Assembly (NCBI GenBank): GCA_039698055.1
Contig: JBDKTL010000030.1
Coordinates: 32,001 to 96,000 of the forward strand
Reading direction: 5' to 3'
Length of the DNA stretch: 64,000 bases
Source: Methanoregula sp.
GTDB taxonomy: Archaea; Halobacteriota; Methanomicrobia; Methanomicrobiales; Methanospirillaceae
Shown: piece after piece, positions 1 through 64,000 of the stretch
Numbering within the stretch: position 1 is the first letter of the stretch
How the letters are laid out: each line of letters starts with the position of its first letter
Made by a program: the position numbers and the translations under genes
Notes under the pieces: generated by a model
Seen by the model: the letters and a program-made list of their open reading frames with translations, nothing else
Databases searched by the model: none
Told to the model about the DNA's origin: nothing

Positions 1-2
1 GG

Positions 3-752
3 TTCGGCGATTCGGTACTGATAGTTACCACGCGGTCACCGCAGAAGACAGAAGATCTCGATTTCTCGATTGGCATGTCAATTATGGCAGAAGGTCACCG
101 CTGGTTCCGGCACGTCGCTTTTGTTGACGGCCACAATTGCATGACCGATCTCACCTCCCCGGTGCTCCAGGCAACGCTCACCGCTACCGAGTACCAGCGG
201 GCGGCAATGCAGGCAATGGAAGCCTGCCTCACCGCAGAACTCCTCCCGTTCAGGATCGGATCGGCACACCGGCAGTTCCCGTTCACCCGCGAAGACGGAT
301 TTGGCGATCTGGGTGTACAGGCACTGGTTGTCGAAGTTGGGGGCCAGCGCACCGCGTACGTATTAATCGACGGCAACAATATCGCTGCGGGCGTCCGGGA
401 GATACTTATCGAGAAGATCCTGACGATTGTTGACGCCGCAGAAGTGATGACAACCGATTCTCATGTTGTCAATACCATCACCGGGAAAAATCCGGTCGGC
501 ATGGCAACACCGGTCGACGCCTTTCTTCCCCTTGTCATGCAGGCCGTTTCAGAGGCCGTCGATGATCTTGCCCCGGCAGAATCCGGTGCAACAACAGCAT
601 TCTGTGAAGGAATCGTCGTTTTTGGCTCAAACAGGATCTCCCAGCTGGCAAGTACCGTCAACGCGATGCTGGTCTTTGTCGCGCCCCTGTCGCTTGCGAT
701 GCTCCTGCTTGCATTCCTGCTCTCCCTTATCGCCTACACGGTACTAGCCTGA
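3..752 (+). CDS. DUF2070-family membrane protein, C-terminal part (5' end outside window)
   Basis: Frame is open from position 3. Motifs FVDGHNC, LIDGNN and MTTDSHVVN plus a C-terminal TM helix are typical of archaeal DUF2070. Confidence 0.75.
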   Translation, partial: FGDSVLIVTTRSPQKTEDLDFSIGMSIMAEGHRWFRHVAFVDGHNCMTDLTSPVLQATLTATEYQRAAMQAMEACLTAELLPFRIGSAHRQFPFTREDGFGDLGVQALVVEVGGQRTAYVLIDGNNIAAGVREILIEKILTIVDAAEVMTTDSHVVNTITGKNPVGMATPVDAFLPLVMQAVSEAVDDLAPAESGATTAFCEGIVVFGSNRISQLASTVNAMLVFVAPLSLAMLLLAFLLSLIAYTVLA

Positions 753-946
753 AAATATGACGGGAGGGTCTGCCGGATTTTCATGATTAATCATTCTTTT
801 TTCGTTCCGGGCAAGAATTACCGAAAGATATATTCGTAAGCATAAGAATATCCAGAATCAGGGACAGGAGGATCGTTTCTTTACACTGGTGATTACAGGT
901 CAACGGTAGTTTGTACAGGGAAGTGAACTATTCAAGACAGGAGCAG

Positions 947-1702
947 GTGATTGAATTTTATTCAGTTGCATACAGCGTCACCCGCTGGATCGGTATTGAT
1001 CTCAACACAACGGGCCATGTGGCAGTCGTCGCCGACCCGGACAGCGGGAAAGTTCTGAAACTGGGAAAAACCACACACTATGTCCGTAGTCATTCATCAA
1101 AAAACTGCACAAAACTCTGGAAAGAGGGAAAACTCTGGAAACTGAAAAAAATTAAAAGCCGCGAACAGAAATCATTCAAAGCGGCACTCAACAAGATTTC
1201 CTGGCAGATTGTATCCTTTGCCGAGTCTCTCGGTTCAGGAATCAAATTCGAAAAGCTCTTTTCCGATACTTATTCGCACCGCAACAAAAAAAGCGGGTTG
1301 TTTGAATTCTCATTTGAGAATGGATCGTTTTTTACGCTCCAGCGCCTGGTCGAGCGGCGTGCACACGACCGGGGAATTCCCGTGCTCTACGTGAACCCGG
1401 CATGTACTTCAAAATGGTGCAGCCGGTGTGGCGCGTATGGCAGGCGATCGCGGAAGCATTTCGAATGCCCCCACTGCGGGTACGTAGCCCATGCCGATGT
1501 CAATGCGGCGTTCAATATTGCCACCCGGTCTACCCGTTATGCCGATAGTGCACCACGACCAATTGAAGTGCCGCAATGTATCCGCATATCGAAAAAACAG
1601 ATGATTGGTCTTGCGCAGATACAAGAGAGCTCGCACGCGGTGCTGCTGACACGTATGACAACACCGTCACCCCATGAAAACCTGCTTGCGGTGCTGGAAT
1701 AA
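947..1702 (+). CDS. tnpB: Truncated TnpB/Cas12f-like protein (RuvC + zinc ribbon only)
   Basis: RuvC-I GIDLN, RuvC-II IKFEKL, CSRC...CPHC zinc ribbon, RuvC-III HADVNAAFNIA. GTG at 947 follows GGAG. No N-terminal WED/REC region. Confidence 0.8.
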   Translation: MIEFYSVAYSVTRWIGIDLNTTGHVAVVADPDSGKVLKLGKTTHYVRSHSSKNCTKLWKEGKLWKLKKIKSREQKSFKAALNKISWQIVSFAESLGSGIKFEKLFSDTYSHRNKKSGLFEFSFENGSFFTLQRLVERRAHDRGIPVLYVNPACTSKWCSRCGAYGRRSRKHFECPHCGYVAHADVNAAFNIATRSTRYADSAPRPIEVPQCIRISKKQMIGLAQIQESSHAVLLTRMTTPSPHENLLAVLE

Positions 1703-1745
1703 TTTTTTTTTCACATTTCCCGGTCTTAAAATAAGGATGTATTGG

Positions 1746-2567
1746 TTATTGCACGATTCCCGATGCATGTTCGTCAAAGGGGTTCGTGCGCATCGCCAGT
1801 GAAAACAGGTACGGGTAATGCTTTTTTAAGTGCTGCATGTAGATCAGCCATTCCACAACCAGCAGATCGTTGACCCGGTTGATGTCCCCGGAAAGGTGAT
1901 CGTAATCTGAAGAGGGGAGGCTGGTGAGACGATCCCGTGCATCCAGTTCCTCGGCCAGATGAAAAACCGCCCGGAGAAGGGGGGTAAACCGGTCGTTTTC
2001 ACTGATACGGGGGTTTCCAAACAGCGAGATCATGAATTCCCGTCTTTTTGAAAGGAACTCATGGACTTTGTCCAACGGAATATTGCGGCTGTCAAGGTGA
2101 CTCTCGTAGTGGCGGAGGGTTTCCAGCGCAGATGAAAAATCTTCAGGTGACCAGTTGTTGGACACTTTGAGTGCAGACCGGATTTTTTCTCCACCGGGAT
2201 CGTGGGCATTGAACTGTTTGAGAAGACTTGTGCCTACTTCGGAAAAGAAGACGCCCACGATCATGTTCAGGTTGTGCATCCGCATCGTGTGTTCCCGCTT
2301 CTCTATCATGTACTCTATCGTGCTTCCGGCAACGCCGACAAAGCAGCTCACGCCGACAAGGATCATCCCGATCACGAGGAGCTTTCCAAAGGGTGTAACC
2401 GGGTGAATATCGCCAAATCCCACCGTTGCAATCGTGACAATCGTAAAGTACAGGGAATCAAGAGGTGACAGCTGCTCAAGAACAGTCATACCGATAACAC
2501 CGGTAATTACGACAATGAATAAAAGGAGAATGTAAATACGCAACCGAAGGTGGATGGACTGGTTCAC
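1746..2567 (-). CDS. Two-TM potassium channel domain protein
   Basis: SLYFTIVTIATVGFGDIHP pore/filter motif between two TM helices. Confidence 0.85.
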   Translation of the reverse strand: MNQSIHLRLRIYILLLFIVVITGVIGMTVLEQLSPLDSLYFTIVTIATVGFGDIHPVTPFGKLLVIGMILVGVSCFVGVAGSTIEYMIEKREHTMRMHNLNMIVGVFFSEVGTSLLKQFNAHDPGGEKIRSALKVSNNWSPEDFSSALETLRHYESHLDSRNIPLDKVHEFLSKRREFMISLFGNPRISENDRFTPLLRAVFHLAEELDARDRLTSLPSSDYDHLSGDINRVNDLLVVEWLIYMQHLKKHYPYLFSLAMRTNPFDEHASGIVQ

Positions 2568-2751
2568 ATATTCGTCTTTAAGCGTTTACCTATAAAAGAA
2601 GTATCATCAGGAAAAAATACCCCCGACCAGATTCCTGACAATTAGTTAGAATCTTTTGGCAATCCGGCCCCATCGCGCGCTTTTTAGAGTCTCCCGGACC
2701 GTCCCTTCCCTACCCCTCCCCACCAAACCGAGGGGAGGGGCGCGCATGGTT

Positions 2752-2922
2752 GACATGAGATCGGTCTCATGTTCACTCATCCTCGCTGATGCTCCGGCTC
2801 GCTTCACATCACCTCGCTGTTTTCCGGAGTGTCCTGTTGGTAGGATGACGCCCCTGGCTTGTCGCGATGCTCCCACCAACAACTGCCCTCTGGCCCTCTC
2901 CACGTTTTGTTCGGACATTGAT
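2752..2922 (-). repeat. Dispersed structured repeat, fragment B (inverted homologue of ~9088-9273)
   Basis: Reverse complement contains GCGACAAGCCAGGGGCGTCATCCTACCAACAG and AACAGCGAGGTGATGTGAAGCGAGCCGGAGCATCAGCGAGGA, as in the 9.2-kb copy. Confidence 0.9.
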
Positions 2923-3136
2923 ATTATTCACAACGAAACCACATCTCTGACCGGACAATCGAAAGACGTTCTGTCAAATCTCTTCACTCTCACCGCGTCG
3001 ATCAATCCCGATCACATAATCATGCCGGATGCGGACCGGGGTGCCGAAAAATCAGAAAACGGGCACACAGAAATACAATCTGGAAATGCCATTCTCCCTC
3101 TCAATAAAAATTGAGGTAAAAGATAATTGATTTAAA

Positions 3137-3883
3137 TTGAATGAGATTCATTGTAACAATATGGCCAACGAGGGGACTATTGCTTATAAATTATGCGGGA
3201 ATATTTATCTAAATATTACAAATCGATGTAATACTGAATGCATATTTTGTAAAAAACGCAATTCACTCATCCCCGATGCATTTTGTCCTCAAACGGAAGA
3301 TGAAACGTGCGATTCACTTCCAAAAATTCCATCGAATTTTATGTCAATTGATGACGTGGTGTATGGATATAACATCAAAACAAATGATCCAATTTACGGA
3401 CGTGATCTACGACTTAAAGAAGAACCAAAATTAAAGACAGTTATCAACGAACTAGCTGAAATTGATTTTTCAAAATTTGATGAAGTAGTATTTACAGGAT
3501 TAGGTGAACCGATTATACGGTTTGATGATGTATTAGCAATTACAAAAGAATTGACTAACCATGGAGCTTCTGTGAGACTTGATACAATTGGATATGCGAA
3601 TCTTCTTTATCCAAAAAGAGATGTCGCAAAAGAACTTGCAGATAGTGGGATGAAAAAAATTTCCATCAGTTTGAATGCTCATGATGAAGTTACATTCAAT
3701 CGAATATGCCAACCAAAAATAAAAAATGGATACTCCTCAAGGTTTGAATTCGCGAAAGATGTGACCCGAGTTGGTATGGGCCTTAGATTTACAATAATTG
3801 ATCTACCATGTGTCGATATCAATAAATGCCGTCAATTATCTTGGAAATATCAAGCATCTTTCAAAGTGCGACCATTTTTCTAA
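3137..3883 (+). CDS. TatD-family-associated radical SAM protein, paralogue 1 (start may be ATG 3160-ish, MANEG)
   Basis: YLNITNRCNTECIFC (CxxxCxxC), VVFTGLGEP, ISISLNAHDE; AT-rich. Confidence 0.85.
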   Translation: MNEIHCNNMANEGTIAYKLCGNIYLNITNRCNTECIFCKKRNSLIPDAFCPQTEDETCDSLPKIPSNFMSIDDVVYGYNIKTNDPIYGRDLRLKEEPKLKTVINELAEIDFSKFDEVVFTGLGEPIIRFDDVLAITKELTNHGASVRLDTIGYANLLYPKRDVAKELADSGMKKISISLNAHDEVTFNRICQPKIKNGYSSRFEFAKDVTRVGMGLRFTIIDLPCVDINKCRQLSWKYQASFKVRPFF

Positions 3884-3991
3884 AAAAGAAGGTGTCAATT
3901 TTAAAATATGCTTCATTTCATTGCCGATTGGCGGTTTCCATTCAATTTTTCTACTTGAAGAAGAAGAAGAATATTAGCGACTGATACGCTT

Positions 3992-4786
3992 ATGACGAAA
4001 GCTGTAGTGTACGAATCAAATAATAATTTATATATAAACATTGCAAAAACCTGCACTTCAGATTGCATTTTTTGTACCAAAGAATATTTTAATCCACATT
4101 TTTTTGAGACAAAAAATGAAAATCTTAAAAAATCTCAAAATTTGCCAGAAAAAACAACCGAGCAAATAATTTCAGATCTTGAAGGGTTGGTCCTTACACA
4201 ATATAATAAAAATCTTTTTGTCGGAGATGGGGAAGAGCGGGTGAGATGTCTTGACGAAGTAAAATTTGGTATAGTTAGGCCCTCAAAGCAGATCTTATAC
4301 GGATATGATCTATATCTTGAAAAAGAACCAAGTTTTGAGAGAGTGAAAAATGATTTCAAAAAATATGTGAAAAATGATTACTATGAAGCTGTTTTTACCG
4401 GGATGGGTGAACCATTAACCCGTCTAGATTTAGTGATAAAAATTACAAAATGGTTAGATAAACAGAATTTCTTGGTTCGTCTTGATACCAATGGCCATGC
4501 AAAATATTTATTTCCGAAAAGAAATGTCGTTAAAGAACTTCTGGAAAGCGGAATGAAAACCATATCTATCAGTCTAAATGCCCATGATGAGATAACTTAC
4601 AATCAATTATGCAGACCTCATTTCAACCATGCATACTCACAAATGCTAGAATTTGCTCGAGAGGTGTCCCAAAGCGGAATGAATCTTCGATTTACCATTG
4701 TAGATATTCCTATAATAGATAAAGAAAAATGTCGACAAATAGCACTTGATTACAATGCTGATTTTGTAATACGAAAATTTACATAA
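3992..4786 (+). CDS. TatD-family-associated radical SAM protein, paralogue 2
   Basis: YINIAKTCTSDCIFC, AVFTGMGEP, RLDTNGH, ISISLNAHDE. Confidence 0.85.
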   Translation: MTKAVVYESNNNLYINIAKTCTSDCIFCTKEYFNPHFFETKNENLKKSQNLPEKTTEQIISDLEGLVLTQYNKNLFVGDGEERVRCLDEVKFGIVRPSKQILYGYDLYLEKEPSFERVKNDFKKYVKNDYYEAVFTGMGEPLTRLDLVIKITKWLDKQNFLVRLDTNGHAKYLFPKRNVVKELLESGMKTISISLNAHDEITYNQLCRPHFNHAYSQMLEFAREVSQSGMNLRFTIVDIPIIDKEKCRQIALDYNADFVIRKFT

Positions 4787-4788
4787 TC

Positions 4789-5442
4789 TTGGAATATAAA
4801 ATGAAACGTCAAAAAAATATTTTGTCTTATGAATTATGCGGGAACATTTATCTTAATATTACAAATCGGTGCACTGCTAAATGTGTTTTCTGTAGAAGAA
4901 ACAACCCTCCCGATTTAAAAAATCCGCCATATCTAACATCGAATAAACCAGTCTTTGGATTTAACTTGCAACTCTCTAATGAACCCAATGTGGAAGATAT
5001 TTTAATTGAACTTGAAAATTATAATTTATCTAAAAGTAATCAAATTGTTTTTGCCGGTTTAGGAGAACCTCTAATTAGACTAGATATGGTACTAAATCTC
5101 GCTCGCATTTTAACAAATCGCGGTATTTATACTCGACTAACTACTAATGGGCATGCAAAATATTTGTACCCCAAAAGAAATGTTGCCGATGATCTTGCAA
5201 AAAATGGAATCAAAATGATATCAATAAGCCTAAACGCTCATGATGAAACAACGTATAATCAATTATGCAAGCCTATTTTTAACCATGCATACTCACAAAT
5301 GCTAGAATTTGCACGAGAAGTATCTCGATGTGGAATGGATCTTCGATTTACAGTAGTAGATATTCCTCAAGTGAACAAAGAAAAATGTCGACAAATAGCA
5401 TACGATTATGATGCCGATTTTATGATTCGTCCTATCTCATGA
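4789..5442 (+). CDS. TatD-family-associated radical SAM protein, paralogue 3 (start may be ATG 4801)
   Basis: YLNITNRCTAKCVFC, IVFAGLGEP, RLTTNGH, ISISLNAHDE. Confidence 0.85.
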   Translation: MEYKMKRQKNILSYELCGNIYLNITNRCTAKCVFCRRNNPPDLKNPPYLTSNKPVFGFNLQLSNEPNVEDILIELENYNLSKSNQIVFAGLGEPLIRLDMVLNLARILTNRGIYTRLTTNGHAKYLYPKRNVADDLAKNGIKMISISLNAHDETTYNQLCKPIFNHAYSQMLEFAREVSRCGMDLRFTVVDIPQVNKEKCRQIAYDYDADFMIRPIS

Positions 5443-5532
5443 AATTCTTTTTCGTCACTCATTGAATTTTCCAAATGTATCTTTTTTAATTCTTTTCTTT
5501 GCTTATGTTTGAATTGTTGAGGGAGATGGGTT

Positions 5533-5769
5533 GGTCGGCGGAGCAAGTGCAAGCACGGCGGAGCCGTGCGACGCGGTCGGCGATCTGCATGGGACGAATT
5601 CCGGTTGAACCGCAGACGCTCAGTCATGTTCACTCGTCCTCGTTCTGCTCGCTGGCGCTCACTCGGGCCACTGCGGCCACGACCCACCACCCGCTTTGCT
5701 CCTCCCGCCCTTCTTAAGGGCGGGCAGTGAGGCGCGATAACTACGGGGGAGGTTTCCGGGCGGGAGGAT
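5533..5769 (-). repeat. Dispersed structured repeat, fragment D1 (inverted, internally deleted homologue of ~8872-8992 + ~9240-9357)
   Basis: Reverse complement reads ACTGCCCGCCCTT..GGGCGGGAGGAGC..AGCGGG.GGTGGGT.GTGGCC..CCCGAG.GAGCGCC, then CGAGGACGAGTGAACATGAC.GAGCGTCT. Confidence 0.85.
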
Positions 5770-5785
5770 ACAGAATCGGGGTATC

Positions 5786-6172
5786 TTACAATTGCGAAAC
5801 CACAATGAGTAGAATAATCGTTCCGATAAACGATACAAGACAAATTTTTGTCATGCGATTTGATTCTTCTGATTCAAGAATACTATACCTCATACACTTC
5901 ATAAACGAAATTGAGAAAAAGTTCCCAACATATCCTAACAGGACTCCAATAAACAGAGAGAGGGTGTCAATATCAGTGTATACTACGGCCAACAATATCG
6001 GTACGACCGCTGGGAGTCCTACAAGAATAAGTATAACTTTATCGAAAGTTGTGTTCTCCCTTCCCCTTTTTTGATAATCAAATAACTCAGAGACAAAGGT
6101 TCCCCCAATAATCCCAAATATCACGCCGTATGTAATTGGAATAAATAGCTCAGGATGGCTCAATAGACTCAC
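5786..6172 (-). CDS. Small AT-rich membrane protein (about 4 TM), hypothetical
   Basis: 128-aa ORF with four hydrophobic segments and AT-rich composition. Confidence 0.65.
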   Translation of the reverse strand: MSLLSHPELFIPITYGVIFGIIGGTFVSELFDYQKRGRENTTFDKVILILVGLPAVVPILLAVVYTDIDTLSLFIGVLLGYVGNFFSISFMKCMRYSILESEESNRMTKICLVSFIGTIILLIVVSQL

Positions 6173-6256
6173 GCTCGTACTATGTTGTTCGAGAAGTTGT
6201 CACTATTATTAATTTTCATACATCACGACAAAATTTTTTTTATTTTGAATTATGGG

Positions 6257-6447
6257 GGGTGGGAGGATGCGAGCCGGAACACGGCGACCATCGCCGTGTC
6301 GCGTGAGCATCGGGCGGGCCAGGTAAGATCAGGGCAGCCCAAGAGGACAGGCACACGGGCGTATGACCGGGGGCGGGAGAAGGCGAGCCGGTTACGGGGC
6401 CGCATAGCGGGCCCGTCGCGTGAGCCTTCGGGGGGGGCCCAACCGTT
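6257..6447 (-). repeat. Dispersed structured repeat, fragment D2 (inverted homologue of ~8696-8882)
   Basis: The + strand GGG(T/C)GGGAGGA-[hairpin]-TCGGG.GGG..CA and CGGTTACGGG...GTCGCG...CCA.CCGTT match the reverse complement of 8696-8882. Confidence 0.7.
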
Positions 6448-6668
6448 GCCAAGAAAGATAATGCCGGGCGTCGATAGTGTACCAACCCGGCAGGGCTCTT
6501 TGATTGGCGTCATGGTGTCCCTGTCGGGCCACCTTTTTATCTGAACCGAATCTGGATCCGTTTCTTCATCCGATGCAACCCCCACCACAGGCTTTTTGCA
6601 ATTCCAAAAATGGTTGAACGTTTTTTCCGGTACTCCCGGAGTTGCCGAGGGCTAAGCATAGGGGCCCC

Positions 6669-7034
6669 TCAGTACTCCGAGGGAACCATCAGAACACCGT
6701 CGATAAGATACATCTTCCAGGTCCCGACCGGGAAATCGGTGTACTCGTATTTCTGCTCGTAGATCACCGGCATGTCGCAGTCTTCGCGGCAGGTCAGGAT
6801 CGCGGTGTTCTCCTCGGTGACGGTCAGGGTCCAGAGCTGAAAAGGTATTCCCCTGACATTTTGGTGAATGTGAAAGACTGCGCCGATATCGGAGATCAGC
6901 CACTGCACCTCCGCACGTTCGGCCAGGTGCTCGATCCCGTCCGTGTGGATCAGGCCGGTGAACGGGTCGCGGATGTACCGGGTCGTCCCGGTAAAATGAG
7001 AAAGGGAGGATTTGAGATCCTCGGCTGCGATCAT
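6669..7034 (-). CDS. DUF6876-like hypothetical protein
   Basis: FTGT..Y, TDGI..LA, WLI, FQLW.L, Q...YTDFP, VLMVPSEY. ATGA overlap with the upstream gene. Confidence 0.75.
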   Translation of the reverse strand: MIAAEDLKSSLSHFTGTTRYIRDPFTGLIHTDGIEHLAERAEVQWLISDIGAVFHIHQNVRGIPFQLWTLTVTEENTAILTCREDCDMPVIYEQKYEYTDFPVGTWKMYLIDGVLMVPSEY

Positions 7035-7315
7035 GACGACCGCCCCCGGGCCTCTGCGGAAGCCCTGCACGGCAGCGGCTCGCAGATCCATGCGTGCATC
7101 TCAAGACGTTGCCGTTCTGCGATCAGATTTTCGAGGCCCTCCCGCTCCGCCCGGAGTTTCCACGAGTTAACAATCTCATCATGTCTCATGCGGAGATCCT
7201 GCGCATCGGCCTGCAGCATGAATGCCCGTCGCTCTATGTCGGGGATCGCGATCTGGATGCGTTCGAGTTCTTCGAGGACCTTGATTGGCATGGCGTCAAA
7301 AATGGTTTGGGTCAT
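7031..7315 (-). CDS. Hypothetical coiled-coil protein
   Basis: 94 aa, translationally coupled (ATGA overlaps) at both ends. Confidence 0.65.
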   Translation of the reverse strand: MTQTIFDAMPIKVLEELERIQIAIPDIERRAFMLQADAQDLRMRHDEIVNSWKLRAEREGLENLIAERQRLEMHAWICEPLPCRASAEARGRSS

Positions 7316-8223
7316 GCTGTCACCCCTTCCGCCGGTTCTGTCCCGGTCGAACCGACAGGGACCGGGGCAAAAGCCCCAATCATAAAGTCCGCTGCTTTCT
7401 CCGCTCTGCCCGCCGCGTACATCACGAGATCCGCATCGGCCTTGATCGCCGTTGCCCAGTTCTGGAGGTATGCGGCCTGATTCTGGATAACCGCCGATGA
7501 GTCGATGCCGGTGAGCGCGGCCAGGTATGCACCCCCTATCTCGGCGACCAGTTCCTCGCGCCCGTACGTGTCAGACCCGAAGCAAACCGGATCAGCTCTC
7601 TTGAACCGGTCGAGCCGTGGCCCGGTGGAGTGGATGCACTCGTGAAACATCGTCGCATAATAGTGCTCGGATGTTTTGAATCGGCAGATATCCGGGATGG
7701 TGATACAATCCATCTGCGGCAAGTAGGCGGCCCGGTCACCGGATGCAATTTTTATTGAGTGCCGGCCTGTATAGTCCTGAATGACCGCATCGCATCCGAG
7801 AAGGTGCGGGTTTTCTTTCAGGTCCGGCAGTTTGTACCCCTTTTCCTGATAGTCTGTTTGTGCGACGTTGAAGACAACGAAGGCTTTCAAAAACCGGATT
7901 TGTTTTTTGTTTTCTGTCTCCTCGCCGTTCTCATCGATTTTTGTATCGGTCTTTACGGTCCGGCCTGCATAGATAATCCCGTGGCCGTGCTCGCTCTTCT
8001 GGACCTGCAACCCTGCGGCGAGATACTGGCGATAGGTTGCCCAAAAAGGAAGAGGATAGGGACTGAGTCCGAGAATCAACCGGTTAATCCCGGTGTATGC
8101 CCTGCCGCTGAAAAGGTTGCGCGGGCCGTTCTCCGTCCACGGTTTCAGCCAGGGGATCTTTCCTTCCGTGAGCGCCTTTATGATCCGCTCGTTGATCTGT
8201 GCCTTCACATCAGCGGCTTTCAT
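7312..8223 (-). CDS. ardC: ArdC-like antirestriction / ssDNA-binding protein with zincin-like domain
   Basis: PWLKPW, P.N..SGR.YTGIN, WATYRQ, VFNVAQT, AAY.P..DCI..P, FHECIH (HExxH), YGREELVAEIG. Confidence 0.9.
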   Translation of the reverse strand: MKAADVKAQINERIIKALTEGKIPWLKPWTENGPRNLFSGRAYTGINRLILGLSPYPLPFWATYRQYLAAGLQVQKSEHGHGIIYAGRTVKTDTKIDENGEETENKKQIRFLKAFVVFNVAQTDYQEKGYKLPDLKENPHLLGCDAVIQDYTGRHSIKIASGDRAAYLPQMDCITIPDICRFKTSEHYYATMFHECIHSTGPRLDRFKRADPVCFGSDTYGREELVAEIGGAYLAALTGIDSSAVIQNQAAYLQNWATAIKADADLVMYAAGRAEKAADFMIGAFAPVPVGSTGTEPAEGVTA

Positions 8224-8573
8224 GCGGACACCCCGACGGGCTGCATGCTCGAAACGTTCGCATATTTCCGCTCGCCCTTGATCATTCCTTTGACCTGTGC
8301 GAGCGGGGAGACATACCGCACATTGTTGATCGAGATCATCACGGCTTTACCGGACCGGGTGATCCATGCCTTCCCGACCGGGGCCGCGTCCGCGTTTTTC
8401 ATAACGTCGGATATATCATAGATTGGCGCGGGCCAGTGGTCTTGGAGCTTGCGGATCTCGCCGGCAGGGATAACTGCCTGCATGGTCTTTACATCGATAC
8501 GGACCGAGCCGTTGTAGAGGCGCGCGGCCCCTATGTGCTCAAAGGTCACATCGGTTTTTGTTGTTGGCGTCAT
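8220..8573 (-). CDS. Hypothetical protein, first gene of the ardC operon; homologue of 41344-41712
   Basis: MTPTTK start after GGTGA; ATGA overlap with ardC; shares SG(K/R)AV.IS...VRY..P with 41344-41712. Confidence 0.7.
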   Translation of the reverse strand: MTPTTKTDVTFEHIGAARLYNGSVRIDVKTMQAVIPAGEIRKLQDHWPAPIYDISDVMKNADAAPVGKAWITRSGKAVMISINNVRYVSPLAQVKGMIKGERKYANVSSMQPVGVSA

Positions 8574-8695
8574 GGTGTTTTTCACCATACATACATCGAC
8601 GTGAGAGCATATAAGCCTCCGCCGTGCGCGGGGTGAAAGTAAAGGCGGTGCGTTTTCCGATTTGCGAAATAAGTCTTTTGCGTAGAATTTTTGTT

Positions 8696-9362
8696 TAACG
8701 GATGGCCCGCCCAGGCACACAGCGCGACAGGCCGCGTGATCGCGTCCCGTAACCGCGCCGTGTGACCATGACCCGCCCCTTCGGTTTCCTGTTGGTACGC
8801 GATCGCTTCGGTTGGACCCACCCGACAAAGCGAGCGACCGTCCGCTGATGTGTCCGGTAACCGTCGCTTTGTCCTCCCGCCCGGACCCGGTAATCCTGCC
8901 GAAGGCAGGGGTCATCCTGCCTGACTGCCCGCCCTTGGGCGGGAGGAGCGCAGCGGGCGGTGGGTAGTGGCCCAGCGGCCCGAGGGAGCGCCGCTTCAGG
9001 GTGCGAAGGTAACGAACCGCATCAGCGGTGAGTCCGAGCCCCTGATGCGTCGCGCGACCGAGTCACTGAGCGTTCCGCGTGCGCCCGATCAACAGCGACG
9101 AACACGATGCGGAGCATGGTGTGAGGAGCGGGCCGGGCAGCCGCTGGCGCCGGAGCCTGCGACAAGCCAGGGGCGTCATCCTACCAACAGAGCAACCTCA
9201 AAAAACAGCGAGGTGATGTGAAGCGAGCCGGAGCATCAGCGAGGACGAGTGAACATGACCGAGCGTCTTCATGTCCCGTAAACCAATAGGGGAGGATCGC
9301 CGCCCCACTCAGCACGTTTCGTGCACCTGCGGCGCACTCGCATGTGCTTCGCGGACCGGCTT
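8696..9362 (+). repeat. Reference (longest) copy A of a GC-rich non-coding hairpin-rich element
   Basis: Many short inverted repeats (CCTGCC-GAA-GGCAGG, CCCGCCC-TT-GGGCGGG, CGCATCAG...CTGATGCG, ACATGA...TCATGT). Sub-segments recur at 2752, 5533, 6257, 24466 and 26251. Confidence 0.85.
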
Positions 9363-9372
9363 GTGTTACAAT

Positions 9373-9717
9373 TCAGAGCAGCTTGGAATCTTTTCCTTTG
9401 CCGGTCGTTAACATCTTGACAACCATCACCCGGAACACCGCGTTGCTCTCATTTATCCAAGTATGTGCAATCATGGCGGGACTCTCAACAATGGAATCCT
9501 TACTGACACTTTGCCGTTCGTCACCGATTTCGACAATTCCGGTTCCTTCGAGTACATAGAAGAAAACATTAACGGGCGTGATATGTTTCTTGAGTGATTC
9601 ACCGGGTTTGAGGGTAATGACAACCGCAGCGGTATCCGGGGATTCGAAAATCTTGCGAACATCAACGTTGTGCGGATTCTTGATCGATGCTATTTTTGCA
9701 ACTTCAGTAATCTTCAT
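9373..9717 (-). CDS. Cupin domain protein
   Basis: LKPGESLKKHITP...FYVLEGTG...PAMIAHTWIN cupin motifs. Confidence 0.85.
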   Translation of the reverse strand: MKITEVAKIASIKNPHNVDVRKIFESPDTAAVVITLKPGESLKKHITPVNVFFYVLEGTGIVEIGDERQSVSKDSIVESPAMIAHTWINESNAVFRVMVVKMLTTGKGKDSKLL

Positions 9718-9719
9718 TC

Positions 9720-10409
9720 TTATTTCACCTTTTCAAGAGGAATGTATGGAATCAAAGAAAGTAATTCCGATTTCAACAAATCGATACCAATGCGTTCCAT
9801 GAACCAGGCTGTCCGCTCGTGCGGTTTTGCATGACTCAGGTAATACCGGGAAAGCCGCTCCGCACAATCCACCACTTCGCCAGCGGTGAGATCCCGCGCA
9901 ATGAGATCGCCGAACCGGGGCCGGGTACCGGCGTTTCCCCCGAAAAAGACGGTCCAGCCGGTCGGGGTTCCCACGATCCCGATATCCCGCGTATGGCTTT
10001 CACTGCAACAGCGCGGGCATCCGGATACACCGATCTTAATCTTTGCCGGAAACGTCCGATCCTTGAACTTTTCATCTATTGCGCGGGCAAGCCCGATCGA
10101 GTCCTGTTTCCCGTACTTGCACCAGTCAGTGCCAAGGCATGCCTGGACAAACTTGACGCAGGGTGCACTCTCGGGTTTTGCAAGCGGGCCCAAATCATTG
10201 ATGATGTTCTGCACAGATTCCGGCTCAAGGCCCGCGAACAGAATTCGCTGTCCCGAGGTAATCTTCAGAACCGGTACATTGTACTTTCTTCCGACTCTGG
10301 CAATAGTTTCCAGTTGATCGGGTGTAATAATACCAGCAGGTATCCGGGTAGTGACCGCATAGGTTTTGCCGTCCCGCTGGAGAATTGCTCCTTCTGTGGA
10401 TTTTGTCAT
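9720..10409 (-). CDS. Small nitrite/sulfite reductase family protein (ferredoxin-like half domain + siroheme/4Fe-4S domain)
   Basis: KITSGQRI, ACLGTDWC, KIKIGVSGCPRCC, DIGIVG, ERT..FMERIG. Confidence 0.85.
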   Translation of the reverse strand: MTKSTEGAILQRDGKTYAVTTRIPAGIITPDQLETIARVGRKYNVPVLKITSGQRILFAGLEPESVQNIINDLGPLAKPESAPCVKFVQACLGTDWCKYGKQDSIGLARAIDEKFKDRTFPAKIKIGVSGCPRCCSESHTRDIGIVGTPTGWTVFFGGNAGTRPRFGDLIARDLTAGEVVDCAERLSRYYLSHAKPHERTAWFMERIGIDLLKSELLSLIPYIPLEKVK

Positions 10410-10420
10410 ACTCCTCACGA

Positions 10421-11281
10421 CTATTTGGTTGAGCGTTTTTGATGGGATTTTCTTCCGATCTTGTTTGTGTTTTCCCCTGTTTTCTCCGCACTGCCGGTAA
10501 TTTCACGCGCTTCTTCAATCATCTGGGAGAACAATCGGTTCTGAACGCAGGTGATGAAGGGGAGCGTGATGATAACCGCCATTCGTTTCCCGTTCTGTGA
10601 GTAGATAAGCATTGATTCCCGGTCATCAGCAATAAGAATGCACTCGAGTTTGAAGAGTGCACCCTCCCGGTGAATAGGAGCTGAGAATATTTTCTCAAAA
10701 ACAGCCACTCCGAAAAAATCGCGATGGGTCCCGGCTTCAAAGTACCTGATACCCTCCCGTGGAACGATCCCATCCGCACCCCCTTCGGGGAACAGGATTT
10801 TTACCGCCCGATCCTTCGCGATGAACGTGACCGGCTCCTGGAATTTGGCCAGAGTCTCCGGGTTAAAACAGAGAACAATCAGCTCGCTGGTAACGTCTTC
10901 AACCAGCATCTCAAGATTCCGCTGGATGGTCCAGTCGGAATGGACATACCAGATCGGTGAATAATCCTGCTGGGCGTCCACTGACAGCGCCTCCAGGGTC
11001 TTCACACTTTCCGAGGCAGCGGTATCAAGATCTTTTTTCAGGAAGGAGACGACGATATCCGGGCGGACGGCACGGTACATGAGCGGGCTCCCCTGCCGTA
11101 TCTCAATGAATCCTTTTTCATCGAGTGCATGGAGAACATCATATACCCGTGGGCGCGGGACTCCACTGGCTTCATGGATCCTGCGGACATTGGTTTCACC
11201 CAGTCCGACAAGGGCGACATAGATCTTGGCTTCATATTCTTTGAGTCCCAGTCGGGCAAGATTTTCAATTGCTGAATCCAT
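10421..11281 (-). CDS. TrmB-family transcriptional regulator
   Basis: LGLKEYEAKIYVAL...SGVPRPRVYDVL..L..KG N-terminal HTH. Confidence 0.9.
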   Translation of the reverse strand: MDSAIENLARLGLKEYEAKIYVALVGLGETNVRRIHEASGVPRPRVYDVLHALDEKGFIEIRQGSPLMYRAVRPDIVVSFLKKDLDTAASESVKTLEALSVDAQQDYSPIWYVHSDWTIQRNLEMLVEDVTSELIVLCFNPETLAKFQEPVTFIAKDRAVKILFPEGGADGIVPREGIRYFEAGTHRDFFGVAVFEKIFSAPIHREGALFKLECILIADDRESMLIYSQNGKRMAVIITLPFITCVQNRLFSQMIEEAREITGSAEKTGENTNKIGRKSHQKRSTK

Positions 11282-11335
11282 TTGTTACTTTGTTAGGGAC
11301 AACAAAATTAAATAGTTATCTGCCAAGCGTACTGC

Positions 11336-11770
11336 ATGACTCAGACACCGGCAGAGAAAACAAATATCGCCATCGTCCGGAAATTTTTCGAAGTGGGACC
11401 GTCAAAAGGAGACCTTGCGGCAGCCGGCGCATTGCTCCATCCCGGATTTTCCCTGCACACGCCATTGCCAACACCTGGGCCCGGGGTTGAGGCAATGAAG
11501 AATGTCATCGTGACCTGCCGTGCTGCGTTCCACGATCTGAATGTGACGGTCGATGATATCATGGCGGTGGAGGACAGGGTAACTGCCCGCTTCACGGCCC
11601 GGGGAATCCATAAGGGAGAATTCATGGGCCTCCCACCCACCGGAAAAGCGATCACGATGACCGGCATAGAAATTTTCCGTATAAAGGACGGAAAAATCGT
11701 TGAGCTGTGGGGTGAGGTAAACCTGATGGGGCTGATGCAGCAGCTCGGCATTTTGCCGGCCCCGGCATAA
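11336..11770 (+). CDS. SnoaL-like ester cyclase
   Basis: AFHDL..TVDD...EDRV..R....G.HKGEFMGLPPTGK...TG..IFRI.DGKIVE.W. Confidence 0.9.
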   Translation: MTQTPAEKTNIAIVRKFFEVGPSKGDLAAAGALLHPGFSLHTPLPTPGPGVEAMKNVIVTCRAAFHDLNVTVDDIMAVEDRVTARFTARGIHKGEFMGLPPTGKAITMTGIEIFRIKDGKIVELWGEVNLMGLMQQLGILPAPA

Positions 11771-11799
11771 TCAAGGCGCAATAAAGGAGGAATACTGTC

Positions 11800-12609
11800 A
11801 TGGTCTTTGATCAGATTCCAAAAGCTGCAGGCTTTATCTACGCGCTCGTGATGATCTTTGTTATAGCATATCTCTGGTATTCCGGGCGATGGCAACAGAA
11901 GCTTGGCTGGCTGGTCCTCGTTGTTTCTGCGGCACTGGGTTTTCTCATTTTCGCTCCGGTAGCACCCTGGCAATTCCAGCAGCTTGTGCTGCGGGATGTA
12001 CAAGGTCTGGGAGCTCCGCTCATTGTCGGCGTCATCGGGCTCACCATTGTATTTGTCCTGACGCTGGTTTTAGGGCGATTCTTTTGCGGATATCTTTGCC
12101 CGGTTGGCGCTGTACAGGAAATTGCCTATCACGCCCCCATCCCGAAAACCAATCCCCGCCAAAAGACTGCATTCATGGCAGTAAGAGCAGTCGTCTTTGT
12201 CGTGTTTCTTCTCCTGGCATTCTTGCTGTCAGCCTCGTTGCTTGCCTGGTTTGGCATCAGGGATTTCTTTTACCTTACCCTGACGAGCGGGTCGTTTGTG
12301 TTCATCATCGTGGTACTGCTATCCATGACCTTGTACCGCCCGTTCTGCCGCCTTGTCTGCCCGTACGGGGTACTGTTGTCGCTCGGTGCATGGAAGAGCA
12401 TTCTCCGGTTACAGAGAACCGATGCCTGTATCAAATGTAAAAAATGTGAGAAGGCGTGCCCGACCGATGAAGCAAAACGTGATGACGGGAAAGCTGAGTG
12501 TTATCTCTGCGGGCGGTGCGTGGATGCCTGCCCGACTACCGGGGCTTTGATCTATAAACGTCGGAATGCTGATGGGAATAAATGCGTACAGGATCAAAAA
12601 CACACTTGA
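11800..12609 (+). CDS. Membrane 4Fe-4S binding protein (NapH/FixG-like)
   Basis: GRFFCGYLCPVG, RPFCRLVCPYG, two CxxCxxCxxxCP motifs and TM helices. Confidence 0.9.
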   Translation: MVFDQIPKAAGFIYALVMIFVIAYLWYSGRWQQKLGWLVLVVSAALGFLIFAPVAPWQFQQLVLRDVQGLGAPLIVGVIGLTIVFVLTLVLGRFFCGYLCPVGAVQEIAYHAPIPKTNPRQKTAFMAVRAVVFVVFLLLAFLLSASLLAWFGIRDFFYLTLTSGSFVFIIVVLLSMTLYRPFCRLVCPYGVLLSLGAWKSILRLQRTDACIKCKKCEKACPTDEAKRDDGKAECYLCGRCVDACPTTGALIYKRRNADGNKCVQDQKHT

Positions 12610-12621
12610 ATGGAGGATAGT

Positions 12622-12987
12622 ATGGTAGAATTCAAATTAGAAAATCCGGATAAGCTTGATAAGAAGCGGGAAGAACTGAAAGGAAAGGTCATCAATCTTC
12701 CGGAGCTTGTGGGCTATGCTGACGGGACGGTCGCAAGCCGGATGATCATCAACAACAAAGCCGGGAGTATCACCATCTTTTCCTTTGATGAGAATGAAGG
12801 GCTCTCCGAGCACACAGCCCCGTATGACGCTGTGGTTACGATCCTTGAAGGGGAGTGTGAGGTGTGGATTGCCGGTACGACCCTCCAGATGAAAGCGGGC
12901 CAGACTATTATCTTTCCGGCAAACGCTCCCCACGCACTCAGCGCCATCACGAAATTCAAGATGACGCTGACCATGATCCGGGGGTAA
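12622..12987 (+). CDS. Cupin domain protein
   Basis: FSFD..EGLSEHTAPYDA...LEG, PANAPHAL; GGAGG RBS. Confidence 0.85.
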   Translation: MVEFKLENPDKLDKKREELKGKVINLPELVGYADGTVASRMIINNKAGSITIFSFDENEGLSEHTAPYDAVVTILEGECEVWIAGTTLQMKAGQTIIFPANAPHALSAITKFKMTLTMIRG

Positions 12988-12991
12988 CTGC

Positions 12992-13282
12992 ATGGGCGGG
13001 AATGATCAGGACGGATATTATTGCACCATCTGCGGAGGTATCCCTCCCGACAAAATAAACATCAGGCAGATTCCCGTTGACGGCAAAGCGACCGGAATTG
13101 ACAAGCTGGACTGGATCGTTGCAGAGGTACGGAAACTGAACCTTTCCGATGACTCCGTTATCACGGAGGAACTGCTGAAACGGACGAAGGCGCTCAACTA
13201 CGTTCCCACCCGAAAGGAAAAGGAGTATGGCGAGGCGCTGCTCCTGGAATATAAAAAAACAGGGAGTGAATCCGGTGCTTGA
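12992..13282 (+). CDS. Small hypothetical protein with N-terminal CxxC
   Basis: YCTICGG, DGK.TGID.LD, NYVP; sits in-operon. Confidence 0.7.
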   Translation: MGGNDQDGYYCTICGGIPPDKINIRQIPVDGKATGIDKLDWIVAEVRKLNLSDDSVITEELLKRTKALNYVPTRKEKEYGEALLLEYKKTGSESGA

Positions 13283-13511
13283 CCATCGTCCGGGTGCTGC
13301 GAACATCAGGACCCCGACCCTCTCGATAATGAAGTGCCTCCCGTATGGCAACGGGGTGGAGGTATTCTCAAACGATGTGAAAGTAGCCTGTGATCACTGT
13401 GGCTTTATTGTCTACAACAATTTCCTTTCGTGTGTCCAGTGGTACAAGTACGCGGGGTAGTGTGTCGGTAAGGAGACGTACCGGAAACTTGTGGAGAGAA
13501 AAGAGGGATGA
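13275..13511 (+). pseudogene. Degenerate small Cys-rich (zinc-ribbon) protein gene with internal TAG
   Basis: Reads VLDHRPGAANIRTPT..KC...VEVFSND..C..CG...SCVQWYKYAG*CVGKETYRKLV. TAG at 13458-13460; several expected Cys are replaced. Confidence 0.6.
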
Positions 13512-13594
13512 TGGAACGACTATCGCCAGATGATACGTTTCCTGACCCTGATGCTGAACGCAAAGGTAAAGATACCAGAAAGTGAGGATGAAGT

Positions 13595-14146
13595 ATGCCG
13601 CCACATTGTGATACCAGGGACGGCCCGGTTGTCAAAGCAGCGAAAAAAGCACTGGAGACCGGGAATCTCAATTACGTACTGATCTGGATTCCAAAAGAAT
13701 CTGAAAAGGAACTGAAAGATGTGTTTGCACGCACCCTGCGTGCAAGAAAAGCCGGAAAGGATGCGCAGGAAGTTGCTGATGATTGGTTCTTCGAAAATAC
13801 CATCCGGCTCCACCGCGCCGGTGAGGGCGCCGCTTATACGGGTATGAAACCCGCCGGCCTCAGTGAAGGTCCGGTTGTACCAAGAGCGGAGAAAGCTATC
13901 GAGACTGAGGATCCCAAAGAATCGATCGGGTTTATCCTCAAGACGGTCGAAGACGATCTCACCCATCGCTTCCATCACGTCATGACAAAGAAAAAATATG
14001 ACGTGAACGATGTGGCTGCCGGCCGGGAATACATAGAAGCGTTCATCGGCTGGGTTGTCTATTCCCATCACCTGTACGTGAATGTCACGAGCGGGGACAG
14101 CCATGGAGAACAATCTGCAAAGAATGGTGGCTGCGGCCACCATTGA
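13595..14146 (+). CDS. DUF6448-family protein
   Basis: HCDT.DGPVV, FFEN.IRLHRAGEGA.YTGMKP, AGREY; His-rich tail. Confidence 0.85.
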   Translation: MPPHCDTRDGPVVKAAKKALETGNLNYVLIWIPKESEKELKDVFARTLRARKAGKDAQEVADDWFFENTIRLHRAGEGAAYTGMKPAGLSEGPVVPRAEKAIETEDPKESIGFILKTVEDDLTHRFHHVMTKKKYDVNDVAAGREYIEAFIGWVVYSHHLYVNVTSGDSHGEQSAKNGGCGHH

Positions 14147-14168
14147 ATTTTTCTGGAGTTGCAATACC

Positions 14169-15668
14169 ATGCAGGAAGTAATCAAAAAGATGATCACGGA
14201 AGCGATGGCTGCCCAGCACGCCGATGTGAACCAGGTAAAAAAGAAACGCGGGGAGAAATTTGTCATTGACGATACGAAAGCGTATGTCGATGCGGTCAAG
14301 GTTATGAAACCCGCCGGGGGCCAGAGCAAAGCGGTCTTTGGCCTGCACACCGACTCGGTCAATGCCCATTACACCATTCTGAAGGGCCTGACGAACACGA
14401 TCCGTCCTGAGGACGACCCCTTTGTCGAGCACTACCAGACCCCGGTCATCATGGAGATGCTCTACGACGCCGATCCAAAGTTCCGGAAGAGCGTGGATGT
14501 ATTCATCAAGGCTGTTGGGAAAGCCGAAGCCCTGATTGGCAAAGAGTCTGCCCGCCGGTACGCGGGTTTCTACGGCCCAACCTGTGTCGTGGACTTTGCC
14601 CTTATCCCGGGCAGCAGCAGCAATATCGTCAACCAGATCCTGAAATCCACGGATATCCCGGTTCCTCACAAGCAGACAATCCTCGCCGCAAAGTCCTGGG
14701 CCATGAACACCTCGTACGGTATCGGGGATGTCTTTGCCCACGCGGTTGAAGGGGGAGCAACCCTGGCGGATGCAGTTAAGAAAGAGGTTGCCATGGTCCA
14801 GTCCATCTACGACACGCCGGTCGATGCCCAGGCAAAACTCATGGACAGTGTAGGCCAGAATTCGTTTGACTGCCGGAAGTACATGAAAGAGTACCGCACG
14901 AAGATGAAGGGAGCCGTCAGTGCCTCGCTTGATGAAGGGGTCCATTATGGGAACATCGTGACCGTGCCAGCCTATTGCGTCGGGGACATCGCCCACCACA
15001 TCTCCCAGTCCACGTACAACATGTGCAAGGACGACGTGATCATGGCCGTCATCGAGGCCGTTACCGAAGTTATGGACAAGACTCTGCACGCGGCAGCCCC
15101 GAAGATGAAGACCGAGAACGAGGTGCTCTCGGTAGCGACCGGGTCCTCGGCCGCGGCTGCGGAATATATTCTCGAACTTGACGGATTCAACGCGATCATG
15201 GTCGTGGATATGCTGACGAAACGCTACCACAATTATGTCCAGCTGTACCCGAAGCGGAGTGCAGCCATCGAACTCCACAACTGCGATTTCATGGACATGA
15301 TCTACCGGGGCTGGAAGATGGTGGACAAGGCCCGGAGAATGCAGAGCAGCGAACCCGGCCTGGTGACGCCAAAAGTAGCCGGGTTCAATGTCGATCTCTC
15401 GCCCATCCTGAAGAACGAGGTGCTCGCAAACCCGCAACGGTACGCCTACCCGGCCTGTGCTATGACCGTCCGGTTCTCGGCGATGATGCGCCTCTCCGAC
15501 TACCCGTGCCTGCTGACGAGCGAGCCGGTCACGGCAACCCTGATGACCAACATCATCGCACTCCACAAAGAGGTTGCAGCAGCCCCGGCACGGATCTGCA
15601 AGGACTGTGCATCGGCTGCCCTGATGGATTTCCGGCACTGCTCCTGCCAGTGGAAGGAAGCGGTCTAA
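14169..15668 (+). CDS. DUF2193-family protein
   Basis: KMI.EAMAAQ.AD, PEDDPFVEHYQTP, GFYGPTCVVDF, Cys-rich C-terminus. Confidence 0.85.
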   Translation: MQEVIKKMITEAMAAQHADVNQVKKKRGEKFVIDDTKAYVDAVKVMKPAGGQSKAVFGLHTDSVNAHYTILKGLTNTIRPEDDPFVEHYQTPVIMEMLYDADPKFRKSVDVFIKAVGKAEALIGKESARRYAGFYGPTCVVDFALIPGSSSNIVNQILKSTDIPVPHKQTILAAKSWAMNTSYGIGDVFAHAVEGGATLADAVKKEVAMVQSIYDTPVDAQAKLMDSVGQNSFDCRKYMKEYRTKMKGAVSASLDEGVHYGNIVTVPAYCVGDIAHHISQSTYNMCKDDVIMAVIEAVTEVMDKTLHAAAPKMKTENEVLSVATGSSAAAAEYILELDGFNAIMVVDMLTKRYHNYVQLYPKRSAAIELHNCDFMDMIYRGWKMVDKARRMQSSEPGLVTPKVAGFNVDLSPILKNEVLANPQRYAYPACAMTVRFSAMMRLSDYPCLLTSEPVTATLMTNIIALHKEVAAAPARICKDCASAALMDFRHCSCQWKEAV

Positions 15669-15693
15669 TAGCGGGACAGGGAAGTGAGCAATC

Positions 15694-15906
15694 ATGAAAT
15701 GTTACGTGTGTGCAAAGGAAGGAAAAGACAGTGATGCCGTTGCTGTCTGCGTCGCCTGCGGCATGGGGACCTGTATGAAACATACGATCCGGAAAGAGGT
15801 CGATGTCTGGGAAGGCGGATACCCGCTTCCCTCCCGGAAACTGCCAAAGAAGATGCCACGGATGCTCTGCCCGGACTGCAATGCAGCATACGGGGAGGGA
15901 AAGTGA
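15694..15906 (+). CDS. DUF2180-family zinc-finger protein
   Basis: MKCYVC...AVAVCVACGMG.C.KH...LCPDC. Confidence 0.85.
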   Translation: MKCYVCAKEGKDSDAVAVCVACGMGTCMKHTIRKEVDVWEGGYPLPSRKLPKKMPRMLCPDCNAAYGEGK

Positions 15907-16646
15907 TGGCATCACTTTCCAGCCGGAGCATTGCTGAAGGTGTAGGGACGGCACTCCTCGTGTACTTCGGTGCCGGGGCAGCAGCTATCACGCTGATGAT
16001 TGCGGCCGGGACAAAACCGGCAACACCATTCAACATCGGGATCGGCCAGCTCGGCGGGCTCGGTGACTGGTTTGCGATCGGTATCACCTTTGGTATTGTT
16101 ATCGCTGCCGTCATCTACTCGCTCGGCCGGGTCTCGGGGGCCCACATCAACCCGGCCGTGACCATTGCGCTCTGCGCAACGAAACGGTTCCCGGCCGGAG
16201 ATGCGGTTGCGTATATTGTTGCCCAGTGCATTGGTGCCGCGATCGGGAGCCTGTTCTTCTTCCTGACCGTGGGAATGGATGCAGTTACGATTGGCGGGCT
16301 CGGGGCAACGGCACCGTTTCCCGGGATCGGGTACAGCCAGGCGATCCTTGTCGAGGCAATAGCAACCTTCGTGCTGATGCTTGTCATCATGGGAGTCGCC
16401 GTGGACGAACGTGCCCCGCAGGGATTTGCCGGGCTCATCATCGGTCTGACCGTGGCCGGTATGATCACGATGGCCGGTAACCTCTCCGGCGCATCGCTCA
16501 ACCCGGCCCGCACGTTTGGGCCGTACGTGATGGACTTCCTGCTCGGTGGTTCGAACCTCTGGATATTCTTCCCGATCTATATTGTGGGGCCGATTATCGG
16601 GGCAGTCTGTGCTGCATTTTTCTATGACCGGATAACCGCGGAGTAA
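15903..16646 (+). CDS. aqpM: MIP-family channel (AqpM-like aquaporin)
   Basis: Two NPA motifs (SGAHINPAVT, GASLNPART) and six TM helices. Confidence 0.9.
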   Translation: MMASLSSRSIAEGVGTALLVYFGAGAAAITLMIAAGTKPATPFNIGIGQLGGLGDWFAIGITFGIVIAAVIYSLGRVSGAHINPAVTIALCATKRFPAGDAVAYIVAQCIGAAIGSLFFFLTVGMDAVTIGGLGATAPFPGIGYSQAILVEAIATFVLMLVIMGVAVDERAPQGFAGLIIGLTVAGMITMAGNLSGASLNPARTFGPYVMDFLLGGSNLWIFFPIYIVGPIIGAVCAAFFYDRITAE

Positions 16647-16780
16647 AACAATCCAATCCTTTTTCCGGAATCGATCTGGTTGACGGGATTCTTTTTTAAC
16701 GGATTTTTGAAGATCCGCCCAGCACCTCATGAAAAACCATACCGTACATCATCTGACGGATTGATCATCGGGAGATGTGC

Positions 16781-17800
16781 CTAATCGATCCCCTGCCGGT
16801 ATATCTTCTCCTTTTTTCCCCGCCGCTGTTTCACCCGTTCCACTCCGCTGGATATCAGCGCGGAGATGACGATGGGCAGGGCAATGGTTGCATCGACATG
16901 TACCTGTACCTGCAGGCTCGTTGCCGATTCCTTACCCCAGCTGATCGCTTCTTCAAAAGTACAGCCGGAAAGCCCGCCCCACTGGGGGGAATCCGTTGTG
17001 TACTGGATAGCATATGCATGCCCGCCAAGGTCCTTCTCGTGGATCGATCCAATCACCTGCGTCTGCTGAATGAAGTTCTTGGGCACCCCGCCACCCACAT
17101 AGATGACACCGGATTTCTTTGCTTCCTCTACCCGCGCCGTGATCTCGTCAGCATCGGCGATCTGGTCGATATCGATATCAAATCCCCGGCGTCGTGCAAT
17201 AAGAAGCCCGATACCGATCGACGAATCGGCCAGTGCCGGGATAAAGATCGGTACCTTCTCCTTCGCGCAGACCGAAGTGAGCGATTCATACTCCGGCCTT
17301 TTCCTCCCCAGCCATTCTCCCCATAACCGGGTGAACTCCCGCGAAGAACCCCGGAACGGCGCGATCGATTCAGACCATGCGGCTATCGCGCGGTCAACGG
17401 TCCGGAACTCCTCCTCGAACGCAAAGACATCGTAGATGCGGTCGATGCCTTTCCGGTAGAGCTCGCGGTCGTCAGCGGTATGGTGGCCACGGTAATGGCG
17501 GATGCCGAGATGCTCGCAGGAATCGTGAAATATGTTCGCACCCGTTGATACAATCACATCAACAAAATGCCGTTGTACCATCTCGACAAGACACCGCTGC
17601 ATACCTGCTGGTATCATCGCACCCGAGAGCCCGAAGAAGATCGTACACTCAGGATCGGCAAGCATACGGCGCCATACCTCCACCGATTCCCCCAGTTTGC
17701 GCCCCTGGAAGCCGGTCCGGGCCATACCGGACAGGAGGGATGCAACGTTATCTGATGGGCAGACGGGTGAGATTGTTTTCATCGGGTGTTTTTTTGTCAT
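16781..17800 (-). CDS. dys: Deoxyhypusine synthase (start uncertain; 17782 also possible)
   Basis: GFQGRKLG, STGAN, IDRIYD, PALADSSIG, GGGVPKNF, GGLSGCTFEEAISWGK. Confidence 0.92.
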   Translation of the reverse strand: MTKKHPMKTISPVCPSDNVASLLSGMARTGFQGRKLGESVEVWRRMLADPECTIFFGLSGAMIPAGMQRCLVEMVQRHFVDVIVSTGANIFHDSCEHLGIRHYRGHHTADDRELYRKGIDRIYDVFAFEEEFRTVDRAIAAWSESIAPFRGSSREFTRLWGEWLGRKRPEYESLTSVCAKEKVPIFIPALADSSIGIGLLIARRRGFDIDIDQIADADEITARVEEAKKSGVIYVGGGVPKNFIQQTQVIGSIHEKDLGGHAYAIQYTTDSPQWGGLSGCTFEEAISWGKESATSLQVQVHVDATIALPIVISALISSGVERVKQRRGKKEKIYRQGID

Positions 17801-17820
17801 TTCCCCAACGGCTTTTATAC

Positions 17821-18375
17821 TCATCCGCATCCCAGGAACCCGCGGATACTCCGGCTTGTGCGGCCGCCAAAATAGATATCCCGCTCACTCATGGTAGATA
17901 CCTCTTCGATAGTGAAATGGACCTTCGGGTGTTCCCTCTTGAGCATCTCCAACAACCGTTTCAGTTCAGTACGGGGTACAATACTGATCAGGACCGCAAC
18001 TGCCGGTACGAACTGGCCCGACCCGTTGATCCGCGTTGTCCCGAACCCCATCGTCCCCATACGGCTGATCAGCGGTTCAGGATCCTCAGTACAGAAAATC
18101 CGGATAACGGCCGTGCCGAGGCCGATCCACGATTCTATCGTCATCCCCAAAAGTGTACCAATCCCGTATCCTAGCATGTATGCAAGGATCCCGGGGATAT
18201 TGTCAAGATTCGTCAGTACGAGCCCGGTTGAGACGATCCAGACGCCGATCTTCAGCGTCCCGATACCCGAAGCGAGGTATTTGTGGCCTTTTGTTACATA
18301 GACAAGACGGATCGTCTCCATGGTGGTCTCGACAATCCGTGCAACAAGGATGATAAGCGGTAAGACAAGATCCAT
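17821..18375 (-). CDS. UPF0316 (DUF5698/DUF2179) membrane protein, paralogue 1
   Basis: ARIVETTMETIR, AYMLGYGIGT.LG, GFGTT.I.GSG, P.VHF.IEEV. Confidence 0.8.
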   Translation of the reverse strand: MDLVLPLIILVARIVETTMETIRLVYVTKGHKYLASGIGTLKIGVWIVSTGLVLTNLDNIPGILAYMLGYGIGTLLGMTIESWIGLGTAVIRIFCTEDPEPLISRMGTMGFGTTRINGSGQFVPAVAVLISIVPRTELKRLLEMLKREHPKVHFTIEEVSTMSERDIYFGGRTSRSIRGFLGCG

Positions 18376-18819
18376 TACGCATCCATAACCTGTGACCGCA
18401 GCTGACGTACGGTAATCTAGGCGTATCAGATTGCGGGTATGTATGCTTTGTGGGGTACTGAAAAAACATCCGTGCAATGGATCCCTGCGATAATGCAGAC
18501 GGTGTCAGCTATATTTCCAGATCATCGTGGAGCAGATCAAAAGCCGGTTTGTTGCGGAAAATATACCGGTACAGGATCCTCTTCAGTGCGAAGAACCAGT
18601 CTTTCCACACACGCGTACACATTCTGTTAAATGGCGAAGTTGCCGCCCCAGGCCAGAGCATTCATCAGAGGGTCTTCCCATGAGGGATTGACACCGGATG
18701 AAATGGTGAGATTACTGAAATCATACCGGGCCAATAGCCTGCAATTCCCGCACCCTGCTATCCTGATTGCTGTGTTCAGGATCTCGTAAAAAAAATGGTG
18801 CGGGATATCCGGATCCCGG

Positions 18820-19020
18820 CTATCGGCCGGAGCCACTTTGCAATCCTGATATTCCGGCATTATTCCACGATTTGCTCTCTTTTTCCTTCATCCAGCATTC
18901 ATAGTGGTAGATCCTGTTGTCTGTCCAGACCGTATCTTCGTAAATGTGCAGCAGTTGTCCGCACCGGTGACAGACCTTACGTATCCATGTTATAGGGATA
19001 ATTTTCTTCATCATCATCAC
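18820..19020 (-). CDS. Small protein with CxxC...HxxC (half-LIM-like) motif
   Basis: CHRCG..L...HYECW; follows 19033-19371 on the same strand. Confidence 0.45.
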   Translation of the reverse strand: MMMMKKIIPITWIRKVCHRCGQLLHIYEDTVWTDNRIYHYECWMKEKESKSWNNAGISGLQSGSGR

Positions 19021-19032
19021 CGATTTTCCGCT

Positions 19033-19371
19033 CTAATGCACCGGATAAAGATTTTTCAATCGTGTGTATTCATGGATTACACAATCCGGAGTAGTGCACC
19101 TCCAGAGTTTTCTCTCACCGGGTCCTGCAATCAGGACCATCGGCTTGCGACATTCACAGCAGAAGACCTTTCTCATGGATTCCTTCAGGGTATTTCCCTC
19201 GCGCTGGATTATATCGAAAAGACAGGCGATTCCCAGCCTGTCAGGCAAAGGAATGATTGCAGGACATCCGATACAATCGCATGCATCAGCACAATCCGGC
19301 CTGGCCTTGGCTGCGAGCGTTCTGATATCTTGAACTGCAAGGTAGATCTTCTCCATTTTTTTATCGCTCAT
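19033..19371 (-). CDS. Small Cys-rich hypothetical protein
   Basis: GGAGG RBS; CDCIGC, CCECRKPM...W.CTTPDC zinc-ribbon pattern. Confidence 0.55.
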   Translation of the reverse strand: MSDKKMEKIYLAVQDIRTLAAKARPDCADACDCIGCPAIIPLPDRLGIACLFDIIQREGNTLKESMRKVFCCECRKPMVLIAGPGERKLWRCTTPDCVIHEYTRLKNLYPVH

Positions 19372-19480
19372 CAAATCCTCCATCTGACGAAATTTCAGAT
19401 ACCATTTCCAATTCCTGTGTTTTTCATTCAACCGGGAACATCGGATCCGCCATCACCATAGCCGATGAAAACCATCATTA

Positions 19481-19576
19481 TTAGAACAACGATCCGGCCA
19501 TAATCATGACGAGAATCCAGATAATCAGGAGAGCCACAAGCCCCCAGAATACCTGATCCACCGTATAATATTCCAA
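19481..19576 (-). CDS. 31-aa single-TM microprotein (not in ORF track)
   Basis: AGGTGA RBS, TTG start, MEYYTVDQVFWGLVALLIIWILVMIMAGSLF*. Confidence 0.45.
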   Translation of the reverse strand: MEYYTVDQVFWGLVALLIIWILVMIMAGSLF

Positions 19577-19748
19577 GCCTGGTCACCTGCCATTATTACC
19601 CTGTTTTCATTCTCCGGTACGGGTTTCATTATATGTCCCGGAGGATACCCGGAACCGACCGCGTTGTCCAGTCCTTTCACCTGAATCCAGAAATTGATGA
19701 GACCGGTTTTTCCTGACCGGTCATCGTATTTTTTTTAATCAATGCGCA

Positions 19749-19976
19749 TCAGTACGTCCGTCGTGATGATCGTGTATTCTGGCGTTGCAATAATTGGATG
19801 AACTGTTGGTTCCGCGGACATTCATACGGATTCACACCCTGTTCCGGGTTCCATTTCCCTTCCATCGGGTTGAATCGTGCCGGGCACGATACTTCTTCAA
19901 CGATCGGCGAATGAATTCCCGGCACCATTCTAATTATTTTGTGTTCGCAATCTCTGCAAAACGAATGAATACTCAT
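19749..19976 (-). CDS. Small Cys-rich hypothetical protein
   Basis: MSIHSFCRDC...SCPARFNP...ECPRN. Confidence 0.55.
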   Translation of the reverse strand: MSIHSFCRDCEHKIIRMVPGIHSPIVEEVSCPARFNPMEGKWNPEQGVNPYECPRNQQFIQLLQRQNTRSSRRTY

Positions 19977-20351
19977 GGTTTTTGTTTCCTGTTTTGAATA
20001 AACATCAGATGTAACCTGACGTGCCGTCCGGGCGATGTTCTCTGAATGCAGAATAACGCCCTGTGCAAGCATTACCGGATGAAAAAAGATGATGGGGGAT
20101 TGAGGTGTTACTGCTGTATCAGTTGGGGCTTGATGAATTTGATGAATTGAAGGAATTATTCGATGTGTAATCATCTTCTGAATGCATCCGGCTTGAGCCA
20201 TTACACAAAGGAATACACCAATTCATCGCATCACTCCTGTACACATATTTGTCGTATGATAATAAGTAGTTTAAGGTGTTCCCTACGGGGATAATTGAAC
20301 TTCAGTTACCTTTACCAGTCTGATATTATTTGAGACCATACGGATTCCGGA

Positions 20352-20954
20352 TTATTTTTTCCTGCCCGTACCCGCCAGCGTATGAATCATCCCGGTGAAC
20401 GAATCGCGGCTCCGGTGCCGGAAGACTCCTTCGTTCACGTACCGGACATCCTCAATTGAGAAGAACGCCCGTGGATTGATCCTCTCAATACCCAGAGTAA
20501 TCCGGGAAAGCTCCGACCGGTTCACGAGTGAGAGGATCATGGTGACGGTTCCCCGCGATCCCCGGGCATCGAGACAGGTAACCCCGTGATTCTCTGACTG
20601 GAGGTATGCGGTGATCGCGTCACAGGATTCATCAGTTGTCACGATACGCAGGATCACCATGCCGAGGGACAACTTCTCCTCGACAACGAGCCCGACATAC
20701 GTTCCAGCTGCAAATCCCAGCGCGTATGCGAGGAAGTTTGCAATATTGGCAAGGTCTTTCATCACGACCTCGACTGCCAGAAGCCAGATCACGATCTCAA
20801 AGAACGCGATCGCGGCGGCAAGGACACGGATGCCCTTGGATATGAAGACGATTCGTACCGTCTCCAACGTAACATCACAGACACGGGCCAGAAAGATCAG
20901 CAGGGGAAGGATCACCCATGCATAGAGTTCGGGACTTATTAAGAGAAATGCCAT
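20352..20954 (-). CDS. UPF0316 (DUF5698/DUF2179) membrane protein, paralogue 2
   Basis: LARVCDVTLETVR, FFEIVIWL, AYALGFAAGTYVG, GVT...ARG, P.AF.SIEDVR. Confidence 0.88.
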   Translation of the reverse strand: MAFLLISPELYAWVILPLLIFLARVCDVTLETVRIVFISKGIRVLAAAIAFFEIVIWLLAVEVVMKDLANIANFLAYALGFAAGTYVGLVVEEKLSLGMVILRIVTTDESCDAITAYLQSENHGVTCLDARGSRGTVTMILSLVNRSELSRITLGIERINPRAFFSIEDVRYVNEGVFRHRSRDSFTGMIHTLAGTGRKK

Positions 20955-21132
20955 TCACTCGCCTAAAGGTGTCATCCATTTCAGGACGATAATCATAGGA
21001 TGCTGTCTCTTCCCATATCAACATTCTCAGGCAGGACACGGCAGATTATATGGAAGAGAACCAACAATAATACAAGATACTTTTCATGGAACACTCTGCC
21101 AGCCACGACAGCACAGACAGAACGTATGCGTA

Positions 21133-22677
21133 ATGAACCTGCTCCCCCCGTCACAGGAACTCACGCCGGAAGAGGTTGAGCACGGCTTATCCAACATCAT
21201 TTATGATGGCCTGACAACGCATGCATTCGTCACGCTCACGAGCGGCATTTTCCTGATCGCATTCGCTCTTGAGCTCGGAGCATCCAACATTGTAATCGGC
21301 CTTCTTGCAGCAATCCCGGCACTTACGGAGCTTATCCAGATCCCGGCAGTCGGATTAATCGAACGTGTCCGGAACCGTCGCCTCATAACCGTTGTTTCCT
21401 CTTTCCTGTCCCGGGGATTATGGCTCGTTATCGCTCTCATACCGTTCCTGTTCTCAAAACAGGCCGGGATTTATTGCCTGATCATCCTTCTGATCCTGTA
21501 CTGTTGCATCTCATCCGTCAAGCACTGCGGCTGGAAGTCCTGGATGCGGGACCTGATACCGGATGAGATCCTCGGGATGTTCTTCTCGCGGAGGATGGCA
21601 CTTTCCTTTGCGCTTGCAATCATTCTCTCCCTCTGCGCCAGTTTCTTTCTTGATGTCTGGCAGAGCGACAGCATGAGGGAGCCATCCTACGGCTACTCAA
21701 TGATCTTCCTGGCAGGGAGTCTCATCGGCCTTGCGGGTACCTGTTACCTGATACGGACCCCCGAGCCGCAGATGACCCGGCAATTCAGTGCTCCGCTTAC
21801 CAGCCGGTTTCCCGTCTGGTTTGCCGATACGAACTTCCGCAACCTGATAATCTTCCTCAGCCTGTGGAGTTTTGCGGTCAACCTGGCAGCGCCGTTCGTC
21901 ACGGTCTATCTCCTGAAACGGCTCTCGCTCGATATTACTATCGTAATTTTACTGTCCATTGTCAGCCAGGTATGCAGCATCGTCTCGCTTCCGCTCTGGG
22001 GATCCATCGCCGACCGGTTCAGCAACAAATCCGTGCTCCATGTTGCCGGCCCGCTCTTCCTGCTCTGTTTCCTTGCGCTCACCTTCACAAACCTGCCCGA
22101 TCCGCATGCCTTCACGATGCCGCTTCTTGTCATCGTCCATATCACCATGGGAGTGTCAATGGCCGGTGTCACGCTTGCCGCCGGCAACATCGGCCTGAAA
22201 CTGGCCCCGAAGGGATCGGCAACATCCTACCTTGCAGGCATCAGCATCTTCACGGCACTCACCGCAGGAATTGCTCCTGTCATCGGCGGGTTTTTTGTCG
22301 ACCATCTTGCCGAATGCGAACTGACATGGAACCTGATCTGGAAGAGCCCCGGCATCCAGTTCACCATCCCGACGCTCTACCTGATCCACTGGGATTACTT
22401 CTTTGTCTTTGCCTTCCTGATCGGGCTGTACTCTCTCCACCGGCTCTCGTACGTCCAGGAGCAGGGTGAGGTGGACGAGCCGATCTTCATCCCCTCGCTC
22501 ATCGCCTATGGCAAGGATATGCGGAACTTCTCGACTGCCGGCGGCATCCGGAACCTTCTCCGCTTCCCGGTGAACGGCATCGACATCCAGTCCGACAATA
22601 CCTCGCGGGAATGCCGGCTGGCACGGGAGGCACCGCAGTTATCAGAACAAAAAAAACATACGAGGGAGGGACGGTAG
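21133..22677 (+). CDS. MFS transporter
   Basis: About 12 TM helices; WGSIADRFSNK MFS loop motif. Confidence 0.85.
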   Translation: MNLLPPSQELTPEEVEHGLSNIIYDGLTTHAFVTLTSGIFLIAFALELGASNIVIGLLAAIPALTELIQIPAVGLIERVRNRRLITVVSSFLSRGLWLVIALIPFLFSKQAGIYCLIILLILYCCISSVKHCGWKSWMRDLIPDEILGMFFSRRMALSFALAIILSLCASFFLDVWQSDSMREPSYGYSMIFLAGSLIGLAGTCYLIRTPEPQMTRQFSAPLTSRFPVWFADTNFRNLIIFLSLWSFAVNLAAPFVTVYLLKRLSLDITIVILLSIVSQVCSIVSLPLWGSIADRFSNKSVLHVAGPLFLLCFLALTFTNLPDPHAFTMPLLVIVHITMGVSMAGVTLAAGNIGLKLAPKGSATSYLAGISIFTALTAGIAPVIGGFFVDHLAECELTWNLIWKSPGIQFTIPTLYLIHWDYFFVFAFLIGLYSLHRLSYVQEQGEVDEPIFIPSLIAYGKDMRNFSTAGGIRNLLRFPVNGIDIQSDNTSRECRLAREAPQLSEQKKHTREGR

Positions 22678-22762
22678 GTCTCCCATTCTTTGGTTCCTTA
22701 TGATATGCCTTTTATAGTGCCGTGGTGTTATACACAATAAGCGCTGGCAAACATCAGTTCCG

Positions 22763-24292
22763 ATGCCCATGATCCCAAGAATTTCCATTCTCTATGTTGA
22801 TGATGAACCGGCTCTCCTTGAGCTGGGCAGAATATTCCTTGAAAAGAACGAAACATTCAGGGTTCAGACAAGCACATCGGTCAATGATGCCACAGCCCTG
22901 CTTGCTGTAAACCAGTATGATGTTGTAGTCTCTGATTACCAGATGCCGGAACGGGACGGGATCGAGTTTCTCAAATATGTGCGGGCTAATCACGGGGGTC
23001 TCCCCTTCATCCTCTTCACCGGCAGGGGCCGGGAAGAAGTGGTTATCGAAGCGATCAATAATGGTGCGGATTTCTACCTCCAGAAAGGTGGCGACCCGGT
23101 CCCGCAGTTCGCCGAGTTGTCGCAGAAGATCAGGATGGCCGTTGAGAAACGAAAGACCAGTGAGATGCTCAGGAGACAGACGGTCGTGCTGGGAGAGCGG
23201 GTGAAGGAGCTGAACTGCCTGTACCGCCTCGCAGAAGCAATCAATACCCACGGGATCACCCTTGATACGATGTTACAGGACTGTGTCAACCTCATCCCCT
23301 CCGGTTACCAGTACCCGGATTGTACGTGCGTCCGTGTGGTGTTCCACGACCGGGAATACACGACACCGGGTTTTTCTAAATCAGTCTGGAACCAGAACGC
23401 ACTCATCTTCCTTGGCGGTGCCTGTGCAGGTACTATCGAGGTCTCCTATACTGGCAGACTGGCGGAACGGGTGAACGATGCGTTCCTGGCCGAAGAGAAT
23501 TCCCTCCTGAACGGCGTCGTGAAGATCCTTGAAAACAGTATTGCCCGTAAGATTGCGGAAGACAACATTCGGGATTTCTATGAGAACCGGGAGAATCCGA
23601 TACAAAAAGATGTGCCAGGGCAGATTTCAGCTGGCGGAAACCTTCAGCGTACTGGGATGGAGGAGGACCTGCGGAAATCCCGGGAACAGAAAGAGGTGCT
23701 GCTCCGTGAGGTCCAGCAGCGCGTGAAAAACAACCTGCGTGCAGTTCACGATCTTCTTGCGCTCCAGCAAAAATATATCCGGGACGAGAAGGTTCTCAAG
23801 ACACTTCATGAAAGCCAGAACCGGATCCGGGCGATGGCGCTTGTCCACGAGATCCTCTACCAGACTCCGGAGATCACGAATATTGATCTTGCGCTGTATG
23901 TCAATACACTCGGGAAAAACCTGTTCGATTTCTATAAAATCAAAGGGTCACGGATCACCCTGCGAACGGATATACCGGGGATATGTATCGGGGTAAACTC
24001 GGCTATTCCCATCGGCCTGATCATGAATGAGCTGATCTCGAATGCCCTCAAGCATGCGTTTCCCGGGAACTCCTGCGGGGAGATCTTCATCAGGGTCCGG
24101 AAAAAGGACCGGTCCATCTCGCTCCTCGTCCGTGACACCGGTGCAGGAATGCCCCGGGACCTGAACTGGCGCGATTCAAAATCGCTGGGGTTACGCATGG
24201 TCTTCTCGCTGGTGGAACAGATGAATGGTACTATCGGCCTTGACCGGAGCAGGGGGACTGAGTTCTCCATGGTCCTGGAAGAGCGGAAATGA
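22763..24292 (+). CDS. Hybrid receiver / HisKA_2-type histidine kinase-like protein lacking the H-box His
   Basis: Receiver (LYVDDE, SDYQMP, FTGRG, YLQK); H-box EVQQRVKNNL; NELISNALKHAF, DTGAG, SLGL. Confidence 0.85.
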   Translation: MPMIPRISILYVDDEPALLELGRIFLEKNETFRVQTSTSVNDATALLAVNQYDVVVSDYQMPERDGIEFLKYVRANHGGLPFILFTGRGREEVVIEAINNGADFYLQKGGDPVPQFAELSQKIRMAVEKRKTSEMLRRQTVVLGERVKELNCLYRLAEAINTHGITLDTMLQDCVNLIPSGYQYPDCTCVRVVFHDREYTTPGFSKSVWNQNALIFLGGACAGTIEVSYTGRLAERVNDAFLAEENSLLNGVVKILENSIARKIAEDNIRDFYENRENPIQKDVPGQISAGGNLQRTGMEEDLRKSREQKEVLLREVQQRVKNNLRAVHDLLALQQKYIRDEKVLKTLHESQNRIRAMALVHEILYQTPEITNIDLALYVNTLGKNLFDFYKIKGSRITLRTDIPGICIGVNSAIPIGLIMNELISNALKHAFPGNSCGEIFIRVRKKDRSISLLVRDTGAGMPRDLNWRDSKSLGLRMVFSLVEQMNGTIGLDRSRGTEFSMVLEERK

Positions 24293-24465
24293 CATGTATC
24301 ATCTGGTTTTTACAATGAGGATCTCAAGAAGGAACGGAGGATTCTGGGGAGAACAAAAGAGGAGGCCAGAAAGAGATCCGACCGGATAAGGAATGGGGAT
24401 GATACGGAAACAGAGGGTGAAGAAAAAGGATTAAGAAAGCACCGGATTACGGCCCGACAATTTAA

Positions 24466-24686
24466 TCGAGTCGCCGCACGTCTGCATATGCCCGATCAAC
24501 AGCGACGAGCATTCCGCAGGAGCGGTATGCAAGGAGCGGGCCCTAGCAGCCGCTGGCGCCGGAGCAACGCGACAAGCCCGGGGCATCAATCCTACCAACA
24601 AACAGGGCAACTCCGGAAAACAGCGAGGTGATGTGAGCGGAACGGGTGATACGCCCGTTGAGACGAACATGACGGAAGCGTCTGCG
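24466..24686 (+). repeat. Dispersed structured repeat, fragment C (homologue of ~9060-9268)
   Basis: GCCCGATCAACAGCGACGA, GCAGCCGCTGGCGCCGGAGC, ATCCTACCAACA and AAAACAGCGAGGTGATGTGA are shared with copy A. Confidence 0.9.
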
Positions 24687-24757
24687 TGGTATCGTTAACA
24701 AAAAAAATTGTGGGAATTCAGATCACAATAATTATGAATTAGAAGGGAATTCTCCGG

Positions 24758-25522
24758 TCACTTCTTCAGGCTCTTCAAAACAAGGTTGGCCGCCTGCTCA
24801 CCGGACAACAGCATTCCCCCAAAGACCGCTCCCATCCGGCTCTCTCCCCCGACGGCATTGGCTGCCATACCGGCAACAAAAAGTCCGGGGAACACCTCCT
24901 TAGTATGCTGGAGAATATGGGATTCGGCTCGGTCAGCCCACATGAAACTCTCGCCTTTTACCTGAAGGTTCCCACCCTTCTTTTCCACAAGCCTCGCAAC
25001 AACCGAGTCATGACCGGTTGCATCGACTGTATAGCTGCAACGCATGACAAGAGGATCGACATGGAGTTTTCCCATCTCAACGGCAGTCCAGTTGATCACG
25101 AGCCCGCTGATCCGCCCGTCTGCCTTGATCATGACATCCTCCACGGACGTGAGATTGAAGAATTCAGCTCCCGCATCACAGGCAGCAGCGGTAAGTTTGG
25201 AGACAGCTTCGACTGACTTGGCGACATAATATCCCTCTTCGTAAACAGCGGAGCGGATGTGAAACCGGTCAAGCAGGCGGCGTGCCTCTTCCTGCACGAC
25301 AATCCGGGGAAACATCATCCCGCCACCCCACATTCCGCCGCCGACTGAGAGTTTCTTCTCGATAATGCCGACCTTGATGCCTTTTTCAGCGATCAGTGCA
25401 GCGCAGGTAAGTCCGGCCGGCCCGGCTCCCACGACAGCCACATCCAGTTCCATATAATCGATCAGGGTATTCATCTGGGTTGAGAGAATCGCCCTGCTGA
25501 TGGTAATTTCATTGAGTTCCAT
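24758..25522 (-). CDS. thi4: Sulfide-dependent adenosine diphosphate thiazole synthase
   Basis: VGAGPAGL, GGGMWGGGM, LHVDP (His, non-suicidal type), DATGHD, RMGAVFGGMLLSG. Confidence 0.93.
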   Translation of the reverse strand: MELNEITISRAILSTQMNTLIDYMELDVAVVGAGPAGLTCAALIAEKGIKVGIIEKKLSVGGGMWGGGMMFPRIVVQEEARRLLDRFHIRSAVYEEGYYVAKSVEAVSKLTAAACDAGAEFFNLTSVEDVMIKADGRISGLVINWTAVEMGKLHVDPLVMRCSYTVDATGHDSVVARLVEKKGGNLQVKGESFMWADRAESHILQHTKEVFPGLFVAGMAANAVGGESRMGAVFGGMLLSGEQAANLVLKSLKK

Positions 25523-25591
25523 GGTAATTGCCTTCACAGTATATTATTCAGAATACTATTACAACGTTAGGAATCGGGGTAAGGAAAAGAG

Positions 25592-26191
25592 TTATTTCTG
25601 TGATTGTGCATAGTCCCGTGCAATCCCGCATACATCTCGTGCAACACCCATCGGTTCATCCCCCACGATAATACAGACCGGCTCTTTTCCCATTCCTCCG
25701 GCATCGCAGATAATTTTCGGCACTCTCCCACCGGCGGCCCGAACCGATTCTGCCGCCTTCCACTGCATCGATAACCCCTCTGCAATCCTGAGTTCGGCAG
25801 GTTCAATCCTCCGGTCAATCATGACAGATGCCCAGCCTTGCTGTATGCAATAGTCTGACAGCCAGTCTGAAAATCCGGGAGGATTTGCAAAATCGATCCC
25901 GGCCCGGACGGTCGGATCGGTCTTCATGAGTTCGATGATGAACCGGGCCATATGGCCCGATGCACCGAACCGGACTCTCCCGGCAGCCCGTGGCATACCG
26001 TTGATGATGGTGATCCGGCCATCTACGGCCAGGACTTCATCGGGAGTTTTTGCATACGGGTGTGCAAATACCATATTGGTCCTGACTTCCGGTATGAGAG
26101 CGGTAAATTCCCTGCATGCTTCAACCTTCTCAAGGGCAATCGTCATCCGTCCGAACATGTCGATCTCTGTGGTGGGGTCAGGTTGTTTCAT
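25592..26191 (-). CDS. thiN: ThiN-type thiamine-phosphate synthase domain protein
   Basis: LIPEVRTN, AVDGRI, FGASGHMAR, D.GG.GKEP. Confidence 0.88.
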   Translation of the reverse strand: MKQPDPTTEIDMFGRMTIALEKVEACREFTALIPEVRTNMVFAHPYAKTPDEVLAVDGRITIINGMPRAAGRVRFGASGHMARFIIELMKTDPTVRAGIDFANPPGFSDWLSDYCIQQGWASVMIDRRIEPAELRIAEGLSMQWKAAESVRAAGGRVPKIICDAGGMGKEPVCIIVGDEPMGVARDVCGIARDYAQSQK

Positions 26192-26250
26192 GGTCCTCCT
26201 CTGTTCATCTGAATTATGTGATGGGAAGGATTATTGGTTCTCTGGTCATG

Positions 26251-26358
26251 TGACCGAGCGTCTTCATCTTCCCTGATCAGCTGAGGGTAGATCGCCGCCC
26301 CGCTCCGCACGCTTCGTGCACCTGCGGCGCACTCGCACGTGCTACCCGGGCCGGCTTG
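26251..26358 (+). repeat. Dispersed structured repeat, fragment E (homologue of ~9256-9362)
   Basis: TGACCGAGCGTCTTCAT, GATCGCCGCCCC and TTCGTGCACCTGCGGCGCACTCGCA are shared with copy A. Confidence 0.88.
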
Positions 26359-26426
26359 AATCTGACCAGAATGGCTTTAATGTTATAATAAAAAGCAAAT
26401 TGAAGCAATCCGGAAACGGGTGACCG

Positions 26427-26798
26427 ATGAAAGAGCAAACCATTCAGTTATTCACCGAGAAGGAAGAAGAATTTGTCAACCTTCTCATTGAGATCGGCAC
26501 AAAGAAGACCGTTGCACAAATGCTGGTATTTCTTGCAAATACTCCGACAGCAACATCACGGGATCTCGAACGCGGGACGGACCTGCGCCAGCCCGAAGTA
26601 AGCATAGCGATAAAATATCTGTCCGGGCAAGGCTGGATCAAAAGTGGTGAGGCCCCGTCCCAGCATAAAGGACGGCCACAGAAAATCTATTCCCTCGCTG
26701 TACCAATCAAACAAATTATTGCAGCCATTGAAAAAGCAAAGAAAGACGAGGCCACCGAACGTCTTGTTCTCGTTAAGAAAATACGAGATTATATCTGA
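26427..26798 (+). CDS. Winged-HTH transcriptional regulator (MarR/ArsR-like)
   Basis: ATSRDLERGTDLRQPEVSIA..L...GWI, KGRP.KIY.L. Confidence 0.85.
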   Translation: MKEQTIQLFTEKEEEFVNLLIEIGTKKTVAQMLVFLANTPTATSRDLERGTDLRQPEVSIAIKYLSGQGWIKSGEAPSQHKGRPQKIYSLAVPIKQIIAAIEKAKKDEATERLVLVKKIRDYI

Positions 26799-27151
26799 AT
26801 ATCCCAAAAATCCCGATTTTTGAAACCTCCGTCGGAGAAAAAGACCTTCATATTCGCGTTCTGGTGACCGTTTTGGGGCCCGGATAGGGTAAACTAGGTG
26901 GCAAAACCCGGCACGATTTAAGGGCCTTTGGTGGCTGTTATACGAGGCACAAATCAGCCGTATTTTGGCAAACGGGGCAATTATAGGGCATATTCTCCAC
27001 AGGAACTGAAAATATGGATAATCCGAGGTTTTCCGGTAGTGGCCCGGAGACGGGGGCAGGAAACGGAGCCCGTATAGGGCTTATTTCCCCTCAGGGTCCG
27101 GATCCCTCCATTTCAGGTCCTTCCGACGTGGATAAAAAGGGGAAAACTGGT

Positions 27152-27736
27152 TTACCCGCCCATTCCCGTAATCAATCCGACAATCTGCTGAGCTATCACC
27201 GGGTCCAGGACCTGAGCCAGCACCAGCCCGGCCATCGAAATGAAGAAGGTCCAGAAGACTTTCTTCACCTGCTCGTTCTTCCCGAACGCCTCGATCGCGG
27301 CGTCCGTGTCCGCCTTCATGGCTTGCTGGATAAGCTTCGGCAGGAACACGAAGAGCGGCAGGAAAAGAACCGCAGCCCCGATGAACGCGAGCGTGATTTC
27401 TGCCCGGCCCGCCATATAGATCCCGACCGGGACTGCAAACACCCCGGCCAGGATCGCGGCCATCCCGACCTCGCCGAACCAGAAGTAATGCCGCTTTTCA
27501 GCGTAGTTCAATCGCTCTGCATCCGTGAGTGAGGAGAGATCGAAGATGCCGATGGTGTTCAGCATCCCGTACCAGACTGCGTGCGTCTCCTCCGGGTCGG
27601 CAACGATGCCGAGGAAGAGGATTGCGACCGGCACCATGAGCAGGATGGGCGGCAGGTGCGCGAAGAGAAAAATGAGCGCGAGCAGGAGCCCGGTACCGCA
27701 GATGGCGGCCCGGGTCTGCACCTCGTTCTCAAACAT
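27152..27736 (-). CDS. Hypothetical multi-TM membrane protein (module gene 4)
   Basis: GGAGG RBS; about 5 hydrophobic segments; overlaps the upstream stop. Confidence 0.7.
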   Translation of the reverse strand: MFENEVQTRAAICGTGLLLALIFLFAHLPPILLMVPVAILFLGIVADPEETHAVWYGMLNTIGIFDLSSLTDAERLNYAEKRHYFWFGEVGMAAILAGVFAVPVGIYMAGRAEITLAFIGAAVLFLPLFVFLPKLIQQAMKADTDAAIEAFGKNEQVKKVFWTFFISMAGLVLAQVLDPVIAQQIVGLITGMGG

Positions 27737-28202
27737 CGCGGTCCTCCGCGATCCTGATCTCAAAGACCGGGCTGGTATATCCACCATTTGCCGGGCTGAA
27801 GTCCCGGACCCGGCCCATCTGCGCAAACTTGCGCCGGCCCGTGCGGATCTGGACTGTATGAATGCCCGGGGCCCGGGGGAACACCCGCCGCCCGTCCACA
27901 TCCCGCATGTCCATATACGGCGGGATGTCGAACCAGTCCGGCCAGAACCGGACCCCTCGCGGGATATCCGTTCCCCGGTACAGATCCTGCAAGCGCAGGG
28001 GCGACATGTTGTCGTAGATCACATCGATGATCAGGTTCTCATCATCCTGCTCCGGATGCAGGTCCAGCTCATAGAAAATCGGATTGCGCCGCACCTCGTC
28101 GCGGGTGAGCGGTTTATCCGGTGTGAGCGGTTCAAGACCGCCAAACTTTCCGCGATACAGGCCGGTCACTGTTGCGACCGGCTGCACGTTCTCATAAACC
28201 AT
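27729..28202 (-). CDS. Hypothetical soluble protein (module gene 3)
   Basis: AGGAGGAG RBS, MVYENVQPVAT start; 157 aa, beta/Pro-rich. Confidence 0.7.
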   Translation of the reverse strand: MVYENVQPVATVTGLYRGKFGGLEPLTPDKPLTRDEVRRNPIFYELDLHPEQDDENLIIDVIYDNMSPLRLQDLYRGTDIPRGVRFWPDWFDIPPYMDMRDVDGRRVFPRAPGIHTVQIRTGRRKFAQMGRVRDFSPANGGYTSPVFEIRIAEDRDV

Positions 28203-28356
28203 GATACTCCTCCTTGTAGCATTCGTGCTCGTCCCGGAGTTTCTTGAACTCCTCGACAATCTCATCATATTTGCCGATCTTCTGGTAGATGGCAAACAAC
28301 ATGGGATAGAGCGGAAGCACAGTTGCAAGCACTATCCCTAAAACTTCAATTTCCAT
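28192..28356 (-). CDS. Small single-TM + coiled-coil protein (module gene 2)
   Basis: GGAGG RBS; MEIEVLGIVLATVLPLYPMLFAIY followed by a charged helix. Confidence 0.65.
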   Translation of the reverse strand: MEIEVLGIVLATVLPLYPMLFAIYQKIGKYDEIVEEFKKLRDEHECYKEEYHGL

Positions 28357-28387
28357 GGCGGTCCTCCGCAAAAGTGACGAGAGGACC

Positions 28388-28426
28388 AAAAAGAGAGGGG
28401 ACCGGAGGTCTCCTCCCCTCCGGGTC
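28388..28426 (-). terminator. Hairpin + T-rich tract after 28444-28947
   Basis: GACCGGAGG / CCTCCGGGTC inverted repeat followed on the minus strand by CTCTCTTTTT. Confidence 0.5.
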
Positions 28427-28443
28427 GTTTCGTCAAAACGGTT

Positions 28444-28947
28444 CTAGGCGAGAGCTGCCACAGTGTCCGCCCAGGTCTCCACATTCGTCCGGATTGCGTC
28501 ATCCGAGTACGAAGTGATGGTGACCCGGTCGCGGCTGAAGTTCACCATGTAGATCTCACCGTTCGCGTCATGGCACCGCAGGGAGGCGCTGAATGCATCC
28601 TTCCCGAGATCGTGGACCACGGACCCGCCGTGAGCCGTGCTGACCGCAGCGGCAGCGAGCAGTGCAGTCACACCCGCATTGAACTTTGCCAGGGTGTCGA
28701 ATTTGTGGCTGCCCGTGCCAACGGTCTTGGCATCGGTGTCCTGATAGACGAGTTTCGCGGTGTATGCCTCCTTGGTCTTCTCGACCGGGGGGTGGCTCTG
28801 ACCTGCAGTCATATACGCTACACACTCAAAGGGATTGTCGGTGATGACCGACTGGACGATCGTGTTGAACGTCGCAACATCCACGATGGGTTCTGCAAGG
28901 GTGCGGGTCGCACTCTTGACATTTGCACTCTGTACGAAATCTGCCAT
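28444..28947 (-). CDS. Hypothetical 167-aa Ala/Thr/Val-rich protein (module gene 1)
   Basis: GGAGTGA RBS; clean ORF MADFVQ...VETWADTVAALA. Confidence 0.8.
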   Translation of the reverse strand: MADFVQSANVKSATRTLAEPIVDVATFNTIVQSVITDNPFECVAYMTAGQSHPPVEKTKEAYTAKLVYQDTDAKTVGTGSHKFDTLAKFNAGVTALLAAAAVSTAHGGSVVHDLGKDAFSASLRCHDANGEIYMVNFSRDRVTITSYSDDAIRTNVETWADTVAALA

Positions 28948-29066
28948 TCTTCACTCCCGCCCTTGGGCCCTTGGGCTGAATAATACTCTATAGGACGGGG
29001 GGCTTAGGTTTTACTGAAGGGAAGGAGAAAGGAAACCTCAAGGCAATTTAGCCACATAATTGAATT

Positions 29067-29954
29067 GTGACAGAAATCATCAAAATGCAACATTACGTTC
29101 CAAGAGTATACCTGAGAAATTTTTCCTTTGACCAAAAATCAAACGATTATGCTATTTATTGTTTTGATAAAACCAATTCGAAGGCATTCCCCGTAAACAT
29201 TTCAAATATTGCGTGTGAACGTTTCTTTTACGATATTGAAAACGACGAAGATCAGACCATCGAAAAATTACTCTGTAAATACGAAGGGGCGTATGCGGGA
29301 GTGTATAACAAGATTATCGAAAACTGGAATCTGAATTGTTTAAACAGCGATGAGAGGACAATTCTGGCATTCTTTTTCTCAATCCAATATCTCCGGACGA
29401 AAGAACAACGGATCTCCTATCGTGACGTATTCAACTGTGTGAAAGACCGGTTAACCCAACAGTGTTCGAGCGAGTCGCTCAAAGAGGACCTTGAGGCATG
29501 CGGTCAGGAATCGGTATTGAAAGAAGGACATCTAACTGTTTTTATGAAGGCCGTTCCGGAAATGGCGCAAAAATTGCTCACAATGAAATGGACATTATGT
29601 AAAAATACAACAACGATGCCGTTCTGGGCTTCGGATAACCCGATTGTGATGGATAACCATGCAGAAAATAAGTACGATCGCTATCTGGGGTATGCCTGCC
29701 CGGGAATAGAGATGTACCTTCCCTTAAATCCACAATATTGCCTCGCAATTTTTGATTCTGCGAAATATCATGTGCTGCCGGGCATCATGGAAACAAAAAG
29801 CATCGAGAATGTAATTTACAACAATTGTCTGCAACTCATGAACTCCACACGGTTCATTTTCTCAAATACCGAAGACTTTTCCTATGCCGAGAAATTCCTG
29901 GAGAAAAAACCTGAATACAAAAGTGTTGATCGGCAGAGGATCTTTCCTCCGTGA
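29067..29954 (+). CDS. DUF4238-domain protein
   Basis: QHYVP..YLRNF, FY, E..L...E, Q.LRT, F..SDNP, YLPLNP..CL. Confidence 0.85.
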   Translation: MTEIIKMQHYVPRVYLRNFSFDQKSNDYAIYCFDKTNSKAFPVNISNIACERFFYDIENDEDQTIEKLLCKYEGAYAGVYNKIIENWNLNCLNSDERTILAFFFSIQYLRTKEQRISYRDVFNCVKDRLTQQCSSESLKEDLEACGQESVLKEGHLTVFMKAVPEMAQKLLTMKWTLCKNTTTMPFWASDNPIVMDNHAENKYDRYLGYACPGIEMYLPLNPQYCLAIFDSAKYHVLPGIMETKSIENVIYNNCLQLMNSTRFIFSNTEDFSYAEKFLEKKPEYKSVDRQRIFPP

Positions 29955-30282
29955 TACCCCTTACAGAGCATCCTCTTCATTTCGGATCTGGTCCTCGATG
30001 AACTTGCGGATCTCCTCTTTTCCCGGGAGCCCAAGCTGATACTTGGAGACAAACAACTGGTTGTCCATACTTCTTCGTCCGCAGGTGATTCACTCATACA
30101 ATCTCCAAAAACTCTGAGTATTATTAAAGACAGTGTATCGCAATTCGAATCAAATAATTTTGCGTAAACCATTATTATTTAGAGGATATCTCCTCCGTAT
30201 GTCTCCAATTGGGAAGACCGGGGAAGGTACTCATTACATTTTAAAAGGGCGCCAAATGGGCTAAAGAGGCACAGAAGGAGTA

Positions 30283-30396
30283 TCATTGAGGTACCACCCA
30301 TACAGCCCCTATCCCGGCAACCGCCATCTCGAATCGTTCCGGCCCATCCCCGAAATAGAACCGTGCCGGTGAAAATATCGGTCCTGACTCATCCCC
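30283..30396 (-). pseudogene. C-terminal remnant of the adenine MTase gene
   Basis: Translates GDESGPIFSPARFYFGDGPERFEMAVAGIGAVWVVPQ*, versus GDEGPGPTFSPALFYVGDGPERFEKAFAEIGAVWGVPKV* in 32605-33120. Confidence 0.85.
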
Positions 30397-30443
30397 CTGA
30401 TAAGGGCCTAAAAAAGGAGAGAAAAAGTTATAACAATAAGATA

Positions 30444-32372
30444 TTATTTGGGAAGTAAGACATTAATTTTTTGAAATAATGCAGCCGCCCTATCGATTGT
30501 GGCAACGTCGATTTTTTTGAGAAGATCGGATTGCTCATTCAGCAGAAAAACCGCTGGTAGATAATGATTGAAATGGCCTCCCGAAATAGCTTGGAGTTTG
30601 AAGTATTCCTCGATTCTCTTGACAATCCGGGGATTTTGGTTTGTAAAGGATTTGAGGGTTAATTTTTGAGATAATTCTTTAGGGTAAGCACCATTAACTA
30701 AATTCAAATAAAACTGGGGTTCGAATAAATCTTCAATATCGGCATCTTTTGCCCCGGTTATCTCACCGATATTGATCAGATTTTTATTACCGAGGAAATG
30801 GTTCCCCTTTAAATTTTTTATCCGCTGTTTATCTCGTTCTGAAATATCTATCAAAACGGCGATGTTCAATTCATTCGCTCCCAGTAATGATACGAATGTT
30901 GAAACCTTATCTGCCCCACCAACGGGGGTCACTACCCAGCGGGGATCCAGACCATTTTTCCCATGGCTGATTACAGCCTCACTTAAAATCTTCAGATAAA
31001 TCAAATCTGATGGGCCTTCTACGAGAAGACAATTGGGACCAATAAACAAAGTTTGGGCAAGATCATATCCAAGTGCCGCCTGAAGAGGGAATATTGTATC
31101 TTGATCATTTCGTAATATATCCTCACTAATTTTTGTTCCTTTTTCATCCACATCTTGAACAGTCCTGACGCTGGTCAATGCATTTGGATCGATCATGAAC
31201 GGTGAATGGGTTGTATATATCACCTGATGTTTCGGGGCAAGACGTTCATCGATAAACCTGAGAAAGTCCCCTTGAGCTTTTGCATGCAGATTTAATCCAG
31301 GTTCATCTAGCAAAAGGATCAAATCTGCGTCACTTCGCTCGATTTGGGAGAAATATGCAAAGAATGAGAAAAACCAGATAAATCCCCGTGATCTTTCATC
31401 AAAAGGCACAGTAACCCGGTGACGGTTGTTCTTAATTCTTACGTGGAGGATAGGACCATTATTCAACGGGGGCGGATCGTTTGGATTTGCCTGGGAGATA
31501 TCGAACTCCACTTCAAGCTGTTTGTTCTGAGTCCAGTATTCAAATACCTGATCGGAGATACTGATTGATGCGGCTTCTAATTCCGCTTTCAGACGTTCAT
31601 AATTTGTTACACTCTCAAAATCCTCAAGTTTGTTATCAGAAAGTGATAACAGCGCTAAGAAGGTCCGATCTGCTTCATCAGTTTGATTTTGATCTCGCCG
31701 CGTTTTGAGGAAAGGAATTGAAATACGTCCTTTCATTGTGCAATAATCATCAAAATACACAAATTTTGGAATAAATTTTGTGAGAAATTCATTGATAATA
31801 TACTCATTCAGCCCTTTTGGAAATCGGGAATTAACTGTGGTCAAAAGAGTATTGGCCACGACTTGGCTTTCTTTATTCTTTTCAAGGAGTTCTTTAAATT
31901 CGTCGAGTGTCTCAATATTCGTAGCCTGTTTTTTTACGTCGTCCAACAATTCAGATGTGATTAGCATATGCTGGACTGCTGTCTTCTCATCTGTTTGTAA
32001 ACTCCACACACGGGAATTTTTGAAATTTTTAGTCACTTTTACAATATTGGATTTTAAAGCATTTTTTCCAAGGACAGATTCAATTTTATCAATTTCCTCT
32101 TTTAAAAGTTCAAATTCAGCAATTACAACCACAGCGGGAGTTTTATCATGAATTTGTTTGTACCTTGTATATCCTTTTCTTGGATAGTCCATGATATCGA
32201 AATTTCCATTTGCACCCTCAACAGGACTTAATTTTTGTAAAGCCTGAAGAAACGCAGTTTTACCGGACTCGTTTTTACCGACAAGGCATGTGACCGTATC
32301 AATTTTTACGGGGTCTGAATCATCAATACTCTTAAAATTTTGTACATGAGCGGTGATTAATTTCATAATCAT
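30444..32372 (-). CDS. OLD-family-like ABC ATPase + TOPRIM nuclease
   Basis: NFKSI, LVGKNESGKT (Walker A), LLLDEPG (Walker B), YTTHSP, LLVEGPSD (TOPRIM), DIEDLF. Confidence 0.85.
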   Translation of the reverse strand: MIMKLITAHVQNFKSIDDSDPVKIDTVTCLVGKNESGKTAFLQALQKLSPVEGANGNFDIMDYPRKGYTRYKQIHDKTPAVVVIAEFELLKEEIDKIESVLGKNALKSNIVKVTKNFKNSRVWSLQTDEKTAVQHMLITSELLDDVKKQATNIETLDEFKELLEKNKESQVVANTLLTTVNSRFPKGLNEYIINEFLTKFIPKFVYFDDYCTMKGRISIPFLKTRRDQNQTDEADRTFLALLSLSDNKLEDFESVTNYERLKAELEAASISISDQVFEYWTQNKQLEVEFDISQANPNDPPPLNNGPILHVRIKNNRHRVTVPFDERSRGFIWFFSFFAYFSQIERSDADLILLLDEPGLNLHAKAQGDFLRFIDERLAPKHQVIYTTHSPFMIDPNALTSVRTVQDVDEKGTKISEDILRNDQDTIFPLQAALGYDLAQTLFIGPNCLLVEGPSDLIYLKILSEAVISHGKNGLDPRWVVTPVGGADKVSTFVSLLGANELNIAVLIDISERDKQRIKNLKGNHFLGNKNLINIGEITGAKDADIEDLFEPQFYLNLVNGAYPKELSQKLTLKSFTNQNPRIVKRIEEYFKLQAISGGHFNHYLPAVFLLNEQSDLLKKIDVATIDRAAALFQKINVLLPK

Positions 32373-32604
32373 TCCTCTTGTTTGATCGGCGACTGATCAA
32401 GATCTGATTACTATTCCTCTATCTGTTGTCATTTATAAACGATATGGGATATGATGCGTTATCATTGTGATATATTTTTAGTATTCGGTTCACAATGTGA
32501 AAATAACAAAAGGGTATTTTTTCGATTATAATTTTTTAGAATTCTGAAAAGAATCGTTTCTGGAAGAATGTTATGAGGTGAAAATTTCATTTCTCAGCAT
32601 CTAT

Positions 32605-33120
32605 TCAGACTTTCGGCACACCCCAAACCGCCCCGATCTCAGCAAACGCCTTCTCGAACCGTTCCGGCCCATCCCCGACATAGAACAGTGCCGGTGAAAA
32701 CGTCGGACCGGGACCCTCATCACCAGCAGGCCCCACAAACCGGATCCTCGCAGAAGGAAAACATACCCGGCACGATATCGCCGTCAGCGTCTTCCATGCA
32801 GCAGTCTCGGTCGCCGATTTCCACAGTACAATCGCCTCCGTGGTCCGGCCTGCGGACCGCTCCAGATATAATTTCGAGAACCACTGCTCGACACCGGGCC
32901 CGAACGGGGGATTAAGAAACACCCGTCCCGACCAGGGCTGCACGAGCCCGTTGTCCTGAGCTGTGTAATGCCTCGCTGCCGGCACGTTCGGGATCTCCCG
33001 GCAGTTGCTGGCCGGGTCCAGATCGATTGCGCCCATGCACGCGATCACTGCATCGAGGATGTACTGCGGCGTGTAATGCTCCGTGCTCTCGTGCGAAAGA
33101 AGGGCTGGAGGGACGGTCAT
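32605..33120 (-). CDS. Phage-type DNA N6-adenine methyltransferase
   Basis: EHYTP, IDLDPAS, DNGL.QPW.GRVFLNPPF, RIRF. Confidence 0.85.
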   Translation of the reverse strand: MTVPPALLSHESTEHYTPQYILDAVIACMGAIDLDPASNCREIPNVPAARHYTAQDNGLVQPWSGRVFLNPPFGPGVEQWFSKLYLERSAGRTTEAIVLWKSATETAAWKTLTAISCRVCFPSARIRFVGPAGDEGPGPTFSPALFYVGDGPERFEKAFAEIGAVWGVPKV

Positions 33121-33330
33121 ATGATGAGATGATGTGTAAAATCACCGGCTTAGTCTTTACTGAAGACCGGGACGCAGGACGGGGACACAGAAATCGCACA
33201 TAATATTAAAAAGCATATTTACATCCGCCACTCAATATCTCTTATTCATCTCAGCAAAATCCTCTGACTCCCGGGTGAGGATAAGCACGATTATGACAAC
33301 GATAACGACGACAACAAGCAGGACAACAAC

Positions 33331-34776
33331 ATGATAGGCATCTTCGTCAGCAGTGTGCAGAAGGAATACGGCGATGAGCGCCGTTCAATTCGTGAATTTA
33401 TTCACAATGATCCTCTTCTGAAACAATTCTTTCATGCATTCATATTCGAGGATCTCCCTGCCGCCGATCATCGGCCTGATGAAATTTATCTTGATGAAGT
33501 GAATCGGTGCACAATATATCTGGGAATTTACGGGAAACACTACGGACCGGAGGATGCAGAAGGACTTTCCCCAACCGAACGGGAATTTAATCGCGCAACC
33601 GAGCAATGCAAACACCGGCTGATTTTCGTGCAAGGTTCCGATGACACCGGAAGGCACAGCAAGATGTCTGCCCTCATCCAGAAAGCAGCGGGACAGGTAA
33701 TACGGCGACGTTTCACGGATATTTCGGATCTGAAAACCCAGATCTATGCGGCTCTTGTCCAGTACCTCAGCGAGAATGGCCTTCTGCGACACAAGCCTTT
33801 TGACGAAGCAATATGTATCGGTGCATCGATCGATGATATTTCCCCGGAAAAAATCGCCTGGTTTCTCTCGGTCTCAAAGAAGGAACGGAAATTTCCGCTC
33901 CGGGCAGGCACACCGGCAGAGGCGGTTCTGTCTCACTTAAACCTGCTTGATGGATCACAGCCTACGCACGCAGCGATACTTCTCTTCGGGAAAAACAGTC
34001 ATCACTTTCTCCCAGCAGCGGAGATCAAATGCCTGAGCTTCCGGGGCACAAAGATCGAGAAACCAATTCCCTCCTATCAGATTTATACCGGGACGCTCTT
34101 CGATCAGGTGGACAATGCTGCAGATTTTGTACTTTCAAAACTTGATCGCCGCGTTTCTGCACGGGATGAAACACCAGTGAGTGATACCGGCTATGAGATC
34201 CCGGTCCCTGCTATCCATGAAGCACTTGTCAATGCTGTTGTCCATCGGGATTACACATCCAAAGCAGCAGTTCAGGTTATGGTTTTTGCAGATCGGGTAG
34301 AAGTGTGGAACCCTGGTGCCCTGCCCTCGGACCTGACACCCGACAGTCTCAAGACAGAACACCCATCCATTCCTCACAACCCGCTCATTGCCCATCCGTT
34401 GTACTTAACGCACTACATCGAGAAGGCCGGTACCGGGACGCTCGATATGATCACGTATTGCAAGGAGGCCGGTCTTCCGGAACCGGGTTTCGAGCAACGC
34501 GGAGGCCAGTTCGTTGTCACCCTCTGGAGAGACTGGCTGACAGAATCCGTGCTGGCTGAATTTGGACTTAATGAACGACAGATGATGATCATTACCTTCA
34601 TGAAAAGCCATGCCAGAATTACCAATACCGAATGTCAGAGTCTTACCGGTGCCGCCCGTAAAGCGACGAGCCGCGATCTCGGAGGACTCGTTGACGCCGG
34701 TCTTCTGATTCGTGTCGGTGAACGACGCGGGGCGTATTATGAACTCGCCCGAAGTAAACACAAAGAAATTATTTGA
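33331..34776 (+). CDS. DUF4062 + RecG-C/HATPase_c_4 + winged-HTH protein
   Basis: IFVSSV..E...ER, YLGIYG..YG, SPTEREF; EALVNAVVHRDY, DRVEVWNPG, IEKAGTG; LNERQ..SRDL..LV. Confidence 0.85.
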   Translation: MIGIFVSSVQKEYGDERRSIREFIHNDPLLKQFFHAFIFEDLPAADHRPDEIYLDEVNRCTIYLGIYGKHYGPEDAEGLSPTEREFNRATEQCKHRLIFVQGSDDTGRHSKMSALIQKAAGQVIRRRFTDISDLKTQIYAALVQYLSENGLLRHKPFDEAICIGASIDDISPEKIAWFLSVSKKERKFPLRAGTPAEAVLSHLNLLDGSQPTHAAILLFGKNSHHFLPAAEIKCLSFRGTKIEKPIPSYQIYTGTLFDQVDNAADFVLSKLDRRVSARDETPVSDTGYEIPVPAIHEALVNAVVHRDYTSKAAVQVMVFADRVEVWNPGALPSDLTPDSLKTEHPSIPHNPLIAHPLYLTHYIEKAGTGTLDMITYCKEAGLPEPGFEQRGGQFVVTLWRDWLTESVLAEFGLNERQMMIITFMKSHARITNTECQSLTGAARKATSRDLGGLVDAGLLIRVGERRGAYYELARSKHKEII

Positions 34777-34815
34777 GACGGTTTCTTTCAACCAGCAACT
34801 GAAGATCGGGAAAAA

Positions 34816-34882
34816 TATGGGACAATTATGAGACATATGAGACATGTGTGATATATGAGACAAGTATGGGACATATGAGACA
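34816..34882 (+). repeat. Tandem 9-bp repeat TATG(A/G)GACA, 7 units
   Basis: Units at 34816, 34827, 34836, 34845 (degenerate), 34854, 34865 and 34874. Confidence 0.85.
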
Positions 34883-35040
34883 TGCATCAAACAAAATCCC
34901 CGTGGGGGAATGGGGCCATAAAGGGGCCTAAGGGGCCAAGATTCAATAGATATTACCCCGAAATTGAGGGATTGAATCGATGATTTTCAGTTTCACGCCA
35001 CAGGACATTCATTTAATGACCATGTGAACCGGACGATCTA

Positions 35041-35832
35041 TTGATCGTCCGGTTCACAGGGCCTTGTACGGTGATATCTATCTCTGAAGAGCAGATCCTT
35101 ATTCCCCTGAACGCGAAGGAATATTCAGACGCCCATCAACCAATCGTTGAAGAAAATCTGATGCGTTTGCCATTCTGTTTTAATGAATATTCTAAACCGT
35201 TTATCGGTTTTGAACACCTCAATTCGCTCTATCGGGAATCATATTCCTGTCTTATCCACGGGAATTATCATGCCGGAATTGTCATAATGAATCAATTGCT
35301 CGAAGAGACATTAAGAGAAATTATTCGTGTTCATACCGGAAAGAATGATGGTTCTGTTCTGGAGGGATTATTGTCCTCTATGTCTCAGCAGAGCAAGGTA
35401 ACACTAAAACGATATCTCATTCATCCGGAACTTGTCAATCAGATTTCTAAAATAAAAGAGGATATCAGACATCCCTACACGCACATGAGATATCGCAAGA
35501 TTTTACGTGGTCAAAAAATATCCGCAGCAAAAATTATGGTGGGAACCGATCCCGAAAAAATTCTGGAGAATGTGAAAAACGGAGTTGAGGCTTCGAAAGA
35601 AGGAAAATTACAGTATGATGAATATGATCCTAGTGGAGATCCTGTTGTTGCTGCATATTTGAAACGAGATATCGATAAAGTACTTGCAATTCAACTCGCA
35701 TGGAAAATATATCCGCTCTATTGGCTTTTGATGGAAGAGTACCTCAACCAAGAAATTACCGAGGCATCCTTGAAAAAATTCGGCTCTATGTGGGAGCCGG
35801 TGGCCCAAAAAGAAAAAAACCAAGTGGGTTAA
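35041..35832 (+). CDS. Putative HEPN-fold (DUF4145-like) protein, start uncertain
   Basis: Y.ES..C...GNY.A.IV....LLE..L helix pattern and RHPYTH (Rx4H). Confidence 0.55.
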   Translation: MIVRFTGPCTVISISEEQILIPLNAKEYSDAHQPIVEENLMRLPFCFNEYSKPFIGFEHLNSLYRESYSCLIHGNYHAGIVIMNQLLEETLREIIRVHTGKNDGSVLEGLLSSMSQQSKVTLKRYLIHPELVNQISKIKEDIRHPYTHMRYRKILRGQKISAAKIMVGTDPEKILENVKNGVEASKEGKLQYDEYDPSGDPVVAAYLKRDIDKVLAIQLAWKIYPLYWLLMEEYLNQEITEASLKKFGSMWEPVAQKEKNQVG

Positions 35833-35925
35833 CAGTTTTTGTTGAGAGAGACTATTGCGGAACCCCCGACACCGCCAGAAGAAAACCCATAATGTTTTTT
35901 CAAGGGATACGTGAATATTACATTC

Positions 35926-36771
35926 ATGAGTGAAAAATTTACTTACGATATTCCCGATTCAAATCTATATCTCAAAGGAGTGATAGCTCTACTTCGATCA
36001 AAAAATGAGATAAAAATTGCTGATCTTCTTATTGGTTGCAAGTGTGACATTTCGCACGCTTCCCAATTTTCTCGAAGAAGATATGATGCCTTCTATACCT
36101 GGATTAAATTCTACGTCCCTCTCTCAAAACTCGAATCTTTCTCAGAATATGCAAAACATAGAATTCTCGAAGAATGTAACGCGGCAATGCCGGATATATC
36201 GGGACTCGATGTAATGAAAATTGAAATTTCACCACTGTTGGAGGAAATTTCAGAAGAACCAACACTTTCCGTCGATTTAGAGAAGATATCGGCTGAATTA
36301 ACTAACAAATTCGCTCAAATTCTGCCACCAGAAATCTTGAATAATGGAAAAGAAATGGCGGAAGTTTATTTGTATCTTTATTGCATCGAGAACAGTTTGA
36401 GAATCTTCATCGAATCCGTTGCGAAAGAAAAATATGGTGATGACTGGACATCCAAATTAAAAATGAATCGTTCAATCAAAGATAGTATATCAAGACTCAG
36501 AGATCTGGAAGGTCGCAATAAATGGTTGAGCATACGAGGTAAATCTGAATTATTTTTGGTCGATTTCAAAGATCTAGGATCCATCATTTCCCAAAATTGG
36601 GATATCTTCAAACCACATTTCCCTGATTTGAACTGGATTGAATCTAAAATTGGGGAGTTAGCCCAATGTCGCAATCTGGTTGCACATAATAGCTACATTG
36701 ACGACCACGAAAAAGATATAATTCGAGTGAATTATCGAAGCATTTTGAAACAAATCGGTGTAATCGAATAA
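35926..36771 (+). CDS. Swt1-like HEPN domain protein
   Basis: YLYLYCIENSLRIFI, DF.DL..II..NW..F, RNLVAH (Rx4H). Confidence 0.8.
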   Translation: MSEKFTYDIPDSNLYLKGVIALLRSKNEIKIADLLIGCKCDISHASQFSRRRYDAFYTWIKFYVPLSKLESFSEYAKHRILEECNAAMPDISGLDVMKIEISPLLEEISEEPTLSVDLEKISAELTNKFAQILPPEILNNGKEMAEVYLYLYCIENSLRIFIESVAKEKYGDDWTSKLKMNRSIKDSISRLRDLEGRNKWLSIRGKSELFLVDFKDLGSIISQNWDIFKPHFPDLNWIESKIGELAQCRNLVAHNSYIDDHEKDIIRVNYRSILKQIGVIE

Positions 36772-36780
36772 TTTTTCCAC

Positions 36781-39700
36781 TCATACTAAACCCACTTTCC
36801 GTGCATCATCCCGCACGCCTCTCCCGTAACAATGCTCGCAGAGCTTCACGCCCATCTCGCGATCCAGCCACACCGCCTTCGCAATCCCGCAGACCGAGCA
36901 CTTCCCGATATCCGCCGTCACCCGGCTGCACCGGGAGATCTCCACGGCCCCGGGCAGCGGGACCGATGCGGTCTGTTCCGTTTTTACTGCCTCGTTGAAA
37001 CATGAGCGGCAGATCCGTCGGGCCTCCTGCTGGTCCCTGGGCCGGGCCCGGCGCTCTTTGGTATATTTTTCAATATACCGGGAGCCTTTCTTTCCGCAGG
37101 CATAGCACGGTGTCTTCGGCTCCGGGATCTCGAGTTTTTTGTAATCACCGGCCCTGATGGACCGGGGCGGATCCTTGTTTACAGCAGGGGGTGGGGAATC
37201 CGGGCTCGTTTCAGCAGTTTTACAGCATGTGCTGTAAGAGCCCGGGGAGACCGGTGGGGCCGGATTCGGCTTTTGAACCGCTCCGGTCAGAGATCGTTTT
37301 TTATTTACAGCATTTTCAGAATCATGAAGACACTGATCTGTATCTTTTCCGGAATTTTGACCGTCTCCATAATTCCGGTTTTGCTGTAAATGACCATCCT
37401 TTAGTACAGAATTATTTGTACAATCATCTTCTTTGCAGGAACCGGGCGCACCGGGTTTACCATTTTGATTTACAGCAGTTGCTGTAAAACTGCTGTAAAC
37501 GTGCTGTAATGCTGTAAATGAACCTGCGCCGCCATCCTCATCGCTGTCCTTCGGGTCATGATCGAGCCAGCAGGCCCCGCCGTTCGCCCACTGCCGGAAG
37601 ATCTCGCGGCTCCACGTAAATGCCTCGGTCCTGCGCCGGACTGAAACGCCCTCTTCATCATTTATCGTCACCGTCCGGTCCGTGAACGAGAGGGCCGGGC
37701 ACTTCTCCAGCAGCCCGGTGTAATTCTTCCCCCGGCTGTCGTAGCCTTTGATCATCCGGTAAATGCCCATGTAGGACCCGCCTGTGAATCGCTGGAGGTC
37801 CTGGATAGTGAACTCCGGTTGGTCGGCCTTCTCGATGATGGCGAGCAGGTCAGACTCTTTCTTCGTCATCTTTGATTCCTGCCCGCCCGCGGTCCCGTTC
37901 AGGAGCGTGAAGACATCGTTCGCGGCCGAGAAGTCGGCCTCATTCGCGTACACGCAGAGCGTCCCGTCCTCGCTCGTCTTCTGCTGCCGCTGCATGAAGA
38001 AAAGGGCTGCGTGGCTTTTGATCAGGTCGTAGAGCATGTCGGGGTTGCGCCGGTTGCAGATGGCGTTGAACCGGATCCGCTTCGAGTAGGGGATGATCAC
38101 CCAGATCATCTGCTCGTGCAGGATCTCCCAGATTGCCCTGCAGGTCCTCAGCTCATCTGTCTCTTCAACGAACAGGTCCGGGTCCAGCATCTCGCGGGCC
38201 TGCTTCGCCTCAAGTACCCGGGCGTCTTGCTCAGCTGACTCATCGATCCAGCAGGTCAGCATCCGGTTCATCACCTGATCATCGCCAGTCCCTTCCTTCT
38301 TCGCAATCCACCAGACGCACCGCTCGGGGATCGTGCAGACCCGCGAAGTCAGGTCCTTCGTGACCGTCGTGTGCGTAATCGGTTCGTGAAAGTTCGAGGT
38401 CGCGGATTTCAGGATCTCCTGAATGCCGTCCGAGAGTTCGGTGTCGTCGCTCATCAGGACCGTGCGAGGCCGGAGGTCTTTCATGTAATAGAGCGCCTTG
38501 TTGCTCACCGTGCCTTTCACCTTGTACGCATCCGGCACCTGGCGCATCATCTTCCGGAAGGCATGGGTCTTGCCCTTGCCAGAATCACCGGTCACGGAGA
38601 CATGCAGCCCGTCCGAATTCTTCACGGCTTGTGATGCCATTGAGAGGACCATGCACCGGGCTACGATCTCGTCGCCAACATGCTCCTGGGCGAAGGTCCG
38701 GAGCATCAGGGCCACCGGGTCGCCATGTTCGAGCACATCGAGGGCCGCTGCCCGGTTGTCGGGTGAGCCCGCAACCGGGGCCGAGCATGGGTCGGTTCTC
38801 CCTTCTTGCTCAACCTTTGCCCGGGCCCGGTCCTTCCGGGCGGTCTGCTGTTTTTGCTCCCAGCCCTTCCGCTTCGTAGCCCGGTCCGGCTCATACCGCT
38901 CGCGGAGCTCCTGCCAGCGCTGCGTACCGCCTCCGCAGGACGTGTGCTTGCAACCGGCGAAGACTGCGCCGTTCCCGAACTGGATCGCAAAGCCCCCGTC
39001 CTTGTGCGCTGACGAGAACGGGCACTGGTCGAAGATGAAGAGTGTGCCGCCGCTGTACGGCTTCTCGGTCCTGACATCGAGGCCGTGGTCTGCGAGCCAG
39101 TGGCGCAGGTCGAAGCCCTTGCCATTCACCGTTGCCGGCTGCGGCTGTGCGTGCTGTTCGGTCGGCAGCCGGGCCGCGAGATCCCTGAGCTGTTCCGCTG
39201 TCGCAATCTTCAGCTCATCCGGGGCCGAGATGATGCGGCTCCTCCGGTACGGACGTTCCGGGGTGTTGTCACCCTTCCGCGATATCGTACCGTAGAGTTT
39301 CCAGATGCGGGCCGCGTTGAAGTTCGCAGTATCCACGTTCACCCGCTCATCTGAGAAGAGCGTGTCGAGCGTTGCGAGGCAAGCCTTCACGAGTGCTGTT
39401 GCTGCTTCATCGTTCGGCAGATCGATGCGGTACAGAAGGTGGGCCCCGTTGCCGGAGTCGGCCCGGACCGGTTCCGGGAAACCTAGCCCGGCCATCCACC
39501 GGGCAATCTCTTCGGCTTTTGCCAGGGCCAGCCCGTGCTCCTCATCAGTACTCGACACACCACTCGGTCGCAGCGGGTCGATGTCGATCGGCAGCCAGCG
39601 GCGGCGCAGGATATCCGCATCGCTCGTCGTGCTGTCCTTCTTGCCGAGCCGCATCTTGATCCGGTTCGCCCGGCGCGAGAGCAGGGCCGGGTTCACCTCG

Positions 39701-39882
39701 TTCAGCGTGACGTAGATGCCGTGTACTGAACTGTCTGTATCCAGCGGCTCAACGGCCTTGATGAGCGCAGCATGATCACTGAAGTAGCCGCTGTGGGTGA
39801 ACTGGTCGGTGAGTGCCCGGACCTCGACGACCTGCCAGGGCCCGGCTAATCGGGCAACGGCATCACGGAGCAGACCATCCAC
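36781..39882 (-). CDS. Primase-polymerase (AEP-like) / P-loop helicase replication protein
   Basis: WLPIDID and DSGNGAHL (AEP motifs), CPF..H...CKH..C zinc motif, GDSGKGKT Walker A, C-terminal CxxC pairs. Confidence 0.8.
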   Translation of the reverse strand: MDGLLRDAVARLAGPWQVVEVRALTDQFTHSGYFSDHAALIKAVEPLDTDSSVHGIYVTLNEVNPALLSRRANRIKMRLGKKDSTTSDADILRRRWLPIDIDPLRPSGVSSTDEEHGLALAKAEEIARWMAGLGFPEPVRADSGNGAHLLYRIDLPNDEAATALVKACLATLDTLFSDERVNVDTANFNAARIWKLYGTISRKGDNTPERPYRRSRIISAPDELKIATAEQLRDLAARLPTEQHAQPQPATVNGKGFDLRHWLADHGLDVRTEKPYSGGTLFIFDQCPFSSAHKDGGFAIQFGNGAVFAGCKHTSCGGGTQRWQELRERYEPDRATKRKGWEQKQQTARKDRARAKVEQEGRTDPCSAPVAGSPDNRAAALDVLEHGDPVALMLRTFAQEHVGDEIVARCMVLSMASQAVKNSDGLHVSVTGDSGKGKTHAFRKMMRQVPDAYKVKGTVSNKALYYMKDLRPRTVLMSDDTELSDGIQEILKSATSNFHEPITHTTVTKDLTSRVCTIPERCVWWIAKKEGTGDDQVMNRMLTCWIDESAEQDARVLEAKQAREMLDPDLFVEETDELRTCRAIWEILHEQMIWVIIPYSKRIRFNAICNRRNPDMLYDLIKSHAALFFMQRQQKTSEDGTLCVYANEADFSAANDVFTLLNGTAGGQESKMTKKESDLLAIIEKADQPEFTIQDLQRFTGGSYMGIYRMIKGYDSRGKNYTGLLEKCPALSFTDRTVTINDEEGVSVRRRTEAFTWSREIFRQWANGGACWLDHDPKDSDEDGGAGSFTALQHVYSSFTATAVNQNGKPGAPGSCKEDDCTNNSVLKDGHLQQNRNYGDGQNSGKDTDQCLHDSENAVNKKRSLTGAVQKPNPAPPVSPGSYSTCCKTAETSPDSPPPAVNKDPPRSIRAGDYKKLEIPEPKTPCYACGKKGSRYIEKYTKERRARPRDQQEARRICRSCFNEAVKTEQTASVPLPGAVEISRCSRVTADIGKCSVCGIAKAVWLDREMGVKLCEHCYGRGVRDDARKVGLV

Positions 39883-39932
39883 ACGTCACCACCCGGGTCC
39901 CTGCTCTGGTCTGCGGTGAAAAAATTACCAGG

Positions 39933-40172
39933 TCAGCCATGCCCGTCGCCTTCTTCCGGGGCAGGCTCCTCCTGCCTCACTCGCTCCGCGTGCTCATCGA
40001 AGGTCTCGACCTTCACGGTATAGCGGTGATGGAATTTTCGCTCGACAAAGATGTGAAAGACCGATTCGCCCTTCTTCTTGATCAGGTCCGCGATTGCTTT
40101 CGGGATCAGGTAGAGCGGGATGCCATCGACTTTTTCAGTCATGACTGCCGGCTTCTTCTCCTCAGTGGGCAT
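39933..40172 (-). CDS. Hypothetical protein
   Basis: GAGGTG RBS inside the upstream gene; part of the coupled operon. Confidence 0.6.
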   Translation of the reverse strand: MPTEEKKPAVMTEKVDGIPLYLIPKAIADLIKKKGESVFHIFVERKFHHRYTVKVETFDEHAERVRQEEPAPEEGDGHG

Positions 40173-40533
40173 AGGCAGCCACCTCGCGGATCTCGTCCGG
40201 CAATATCTCGTAACAGTGGAGGGAGCCGTTGGGCGAACTCACCCAGAGCTCGCAACGGATGAAGATGTTGCCCGGGTACCGGGTCAACAGCGAGCGGAAC
40301 TGGCAGATCTCGAACCTGCAGAGCGATTCAACGTACGGGATGTTCAGGGCACCGGTCGCGGTCCGGAGTTTGACACCCAGGATCTCGTAATCGCCCCGCA
40401 ACCCGACAAGATGAAGCGGGATGTACTCTGCAAGAAAACTGCTCCCTACCGGCAGAACCGGCTCGTAGCCCCGGGAGACGAGGAGTTCCAAACCCCGCTG
40501 CCGGGAGGCGGACCGGGCGCTCTGCGCCATCAT
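40162..40533 (-). CDS. Hjc/PD-(D/E)xK-fold-like protein, degenerate active site, paralogue 3
   Basis: LELL.SRGYEP..PLHLVG..GVKLR..ELWV..YEI..DEIREV. Confidence 0.65.
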   Translation of the reverse strand: MMAQSARSASRQRGLELLVSRGYEPVLPVGSSFLAEYIPLHLVGLRGDYEILGVKLRTATGALNIPYVESLCRFEICQFRSLLTRYPGNIFIRCELWVSSPNGSLHCYEILPDEIREVAAYAH

Positions 40534-40946
40534 ACAGCACCCCCATCACCACCGGCGTTTTGCCCGCGACACAGGATCTCCCGGATACCGTCGCGGGTAA
40601 TTTCGAACTGCTGGAACTGCCGTGAGGGAATCGAGATCCAGACTTCGAACCGGGAAGCCAGAAGGCCGGAAGGAAGCTGTAAAAAGAATTTCTTCATCCG
40701 CCCCATCTCATCCCGGCAGAACTCCTCGGCATCACTCAGCGAGACAAGGGGACGAAGGGAGATCTTCAGTTTCACCATCACATTGTCAATGGTCCCATCG
40801 TCCAGTTCCTTGCGTGCGGTCAGGTTGTAGGGGATGTACCGCGAAGTCCGGACAATGTCGCTGACTATCATCGGCTCGTAGCCCAGGCTGAGCAGGATGT
40901 TTCCCGCCTGTTGCTCCAGAACATGGAAGCGGTGGACGGCACTCAT
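40530..40946 (-). CDS. Hjc/PD-(D/E)xK-fold-like protein, degenerate active site, paralogue 2
   Basis: LEQQA..LL.LGYEP..PYNLTA..MVKLK..EVWI..FEI..DGIREI; ATGA overlaps. Confidence 0.65.
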   Translation of the reverse strand: MSAVHRFHVLEQQAGNILLSLGYEPMIVSDIVRTSRYIPYNLTARKELDDGTIDNVMVKLKISLRPLVSLSDAEEFCRDEMGRMKKFFLQLPSGLLASRFEVWISIPSRQFQQFEITRDGIREILCRGQNAGGDGGAV

Positions 40947-41347
40947 GCCGCACCCCCGGAGTGCGATGCTACGGATCGGTACAGCGAGCGTTTCGGGATC
41001 TCCCGGATGCTGTCCCTCATGACCTCGAAGCACCGGAATCCGTAGGTCAGCGAGTAGATCCAGATCTCGTAATGATACCCGGCTTCCCCGATGTGGCGGG
41101 CGATGTGCTTGCGGAACTGCGAAAGGTCAATGCCGCATTTCTGCATGACCATATCGACCGTTGAGGGGAGATGGGAGAATTTACGGATGCGGATGAACCG
41201 TTTCTCGCCGGAATCCCGCTCCGCGACAAGGTGGGCCGGCGGCTGGTTCTTGTTGAAACCGGGCGGGATGACCTGGACCCGGTAACCATGCAGCCTGAGG
41301 AGCTCGCGGGCCCCGTCCTCGATGAGCGTTCCGCGACGGCTGGTCAT
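40943..41347 (-). CDS. Hjc/PD-(D/E)xK-fold-like protein, degenerate active site, paralogue 1
   Basis: IEDGARELL..HGYRV..PAHLVA..FIRIRK..EIWI..FEV..DSIREI. Confidence 0.65.
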   Translation of the reverse strand: MTSRRGTLIEDGARELLRLHGYRVQVIPPGFNKNQPPAHLVAERDSGEKRFIRIRKFSHLPSTVDMVMQKCGIDLSQFRKHIARHIGEAGYHYEIWIYSLTYGFRCFEVMRDSIREIPKRSLYRSVASHSGGAA

Positions 41348-41712
41348 GATGCAGCACCTCCCTTGTGCGGCGTAAGTATTTCCGGTTCCGGTACATCTCC
41401 CGGGACCTCGAAGAGAATGCAGGAGACGTCTTCGCCGAGCGCAACCGCGATGAACCGGTCGCGGGGGAGCATGTACCGGACACTGCCGACCGAGATAATG
41501 ACGGCCCGGCCCGAGGGATTGAGGGAAACCAAGCCGGATGCGACCGGGTTACCGGACGGGTCCGGGTTTTTCTGCAGCAGGGGGATGGTCTCTCCGACAA
41601 ACAGTAGCATCCCCATATCTTCTGGGCGGATGAAATACGATTTGTCCCAGATCCGGATGTGGACATAGCCGTCGCTCCCGGTCAGCACGATACCGGCGGA
41701 GAAATGGCTCAT
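41344..41712 (-). CDS. Hypothetical protein, homologue of 8220-8573
   Basis: SGRAVIISVGSVRYMLP...ALGE; GGAGG RBS. Confidence 0.7.
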   Translation of the reverse strand: MSHFSAGIVLTGSDGYVHIRIWDKSYFIRPEDMGMLLFVGETIPLLQKNPDPSGNPVASGLVSLNPSGRAVIISVGSVRYMLPRDRFIAVALGEDVSCILFEVPGDVPEPEILTPHKGGAAS

Positions 41713-41840
41713 ACTGATCCTCCCGCCAGCCTGCCTCCTTCAGTGAGGAATTTAAAGATGGAAATAGAAGTATCTATGGCAGTCTCACGGCGTGACTGGG
41801 TAAGTTTTGTTTGTGAGCTGCCACTGGTTATTGCGTGCAT
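41709..41840 (-). CDS. 43-aa hypothetical protein (not in ORF track)
   Basis: AGGAGGT RBS; ATGA overlap with the 41712 start. Confidence 0.5.
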   Translation of the reverse strand: MHAITSGSSQTKLTQSRRETAIDTSISIFKFLTEGGRLAGGSV

Positions 41841-41983
41841 GATACCTCCTCTTTTGTGACGATCTTCCAGCGCCCGTGTTCAACCATCTTCTTCCCGATG
41901 CCATAGAAGCCGGACCGCTTCTCGTAGGCTTCCACGGCTTCCTGCGTTACCCGCAGGGGTTCGCGATTTATTGTGTTCTGCAT
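41828..41983 (-). CDS. 51-aa basic hypothetical protein (not in ORF track)
   Basis: GGTGA RBS; MQNTINREPLRVTQEAVEAYEKRSGFYGIGKKMVEHGRWKIV...; overlaps the next gene. Confidence 0.55.
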   Translation of the reverse strand: MQNTINREPLRVTQEAVEAYEKRSGFYGIGKKMVEHGRWKIVTKEEVSCTQ

Positions 41984-42688
41984 GTTTTCACCGACTTTGT
42001 TAAGTTGTGTTCAGCCACATTCCCCAATTGTTGAAACGTTCTTTTTCCCTCGTGTCACGCAAAGCAACGGCTATCATCCGGTCAGATGCCACTCTCCTCG
42101 AAACGGCAGGTGGCCTATCGGATCAAAGCAATAAGCGGATCACGGTTAACGATTGCCTGAAATCTACAGACTATCACCAAAAAAAGTAAAGAGCGAGAAT
42201 ATCGGGGAGTGGTTGCCTGTCAGCCGGCAGCACTGGCCCGTGTTCTTCTTACATCCTTTTCCGGACGCCAAGCTGTTCATCCTGACCCGGCTCTTTTGCA
42301 ATGCAACCGGTTCGGGCCGACGGATCAGGGCCGTGATCTTCGTCGTGATCGAAGCCACTGCGGTCTTTATCCGGCTGCCCGCCTTTTGGAGGAAGTCCAA
42401 CAGCATTGTAATTGTTTTATAAATTCGCAGTTGTTTAAAGTGTTTTCTGAACCAGCGGGTTACATGGGCGCTTTTTGTCGTACACGTGTAACACAATTGG
42501 CAGATTTTACTGCACCAGAATGCCAAGCGCGGCTGGAATTATTGAGAAATGGAAAAGCAATACTTTGAATTTTTCAGTCAAGTACCAGAGGGTGCGGGAG
42601 GTGCCGCAAATTTTGTGAAGTCATTAATGCGAGTGGATGGCAAGTAGAAAGGTAAAAACGGATATATATCGAAGGGATAATTTTAGAT

Positions 42689-43654
42689 ATGGTCTTTGGG
42701 AAGAATTTTTTGAAGTCTATTACTTCATTCTTTCCAGATCGAGAAAAAGTTCTTGAAGAGATTGAAGATTTGAAGGTAACTTGCGAACTTGAAACGGCGA
42801 AGATCGGGTTCGGTTTTTTGTTTATTGTTGTTTCAGCATACGGGCTTCATAATTTGGTTACTCCAATAATCCCAGAAATGCCATCCTGGGGTTTTACATT
42901 ACTCTTTTCATTACTTTTCAGCTTGTTGATGTTTGGTCTTAATTTAACGATCAATGGATTAACTTCGAACGCTGCCAGAAACAAAAAATTCCAAGATGGA
43001 GTAAATAGAAAATTAGAGGCTTTAATCTCAAGAGGAACTCCACCAGAGAATATCCAAGAAGCTGAGGAAACTATGACTTCCCAAGAGAAAAGTAACAAAT
43101 TTGGTGAGACACTCATAAAAATAGGATTTGCAGTTTTCATAGTAGTTTATATCATTTGGTTTGTCTGGACAATGAGCCAGCATTCGAATGATTCGCAATA
43201 TATTACAACGGCCATTCTTGCAATTCCAACATTAGTTGTTGCAGTGGTCACGTACATGTACGTTTTATTGACAAGGGATCTTGTAAAAATTAACCAAGAT
43301 CTTGTCAATGCCCAAAAACAGCCAATATTTTCACTTGATATTGAAAATAGGGAAGGATGCCGTGTTGTTAACCTGTGGAATACCGGAGAAGTCGCAAGAA
43401 ATGTTACGATTATCTTTACTGCCAATTGGGATTTTCAACAGCCTTCAATTAATCTCCTCTCTCTGAAGCGAGATTCGCAATGTGAATTATTGGATAATAT
43501 AAGTCAAATTTTAGGCAATGGTCATATTTGGACGGTAACGGTTGACTATGAAAACATTTTCTCGCAACATTTCCATGAAGTTTTCCCACTATCTAATGAG
43601 AAGTTGCAATCTCTGGGAACCACTCGAATAATAATACCTGGTGGAGTGCTATAA
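42689..43654 (+). CDS. AT-rich hypothetical membrane protein
   Basis: 321 aa, four TM segments plus a soluble C-terminal domain. Confidence 0.7.
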   Translation: MVFGKNFLKSITSFFPDREKVLEEIEDLKVTCELETAKIGFGFLFIVVSAYGLHNLVTPIIPEMPSWGFTLLFSLLFSLLMFGLNLTINGLTSNAARNKKFQDGVNRKLEALISRGTPPENIQEAEETMTSQEKSNKFGETLIKIGFAVFIVVYIIWFVWTMSQHSNDSQYITTAILAIPTLVVAVVTYMYVLLTRDLVKINQDLVNAQKQPIFSLDIENREGCRVVNLWNTGEVARNVTIIFTANWDFQQPSINLLSLKRDSQCELLDNISQILGNGHIWTVTVDYENIFSQHFHEVFPLSNEKLQSLGTTRIIIPGGVL

Positions 43655-43719
43655 GAGGTTGAATTTCATCGTCGAGCAACTAGGTTATGGGGGAATTCGT
43701 ATAACCCCCCGTAAAAAAA

Positions 43720-44952
43720 TTATAATTCCCCTTTCCTCTTCATCTCCGCAATCCTTTCATCAATCAGCTGCCGCAGAATATCCGGGTTGTCCCTGAGGAC
43801 GCTCTGCTGGATTCCCTCATCGGTATCGATCACAACATCGGAAAGATGCTGGCCGCACGAGAAACAGTAGTTTGAGGTGGGAGGATTGATCTTCCGGCAG
43901 TGCGGGCACTGGATCGGTTCCAGCCGTGATGTTGCATTTCCGTTATCCACGACAGTTATCCCGTAGGATTTGAGCATCGCAGAATCGATATCCTGCCCGG
44001 TGAGATGGGCGTAGGTCCGGAACATATCGGTGCTGATGTTGCCCCACATCATGAGCTTGATCACGCTTTCCGGTACTTGTTCCTTGATGAGATGCGTGAT
44101 ACGGCTGTGCCGGAAGATGTGGGGTGTGACATGTTTCTCAATGCCCGCATGCCTGGCAATAACCTTGAGATGCTTGTTGATGGTCGCATGGATGAGAGGT
44201 TTGCCATGCACGTTCACGAAGACCAGCGCGTTCCCGCTCGGGTCCGGTTTGTAGCAGGCCCGCCACTGTGCCAGGTATTCGTTTGCCATTATGAGCCGGA
44301 CGTACCGGGGCATGTTGGTCTTGAAGTTCACGTTCGCAATGACACCGTATTTATCGAACGTGAGATCGCCCCAGGTCATGGTCCCGATCTCGCCAATGCG
44401 GAACCCTCCTTCGTACAGCGTCATGATGAGAGCCCGTTCCACGGGGCGGGTGCACGCTTTGATCATCGCGGTGATCTCGTCCGGTGTCAGCAAGTCGGCG
44501 GCCACCTTGGTCATAGGATCCTTGGCGGGTATCCGGAGTTTGCGGAGCTTGGTCTCGCTGAGATCTGAATACTTGTTCTCAATCATCCAGAGGTAGAACT
44601 GTTTGAGGATGGCAACGAAATCGCTGATCGTGTTCTGCTTGAATGGGCGCTCACGGCTGCTCTTTGCATTTCTCAATTCTGGAATCGCGGCGTAGAGATC
44701 ACCGATGGTGTTGCTTGAAAACGGCCCGATGAACCGGCGCCAGCCCACGAGAGTAAACGTGAGTTTGTTCGCCCGCCCGGTGCTGATGTTCTTGCAGGAC
44801 CGGAGTTCCGAGACGAATTCCCGGATCTGGGCAGCGTCAGCCTGGGTGAGGGTGAATTTCTCAAGGGCGTGCCTGATTGAATTTTCTGCCAGTTCATTCC
44901 TCATTGGATGGAAAGTACTGGCTGGAAGTACTTGAGCGACTGGGTAAGTCAT
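43720..44952 (-). CDS. Tyrosine recombinase/integrase with C-terminal zinc ribbon
   Basis: YEGGFRIGE (R), KT, TPHIFRHSR (HxxR), TYAHL (Y), CPHC...CFSCG. Confidence 0.92.
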   Translation of the reverse strand: MTYPVAQVLPASTFHPMRNELAENSIRHALEKFTLTQADAAQIREFVSELRSCKNISTGRANKLTFTLVGWRRFIGPFSSNTIGDLYAAIPELRNAKSSRERPFKQNTISDFVAILKQFYLWMIENKYSDLSETKLRKLRIPAKDPMTKVAADLLTPDEITAMIKACTRPVERALIMTLYEGGFRIGEIGTMTWGDLTFDKYGVIANVNFKTNMPRYVRLIMANEYLAQWRACYKPDPSGNALVFVNVHGKPLIHATINKHLKVIARHAGIEKHVTPHIFRHSRITHLIKEQVPESVIKLMMWGNISTDMFRTYAHLTGQDIDSAMLKSYGITVVDNGNATSRLEPIQCPHCRKINPPTSNYCFSCGQHLSDVVIDTDEGIQQSVLRDNPDILRQLIDERIAEMKRKGEL

Positions 44953-45014
44953 AGAAAAGTTTCTGAAATAATGGCTTTAAAAAGGAAACTGAAGCATCGA
45001 ACTTCGCGTCCAGA

Positions 45015-45097
45015 TGCGAGAAGCAGGAGTCGAACCTGCGAACCCCTACGGGAACGGATCTTGAGTCCGCCTCTGTTGGCCACTTAGATATTCTCGC
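45015..45097 (-). tRNA. tRNA-Leu(CAA)
   Basis: Acceptor GCGAGAA/TTCTCGC-A, anticodon arm GCGGA-CTCAAGA-TCCGT, long variable arm, T-arm GCAGG-TTCGACT-CCTGC. Confidence 0.93.
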
Positions 45098-45271
45098 GTG
45101 GATTACTATTTGCTTTCAGGATAGTAAAATGCTTGTGAGTCCCGGAAAATATCATTTTGTTATACCCGGTGAAGAGCCTGCAAATCCTCATAAAACCGAT
45201 CGTAAAGGGGATTTCCACGAACGCCGTTGGAAGTGCCAGACCTGAATGAACAATTTTCACTGGAAATCAAA

Positions 45272-48200
45272 TTACATGAAATCCGCAAGGCCCAGCTGCT
45301 GTTGCTTCTCCTCACCAAACGTGGAGTTGATTGCAAGATCGAGCACCTCGACACGTTGCTTGGTATACTCAGAAACCTTGTACTTCCTGCAGATATTCCG
45401 CGACATTTCCAGATACTTCTTGACCGAGCCTTCATGAACCGTGGGAATGATATTGCCGTTGCAGATACCTTTGCCCTTAAACTTCGTGCACTTGCCCGCA
45501 AGCGGCATACGCCGGTAGCTTGTATTGCATTTCGTGCACCGGAACTTTTGCTTGGAGAACGCAGAGAGGTTGCCCATCAGGTCCCGGATGAAATGCGTGG
45601 TAAGTACCCGCTCTGCAACGTCATCTTCATCCACGGCACGGATTTTTTCGGCGAGCACAAGTTCTGCTTCGAGTTTCTCAGTCATGGACTTGAGCTGGGT
45701 ATACATGGACTCAAGCGGACCGGCCGAGATATCGGACGTGTCGTGGGTGTAGTGGAACCCTTCGAGCTGGGCCGGCGTGCCAATACGGCGTTCGACCCGG
45801 TCGATAAGCTGTTCCACATCCTTTGCCTTCGCATACGTCAGCGCCGCTTCGTACAGCTCAATGGGGTAGCTGCTCCCCACATCCACGTTCAGGGCTTCCT
45901 TATCGATCTCCGCCGGGTCGATCCGGCTGGTCAGCACGAGCGGGGCATCCATCGAACCGCCCCGGGTCTGGGGCAGGAACGACCGGGAGAAGTTCAGCAG
46001 CCCGTCCAAAAGGAGCATGATACAGTCTTCATCCCCGTCGCACTGCCCGGTAAAGATGCCGTTTGCAGCAAGCGTGTGGTCATCAGCAACTGTTACGCAG
46101 TAGACACAATCCTCAGGCGCAGGAACAATCTCTGCTGTCGCGATCCGGTCGGTTATCATGCACATGCCTTCGAACACCGGAACCGCATCACCGGCTTTTA
46201 CCTCCATCGCCATGCATTTCCGCAGATAGCCGGTTTCCCAGACAAGCATCGCATGCTCAGGAGTAACAACGACCTCCCGGCCCCGGCCGGTCACAAACCG
46301 GATCAGGGTTTTTGGCGCACGGTGGATGGAAACTGACGTGATCTTTCGTATGTGCAGGATACCGCCTGTATCAACACTCCGGGTGAAACTTGGATGGGCG
46401 GGATCGGAGTAGTAGGTACCAAGCCGGTCAAGTTCAGGCCGGCTGATATCAAAGTTCTCCAGCACAAACGTGCGGATGGGCATGTGTTTCCACTGTTGCC
46501 CATCATTGATCTCGATCACGGTATCCCCGTAAAAGCAGTTCCGGCGCTTCGCGGCATGGAAAAACGGGTGGGCATACCCGACATTTGCGCTGGTGAACCC
46601 GACGATACGGGCAAGGACACCGGCACTCGTGTGCGGGGCGAGCCCGATCACGAGATGCCCGATGAGGTCGTCCCGGGTTTTAATCTGGTAAAAGGGCGGC
46701 AGCCCATAGAGTTTTGTCAACAGATCGTCGATGAACTGCGCTACTTTAATCATGTAATCTGCGCAGGAGTCTGAAATGAGAAGGTCCTGCGGGCGCAGCT
46801 CAAGCACCTGTTTGCCGTTCTGCAGGTCATAACCAAAGGTGTCTTTTACATAACCAAGCGAGCGGAGTTTTTCAACAGATACTTTCACTTCATCGGGGCG
46901 GATGTGCGTGAGGGGAAGGTCGATCATATCAAACCGGGTCGTGCCATCTTTGAAAACAAAAATGTCCTGCACCGCCCGGAGAATGCCTTTTTCCATGGCT
47001 TCGACCGTCCGCTCCCGGGAGATCACTCCTTTGACTCCCTTCACAAGCGCAATGCTGTCAGGTCGCAGTCCCAACCGCTCCATCGCTTTGGCATACTCCC
47101 CTTTTACGTTCAGGCTGATCCGCTGGCTGCACGTGGCAGGCACATTGCAGTTCGGGCACCGCTCGGTAGTCAGCTCATGGCCGCATTTCGGGCAGGTGTT
47201 GATCGGGATGGTGTGTGCCCCGCATGCAGCGCAGCGGTTAAGGTACGTGATCTCGTTACAACTGGTGCAGCGCCGTCGCCCCACTTCAATTTCAATCACG
47301 CCGCCTTCTTTCTGGAAATCTATCTCGGTTGCCGTTGCATCGGCATCCTCCAGATGGTTCGACGCGGACTGGAACGAGCGGCGGGAACCACCGGACTCGC
47401 CAAGCGGGAAGAGCCCGTGCGGTGGCGGGTTCATCTTGCGGGGTTTTGATTTCCCGGGCCGGCCCATCCTTCCGCCAATCCGGGTCCCGGATCGGGAGCG
47501 CATACGGAGCCCGGAGAGGTGCATAACCAGCGCAAGGGAACTGTTCCCGGGTATATCATCTGTGGCATCGCGGCGGTGCAGGTGTTCGTCGAGCCCGAGA
47601 CAGGCGATGAATACCCGGTAGTTCCGGATCTGGATATGACCTTCCCGGACTTTATGGGGGAGCAGCAATTCCTCAAGTATGACTTTTATTGTTTTGTCGT
47701 TGGGAAATGAGAGAACGTCGTCCTCAATTTTTCCAGTCGCTGAAACAACTTCTGACAATGCGCAGATTTGGTCAGCCGTGATGTCGTCCCAGAACCACGT
47801 ATAGTCCGGGTGGAGATACCCGCCAGTACGTGCAAACGCGAGTGCTTCCTCTTCGTTCTCCGGAGTTTTTGTGCCGCCGTCAAGCCGCCACCATTCGTCG
47901 CAGTAGCCAACCGGGACAAGGGGGTGATTGTTCTCAAGGAAGTCCCCGTACGAGATCAGAATCTCGCCGACGTCAATAATTTTTTCTATCCGGGGGATCA
48001 GCAACCTGGCAGTCCCGACATCGTCCACCCGGAGCATATCCCCGTTCGTCAGCCGTATAGTCGGCCCTTCAATGGAGTCCACAGGTACGACACCGCAGGC
48101 TTTTCCCGGGCGTTCGGTCTTCATCTGGGTGCCGACCGCCAGAAAATCGCCAAGGATGTGAAGCGTTGCCGGGTGGAGCCCGGCAGCGGCAAACCCTGTA

Positions 48201-49180
48201 TTCCGTGACCGACCGTACCGGAGCCGGAACCCTCCTTTGCGCATCGGGTAGGCAAAGACCGGCCTTCCCCCGATGAGATCGCGGAGATATTTGTCAATGG
48301 GCTTGATGCCGGGCGTATGGTCTTCGGTATCGGTTTTTGCCGCTCCGGCGATGAGCTTGTCCAACCAGTCCCATCCCTCCATCTTCATTTTTTCGACTTT
48401 GCTTTTAAGCTTGCGGGCTTTCCCGGCAATACCTTCCGCAAGCACAAGCGCCATGCCGCCCCGCACCGCGTTTGTCTCCACCCGCTCAAGGTTGCGGTGC
48501 CCGGATACCTCCTCTTTTTCTGTCGCTTCGCCATCAATGCAGACCGGACAGTTCTGGACGATAAGCCGGATCTCTGCTTCGCTTGGCAGGTACTGGAGGT
48601 TCATAATGGTGTTGTACTGCCGGATCTCCTCGATGTAGCGCTCGACTTCTTCCTGCCGGGGGATATAGCGGTTGATGCCGAGCTGCGTACGGACATAATC
48701 CCCGACAAGCACCGACATTGCCTGCGCTGTGCCGCCGGCGCTCCGGATAGGACCAGCGTAAAAGATCGCGAGGTACTGGCTTCCGTCATCGTTTTTCCCT
48801 GTATCGATCTTTGCAATACCTTCCGTGGGAGCGGCCACCACTCCTTCGGTTAACAGCGCCATCGCCGTGCGTATCGAGTGGTCAAGAATCTCAGAATTAT
48901 TTTTTTCCCCGAAACGCCGGGCGACAAAATCGTCGCCAATCCGGAGCGCCACTTCCTCCCGGGACATCTGCGATTCAAGCTCGCGGATCCGTGCCGCAAC
49001 TCCCTTGATGCCCAGCAACGCCTCAACACGATCGGCGAGATCGCTTGCGATCGGGATCTCGACTTCCATACTTGGATCGATACCTTTCTGTCGCGCCTCA
49101 TGTGCGATGGCAATCGCATGGTTCAGCCCCTCCATTAACGAATTCCCGTATGCTTCCATATCAGGAGAGAGCTTGAGCAT
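45272..49180 (-). CDS. polC: DNA polymerase D large subunit DP2 (contains intein)
   Basis: [58 protein letters not shown]-like tail. Confidence 0.97.
46043..46537 (-). other. 165-aa mini-intein in DP2, ending in Gln
   Basis: Splits RRN|CDGDED. Begins CFYGDT, has VTPEH block B and VYCVTV block F, ends NGIFTGQ. No endonuclease domain. Confidence 0.92.
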
Positions 49181-49275
49181 ACCGGTACGATGGTCGGCCG
49201 GGAGATTTATCTGTTCGGTTTGGTCTCAGTTATTTTTTAACAGGACCATACTGTTTGTATAAAAAACGGGCGGGG

Positions 49276-49809
49276 TTATGTATCCGGGTTCTGCTGGAGT
49301 GTATCAACCATCGCCGGGAGTCCCGTTTCACCCATCTGCCAGAGCGTAAGCGTTGCACAGGAACTGATAATCTCGTTTGCGTCCGAAAGCCTGCGGGTGA
49401 GAGGCTCAACGGCGGGTTTGCCGATCCTGCAGAGAGCTCTTGAAAAAAATCCCCGCAGGTCACGATCATCTGTTGCCATTGCATCGATAAGAGGTTCAAT
49501 TGCCGGCTCGCCCATCTCACCGAGCGCTGCAGCGGCATACCGTCGGAAATCCCTGTCGGTATGCTCCGACATTGCAAAAAGCATTGGCCGGATTGCAGGA
49601 GCGCCAATTTTTGACAGGGAGATCGCAGCATACCACCGCTGATCATTATCAGTTGCAGTCGCAAGTGCGCTTATCAGCGGATCAACTGCGCCTGCCCCGA
49701 ATCCTGCCAGGGCATGAACCGCAGTATGACGAATGTCGAGAGTGGGATCGTTTAAATCCAGAATATATTCGCCGATGGTTTTTTTCGAGGTATTTTTTGT
49801 TGCATTCAT
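49276..49809 (-). CDS. HEAT/PBS-lyase repeat protein
   Basis: Repeated R..AA.ALG..G.PA..PL motifs. Confidence 0.85.
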   Translation of the reverse strand: MNATKNTSKKTIGEYILDLNDPTLDIRHTAVHALAGFGAGAVDPLISALATATDNDQRWYAAISLSKIGAPAIRPMLFAMSEHTDRDFRRYAAAALGEMGEPAIEPLIDAMATDDRDLRGFFSRALCRIGKPAVEPLTRRLSDANEIISSCATLTLWQMGETGLPAMVDTLQQNPDT

Positions 49810-50158
49810 GCATATTCCTTCAGGTAATGGTTAAAGCCGGACAAAATATTCCCCGCACACCTTTGTATTTTTATTGCAGGATCCCTTTGAATCGTTCCAT
49901 TTGATCGGTGCCACTGCTGATCGATGCCGCTCACCGTACACACATCCCCATCGCACGGAAAATGTCCCCGTAACTTTTCACACGCCTTCTCAACCATATT
50001 TTCCTTGCCGGAATGCAAACGTCGGCCTCGCAATTTCCCTGTGTGAACTATCCGGCTTTTACGATGGCCCGGGTCAGCAGTCACAAACCCGGGAAAAAAG
50101 TCGGGCAATCGGGTCATGCCCGGTCCGGGGTAATAATTCCCCCCATCGTGAGACGTTG

Positions 50159-51301
50159 TTACGGCACGGTGACCCCAAGCCAGACCGGGATAAAGAGAAT
50201 GCCAAAAAATATTACCATTAGCGCGAGCCCGATAGGAATGCCGGCTTTTGCCCATTCACGCATCGAGATCCCGAGTTTTCCGGCCGCAATAATATTGGGG
50301 ATGTTGCCGGGAATCAGCATCCCTCCCGATATGAGAAGGGCCAGCAGTGCACCGGTCATCTGTTCGAGAGAGAGTGCCGGGCTGATCTCTGCTGCGGCAA
50401 GCGTTGCGTTGTCAAGCACTGCAGACACCATGTTCACCCAGTACAGGGCTTCTGCCGGAATATGGATGATATATTCAAGAATGAGCGGCTTAAACCCCTC
50501 ACCGAGGAATACCAATGCCATAATGAACAGGTACACCTTGCCCGCCCGGATCAGCACCTCCTGAATCTCCTCACGTTCGACAATACATTCAAGGTTGTCA
50601 TCACCCGTATGATGGCGCAAAAAAAGCACCAGGCCGATGACACCAAGAAGGAAAATAGTGGGAATGATATAGATTCCCAGTTTTGAAAACAGGAACAGGA
50701 AATCCGCATGATAGGGGGCGCCGCTCAGTTTTTGAATGACGATGGTTGAGAGCGGTTCTCCCAGCGGAGTAAGCCCGGCACCAAGACCAATCGCAAAACA
50801 GGCAATAATAGTGATCTCGATTTTTGCCTGCCGGACAATCGGGAGGGCATTAATGATCTCGACCAGAATGATCGCAGCAAGGATGGCTGATATGATGCTT
50901 GATACAAGACCAAGGACAATGATAAGCATCGGGACAATAACGGTCAGCGGGATTTTGTTGGTGATGCTGTTGATCCCCTTCTCCAGATGATGATGGAAAA
51001 AATAGATCAAAAGCCCCACCAGCAGCACAACCTGGACAATCCCAATAGGCACACCGGCGATGTTTCCGACATTAAGCGGGCTTGTCAGCGCTTCAAGGAT
51101 AATCTTTGGCGTCCACCCAAATGTTTCTCCTGAAACTGAACCAAATCCGGAGATTGTCAGCGCAGCAACACCGCAGACAAAGAGGAATACTTCGAGATTA
51201 TATTCAATCTTTTTAATCGTGAACGGCAGGATGAGCACCGTACAAAAAATGAGCAGAAGCCCGAGATTGACCCAGAGATCCATGAGGTTCACATCCAGCA
51301 A
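50159..51301 (-). CDS. DUF1646-family membrane protein
   Basis: GAGLTPLGEPLSTI, SAVLDNATLAAAE, GGMLIPGNIPNII. Confidence 0.85.
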   Translation of the reverse strand: MLDVNLMDLWVNLGLLLIFCTVLILPFTIKKIEYNLEVFLFVCGVAALTISGFGSVSGETFGWTPKIILEALTSPLNVGNIAGVPIGIVQVVLLVGLLIYFFHHHLEKGINSITNKIPLTVIVPMLIIVLGLVSSIISAILAAIILVEIINALPIVRQAKIEITIIACFAIGLGAGLTPLGEPLSTIVIQKLSGAPYHADFLFLFSKLGIYIIPTIFLLGVIGLVLFLRHHTGDDNLECIVEREEIQEVLIRAGKVYLFIMALVFLGEGFKPLILEYIIHIPAEALYWVNMVSAVLDNATLAAAEISPALSLEQMTGALLALLISGGMLIPGNIPNIIAAGKLGISMREWAKAGIPIGLALMVIFFGILFIPVWLGVTVP

Positions 51302-51654
51302 TCACTGGTTGCCGGTCCGTTACTAAGAATATGCATTCATAAGATTAATGGGTTCTTCTCTGGATTTGCCTCCTCTCCAGTAGTAAGAAAGTATATATGT
51401 TCAACCACTGGTATAGACCAAATAACCAATAATGTCACGGTGAGGATCATGAAGGGAGATATCACCGGGTGTATCCGGTCATTGCAGACAACTGCCGTTA
51501 ACAGGTGCAGGAAGCGGCTCGAAGAGGCTGCACTCAGGGCCCGGAGCCTGATCACAAAGGATACCGGTGACACAAAGGCAGAGGATCCCAAGACGACAGA
51601 TTACGGTGTCACATCCGTTCTGAAACGCAGGCATGGGTTATAGGGGGAAGAAGA

Positions 51655-51975
51655 ATGGATCAGGAAAAAACATTATTACAGCAGATCCGGGAAAAAGAGC
51701 TGGAATACGCAGGAAAAATCGAAGCCGTAAAAACAGAGACCGATGCAGCGATCGCTGCAGCTGAAAGTGAGGTTGAGAGTCTGCTGTGCACTGCAGACAG
51801 TACGGGAAAGATCGAGGCTGAACAGCTCTACAGGCAGGAGATAGAAAAGATCGAGGTGAAGATCGATACGCTGAAACGCGAGGCAGCAACGGCAAGGGAG
51901 AATGCAGTAATGAAAGGGGAGAAAAACCTGCCCCGCGCCATTACAGCCATTACCAGCTCCGTGAACATGGAATAA
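51655..51975 (+). CDS. A/V-type ATP synthase subunit H/G
   Basis: Charged helical 106-aa protein directly upstream of subunit I. Confidence 0.7.
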   Translation: MDQEKTLLQQIREKELEYAGKIEAVKTETDAAIAAAESEVESLLCTADSTGKIEAEQLYRQEIEKIEVKIDTLKREAATARENAVMKGEKNLPRAITAITSSVNME

Positions 51976-52001
51976 CACTGGTTCATCCCTAAAGAGTTAT
52001 C

Positions 52002-53939
52002 ATGCTCCAGAAGATGGAACGAATCCAGGTTATCGGCCCAAAAGATGAATTAAACCGCGTAGTTGACCTGTTGTACTCCTCAGGAACCGTTCATCTCGAA
52101 AACGCAAACGAGACCATCAACCCGGACGAGATCCCGTTAATACCAGTTGAACTCGGAGCTGCGAATGAGATTACCGATGTCCTCTCAAAGATCACGGCAA
52201 TCTTTGGCACCCTGCCGGTCATTGCAGATAACCCGGCGCACCAGGAGCAGATTCGTGCGGGTCTTGAAAAAGAAAGTCAGGACCAGATTGTTGGCAGGGC
52301 CCGCAGGATAATTGAGGGACTGGAAACAACCACACGGGAACTCTCATCAAAAAAGCGGGACCTTGCCCTTTCGGTGACAAACCTTGACAGGTACGCAAAA
52401 GTGCTCGCGATCATCCAGCCGGTCGAGAGGGAACTACCATCACTGGAAGGTTTTGAAGTCACCATCCTCCTCATCCAGAAAGAGCATAGCGAGGTTCTCG
52501 AACTTATACGAAAGGAACTGGAGATCATCACAAAAAACCAGTTCGAGATGACTTCGACCACCGTGGACGCCGACACCCTTGCAACCCTGATGGTCTTTAA
52601 CAAGAAACATTCAGAAGAAGTGCACGCATTCATCTACTCGGTGAACGTGAATGAGGTCCAAATCCCCCGGGAGTACGCCGGCAGACCTTTTTTCGAGATG
52701 TATGCGATGATCGAGGAGCAGAAGATCCAGGCGCAGAACGGGATTTCTGCCATCGATGAACAGCTTGCATCCCTTTCCGTGACCTGGTACCAGGAACTCG
52801 TTGTCTTAAAAAAGCAGCTTGAGAACTTCCACGACGAATTCGGGGCGTACCGCAACTTCGGGCTCTCTGAATATACGTTTGTGATCTCCGGCTGGATCCC
52901 ACAAAAATCCCTTCCCCGGACACAGGCGGCCTTGCGGGAGCTCTTTGGCAACAAAGTAGTCGTAAACGTGCTGCGGGTTACCGAAGGGGATATGAATAAT
53001 GCGCCGGTGTACTATGACAACCCGTCCTGGGTGAAGCCCTTTGAAGTGGTTATGAGCCTCGTCTCCCTGCCGAAGTATCGTGAGATCGACCCCTCCCCAA
53101 TCCTTGCAGTCTTTTTCCCGATCTTTTTTGGAATCATGGTCGGCGACATCGGGTACGGGCTCCTCATCCTCGCTATCGGGCTCATTGTCCGGCACCGTTT
53201 CCAAGCGATCGCTTTTGCGCGGAGCCTTGCCGGGATGCTCATTATTTCCTCTGTCCCGGCAATCATTTTCGGGTTCATCTTCGGGGAATTCTTTGGGGAC
53301 CTTGGGGAGCAGATGGGATGGATCCAACCGGTGCAGTTCCTCGGCATTACGTGGAACAGGGCAGAGGCTATTATCCCGATGCTGATTCTTGCCGTTTCGA
53401 TTGGCGTTGTCCATGTCTTTTTAGGACTCACTATCGGGATCCGTAATGCCATTATCTTAAAGAGCCGCAGGCACCTTGCAGAACGCTCGGGCATGCTTCT
53501 TGTAATTACCGGCATTATTGTCCTGCTGGTGATGCTGGCCGGTTCCGTGCCCGGAGCGGCGGTTTACCCGGCGGCAGCCCTCATAATTGCCGGCCTTCCA
53601 CTTGTCCTGTACGGGGCAGGTGTGTTTGGCACGATCGAAGTCATGAGCACCGTGGGAAATATCCTTTCATACGCCCGCTTGATGGCGATCGGTATGGCGT
53701 CGGTGATCCTCGCAATGGTCGCGAACAAGCTGAGCGGGGCCTTTGAGATAGCCATAATTGGTATTATCATTGCCGTTCTGCTTCATATCCTCAATCTCGC
53801 GCTTGCCATGTTCAGCCCCTCCATCCATTCCATCCGTCTCCATCTCGTTGAATTCTTTTCAAAGTTCTACGAGGGCGGCGGTAGTGTGTACCAACCGTTT
53901 GCCCGGCCGGTGGCTGACGGGGAGAGGCAAAAAGAGTAG
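52002..53939 (+). CDS. atpI: A/V-type ATP synthase subunit I
   Basis: GWIP, P.Y.EIDP, FFG.MVGDIGYG, LSYARLMA (essential Arg), RLHLVEFFSKFY. Confidence 0.95.
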   Translation: MLQKMERIQVIGPKDELNRVVDLLYSSGTVHLENANETINPDEIPLIPVELGAANEITDVLSKITAIFGTLPVIADNPAHQEQIRAGLEKESQDQIVGRARRIIEGLETTTRELSSKKRDLALSVTNLDRYAKVLAIIQPVERELPSLEGFEVTILLIQKEHSEVLELIRKELEIITKNQFEMTSTTVDADTLATLMVFNKKHSEEVHAFIYSVNVNEVQIPREYAGRPFFEMYAMIEEQKIQAQNGISAIDEQLASLSVTWYQELVVLKKQLENFHDEFGAYRNFGLSEYTFVISGWIPQKSLPRTQAALRELFGNKVVVNVLRVTEGDMNNAPVYYDNPSWVKPFEVVMSLVSLPKYREIDPSPILAVFFPIFFGIMVGDIGYGLLILAIGLIVRHRFQAIAFARSLAGMLIISSVPAIIFGFIFGEFFGDLGEQMGWIQPVQFLGITWNRAEAIIPMLILAVSIGVVHVFLGLTIGIRNAIILKSRRHLAERSGMLLVITGIIVLLVMLAGSVPGAAVYPAAALIIAGLPLVLYGAGVFGTIEVMSTVGNILSYARLMAIGMASVILAMVANKLSGAFEIAIIGIIIAVLLHILNLALAMFSPSIHSIRLHLVEFFSKFYEGGGSVYQPFARPVADGERQKE

Positions 53940-54107
53940 TTGATGCCCGGATTTTTATTGCGTAGTGGTTACCTTTTTAGTGGGGAGAATTGATTGGAAG
54001 GGTAAAATCCACGTTTGGTAAAAAGATCATGGAATATTGGAAATTTTGTTATCGGAAATCCCATTAATTTGACAAAACTTATAGGGAGTTAGTAGTTGGA
54101 AAAACGC

Positions 54108-54773
54108 TCACTTCCCCCCACGCAGCTTCTTTTCCTTCGCCTTTTTCTTCTTCCGCTCAAGGATACTCTTGACCTTCTTGAGCCGGAACAAATCCTCCCG
54201 CTCCCGCTCCTCAATGGCATTCTTGATATACTTGGCCTGACTGTTCAGTTCAGGGATAAGGATCTGCTCAAGTGCATTCACCCGCCGCCGGTTCATCTGG
54301 ATCTCGGCTCCGAGCCGGCGCATCGCGGTCTCGGTCTCGGCAAGCCTGATTAACAGGTCGAGCTCCGCCTCGAATCGCTCTGCGGTCTCATCGATGCGGG
54401 CGCTCGTGGTAATGATCCCATAGCCCCGCTCAAGCAAGGTCTTGGACACTCGTTTCTTCTCAATTACGGGAACGGGAACACCCATGATGTTCTTTCCGGT
54501 GATGTCAACGGTGATCGAGCGGCGGGTGGCAAACCCGGCTGACTTGAGGGCGACAGGATCATCAGTAGCCTGAGCGATGAGAAGGGCGAGGTCGGATGAT
54601 TGCGAGATTATCTCAAGCTCGTCCCGCGAGTCAGAAACCGTGGAGAGGATTTTGAAAAACTCCCGGATCAGGGCATCCATCTTCTCCCGCAGGAGATCAC
54701 GGCCCTGTTCGGCAAGACGGATCTGTGCCTTCTTCTTCATCAGTTCCATCCGGGTGGGCTTGACCTGCTCCAT
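54108..54773 (-). CDS. atpD: A/V-type ATP synthase subunit D
   Basis: PTRMEL, G..LL..K.DAL, NIMGV.VP, RRVNALE, EREREDLFRLK. Confidence 0.95.
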   Translation of the reverse strand: MEQVKPTRMELMKKKAQIRLAEQGRDLLREKMDALIREFFKILSTVSDSRDELEIISQSSDLALLIAQATDDPVALKSAGFATRRSITVDITGKNIMGVPVPVIEKKRVSKTLLERGYGIITTSARIDETAERFEAELDLLIRLAETETAMRRLGAEIQMNRRRVNALEQILIPELNSQAKYIKNAIEEREREDLFRLKKVKSILERKKKKAKEKKLRGGK

Positions 54774-54775
54774 AA

Positions 54776-56182
54776 TTATTCTCCCGCAGGCTTCGCGTTG
54801 GCTGGATGATATTTCGCGATGTGCTCCCGTTTTATCCGCTTCAGCTCATCCTCAGGAAGGATCGCAAAGAGATCCCATGCGATAGCAAGCGTGGTCTCAA
54901 TCGGGCGATCTTCATCGCTCTGCGTGATGAACTGCTTCTCAAACATATCGGCAAACTTAAGGTACTTCTTGTCCAGTTCGGTCAGGGCTTCTTCCCCGAC
55001 GATGGCGACAAGCCGGCGGAGATCGCGGCCATAAGCATAGGAGGCGTAGAGCTGGTCAGCCACACCTCTGTGGTCTTCCCGGGTCTTGCCCGGACCGATC
55101 CCGAGATTCATGAGCCGGGAGAGACAGGGAAGTGCATCCACCGGCGGGTCGGCACCACGGCGGAAGAGATCCCGGGAGAGAACAATCTGCCCTTCCGTGA
55201 TGTATCCCGTCAGGTCGGGGACCGGGTGAGTGATGTCGTCATCGGGCATGGTCAGGATGGGGATTTGGGTGATAGATCCCTTCCTTCCCTTGAGCCTCCC
55301 CGCCCTTTCATAGATGGACGAGAGATCAGTGTACATATATCCGGGATAGCCCCGCCGGCCCGGGACTTCTTCGCGGGCAGTCGAGATCTCACGCAGCGCT
55401 TCGCAGTAATTGATCATGTCCGTCAGGATGACAAGTACGTGCAGGTTATGCGTGAAGGCGAGGAATTCGGCCACTGCAAGACCACACCGGGGGGCAGAGA
55501 GCCGTTCCACCGTCGGGTCGTCTGCGAGGTTCATGAAAAAGACCACACGGTCAAGCGCACCTGTCTGCTCGAAATCCCGCATGAAAAACGAGGCTTCCTT
55601 GTTGGTGATTCCCATCGCTACGAAAACAACAGCGAACTGCTCCCCCTCGCCAAGTACCTTTGCCTGCCTGGCGATCTGGGCTGCAAGCTTGCTCGCCGGA
55701 AGGCCGGCTCCCGAAAAAATCGGCAGCTTCTGGCCCCGGACCAGCGTATTGAGCCCATCGATGGCTGACATACCCGTCTGGATAAAGTCAGCCGGCTTGT
55801 CGCGGGCCGATGGGTTGATGGGGGTACCGGCGATGTCCAGCACTGCCTCAGGGATGATCTCCGGGCGGCCGTCCCGAGCCTTCCCGACACCGGTGAAAAC
55901 ACGACCCAGCATATCAAGCGAGACATTGATCCGGGCCGGTTCTCCCATGAACCTGACCGTGGTTGCGTCTGTGTCGATTCCTCTCGTTCCCTCAAAAACC
56001 TGGACTATCGCATGCTCTTCGGAGATATCGAGCACCTGTCCTGTCCGCTCTTCTCCGTTGCGGAGCGTAATCCTCACCATCTCCCCGTACGCGGCGCCTT
56101 TCACGTTATTGACAAAAACAAGGGGACCCGAGACGTAATCGATTGTCCGGTATTCCCGGGTAACCAGTGATGATGGCGTCAT
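54776..56182 (-). CDS. atpB: A/V-type ATP synthase subunit B
   Basis: [38 protein letters not shown]. Confidence 0.97.
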
Positions 56183-57918
56183 TTCTCCACCGCCAGGCTT
56201 AAGAGCTGCTGCTCGATATCGGGCGCCATGTTCCGTATTGCCTCGATATCCGTAACATCCTTCATCCTGCCGATACCCGCCCGGATCGGGAGCGCCTGAA
56301 CCTGCCGGAGCGTGACGCCGCGGCCCATCGCCACGTTCACGTGCTCGAAATAGGTCATAATCACCCTAAGCATCATGTATTGCTTCTCGACAGGACAGAA
56401 CGAATCGGTATCGCTGTAAGCGCTTTGCTGAAGGAAGTCTTCGCGGATCATCCGGGTCACATCAAGAATTGCCTTCTCACTTTCAGGCAGAGCATCGGGG
56501 CCGACCAGTTGGACAATCTCCTGCAGCTCAACTTCTTTCTGGAGCAGGTACATCGCCTTATCCCTCAGCTCACGCCAGTCATGAGCAATATTTTTCACAT
56601 ACCATTCCGAGATGCTGTCGATATAGAGGGAATAACTCTTGATCCAGTTAACCGACGGGAAATGCCGGCGGTAGGCAAGGTTTGTGTCCAGGGCCCAGAA
56701 GGTGCCGACAACCCTCAGCGTGTTCTGGGTGATCGGTTCAGAGAAGTCGCCCCCGGCCGGCGAGACCGCACCTACGACGGTGATCGACCCGTTCCGTTCC
56801 CCGGAGCCAAGGCAGACTACTCTCCCTGCCCGCTCGTAGAAGGCGGAGAGCCGGGTCGCGAGGTAGGCAGGATACCCTTCCTCACCGGGCATCTCCTCGA
56901 GCCTGCCCGAGACCTCCCGCAGTGCCTCGCCCCACCGTGAGGTCGAGTCTGCCATCAGCGCAACATCGTAGCCCATGTCCCGGAAATACTCGGCGATGGT
57001 GATCCCCGTGTAGATGGAGGCCTCCCTTGCCGCGACCGGCATGTTGGAGGTGTTGGCAATCAGGATCGTCCGCTCGATGAGAGGCAGGCCGGTCCGGGGA
57101 TCGACCAGTTCGGGAAACTCGGCAAGCACATCGGTCATCTCGTTGCCCCGCTCGCCGCACCCGATGTAGACCACGACCTGCGTATCAGCCCACTTGGCAA
57201 GCGTCTGCTCCGAGACCGTCTTGCCAGTCCCAAACCCGCCCGGAATCATCGCCGTACCACCTTTGGTAACGGGGAAGATGCAGTCAAAGACCCTTTGCCC
57301 GGTGATCAGCGGGAGAACGGGATCGAGTTTTTTCGTATGGGGCCGGGGGATCCGCACCGGCCAGACCTGCATCAGCGACAGCCGGGTCGTTTTGTCAAGT
57401 ACGCACACAGTCTCTTCGACCGTGAATGATCCGGGCGTAATATCCGTTATTGTGCCTGCGACAGCGGGAGGGACGAGGATACAGTGTTCGAAATGGAACT
57501 CCTGAACAGTCCCGATGACATCACCTGCAACGACGTGATCACCTTTTTTTTTCGCAGGAACAAACTCCCACTTTTTATCCCGGTCAAGACCGGGAGCGTA
57601 GATCCCGCGGGCAATGAAGTCACCGCTCTTCTGCATGAGAACAGGGAGAGGTCGCTGAACCCCGTCATAGATCGATGCGAGGAGACCGGGGCCAAGCTCC
57701 ACGGAAAGGGGTTGTTCCGTGTTCGCGACCGGTTCACCAATCATCAGGCCGGTTGTATCCTCATAGACCTGGATAACCGCATCATCACCCTCAAGCCGGA
57801 TGATCTCGCCCCGGAGGGCTTCGTCCCCCACTTTTACCACGTCATACATCTTCGACCCTTTCATATCGCGGGCGATGATGACCGGGCCCGAGATTCGTGC
57901 AATTGTTCCCGTGATCAT
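56179..57918 (-). CDS. atpA: A/V-type ATP synthase subunit A
   Basis: [43 protein letters not shown]. Confidence 0.97.
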
Positions 57919-57922
57919 ATCT

Positions 57923-58243
57923 TCACCTCTTTAAGACGATGTTGTACCCGATTGCCTTGCGCAGGAGCCGTTCGATATACGTCCGCCGGTCGACCTCTTT
58001 TGATTTTGAAGGGAGCGGGATGATGAGCGGGCGGTGCATCTTTTCGATACGGTCCATCATCTTCTCGTCAAGCGAGAGCATGTACTCCTCGTCAACCGCC
58101 ACAATCCCGATATCGTCCCGGTAGAGCAGTCCGGGGATCACCTTCTTTGCTTCTTCGCTGGTTCTGGCCTCAAGCACCTCAGCACCAGCGAGACGGAATC
58201 CCGTTGCACGGTCGCTGTCAGTCACAACAACAACCTTATACAT
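57923..58243 (-). CDS. atpF: A/V-type ATP synthase subunit F
   Basis: D..TGFRLAG, DIGIV, RKAIG. Confidence 0.93.
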
Positions 58244-59294
58244 AGACCAGCTCCTCTTTCAGATTCTCAACAGGGAAATCCGCAGTCTTGCACCGGGAGA
58301 TGATCCGTATGTTGGTGATCTCGTTGTACTTGGCCCAGAAGTACCCGATGACTGAGGCGACACTGAGCGGGTCGAGAAGAAATGCCCCCACACCTTTCCT
58401 GATGAGAAACCGTTCAAGCTCTTTCTCAATCGCCGAAATTTTTTGTGTCCGCATAACTGATTCGGGGATTTCGGCAAGAAAACGGTACCTTGTCTCGGCT
58501 TGGGCTTTTATCACGTCCTCGATCGTGGGAAGGGAAAGCAGCATTATAAGATTTTTCTCGTCGAGCTCCTTGCCTCCTGGAAGAATATACCTTTGGGCAT
58601 CCTCCGGGTCCACGTGGTCCCGGACCATCCGAAGCACCGTCCGTAGGTTCACGACATCGATCTCTATGGAGAGAAGGTCGCGGATCAGTGTGGTATTATA
58701 GCCGGAATCTTTGACAGCAGCAAGGGCATCGGCATAATAGAAGCGGTCGAGCGCACTTTCGAGGATTGCAAGGTCTTTGGTCTTTGTAAATTCGGGGAAT
58801 GCCTCCGTGAGGGGCTTCGCATAGCGGATCCTCCATGTCGCCAGCATGTCGATGACAGCCCTTACATCCGGCTGTCTGAGAAGCTCCCGGAAAGTTGCCT
58901 CGTCAAGTTCCCCGGCGGGCACAAGGCAATCTGCAATCTCCTCGGAGGTTGCATGGATATTCTTCCCGCGGAGGATCGTTTTGAGGTTCTGGATATCCCA
59001 GCGATGCAGGAATATCCGTATGTACTCCTCCGCTTCTGCCTCCTGTCGTGCAAAATTCTGGATCTTCCGGAAGGTCCGGATGAAATTCTGCCGGAGGGCA
59101 TATTCGATACAGAGGATTCCTGACAAATGGCCTTTTGCTTCGATGATATCGTCCCGGTACGGGCCATTCTCAAGGTCTGCGATGAGGGATTCGAGATCCG
59201 GTTTGAGGATCAGGTCATCAAGGGCCCGGTGGGAAAGAAGCCGGCTCTTCATTCCCCGCATCCGTGCGTTGATATACCCGTAATCCATGGTCAC
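58236..59294 (-). CDS. atpC: A/V-type ATP synthase subunit C
   Basis: YGYINARMRGMKSRLL, WDI.NLKTILRGK, EID..NL, E..NIRII. Confidence 0.93.
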   Translation of the reverse strand: MTMDYGYINARMRGMKSRLLSHRALDDLILKPDLESLIADLENGPYRDDIIEAKGHLSGILCIEYALRQNFIRTFRKIQNFARQEAEAEEYIRIFLHRWDIQNLKTILRGKNIHATSEEIADCLVPAGELDEATFRELLRQPDVRAVIDMLATWRIRYAKPLTEAFPEFTKTKDLAILESALDRFYYADALAAVKDSGYNTTLIRDLLSIEIDVVNLRTVLRMVRDHVDPEDAQRYILPGGKELDEKNLIMLLSLPTIEDVIKAQAETRYRFLAEIPESVMRTQKISAIEKELERFLIRKGVGAFLLDPLSVASVIGYFWAKYNEITNIRIISRCKTADFPVENLKEELVYV

Positions 59295-59875
59295 GCTCCG
59301 GCAAGGATTGCATGGATCTCTTTTCTTGAGCGTTCCCGGGCCCGCTGCAGCCGGGACTCGATGGTGTTCGAAATAACGACAGAATCACCGGGCAGGTTCA
59401 CCACTACGCCACCCGCGCTCGTGATGTCAGTCAGGATATCCGCGGAGATGCCGAGGGCGGCAAGGGACTTTTTGCAGAGATCCTCATCGCGCGGGTCCAC
59501 GTGAACACTGAACGCTTCGCCACCTAGGGTGCTGGTTGCCTCCACAAGGAGTTTTTCAAAGATGGCCGGGTATTTCGGGTCGAGCCGAATGTTTAAAAGC
59601 CGGGTCGCTGCTTCGTGGAAGGCTTTTTCAAATCCGGCCTCCCTGACCCTGATGAAAAGTTCCTTGTTCTCCACGTTGGTGAGATAAAGGAGTTTGTTTC
59701 GTTCAGTAGTGATGGATTTTTTTGCCTGGTCAATATGGGCCTGCCCGATCGCTTCAGCCTTCGTCCGTGCCCGCTTTTGGATCTCCTCTATAGTTGAGGC
59801 GGCCTTTTTCCGGAGTGCAAGCTCTTTCTCCTGCGCACTCTCCTCAACAGATCTCAAAAGATCTTCGTAGGCCAT
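59291..59875 (-). CDS. atpE: A/V-type ATP synthase subunit E
   Basis: Helical N-terminus, GGVVV...SNTIESRL C-terminus, operon position. Confidence 0.88.
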   Translation of the reverse strand: MAYEDLLRSVEESAQEKELALRKKAASTIEEIQKRARTKAEAIGQAHIDQAKKSITTERNKLLYLTNVENKELFIRVREAGFEKAFHEAATRLLNIRLDPKYPAIFEKLLVEATSTLGGEAFSVHVDPRDEDLCKKSLAALGISADILTDITSAGGVVVNLPGDSVVISNTIESRLQRARERSRKEIHAILAGA

Positions 59876-59945
59876 GCAATCACCAGAACTTACTTTCAGA
59901 TAACAGGATACTCCCAAGAGAGGGCAGGGAGTTTTTTTTATGGCC

Positions 59946-60170
59946 TTATTCTACCAGGAGGATGATCATCGCAGCGACAACGAAACCGAGAATGACAAGG
60001 GTCTCGGGAATCGCTTCCAGAATAATGATCGATCCCACCGTTTCAGGACGTTCGGCAATGGCCCCGGCTCCCGCTGCCCCAATCCGTGACTGGGCCCAGC
60101 CGGTTCCAATGGCACCGCCTGCAAAGGCAATGGCAGCTCCGACTGGGACCTCCCAACCTGCTACGCTCAT
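59946..60170 (-). CDS. atpK: A/V-type ATP synthase proteolipid subunit K (single hairpin)
   Basis: AQ..IGAAG.GAIAE.PE...AIPETL.I.G; GGAGGT RBS. Confidence 0.93.
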   Translation of the reverse strand: MSVAGWEVPVGAAIAFAGGAIGTGWAQSRIGAAGAGAIAERPETVGSIIILEAIPETLVILGFVVAAMIILLVE

Positions 60171-60246
60171 ATTTGGTACCTCCTAATGATACAACCTAAC
60201 GAAGGTTCCCGTATATTAATCTATGGAGACTTCAAGAAGCGCGCCG

Positions 60247-60594
60247 TTAATGGGGAGGATTGTTGCTGGAACATTGTAACAGGATTGCTTCTGATGATCT
60301 GAATGTCTCATCGGTGAGGTGGTGCCGGGTTTCGAGGTCCTTGCTGAGCGCCACCAGTTCCCGTATATCCTGTCCGGTAAGGGTCGAAAAACAGTACTGG
60401 TGCCAGCGTTCATACGTAGTGTTCATCCATATCTCGGCAAGACATAACTTCAACGCTGCCCGTTCTTCTGAGGAAAGTGTGTCCCACTCGGATCCTACGG
60501 CATGCCGTATCCTCTCCAGCGCATGCTCAACTGCCTTTTCCCGGTGAAGTAAAAAGCGCCGTCTCCCCAGGTTATCCTCGTTTGGTGGGGGCAT
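60247..60594 (-). CDS. Hypothetical helical protein, paralogue of 60761-61090
   Basis: GRR...HREK.VE.A..I...G..W.TL..EE...W....W...F.T. Confidence 0.7.
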   Translation of the reverse strand: MPPPNEDNLGRRRFLLHREKAVEHALERIRHAVGSEWDTLSSEERAALKLCLAEIWMNTTYERWHQYCFSTLTGQDIRELVALSKDLETRHHLTDETFRSSEAILLQCSSNNPPH

Positions 60595-60760
60595 ACAATT
60601 TTTTGAGAGTATACAGGTACCAGCTGATAAACTTACCTACCACAGAGTGAAATCTCATAGCCAGTCAAAAGTGTTGTTCCCGGTTTGCCGCAAAGTATAT
60701 AGGCGGGCAGGAGGATTGACTCATCATCCCCCGCATGGAATGCGGGAGGGGGAATTTTTA

Positions 60761-61090
60761 ATGCCGGATGTAACGCAGGCGGAAATGGGCCGGCGGTTGT
60801 ATCATGTCCACCGCGAAAAGCGGGTGGAATGGGCAATCAAGCTGATACATCAGGGCCTTGGCCCGGCATGGCAAACGCTTAAGGAAGAGGAGATCCTGCT
60901 CCTGGGACACCTGCTGCAGTGCACGTGGAACACCATTGACCAGAAGAAATGGGATGGGATACCCTTTGCCACGGTCAACATGGACATGGTGCGGAAGATC
61001 ATTTCATACGGGGAAGGGGTCAGCCCGGGCCACAACCCGGCGCCGGCAGTGGTCGCGGAGATCAAGAATCTCCTTCTGTCGCTCAAATGA
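60761..61090 (+). CDS. Hypothetical helical protein, paralogue of 60247-60594
   Basis: Same motif pattern; T-tract after the stop. Confidence 0.7.
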   Translation: MPDVTQAEMGRRLYHVHREKRVEWAIKLIHQGLGPAWQTLKEEEILLLGHLLQCTWNTIDQKKWDGIPFATVNMDMVRKIISYGEGVSPGHNPAPAVVAEIKNLLLSLK

Positions 61091-61171
61091 CCCCGCCCCT
61101 TTTTTTGTGCGGGAAATCTTCCGGTACAGGCCCAAGGGGAGACTTGTAGCCAAAGAGAGGAAGTGGAGGCC

Positions 61172-62335
61172 CTACTCCGTCGCCACATTTACGCAATCTT
61201 CGATCGTTCCAATCCGGGCCAATGCCCCGCACATATCCGGCACATAAGCAAGGGCTTTGCCGCTGTTTACCATAATTGCAGAGTACTTTTCCATCACCGG
61301 GGAAACAACCATGCAGGTATCGGCATAGACACGGGCACCCGTCCGTTCGATCGTTTCCACAAATCGCCGGTTCTGGTCTATGATACCCTGTGACGCAAAG
61401 ACATAGAACGGCTTTGTCACGGTTTTTCCCGTCAGCAGCCGGGCAATCTCACCGAGTTCGGCCACAGAGCAGTGCGGACACCCGACAGCCACAGCGTCAA
61501 CCGGGATATCTTTAAAGATTCCTGTAACATCTGCGGATTCAACAGGGATGGTTTCAAGGCCGGCGATAGTGTAGTGGTTGATCTTTGCTTCCGGCGTGAC
61601 GTTCTCCACATGGTACAGTGCCACGGCACCCGTTGCCGCCATCGCCGCACCGATTGCTTTTAACTGGTCGGGCGCCGGGGAAATTCCCTTAAGATACGGG
61701 ATCCGGTTACCTGCCAGTTTTCCCGTATAATATCCAAGTGCGCCATAATCGGCAATGCTCCAGCTCTTTGTGTCAGCATGAATGTCAACGACGACAGAGG
61801 GAAGCCGGTTTTTTGACAGGTGAAACCCGTAGCATGGCGTTTTCCCAATCAATGCCGCCGCAAGCGCGCTCGGCCCGCCTTCGCGGTTTGTCCGCGCCCC
61901 AATCACCGAGTTCGCATAACTGACGGCAGAGGATTCAGACCATGCGAGATGGTCGCCAAACCGGGTTTCGTACAGGTAATAGGGCGTGCAGGTACAGTCA
62001 AGCCTTATACCGAGCCGCCCGTATGCATCGATGACGGCATTCTGGTTCTCTGCAAAACCGGGGTCCACACCCATCTCCTGCCAGCGCCCGCGTGGCATAC
62101 CGATCGGGTTTAACACCGCTGGCACAACGGCCTTTGCATCAAGGCTCGCAAGCCATGCCAGACCGTATTTGCCGATGGTCTTATACGACGCCCCACTTAC
62201 CTGGGCACTTTTGATGGGAACCAGTCGCTCGGCACCAAAGACTTTGCCCAATGCAACGAGAAGCTCCAGCATCTTCTGCCGGGTCTCACCCTGTTCGCCG
62301 GCAAGGATCTGTTCGTCAAACGGATCGAGATGCAT
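61172..62335 (-). CDS. Aconitase X catalytic subunit (phosphomevalonate dehydratase large subunit)
   Basis: QVSGASYKTIG, CTCTPY, AWSESSAV.YANSVIGARTNREG, GCPHCS, DTCMVV. Confidence 0.92.
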   Translation of the reverse strand: MHLDPFDEQILAGEQGETRQKMLELLVALGKVFGAERLVPIKSAQVSGASYKTIGKYGLAWLASLDAKAVVPAVLNPIGMPRGRWQEMGVDPGFAENQNAVIDAYGRLGIRLDCTCTPYYLYETRFGDHLAWSESSAVSYANSVIGARTNREGGPSALAAALIGKTPCYGFHLSKNRLPSVVVDIHADTKSWSIADYGALGYYTGKLAGNRIPYLKGISPAPDQLKAIGAAMAATGAVALYHVENVTPEAKINHYTIAGLETIPVESADVTGIFKDIPVDAVAVGCPHCSVAELGEIARLLTGKTVTKPFYVFASQGIIDQNRRFVETIERTGARVYADTCMVVSPVMEKYSAIMVNSGKALAYVPDMCGALARIGTIEDCVNVATE

Positions 62336-62340
62336 CGCGT

Positions 62341-63576
62341 TCACCAGGTGGCACGCCGGAAATCGTCTTCGCGTCCGAGCACCATCGTGGCATCCACACC
62401 AACCTTCACGTTTGTGCCATCCGGTTTCTGGCAGGGGTCAAGTGACGAGCCCCGGACACCGGTGATAACGAGTATGTCCTCGTCACCGCTTACCCGGGTG
62501 GCAATCGCGTATTCCACTTCTTCGGAGTTCAGGGGATTAATGTCCTCATCGACAACAACCACATGCTTGAGCGAGGTATGGGCGGCAAATGCGGCAAGGA
62601 TTGCATTCTTCCCGTCGCCCTGCGTACTCTTTTTGATCTGGATAACCGCGTGAAGGTACCCGCACCCGCCTTTTGTCAGCACCACATTTTTTACTTCAGT
62701 AACACCGGCAACAGCCCGGTAGATCTTGGGTTCATAGGGAGCGCCCATCAGCATTTTATGCTCATCGCCGCCGGGCAGGATGCCATGATAGATGAATCCC
62801 GGTTTCGTGTATATACCGGTGAACTCGATCACCGGCTGGCGCCGTACCGGATCATACGTACCGGTGATATCCACAAACGGTCCTTCATCAGTCCGTTCAG
62901 CGCCGATATATCCTTCAAGAACGATCTCCGCATCGGGAACAAGCACTCCGTTGCTGCATTCCTTTACCCGGATTTCACCGCCCATGAGCTCTGCCGCATA
63001 GGCGAGTTCCTTTCCGGTGGGAACCCGGGTGCAACTCGCAAATGTCACTGCCGGGTGCGATCCAATTGTCACAGCAATCGGCAACCTCTCTCCTTGCGCG
63101 ATCGCTTTTTGCAGCATAACATGAGTATGGCGGCCCTCCACCAGACGGGCGGCAACGCGATGATCGTCAAGGACAAGCATCCGGTGGATTGAGGCGTTCT
63201 CCACCCCATCCCATTTCGAGAACACAATACCGGCCGTCAGGTACTTTCCCGCGTCTTTGGGGAAATGGTGCATGATGGGAAGACGGGACAGGTCGGGCTT
63301 TTCCATTACCAGCCGGCCATCAGGAATTACTTTCCCGTCAAACCGGGCATCAGCCAGTTTGTGCAGGAGCGTGTTCTCATCCATTCCCAGCGCAAGGGCA
63401 AGCGAATGCCGGTTTGCCGTGAGGTTCATCACCGCCCGGGCACCCCCGATCTGTGAAAAATACAGGACTTTGTCGGTACCTGCCGCCATCTTTGCAGCCT
63501 GCATATCCACAGAGCACGGCTCCTTCACATCTATGACGAGCCCTTCTTTGCGCATTTTCTCAATGAACTCACGCAT
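62341..63576 (-). CDS. UbiD-family decarboxylase (likely anhydromevalonate-phosphate decarboxylase)
   Basis: DAG.Y.T.G, NASIHR, EGPFVDITGTYD, VVVDEDI; adjacent to AcnX and UbiX. Confidence 0.9.
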   Translation of the reverse strand: MREFIEKMRKEGLVIDVKEPCSVDMQAAKMAAGTDKVLYFSQIGGARAVMNLTANRHSLALALGMDENTLLHKLADARFDGKVIPDGRLVMEKPDLSRLPIMHHFPKDAGKYLTAGIVFSKWDGVENASIHRMLVLDDHRVAARLVEGRHTHVMLQKAIAQGERLPIAVTIGSHPAVTFASCTRVPTGKELAYAAELMGGEIRVKECSNGVLVPDAEIVLEGYIGAERTDEGPFVDITGTYDPVRRQPVIEFTGIYTKPGFIYHGILPGGDEHKMLMGAPYEPKIYRAVAGVTEVKNVVLTKGGCGYLHAVIQIKKSTQGDGKNAILAAFAAHTSLKHVVVVDEDINPLNSEEVEYAIATRVSGDEDILVITGVRGSSLDPCQKPDGTNVKVGVDATMVLGREDDFRRATW

Positions 63577-64000
63577 CGTAACCACTCCATCGTCCGGCAA
63601 GCGTATGTTCCACATTCAGGTGATCGAGCACACGGGCAACCACCATATCGACCATATCATCCACCGTTTTTGGCCGGTGATAGAAACCGGGGCACGCGGG
63701 CATGATGGTTGCACCGGCTTCCTGTGCAGCGAGCATGTTTTTAAGGTGGATTTTTGAGAGCGGCATCTCGCGGGTCACAAGTATGCATTTCCGCTGTTCC
63801 TTCAGGCACACATCGGCAGTGCGGGTAATCAGGTTATCGGCATATCCTGACGCGATCGCGGCCAGCGTCTTTGAGCTGCAGGGAATGATCACCATACCAT
63901 CATGCCGGTGCGATCCGCTCGCTATCCCGGCGGCAATTTCATCGATGTCATGGTACGTCGCGGTAAAACCGGACAGGTTCACGCTTTCATGAGCGGCAAT
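63569..64000 (-). CDS. ubiX: UbiX flavin prenyltransferase, C-terminal part (5' end outside window)
   Basis: IASGS, PCS.KTLAAIA.G.ADNLITR.ADV.LKE, REMPL, PA.PGFYHRP. Confidence 0.92.
   Translation of the reverse strand: MAAHESVNLSGFTATYHDIDEIAAGIASGSHRHDGMVIIPCSSKTLAAIASGYADNLITRTADVCLKEQRKCILVTREMPLSKIHLKNMLAAQEAGATIMPACPGFYHRPKTVDDMVDMVVARVLDHLNVEHTLAGRWSGYDA

Follow-up and report, generated by a model that had tools for sequence, protein, structure and literature searches.

What are the structured non-coding segments that recur along this Methanoregula contig, and what do they do beside genes that vary between species? The window analysed here, the whole 64,000-nt stretch of JBDKTL010000030.1:32001-96000 (GCA_039698055.1), had been described in an earlier note as carrying segments of one element, copy A (8696-9362), at five further positions. 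A BLASTN search with window positions 8650-9400 against the organism's own 49 contigs returned eight HSPs, the query itself among them. The others in the window lie at 2752-2901 (minus strand, 83% over 155 nt, E = 2e-36), 5614-5642 (minus, 97% over 29 nt), 5654-5741 (minus, 82% over 88 nt), 24490-24636 (plus, 81% over 149 nt, E = 3e-27) and 26251-26358 (plus, 82% over 108 nt, E = 2e-24), and contig C16 of the same genome holds two long copies (85% over 643 nt and 79% over 505 nt). The search matched four of the proposed recurrences (2752-2922, 5533-5769, 24466-24686 and 26251-26358), and an independent repeat search of the sequence recovered the same pairs. The fifth, 6257-6447, has no BLAST match to copy A and proved to be a diverged allele of its inner hairpin units. 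Together these repeats represent parts of a single DNA family, modular, non-coding and able to form hairpins, that is found in Methanoregula and its close relatives.

Copy A had been taken for a free-standing element; it is instead an arm, paired with a second in inverted orientation, and the two enclose a three-gene operon of ArdC type. The complete form of the family consists of ~650-nt inverted arms around a p125/ArdC/DUF6876 operon, and the outer ~310 nt persists alone or truncated. In the window this unit occupies ~3.2 kb, with three minus-strand genes enclosed by the non-coding arms and copy A as the right arm; a second unit lies on C16 (83% identity over 2256 nt plus arms). An AT-rich spacer (8589..8703; columns 1-100 of alignment A2) separates the start of the operon from the right arm; it is kept among units, is present on the right-arm side only and is likely a promoter region. 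The inner part of the right arm (8704..8966, plus strand; alignment A2 of 12 arms) is made of ~70-nt hairpin sub-units between CCCRCCC tracts, then a C-rich/G-rich hairpin. The ~310-nt repeat unit follows (8967..9275, plus strand), identified by nhmmer profile matches and by pairing, G.A and loop counts, with its boundaries set by the flanks of solo copies. It extends from a GGCC-CAGC-GGCC hairpin to ..GACCGAGCGTCT and includes hairpins P2, P3 and P5, each with a clamp of G-C pairs plus tandem G.A pairs. A linker and terminal module (9276..9362, plus strand; sequence inspection and A2) complete the arm, and the element ends 10 nt short of a cupin gene's stop at 9373. A further copy of the terminal module lies at 26251-26358, and a compensated allele of it at about 5533-5600 (minus).

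The left arm begins with inner hairpin sub-units of the diverged allele (6255..6447, minus strand; 83% identical to the other C16 arm at 52998-53401, alignment A5). It is interrupted by an AT-rich insertion of 486 nt (5769..6254, from A5 and composition) that contains a small membrane ORF (5786-6172, minus) and has an 11-nt direct repeat, TCCTCCCRCCC, on both flanks. The remainder (5533..5768, minus strand; BLASTN, sequence comparison and A5) consists of the C-rich hairpin, a unit with a ~190-nt internal deletion and the terminal-module allele.

The first gene of the centre (8220..8588, minus strand) encodes p125, an ORFan of 122 aa with no match in Pfam, PHROG or NCBIfam. It has 264 relatives; among the 120 matches listed, all are at least 75% identical and those with a name are Methanoregula hypothetical proteins. 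Its AF2 model was unusable (pLDDT 42.6). The second gene (7312..8223, minus strand) encodes an ArdC-N ssDNA-binding domain and a zincin-like peptidase (PF08401, 96.7 bits, cut-off 22.6; PF18818, 94.3 bits, cut-off 27.5), with the HExxH motif present as HECIH in the translation. Residues 5-281 match the ArdC structures PDB 6i89/6sna (E = 8e-36), and judged by its sequence the protein belongs to the ArdC family, homologous over its full length to the solved ArdC. ArdC-N is described in an excerpt of PMC6222260 as a binder of the ssDNA transfer intermediate of conjugative elements. The last gene (6669..7091, minus strand) encodes a DUF6876 protein (PF21781, 112.8 bits).

The arm's outer ~310 nt (8967-9275) also occur solo or fragmented, and this genome carries two units and three fragments. 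A solo unit fragment at 2752..2903 (minus strand, profile positions 74-226; BLASTN and profile search) adjoins a K+ channel gene at 1746-2567, and in the genomes G016 and G017 units likewise adjoin this channel gene. This fragment and the terminus of the left arm bound a cargo of three tandem radical-SAM paralogues (2923..5532, plus strand; TIGR04038, 163-172 bits) of low GC (32-41% per kb). A TnpB-like fragment is seen at 911-1702, 1 kb off. On the other side of the operon, a solo unit at 24465..24687 (plus strand, profile positions 8-223; BLASTN and profile search) lies downstream of a histidine-kinase gene, an order also found in G047 and G060. A unit tail with terminal module (26236..26358, plus strand, about profile positions 205-226 for the tail; BLASTN and sequence comparison) lies directly upstream of a MarR gene, with 91.6% identity to the end of the arm that adjoins MarR in G047. 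Between solo unit and tail are thi4 and thiN (24758..26191, minus strand; Pfam Thi4 261.9 bits, ThiN 162.3 bits), and G047 has the same junction without thi4-thiN.

Pairing was assessed at 33 proposed pairs in 80 copies less than 96% identical. Standard pairs make up 90.8% of these positions, as compared to 24.0-47.9% when the partners are slid by 1-3 columns, and double changes occur in 22 of the 33 pairs (251 cells). None of 500 shuffles, in a control that is not tree-aware, matched the observed value on any of five measures. Compensatory pairing is far beyond chance. The stem variants are a few block alleles shuffled among copies, and linkage dominates the mutual information. Two of the stem comparisons on which the proposal of a folded family was based are present in the sequence (ACACGATGC-GGA-GCATGGTGT versus GCATTCCGC-AGGA-GCGGTATGC, and GTGCGCC-GCA-GGTGCAC versus GCACGGC-GGA-GCCGTGC). 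The third, ACATGA..TCATGT, is also there, but by covariation over the 80 copies the partner of ACATGACC is the upstream GGTGATGT and not TCATGT.

The unpaired and non-standard positions are kept as well. The tandem G.A positions of P2 are invariant in 78-80 of the 80 copies, those of P5 are swapped for C-G/C-G in 4-5 copies, and mismatches stay in place while their identity changes (G.G in 45 copies, T.T in 34). Of the 80 copies, 68 have a GNA loop on P2, closed as GC-GNA-GC, and the stem tips are GCGNAGC mini-hairpins. With their G.A pairs and GNA loops the hairpins are strand-asymmetric. The well-folding strand of each arm runs 5' to 3' outward from the centre and bears the G.A-clamped stems and the GCGNAGC tips. 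Set against 20 shuffled sequences, the whole 751-nt arm folds at z = -3.3. Taken by itself, the 246-nt module has no stability beyond that of shuffled sequence (plus strand z = 0.0, minus strand z = +1.2). The arm is non-coding, with any one frame open in at most 18 of 80 copies and lengths distributed 36/25/19 over the residues modulo 3. These pairing and loop counts uphold the description of a structured non-coding family whose stems are compensated, whose linkers hardly vary and which carries GNA triloops and tandem G.A pairs. The architecture of G.A-clamped stems, position-conserved mismatches and mini-hairpin tips is clearly selected.

These substitutions bear on whether the arms are transposon or mobile-element ends that an unknown protein (p125, DUF6876 or an enzyme in trans) binds as duplex, with the hairpins a by-product of palindromic sites and the solo units dead ends of old insertions. 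Such ends would agree with inverted arms that flank one gene set at differing loci across genomes, with a CAGCGA(G/C)G motif that occurs at least five times per unit and with p125 as an element-specific ORFan. However, the change from G.G to T.T at fixed positions, the swap of G.A for C-G and the compensation among copies of one genome fit folded strands rather than duplex. The unit genes have no known transposase domain, the arms of one unit are no closer to each other than arms of different units (79-85%), and no target duplication was seen by eye at unit ends or solo-copy flanks. We regard duplex-bound ends as decidedly unlikely. The unit shares asymmetric ends, sub-terminal hairpins and a sharp 3' boundary with IS200/IS605 ends, PATEs and TnpB omega-RNA scaffolds, but this genome has no TnpA, and the units are flanked by the ArdC operon instead of lying beside tnpB. 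Unlike MITEs, the unit has no terminal inverted repeats, its start (GGCCCAGCGGCC..) and its end (..GACCGAGCGTCT) not being inverted copies; by eye, no target duplication stands out in the flanks of solo copies.

A folded strand may be DNA or RNA. As a structured non-coding RNA, the arms would be transcribed outward, the left as the operon's 3' UTR and the right from a divergently oriented promoter within the AT-rich spacer, into a G.A-rich multi-hairpin fold that could, for example, bind an L7Ae-like protein; the solo units would be small-RNA genes or UTR elements. GNRA loops are a hallmark of RNA, and tandem G.A pairs are an RNA motif too. GNRA-type loops (GCGA, GTGA, GTAA) cap a variable hairpin and UUCG-type loops also occur, all on the A-sense strand; the left arm runs in the direction of the operon, and for 8 of ~16 tabulated solo copies a gene of the same orientation lies 17-376 nt upstream. 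RNA contigs from two independent wetland studies (metatranscriptomes X17 and X18) fall on the arm at 8781-9111, 8969-9056 and 9135-9267 (90-99% alike, depth 6.5-15), which makes transcription possible in relatives, although these contigs show neither strand nor ends and RNA libraries may contain DNA. Against this, the two metatranscriptomes of the source study have a depth of 0-0.06 over 8586-9247 while about 230 is reached at 17.4-20.9 kb, about half of the solo copies point away from neighbour genes, and a comparison of flanks by eye found no consistent promoter-like motif upstream of them.

The sequence of the stems points the same way. Among 2594 cells, G.T and T.G together number 74 and A.C and C.A together 76, so that there is no wobble excess, though counts this small without an excess are equally expected of decaying copies. 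With Rfam 15 at gathering thresholds, tRNA-Leu was the single pass in the whole window, and a search of 8600-9420 at E up to 10 yielded four matches that score 14-16 bits where the thresholds are 33-71 bits, in line with the expectation that no known Rfam family is involved. An excerpt of PMC13037366 reports that the GCGNAGC mini-hairpin melts at 76.5 C as DNA and at 39 C as its RNA analogue, and places such mini-hairpins at the G4 origin, ssiA and the N4 single-strand promoters. The lack of G.T excess, the GCGNAGC tips and the absence of RNA cover in the source study lead us to lean to folded ssDNA, which on balance narrows the earlier proposal of an ssDNA-folded (or RNA) element to its first part; an RNA function is possible but rather unlikely.

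The family is limited to Methanoregula and close kin. Repeats occur in 20 of 24 congeners, none were found in the other four, and further units are carried by G003, G008, G010, G011, G013, G017, G047 and G072. No match was found in Rfam, plasmid, phage or IMG/VR sequences, and a full-text literature search found no report on these repeats; this low-copy hairpin repeat family of Methanoregula is previously undescribed. Units are modestly better conserved than flanking genes (80-84% vs 65-77%), as for a solo unit of G047 (87% vs 70% for the adjoining gene). The better-kept solo unit, the modular mosaic build and the intergenic sites in both orientations would suit host-domesticated repeats of the REP/BIME or BOX kind, acting on mRNA stability, termination or nucleoid structure, and REP/BIME, BOX and MITEs are likewise intergenic mosaics of hairpin modules whose module content varies per copy. 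But REP/BIME number tens to hundreds per genome, and the seven single-contig genomes here have 2, 0, 2, 1, 1, 0 and 0 matches, with no RAYT/Y1 in this genome. Together with the four congeners in which no units were found and a distribution that is not genome-wide but clustered near ArdC units and in variable regions, this makes a domesticated intergenic repeat most improbable.

Solo units are located where neighbouring gene content varies between species, as the claim of copies at cargo boundaries had it. At the MarR locus, G047 carries an ArdC unit and this genome thi4-thiN; in G008, two direct units there bound 9 kb that include an R-M system. At the K+ channel locus, this genome has the radical-SAM cargo and the ArdC unit, and G017 a unit remnant; in G016, inverted units enclose CNNM and a P-type ATPase. 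The unit's 3' end is where paralogous segments of G008 stop, as does the comparison of G008 with G021. The neighbours of the ArdC unit vary by genome (MarR, K+ channel, ABC transporter, DUF2193-MIP, Schlafen-type ATPase). In direct arrays, unit fragments are interspersed with short recombinase-free cargo (three radical-SAM genes, Fic, ADP-ribosylglycohydrolase, DUF2193-MIP, thi4-thiN, R-M system).

Such arrays recall integrons, in which the unit would be a folded attC-like site and a recombinase encoded elsewhere would insert and excise promoter-less cassettes. Like attC, the units keep structure above sequence, conserve unpaired stem bases and have short recombinase-free cargo between sites, and ~18 nt of the unit's 3' end flank thi4-thiN on both sides. 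Yet those two 18-nt versions differ at several bases, cargo genes are oriented both ways, attC sites measure 55-140 nt against the 310 nt of the unit, and 0-2 copies per single-contig genome are few. Cargo junctions fall at many unit positions (profile 32, 74, 125, 137, 164, 174, 188, 205), with fragment starts spread over 24-189, and an attC-like precise site is therefore unsupported. No IntI-type integrase adjoins the arrays examined, and no Phage_integrase match was found among the ORFs of window positions 1-29 kb or the neighbour loci scanned. The sole tyrosine recombinase of the window (43720-44952) belongs to a separate tRNA-Leu island 17 kb off and is not the co-occurring enzyme that the earlier note had envisaged. 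Its other candidate, an HUH nuclease, is missing too, since Y1 transposase (PF01797) has no match in this genome (G000, 93% complete) and occurs in only 4 of 24 congeners, against repeats in 20. No relaxase, coupling protein, other transfer, primase or recombinase gene was found among the neighbours scanned. An integron-like system is very unlikely, and that the repeats organise or mobilise this island stays a conjecture.

Folded ssDNA signals such as attC, ssi, Frpo and REP are known from bacteria, their plasmids and phages, and we know of no archaeal counterpart. ssiA and ssiB lie on opposite strands, as do the copies here. In what an excerpt of PMC13037366 sets out, ssiA/ssiB of RSF1010, the G4 origin, Frpo and the N4 early promoters share with the family strand-specific folded DNA, short G-C stems and GCGNAGC-type GNA loops. 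Both ssi/Frpo-type signals and the arms adjoin an anti-restriction/ssDNA-binding gene of the leading-region kind. The bacterial signals are 40-300 nt, whereas the archaeal arms are ~650 nt with many G.A-clamped hairpins. The family, known from sequence alone, also differs in being chromosomal, in having no transfer or primase genes among its neighbours and in its gene-free solo copies.

We tentatively favor, as quite possible if short of probable, a reading in which the arms act as folded ssDNA, neither RNA nor duplex sites, with ArdC as partner and the solo units as relic homology anchors. A strand of the unit would become single-stranded on cell entry, in replication or in repair. Because the outward strand of each arm folds well, either single strand has one arm 3' of the genes. 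That arm could fold into a structure that resists nucleases and lets proteins bind or priming start; from it the centre would be copied back to duplex, and on the plus strand the folded arm may also drive expression of the operon. The ssDNA-binding domain of ArdC would be the obvious protein partner. Solo units would be relics of arms whose continued conservation suggests service as homology anchors; recombination between them could swap, invert or stack the intervening DNA, which would explain their positions at cargo boundaries. Weighing against this reading are the ordinary stability of the 246-nt module on its own, the block alleles among the stem variants, the GNRA-type loops and the RNA contigs on the arm, the lack of conjugation, primase or recombinase genes beside the units examined, the modest margin by which units exceed flanking genes in conservation, and the ~80-85% likeness of unit copies within one genome, which gives no sign of recent transposition.

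To our knowledge, single-stranded DNA transfer is not established for Methanoregula. It is an unlikely but consequential prospect that these are the first folded ssDNA cis-signals in an archaeon, a priming, protection or expression platform acting with an ArdC-type protein, which would imply that Methanoregula exchanges the module and its trapped cargo via an ssDNA stage (natural transformation or an unknown transfer route). The family is tied to an ArdC homologue in uncultured methanogens of peat, wetland and wastewater, and it marks sites where defence and accessory genes differ between species. On either reading it is a defined, testable object: the unit is 310 nt long, two proteins are candidates and the strand predictions are clear. 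If the RNA reading is true, the family would be a new class of large structured RNA; if the ssDNA reading is true, it would give a concrete handle on the uptake and establishment of foreign DNA in methanogens.

We found that copy A (8696-9362) has eight BLASTN HSPs in its own genome (2.26 Mb in 49 contigs; the window is C30:32001-96000) when the region 8650-9400 is used as the query. These are copy A itself, five stretches of the window (2752-2901, 5614-5642, 5654-5741, 24490-24636 and 26251-26358; E 5e-06 to 2e-36) and two long copies on contig C16. These window matches are stretches that the earlier note had related to copy A, or their cores. A BLASTN search with window positions 1-30000 aligned 7064-9275 with C16 52980-50741 (83% over 2256 nt) and 6255-6662 with C16 53401-52998 (83%); copy A therefore does not stand alone but forms the right arm of a ~3.2-kb unit found twice in the genome. 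The earlier note had overlooked this arrangement of an ArdC operon between inverted arms while reading the structure, the novelty and the cargo boundaries correctly.

The centre of the unit holds three minus-strand genes: the 122-aa ORFan p125 (8220-8588) comes first, followed by an ArdC homologue (7312-8223) and a DUF6876 protein (6669-7091). The ArdC homologue contains ArdC-N (96.7 bits) and zincin-like peptidase (94.3 bits) domains with a HECIH motif, and its residues 5-281 match PDB 6i89/6sna (E 8e-36). There is no match to p125 in Pfam, PHROG or NCBIfam and no usable one in the ESM Atlas, and its AF2 structure, at a pLDDT of 42.6, was unusable for fold comparison. The right arm (8704-9362, plus strand) and the left arm (from about 6447 leftwards, minus strand) are inverted copies, with position 1 of each facing the centre. 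The arm alignment showed that an AT-rich spacer (8589-8703) is kept among units on the 5' side of the operon only.

The left arm of the window is damaged: its outer unit has an internal loss of about 190 nt, and a 486-nt AT-rich insertion (5769-6254) encoding a small membrane ORF of 128 aa lies inside it. This insertion has the 11-nt repeat TCCTCCCRCCC on both sides, and the C16 arm has one copy of it; the pair resembles a target duplication from some other small insert. Beyond the terminal module of the left arm, at about 5533, are three low-GC radical-SAM paralogues (3137-5442; TIGR04038, 163-172 bits), and beyond these a solo unit fragment (2752-2903), lacking the operon, adjoins a K+ channel gene. 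The three paralogues belong to the TatD-associated family and stand in tandem in a block of 32-41% GC with internal repeats 64-80% identical; no TatD-like gene adjoins the block.

The flanks of solo copies place the true repeat unit at ~310 nt (8967-9275 in the window), with unrelated sequence on both sides and, when the ends were compared, no terminal inverted repeat. Its first element is a GGCC-CAGC-GGCC hairpin, and its last nucleotides are GACCGAGCGTCT. By arm alignment, each arm is a mosaic that runs from ~70-nt inner hairpin sub-units within CCCRCCC tracts through the unit to alternative terminal modules. An nhmmer profile built from copy A positions 400-626 and run on the window and other loci gave 171 matches, of which 103 are near full length and 85 of these unique. 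For the structure set we kept 80 copies less than 96% identical, leaving out five near-duplicates of the 85. A protein-coding reading was rejected: any one frame is open in 18 of the 80 copies at most, and copy lengths are not multiples of three.

We set 33 pairs in five helices by hand from the same 80 sequences that were then scored. Standard pairs occupy 90.8% of the 2594 cells, as compared to 24.0-47.9% after a shift of the 3' partners by 1-3 columns, and double changes occur at 22 of the 33 pairs (251 cells), bearing out the proposal of a structured repeat with compensatory stems. None of 500 column shuffles, which ignore relatedness, matched the observed value on any of five measures. 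The paired share is 97.5% in hairpin P2, 92.4% in P3 and 90.8% in P5, and 77% and 70% in the two small helices. Stem variants are a few block alleles reassorted among copies, so mutual information is dominated by linkage, and a mutual-information scan could not separate true pairs from neighbouring columns. The P2 stem has at least five different alleles, every one of which pairs. The proposed ACATGA..TCATGT hairpin exists in copy A; across copies, the partner of ACATGACC is instead the upstream GGTGATGT, with GAGTCTGT/ACAGTCTC as the alternative allele. RNAalifold on MAFFT alignments recovered the helices in part only. Thermodynamics adds little to the case for structure: the folding energy of a 246-nt module gave no signal versus shuffles (z = 0.0 on the plus strand, +1.2 on the minus strand), and that of a 751-nt arm gave z = -3.3 on 20 shuffles only.

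The non-canonical features are the best-conserved part of the unit. Four tandem G.A positions in P2 are G.A or A.G in 78-80 of the 80 copies; the tandem G.A positions of P5 are so in 69-70, with C-G/C-G in their place in 4-5. A like-with-like mismatch is constant at one stem position (G.G in 45 copies, T.T in 34; n = 80). P2 has a GNA loop in 68 of 80 copies (GAA 46, GGA 15, GCA 6, GTA 1).

These helices could act in RNA or in single-stranded DNA, and we lean towards folded ssDNA for the arms. GNRA-type loops capping a variable hairpin and UUCG-type loops in the inner arm, both on the A-sense strand (the plus strand of the window at copy A), would suit a structured RNA, as would RNA contigs of two wetland studies that lie on the arm at depth 6.5-15. 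Set against these, G.T and T.G (74 of 2594 cells) are no commoner than A.C and C.A (76), and thus wobble pairs are not favoured. The tip of P2 is a GCGNAGC mini-hairpin, which is reported in a review (PMC13037366) to melt at 76.5 C as DNA versus 39 C for r(GCGAAAGC); the same review reports the motif at the G4 origin, ssiA and the N4 single-strand promoters. The two metatranscriptomes of the source study cover 8586-9247 at depth 0-0.06 as compared to about 230 at 17.4-20.9 kb, which as contig evidence cannot prove absence. RNA cover was judged throughout from contigs of the metatranscriptome sets X15-X18, in which contig-free parts alone prove nothing. No promoter-like motif is common to the solo units. 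An ArdC homologue lies beside the arms, and ArdC-N is described (PMC6222260) as a domain that binds the ssDNA intermediate formed in the transfer of conjugative elements. We tentatively rank folded ssDNA ahead of RNA. The stretch with by far the best RNA cover in the window, 17444-20915 (contig depth about 220-235 in the two metatranscriptomes of the source study), contains two DUF5698/DUF2179 membrane-protein genes and ORFs without a Pfam match.

Judging by the names of public contigs that match it, the repeat family occurs in Methanoregula and other Methanoregulaceae. Of 41 genomes searched, 24 have DNA matches: its own, 20 of 24 congeners and, weakly (E 1.8e-7 to 6.8e-4), 3 of 16 from other genera in the order. 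A scan of 185,579 species genomes found the unit motif in at least 127 stretches, and 10 of 80 among the matches listed carry bacterial bin names. In three of these loci, L043, L047 and L061, nhmmer confirmed the unit; the last two are contigs of only 1.0 and 1.7 kb, and we therefore took the three to be mis-binned. The other seven are presumed to be chance matches. The family is low-copy: seven single-contig genomes gave 2, 0, 2, 1, 1, 0 and 0 matches, and counts above these, up to 17, stem from fragmented bins. ArdC is present in 8 of 24 congeners; the units therefore outlive the operon. There are 264 relatives of p125. Among the 120 matches listed, all are at least 75% identical, the named ones are all hypothetical except P0058, which has a dehydrogenase E1-component name, and the two named by NCBI are from Methanoregula. 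Distant BLASTN of 6255-9400 gave no match in plasmid or phage collections; in IMG/VR the unit motif occurs in one stretch, with the rarer 20-nt spacing, and the p125 alignment has no confirmed relative. With no Rfam match, which eliminates a known RNA family, and no description found in the full-text literature, the repeat family is undescribed as far as our searches reach, as had been proposed.

We found no partner nuclease or recombinase for the units. The suggested HUH nuclease is not borne out: Y1 HUH transposases have no match in the genome (93% complete) and occur in only 4 of 24 congeners. TnpA is likewise absent from the genome, and a TnpB-like fragment (911-1702) lies next to no unit. 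This TnpB/Cas12f-like fragment is 263 aa long and has the C-terminal TNB domain only; a relative with 67% identity lies on contig C48. The suggestion of a tyrosine recombinase is not borne out either: the only one in the window (43720-44952, minus strand) adjoins tRNA-Leu(CAA) (45015-45097, minus strand) on the border of a distinct low-GC defence island. That island (29000-45100), which ends at this integrase, contains genes for DUF4238, an AAA_15/AAA_21 ATPase, a Dam-like methylase, a DUF4062+HATPase_c_4 protein, a Swt1-like HEPN protein and a 1033-aa ORF without a Pfam match. It has the look of a defence island that integrated at a tRNA gene and has no connection with the repeats.

The claim that the repeats mark cargo boundaries held up at two loci, where gene content beside the units differs between genomes. 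At the MarR locus, the order in its own genome is histidine kinase, unit (24465-24687), thi4-thiN, unit tail with terminal module (26236-26358) and MarR. In genome G047 a terminal module and full unit, forming the arm of a p125-carrying unit, lie directly at MarR (91.6% identical on the MarR side), and in G008 a 9-kb segment that encodes a methylase and a TdeIII-type restriction enzyme lies between two direct units ahead of MarR. At the K+ channel locus, the radical-SAM cargo and ArdC unit correspond to a unit remnant in G017 and to a CNNM transporter and P-type ATPase between inverted units in G016. Of the 9 arm-bearing loci inspected, 5 have at least one extra unit fragment farther out in direct orientation, and the cargo between arm and fragment includes Fic, ADP-ribosylglycohydrolase and DUF2193-aquaporin. 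The DUF2193 and aquaporin gene pair of the window (14082-16646) has three copies in the genome (C30, C16 and C25; 77-79% identical), and in G011 the pair has a unit fragment on one side and the arm of an ArdC unit on the other.

The 3' end of the unit is a repeated stopping point of homology between paralogous or orthologous segments. A precise recombination site is argued against by fragments that start at many unit positions, by cargo genes in both directions and by the about 18 nt flanking thi4-thiN on both sides, which differ at several bases. In an empty-site comparison, the flanks of a solo unit in G009 were not syntenic in other genomes. In the region 591-6531 of L030 (G000:C16:44000-60000), the second ArdC unit adjoins an ORC-CDC6-like 625-aa protein and a Schlafen AlbA_2 and HATPase_c_4 protein, with a DUF7287/7288/7266/7289 cluster on its other side; its surroundings may be another variable or defence region. 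In G008 a unit tail at the end of contig C24 is followed immediately by a 435-aa ORF (L028, 25-1332), of which residues 101-144 alone give a short family-B DNA polymerase match (48.6 bits).

The well-folding strand of both arms is the one running 5' to 3' away from the centre. Whichever strand of the ArdC unit became single-stranded, one arm would lie 3' of the genes on it and could form a stable structure, bound by protein or open to priming, and the centre would be copied back to duplex from there. The plus strand is the operon template and has the right arm upstream of the genes, in the manner of single-strand promoters. Such promoters lie upstream of genes in plasmid leading regions. ArdC would be the likely binding partner of the folded arm. 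Solo units would be arm relics and, because they are conserved, may serve as anchors of homology through which the intervening DNA is exchanged, inverted or stacked. The kinase-unit and unit-MarR order in G047 as compared to its own genome suggests one such inversion-like rearrangement between inverted units.

The repeat family is real and is best filed among the structured repeats and cis-signals of mobile DNA, where its archaeal setting and G.A-clamped architecture are unusual.

Follow-up and report, generated by a model that had tools for sequence, protein, structure and literature searches.

The window, a 64-kb stretch of a Methanoregula contig, carries an integrated element of ~18.7 kb (26290..45014, given without strand) that abuts the 3' end of a tRNA-Leu(CAA) gene (45015..45097, minus strand; ARAGORN; Rfam tRNA, 52.8 bits). 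All of the genes that an earlier note on this DNA listed for such a tRNA-Leu-associated element are found, namely an integrase, a coupled early operon, a replication protein (Rep), a methylase, a distal module, and an HTH regulator, and there is defense cargo as well. The GC-richer backbone with AT-rich cargo that it described is also borne out, with GC contents of 0.54 to 0.61 in the backbone (Rep, 0.60; Dam methylase, 0.61; early operon, 0.59), 0.39 to 0.43 in the cargo blocks, and 0.53 in the host flanks. The right end coincides with the tRNA 3' end, as homology with the closest relative (genome G009) ceases at 45015. At the left, an element copy inserted at tRNA-Leu-CAG in genome G109 is homologous with the window from ~26289 rightwards, and an RNA-library contig (X15) diverges or has a loose end at 26290; the left end therefore lies ~80 bp to the left of position 26370, where it had originally been placed. 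It is uncertain by ~80 bp because of a further recombination breakpoint at ~26356-26365.

The gene next to the tRNA codes for a 410-aa tyrosine integrase with a C-terminal zinc ribbon (43720..44952, minus strand; Phage_integrase, E 3e-25; DZR/Zn ribbon; NCBIfam XerA-like; phrog_1). It is intact, the R, HxxR, and Y residues can be read from its translation, and it is separated from the tRNA 3' end by 62 bp. The genome has four integrase paralogues (this one and three more), each adjoining a tRNA gene in the same orientation, and among metagenome loci a same-strand tRNA lies within 300 bp of the integrase in 16 of 23 (Thr-TGT, 7; Leu-CAA, 6; Leu-GAG, 2; Leu-CAG, 1). Metagenome contigs that reach the integrase end start with a tRNA gene. 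Different integrase lineages would target different tRNAs, with insertion right after the tRNA 3' end, here that of tRNA-Leu(CAA) beside the PolD gene. PolD adjoins this tRNA in 20/29 loci of relatives, and the order PolD, tRNA-Leu(CAA), element is seen in seven metagenome contigs.

A degenerate repeat (26370-26407 and 44970-44996; local alignment score 43, versus 38 at most in 200 shuffles) was considered as a tRNA-derived terminal repeat and rejected, as it is not derived from the tRNA, is internal to the element, and overlaps TATA-like stretches ahead of the integrase gene and of mreA. Neither the window copy nor any of five other Rep-bearing copies examined is flanked by a direct repeat derived from the tRNA, and none was found at the metagenome loci searched, except at L191. 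The att site is thus undefined; by eye, only 4-5 nt, (C)AGAT, are common to both junctions. Terminal overlaps are absent from all 77 metagenome contigs, and no excised or circular form is seen, with none of the contig joints listed linking both ends, although contigs drop rare forms. The check for CRISPR spacers that had been proposed gave no array in the genome (simple finder) and no spacer-like match in 40 relatives, so there is no independent sign of hosts treating the element as an invader.

An alternative is that the locus is a fixed, immobile genomic island, a relic retained for its defense cargo. The lack of recognizable att repeats is consistent with this, as are contigs that show integrated forms only, the numerous Rep fragments in relatives that are decayed and contain stop codons, and a copy in genome G010 that sits at the same tRNA and has an integrase 81% identical to that in the window, but has lost Rep. 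However, every backbone open reading frame (ORF) is intact in the window, and the tRNA-Leu(CAA) site is empty, with no integrase downstream, in all 13 relatives' loci that have at least 1 kb of readable flank. Moreover, related copies are found at at least six different tRNA genes, and contigs that match the cargo with 0-1 differences turn up in runs from three separate studies. We consider a relic island quite improbable, and the Rep gene described below provides a further argument against it.

Upstream of Rep, a translationally coupled five-gene operon (39933-41712, minus strand) has start/stop overlaps of 4-11 nt and begins with p122 (41344..41712, minus strand), which has no known family or match in Pfam, NCBIfam, PHROGs, or PADLOC and lies within 2.9 kb upstream of Rep in 38/43 metagenome loci. 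Three paralogous small coupled genes follow (40162..41347, minus strand), coding for 134 aa, ~138 aa (167 if a GTG start is used), and 123 aa; they share 27-30% mutual identity in alignment, and relatives have two to five copies. An assignment of these paralogues to UPF0102 was discarded, as the best PDB profile match (3fov, E 0.89) is not evidence, and they are left without a family. The last gene, p79 (39933..40172, minus strand), is immediately upstream of Rep and is within 400 bp of it in 46/47 loci; its single faint PHROG match is to a dsDNA-binding protein (E 0.008). Upstream of the operon is a conserved noncoding block of ~65 nt (42166..42230, minus strand), shared at 80-92% identity by 10 genomes of the genus, in which no RNA structure is found (-3.1 kcal/mol, 0 compensatory pairs) and which may be promoter- or operator-like.

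Rep (36781..39882, minus strand; 1033 aa) has a primase-polymerase-type N-domain, a Zn motif, a helicase-type P-loop ATPase, a variable linker, and two C-terminal Zn ribbons, with DxD, SGNGAHLLY, and GxSGKGK[TS] as invariant motifs. Its residues 5-352 share 47% identity with a Methanomethylovorans plasmid ORF and 41% with a Bacteroides phage 'DNA directed DNA polymerase', and in 9/10 IMG/VR homologues this domain is followed by D5, VapE, or AAA_25 helicase domains. Sequence profiles give no solved relative of the putative primase domain. Residues 374-727 are related (23% identity, E 2e-10) to the 805-aa product of the large ORF of pMTBMA4, a 4.44-kb cryptic plasmid of Methanothermobacter marburgensis (NC_014409.1) with four annotated ORFs, only one of them large. 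Rep belongs to the precomputed Pfam family PF27228, whose name comes from that ORF, and gives only sub-threshold P-loop matches against a local Pfam copy. We take pMTBMA4 to be the same or nearly the same plasmid as pME2001. PMC8609365 describes pME2001 as serving as the replicon in a shuttle vector. Unlike the element, pMTBMA4 is small, free, and without integrase or cargo, and the homology does not extend to the primase-type N-domain.

The linker-coding stretch of Rep contains an iteron-like array, with 10 copies of TTACAGCA (6 on the coding strand and 4 inverted) in 339 bp (37179..37517, no strand assigned). The word occurs 12 times in the window versus 0.85 expected, and none of 100 shuffles reaches 12. 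An array is present at the same position in 7/13 Rep genes, as TTACAGCA, TTTCAGCA, or TTGCAGCA, and the word is uniform inside each gene, one base being altered in all copies together. The array is a putative origin, and the concerted base change fits an iteron origin. That the iterons change together with their Rep implies that selection still acts on the pair of origin and Rep, in contrast to what would be expected of a relic island. The origin of phage lambda similarly sits within its initiator gene, O, and both have short repeats of initiator-binding type embedded in the linker-coding stretch of a replication gene; the element differs, however, in having an unrelated protein and an archaeal host, with 8-bp words in both orientations, and binding is putative.

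Downstream of Rep, the backbone continues with an orphan N6-adenine DNA methyltransferase of the Dam type (32605..33120, minus strand; Pfam Dam, TIGR01712, phrog_111, PADLOC oMTase), with an NPPF motif read from the translation; it is within 6 kb downstream of Rep in 32/45 loci. There are plausibly three AT-rich cargo slots, located between the integrase and the operon, between Rep and Dam, and between Dam and a distal gene trio. The first holds a 321-aa membrane protein with four hydrophobic segments (m321; 42689..43654, plus strand; segment GC, 0.43), which is at the same location in four metagenome loci; its segment is missing from one X13 contig, which joins 41825 to 43717. In the second, a HEPN (Swt1-like) protein (35911..36771, plus strand; Pfam HEPN_Swt1, E 7e-11; PADLOC candidate PDC-M34B, E 4e-37) is preceded by a gene for a 263-aa partner (35041..35832, plus strand) with no known family or match in Pfam, NCBIfam, PHROGs, or PADLOC, which accompanies the HEPN gene in loci L179 and L180. 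A 481-aa protein with DUF4062, HATPase_c_4, and a C-terminal HTH (33331..34776, plus strand; Pfam; phrog_12156) has partial PADLOC matches to pAgo-associated proteins; it is a semi-conserved accessory gene present in many relatives at varying positions. We note that six same-strand copies of ATGRGACA (34817..34882, plus strand) lie at a cargo junction, and that similar arrays adjoin Dam or DUF4062 in 5/77 loci.

The third slot contains an OLD-family ATPase-TOPRIM nuclease of the AriA/Old/GajA-like type (30444..32372, minus strand; AAA_15, E 1e-23; OLD TOPRIM; AriA, E 2e-27; Old, E 7e-23) and a DUF4238 protein (29067..29954, plus strand; Pfam, E 2e-46; PADLOC DUF4238-Pers). Flanking the OLD gene is a duplicated Dam 3' end (30290..30384, minus strand) that is 83% identical to 32615-32709 and probably marks cargo exchange by Dam-anchored recombination. 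A sister copy on contig C16 has metabolic cargo in place of the defense cargo. Those in the AT-rich slots here are candidate anti-virus genes.

The distal genes had been described as a four-gene module, and there are three of them. The first, p167 (28444..28947, minus strand), codes for a soluble alpha/beta protein of no known family (AF2 pLDDT 88); the genome has eight copies. The second, p157 (27729..28202, minus strand), could be extended to 199 aa from an upstream TTG, and the Atlas has the 157-aa form; its AF2 model failed (pLDDT 40). The third, m193 (27152..27733, minus strand), whose start overlaps the p157 stop and has a conserved MFENE, codes for a polytopic membrane protein with four hydrophobic segments. 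Beyond the trio is an MreA-family winged-HTH regulator (26427..26798, plus strand; NCBIfam NF053756, 134 bits versus a cut-off of 100), present in 4/11 genome elements; G109, L197, and L218 have it at the same distal location.

Small archaeal viruses, including pleomorphic and spindle-shaped ones, build virions from a few small, unrecognizable proteins, and the trio could provide such structural proteins if the element is the provirus of an archaeal virus family that has not been described. The trio shows strong conservation, with 1,264 homologues of p167, of which the best 120 are almost all 167 aa and none has a Pfam domain, and 809 of p157, also without Pfam domains, the named ones being from Methanoregula or Methanoregulaceae. 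The three genes occur together in 6 of 11 genome copies, one codes for a membrane protein, and p167 has no fold match above background. RNA-library contigs extend over the trio, a weak point in favor given that depth cannot rank genes and an RNA library may contain DNA. However, the trio is not universal, with p167 within 10 kb downstream of Rep in 10/39 loci, the p167-p157 pair in 7/39, and none of it in the 16-22 kb downstream of Rep in genomes G037 and G119, and p167 is also found by itself, surrounded by ordinary host genes. A packaging ATPase and a large spike-like protein are both lacking, single-protein queries of IMG/VR gave no close relative of Rep or p167, and a search of the same database with a Rep alignment found only relatives of the N-domain. 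A provirus thus seems unlikely, although the conserved trio may have a role in virions or in transfer.

The backbone had been proposed to be a conserved unit, and its genes are indeed conserved together across 77 metagenome contigs and 11 genome copies, always with the tRNA and the integrase first, and with the same gene order across the genome copies; the integrase is present in 19/28 metagenome loci. Matches are found in 24 of 41 genomes of the genus, with up to 19 in one genome, and of 201 genomes in the order, 115 contain the Rep family, as do 30 of 40 genera. The absence of recognizable capsid or conjugation genes was also upheld, with terminase, portal, capsid, relaxase, and VirB4 unmatched among the 18 ORFs in Pfam, NCBIfam, and PHROGs.

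A satellite that codes for its own integration and replication and relies on a helper virus to be packaged and to spread would likewise lack capsid genes. P4, the PICIs, and the Sulfolobus plasmid-virus hybrids pSSVx and pSSVi are comparators, and the element shares with this group an integrase, a primase-helicase-type Rep, and defense hotspots; its size is compatible too. In contrast to these satellites, it has no known helper virus, and no gene resembling capsid-remodeling, small-terminase, or virus-derived packaging functions is recognized. The genome, which is 93% complete, shows no HK97 capsid or terminase family, so that a helper would need to be supplied from elsewhere, and the many matches per genome, often decayed, fit plasmid- or island-like dynamics at least equally well. 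We therefore give little credence to a satellite. The earlier suggestion of a satellite or virus-like element is not sustained in the form proposed, as nothing points specifically to either and no helper-hijack or virion gene is recognized.

The window probably contains, in integrated form, a plasmid-like element that replicates itself, of the kind called a cryptic integrated element (CIE) or integrative plasmid. CIEs are defined for Thaumarchaeota in Krupovic et al. 2019 (PMC6563490), and as described there they share with our element a tyrosine integrase, tRNA-associated integration, a similar size (CIE median, ~17 kb), a Rep with a primase-polymerase fused to a helicase, restriction or defense cargo, and no viral or conjugative hallmarks. 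The element differs in its host order, with no signature gene shown in common, in a helicase part of pMTBMA4 type rather than a recognized superfamily-3 helicase, in origin-like iterons inside the Rep gene, in a conserved early operon and distal trio, in lacking detectable att repeats, and in the far greater prevalence of its family. No published description of this family was found, and the proposal that it is undescribed stands to that extent: the family looks new, but the kind is already described in other archaea.

We infer excision, a circular form, the function of the origin, roles for the early operon and the trio, and a route of cell-to-cell transfer. Following excision, the circle would be replicated by the element's own Rep, with primers made by the N-terminal primase-polymerase-type domain, the plasmid-Rep-type P-loop ATPase acting as helicase or initiator, and the C-terminal DNA-binding modules recognizing the iterons. 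The five-gene operon upstream of Rep and the orphan Dam downstream would complete this backbone, and copies may swap cargo through homologous recombination that uses backbone genes as anchors.

The genes of the element run leftwards from the 3' end of tRNA-Leu(CAA) (45015 to 45097, minus strand), the sole tRNA in the window, with the integrase first and mreA last. A 410-aa tyrosine integrase with a zinc ribbon (43720 to 44952; Pfam Phage_integrase, E 3e-25) is followed by an AT-rich segment coding for a 321-aa membrane protein (m321), then by an early operon of five small genes (39933 to 41712; p122, three paralogues, and p79) whose starts and stops overlap by 4 to 11 nt, and by the gene for the 1033-aa replication protein, Rep (36781 to 39882). 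After Rep come a cargo pair coding for a 263-aa protein without known family (p263) and a HEPN protein, a DUF4062/HATPase_c_4 gene, and a Dam-type methylase gene (32605 to 33120). An OLD-family ATPase-TOPRIM nuclease gene and a DUF4238 gene separate Dam from a distal trio (27152 to 28947) coding for a 167-aa protein (p167), a 157-aa protein (p157), and a 193-aa membrane protein, and the MreA-family HTH gene (26427 to 26798; 134 bits against a cut-off of 100) lies last. The thiamine-synthesis genes ThiN and Thi4 flank the element to the left of mreA, and PolD flanks it to the right of the tRNA. Backbone genes have a GC content of 0.54 to 0.61, cargo blocks 0.39 to 0.43, and the host flanks 0.53. 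None of the 18 element ORFs matched a capsid, terminase, portal, relaxase, or VirB4 family in Pfam, NCBIfam, or PHROGs, and seven have no family of any kind; for the early-operon paralogues the best hint is UPF0102 at E 0.89, too weak to count as evidence. The annotated ORFs, GC values, and family searches thus bear out the gene set, the composition, and the lack of recognizable capsid and conjugation genes that an earlier note had read from the sequence.

Rfam searches of 24000 to 47000 at E values up to 1 found only the tRNA. A noncoding block of ∼65 nt (42166 to 42230) is 80 to 92% conserved in 10 genomes of the genus and is also present on contigs with no other match to that stretch. Support for an RNA structure was looked for in this block and not found; its minus-strand sequence resembles a BRE/TATA promoter placed ahead of the early operon.

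We place the element at about 26290 to 45014. At the right end, the tRNA 3' end is the exact point at which homology with G009, the relative closest on the PolD side, is lost. By DNA search, with the out-of-frame 'PolD_C' marker protein serving as a position marker only, tRNA-Leu(CAA) lies beside PolD in 20 of 29 relatives' loci, and the integrase is absent after this tRNA in all 13 loci with at least 1 kb readable beyond it; in the genome of another relative (G010) an integrase 81% identical to that of the element is present at tRNA-Leu(CAA). We also note that the translation of the adjacent PolD large-subunit gene (45272 to 49180) seems, on reading, to hold an intein-like insert. At the left end, the copy in G109, an independent one inserted at tRNA-Leu(CAG) with identical gene order including the distal mreA, shares window sequence only from ∼26289 rightwards, and an RNA-library contig diverges at 26290. 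A contig of G034, a close relative, has the ThiN flank and 67 bp beyond it in common with the window, to 26356, and two metagenome copies diverge near 26363, which together point to a recombination breakpoint inside the terminal region. On the G034 contig (L123; G034:C728), the ThiN flank and the common 67 bp are followed at 161 to 214 by a tRNA-Gln 3'-end fragment and by the sequence downstream of the element copy on contig C16 of the host genome, an arrangement that suggests a rearrangement between elements integrated at different tRNAs.

The attachment site itself is less plain. No tRNA-derived repeat was found at the element with 25-nt and 21-nt tRNA pieces at up to three mismatches, blastn-short, or Smith-Waterman alignment, nor flanking five other Rep-bearing copies, nor in the metagenome loci searched, with the exception of L191. 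There, an insert of 2.1 kb preceding an integrase-less element copy is enclosed by a 176-bp direct repeat (4515 to 4689 and 6773 to 6945; 91% identical) that consists of 92 bp of upstream sequence and the whole tRNA-Leu(CAA) and terminates precisely at the tRNA 3' end. The terminal repeat claimed earlier (26370 to 26407 and 44970 to 44996) is real, with a score of 43 against a maximum of 38 in 200 shuffles, but it is weak, internal, and not tRNA derived, and it overlaps TATA-like stretches before mreA and the integrase gene. By reading, (C)AGAT is the sole sequence common to both junctions in the host genome and in G109. Elsewhere in the host genome, a 9.9-kb island (C38:15258-25132) has a clean 18-bp tRNA-Thr att repeat and codes for a paralogous integrase (41% identical) and a 1603-aa STAND-like NTPase, with no Rep; the integrase family of the element thus also carries a nonreplicative defense island.

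The 11 aligned Rep proteins (48 to 82% identity) share the invariant motifs WLP(I/V)D(I/V)DP, SGNGAHLLY, and NFNA.RIWKLYGT; the NFNAARIWKLYGT motif is invariant as well, as are DIDP and SGNGAHLLY. These N-domain motifs may be those of the archaeo-eukaryotic primase (primase-polymerase; AEP) superfamily (DxD, sGxGxH, and a third acidic/basic motif). Also invariant are a Cys/His cluster, a Walker A motif, G(D/E)SGKGK(T/S), a DDT Walker-B-like motif, and two C-terminal CxxC pairs. Residues 5 to 352, the N-domain, share 47% identity with an ORF of the Methanomethylovorans plasmid pMETHO01 and 41% with a Bacteroides phage protein that carries the annotation DNA polymerase, and in 9 of 10 IMG/VR homologues a domain of this type is followed by a helicase domain (D5_N/DUF5906/Pox_D5 in five, VapE in three, and AAA_25 in one). 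Judged by this domain order, the predicted primase-type N-domain of Rep sits where primase-helicases have their primase domain. Sequence and profile searches of Rep against solved structures gave no match, and the N-domain has no sequence match in PDB or Pfam. The ATPase domain (residues 374 to 727) matches an 805-aa ORF of plasmid pMTBMA4 (tblastn E 2e-10) and a 'putative Rep' of a 4.9-kb archaeal plasmid, and is assigned to the precomputed family PF27228, named MTBMA_p00010_2nd.

The Rep gene also contains a repeat array. The window has 12 copies of the word TTACAGCA where 0.85 would be expected, and 10 of these fall within 37179 to 37517, a stretch that codes for the poorly conserved Rep linker. 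Seven of 13 Rep genes have such a word at the equivalent place in 8 to 11 copies each, and it is TTACAGCA, TTTCAGCA, or TTGCAGCA, uniform within each gene; four of the remaining six hold 5 to 7 copies of ACGGAA in that stretch. A Rep-iteron recognition pair would be expected to show just such concerted change of all copies, and we infer that the array is a putative origin.

A second copy is present in the host genome at tRNA-Gln (C16:21857-41326), with integrase, Rep (about 50% identical), Dam, mreA, and trio, and without the early operon. Its cargo is metabolic rather than defensive, with an MFS transporter, MarR, DUF169, DUF2193, a short-chain dehydrogenase, and a radical SAM/SPASM enzyme. 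The 11 genome copies compared fall into two types: type A copies have the early operon and use tRNA-Leu or tRNA-Thr, and type B copies, among them that on C16, have integrase, Rep, and Dam directly adjoining and use tRNA-Gln. Of the 11, 6 have the full trio and 4 have mreA. The gene order does not vary across the 77 metagenome loci that have close Rep relatives. Upstream of Rep, p79 lies directly adjacent in 46 of 47 loci, p122 is found in 38 of 43, the early-operon paralogues in 37 of 43, and an integrase within 10 kb in 19 of 28, with a same-strand tRNA beside the integrase in 16 of 23; downstream, Dam lies within 6 kb in 32 of 45 and p167 within 10 kb in 10 of 39. With this constant order and the 11 genome copies examined, the backbone behaves as a co-conserved unit, the point on which the earlier note had staked its reading. 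Of 41 genomes of the genus, 24 have Rep matches, at up to 19 per genome, many being fragments with stop codons, and the Rep profile matches 115 of 201 genomes of the order, in 30 of 40 genera and in each of the six families sampled. The names attached to homologues are Methanoregula or Methanoregulaceae.

The cargo is variable and in part defensive. By PADLOC, the OLD protein falls under the AriA/Old/GajA models, the HEPN protein under candidate PDC-M34B, and the DUF4238 protein under a candidate model. The 3' end of Dam recurs beyond the OLD gene, a landfill contig that runs from 41825 straight to 43717 has no m321 segment, cargo-specific contigs with 0 to 1 differences occur in runs of three separate studies, and the summed contig depth of backbone bins is several-fold above that of cargo; these are signs of turnover. 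At least half of the sampled words are present in 14 runs from seven studies, 6 of which are possibly a source of the window DNA, and where cargo bins are uncovered in an RNA run, this shows no more than the presence there of another variant. The word ATGRGACA occurs six times on one strand within 66 bp (34817 to 34882) at the junction of the DUF4062 gene with the p263-HEPN cargo; of the 77 metagenome loci, 5 have similar arrays beside Dam or DUF4062, and such arrays also follow mreA in two loci (L197 and L218), and they are possibly a recombination or binding site at cargo junctions.

This turnover, and the independent copy at tRNA-Leu(CAG), bear on whether the element is simply a fixed island. 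Such a reading is in keeping with the contig data, in which terminal overlap indicative of a circular form occurs in none of the 77 metagenome contigs and no joint linking both element ends is among the joints listed. A search for an empty site turned up no relative in which the two flanks adjoin: in relatives, ThiN orthologues lie away from tRNA-Leu, and the G009 sequence after the tRNA matches a different contig of the host genome. On balance we give the fixed island little credence.

A phage satellite (P4/PICI-like) is about as improbable. Proteins of no known family remain among the ORFs and could suit such an element, but no capsid-redirecting or helper-packaging genes were recognized with Pfam and PHROGs, and a helper virus in the same host, which a satellite would call for, was not found in the 93%-complete host genome (no Phage_capsid, Terminase_6N, or TerL_ATPase match). 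Single-protein queries of IMG/VR gave no match. A simple finder detected no CRISPR array in the host genome, and the spacer matches that the earlier note had looked to did not emerge, a DNA search of 40 relatives yielding no convincing spacer-like match.

The distal trio is where virion functions might be sought. The predicted structure of p167 is confident (pLDDT 88), and that of p157 is poor (pLDDT 40). The p167 model has no match above background and no capsid-like match in PDB or BFVD. A provirus seems to us similarly doubtful. As a separate matter, CYTH and START/TBP-like assignments of p167 were rejected, Foldseek giving TM values of only 0.2 to 0.3 to CYTH/TTM enzymes and VIA-align a best Z of 8.1, its stated background level. 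Solitary p167 paralogues (40 to 69% identical) lie among ordinary host genes in the same genome with no other element gene nearby (C10:52963-53463, C9:26025-26525, C35:3549-4049, and C12:5724-6212). There is an outside chance that the element belongs to a Methanomicrobiales-wide family of capsid-less replicons with a novel means of spread, in which the trio would form a new minimal virion or DNA-loaded vesicle, making it a new archaeal virus-like or 'plasmidion' lineage and not a plain integrative plasmid.

The closest parallel is with the 'cryptic integrated elements' of Thaumarchaeota, which are described as combining an integrase with a primase-polymerase/helicase Rep, at a median size of 17 kb and without viral or conjugative hallmarks (PMC6563490). 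The element likewise has an integrase, as integrative plasmids do, has no viral or conjugation hallmark families among the 18 ORFs searched, and carries its own replication protein, as judged by motifs, plasmid and phage homology, and iterons. Its site is empty in all 13 relatives with a readable flank, and an att repeat was looked for and not found. It shares the PF27228-type Rep ATPase domain with pME2001/pMTBMA4-type plasmids, but is 18.7 kb, integrated, and equipped with an integrase, whereas pMTBMA4 is 4.44 kb and free with four annotated ORFs. In contrast to integrative conjugative elements, VirB4/TraG-type ATPases, relaxase, and mating-pore families were not found with Pfam and NCBIfam. 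No description of the family was found in the openly accessible article texts searched, including passages of PMC9796341, PMC5862659, and PMC8609365. We judge the element to be a new family of a known kind, with the layout of cryptic integrated elements.

Methanomicrobiales rank among the major sources of methane in digesters, wetlands, and landfills, and to our knowledge their mobile elements are almost undescribed. We also know of no plasmid vector for the order, and the Rep gene, with the iteron array inside it, would make a compact candidate replicon for a shuttle vector; the iteron variants, in which one base differs in all copies together, may offer a natural handle on Rep-origin specificity and incompatibility groups. 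One variant of the element recurs in metagenomes of sludge, wastewater, and landfill in several studies, and more than half of the genomes sampled in the order encode the Rep of the family, often several times over. Since the family carries swappable defense genes, it probably influences how these archaea resist viruses and how their genomes rearrange.
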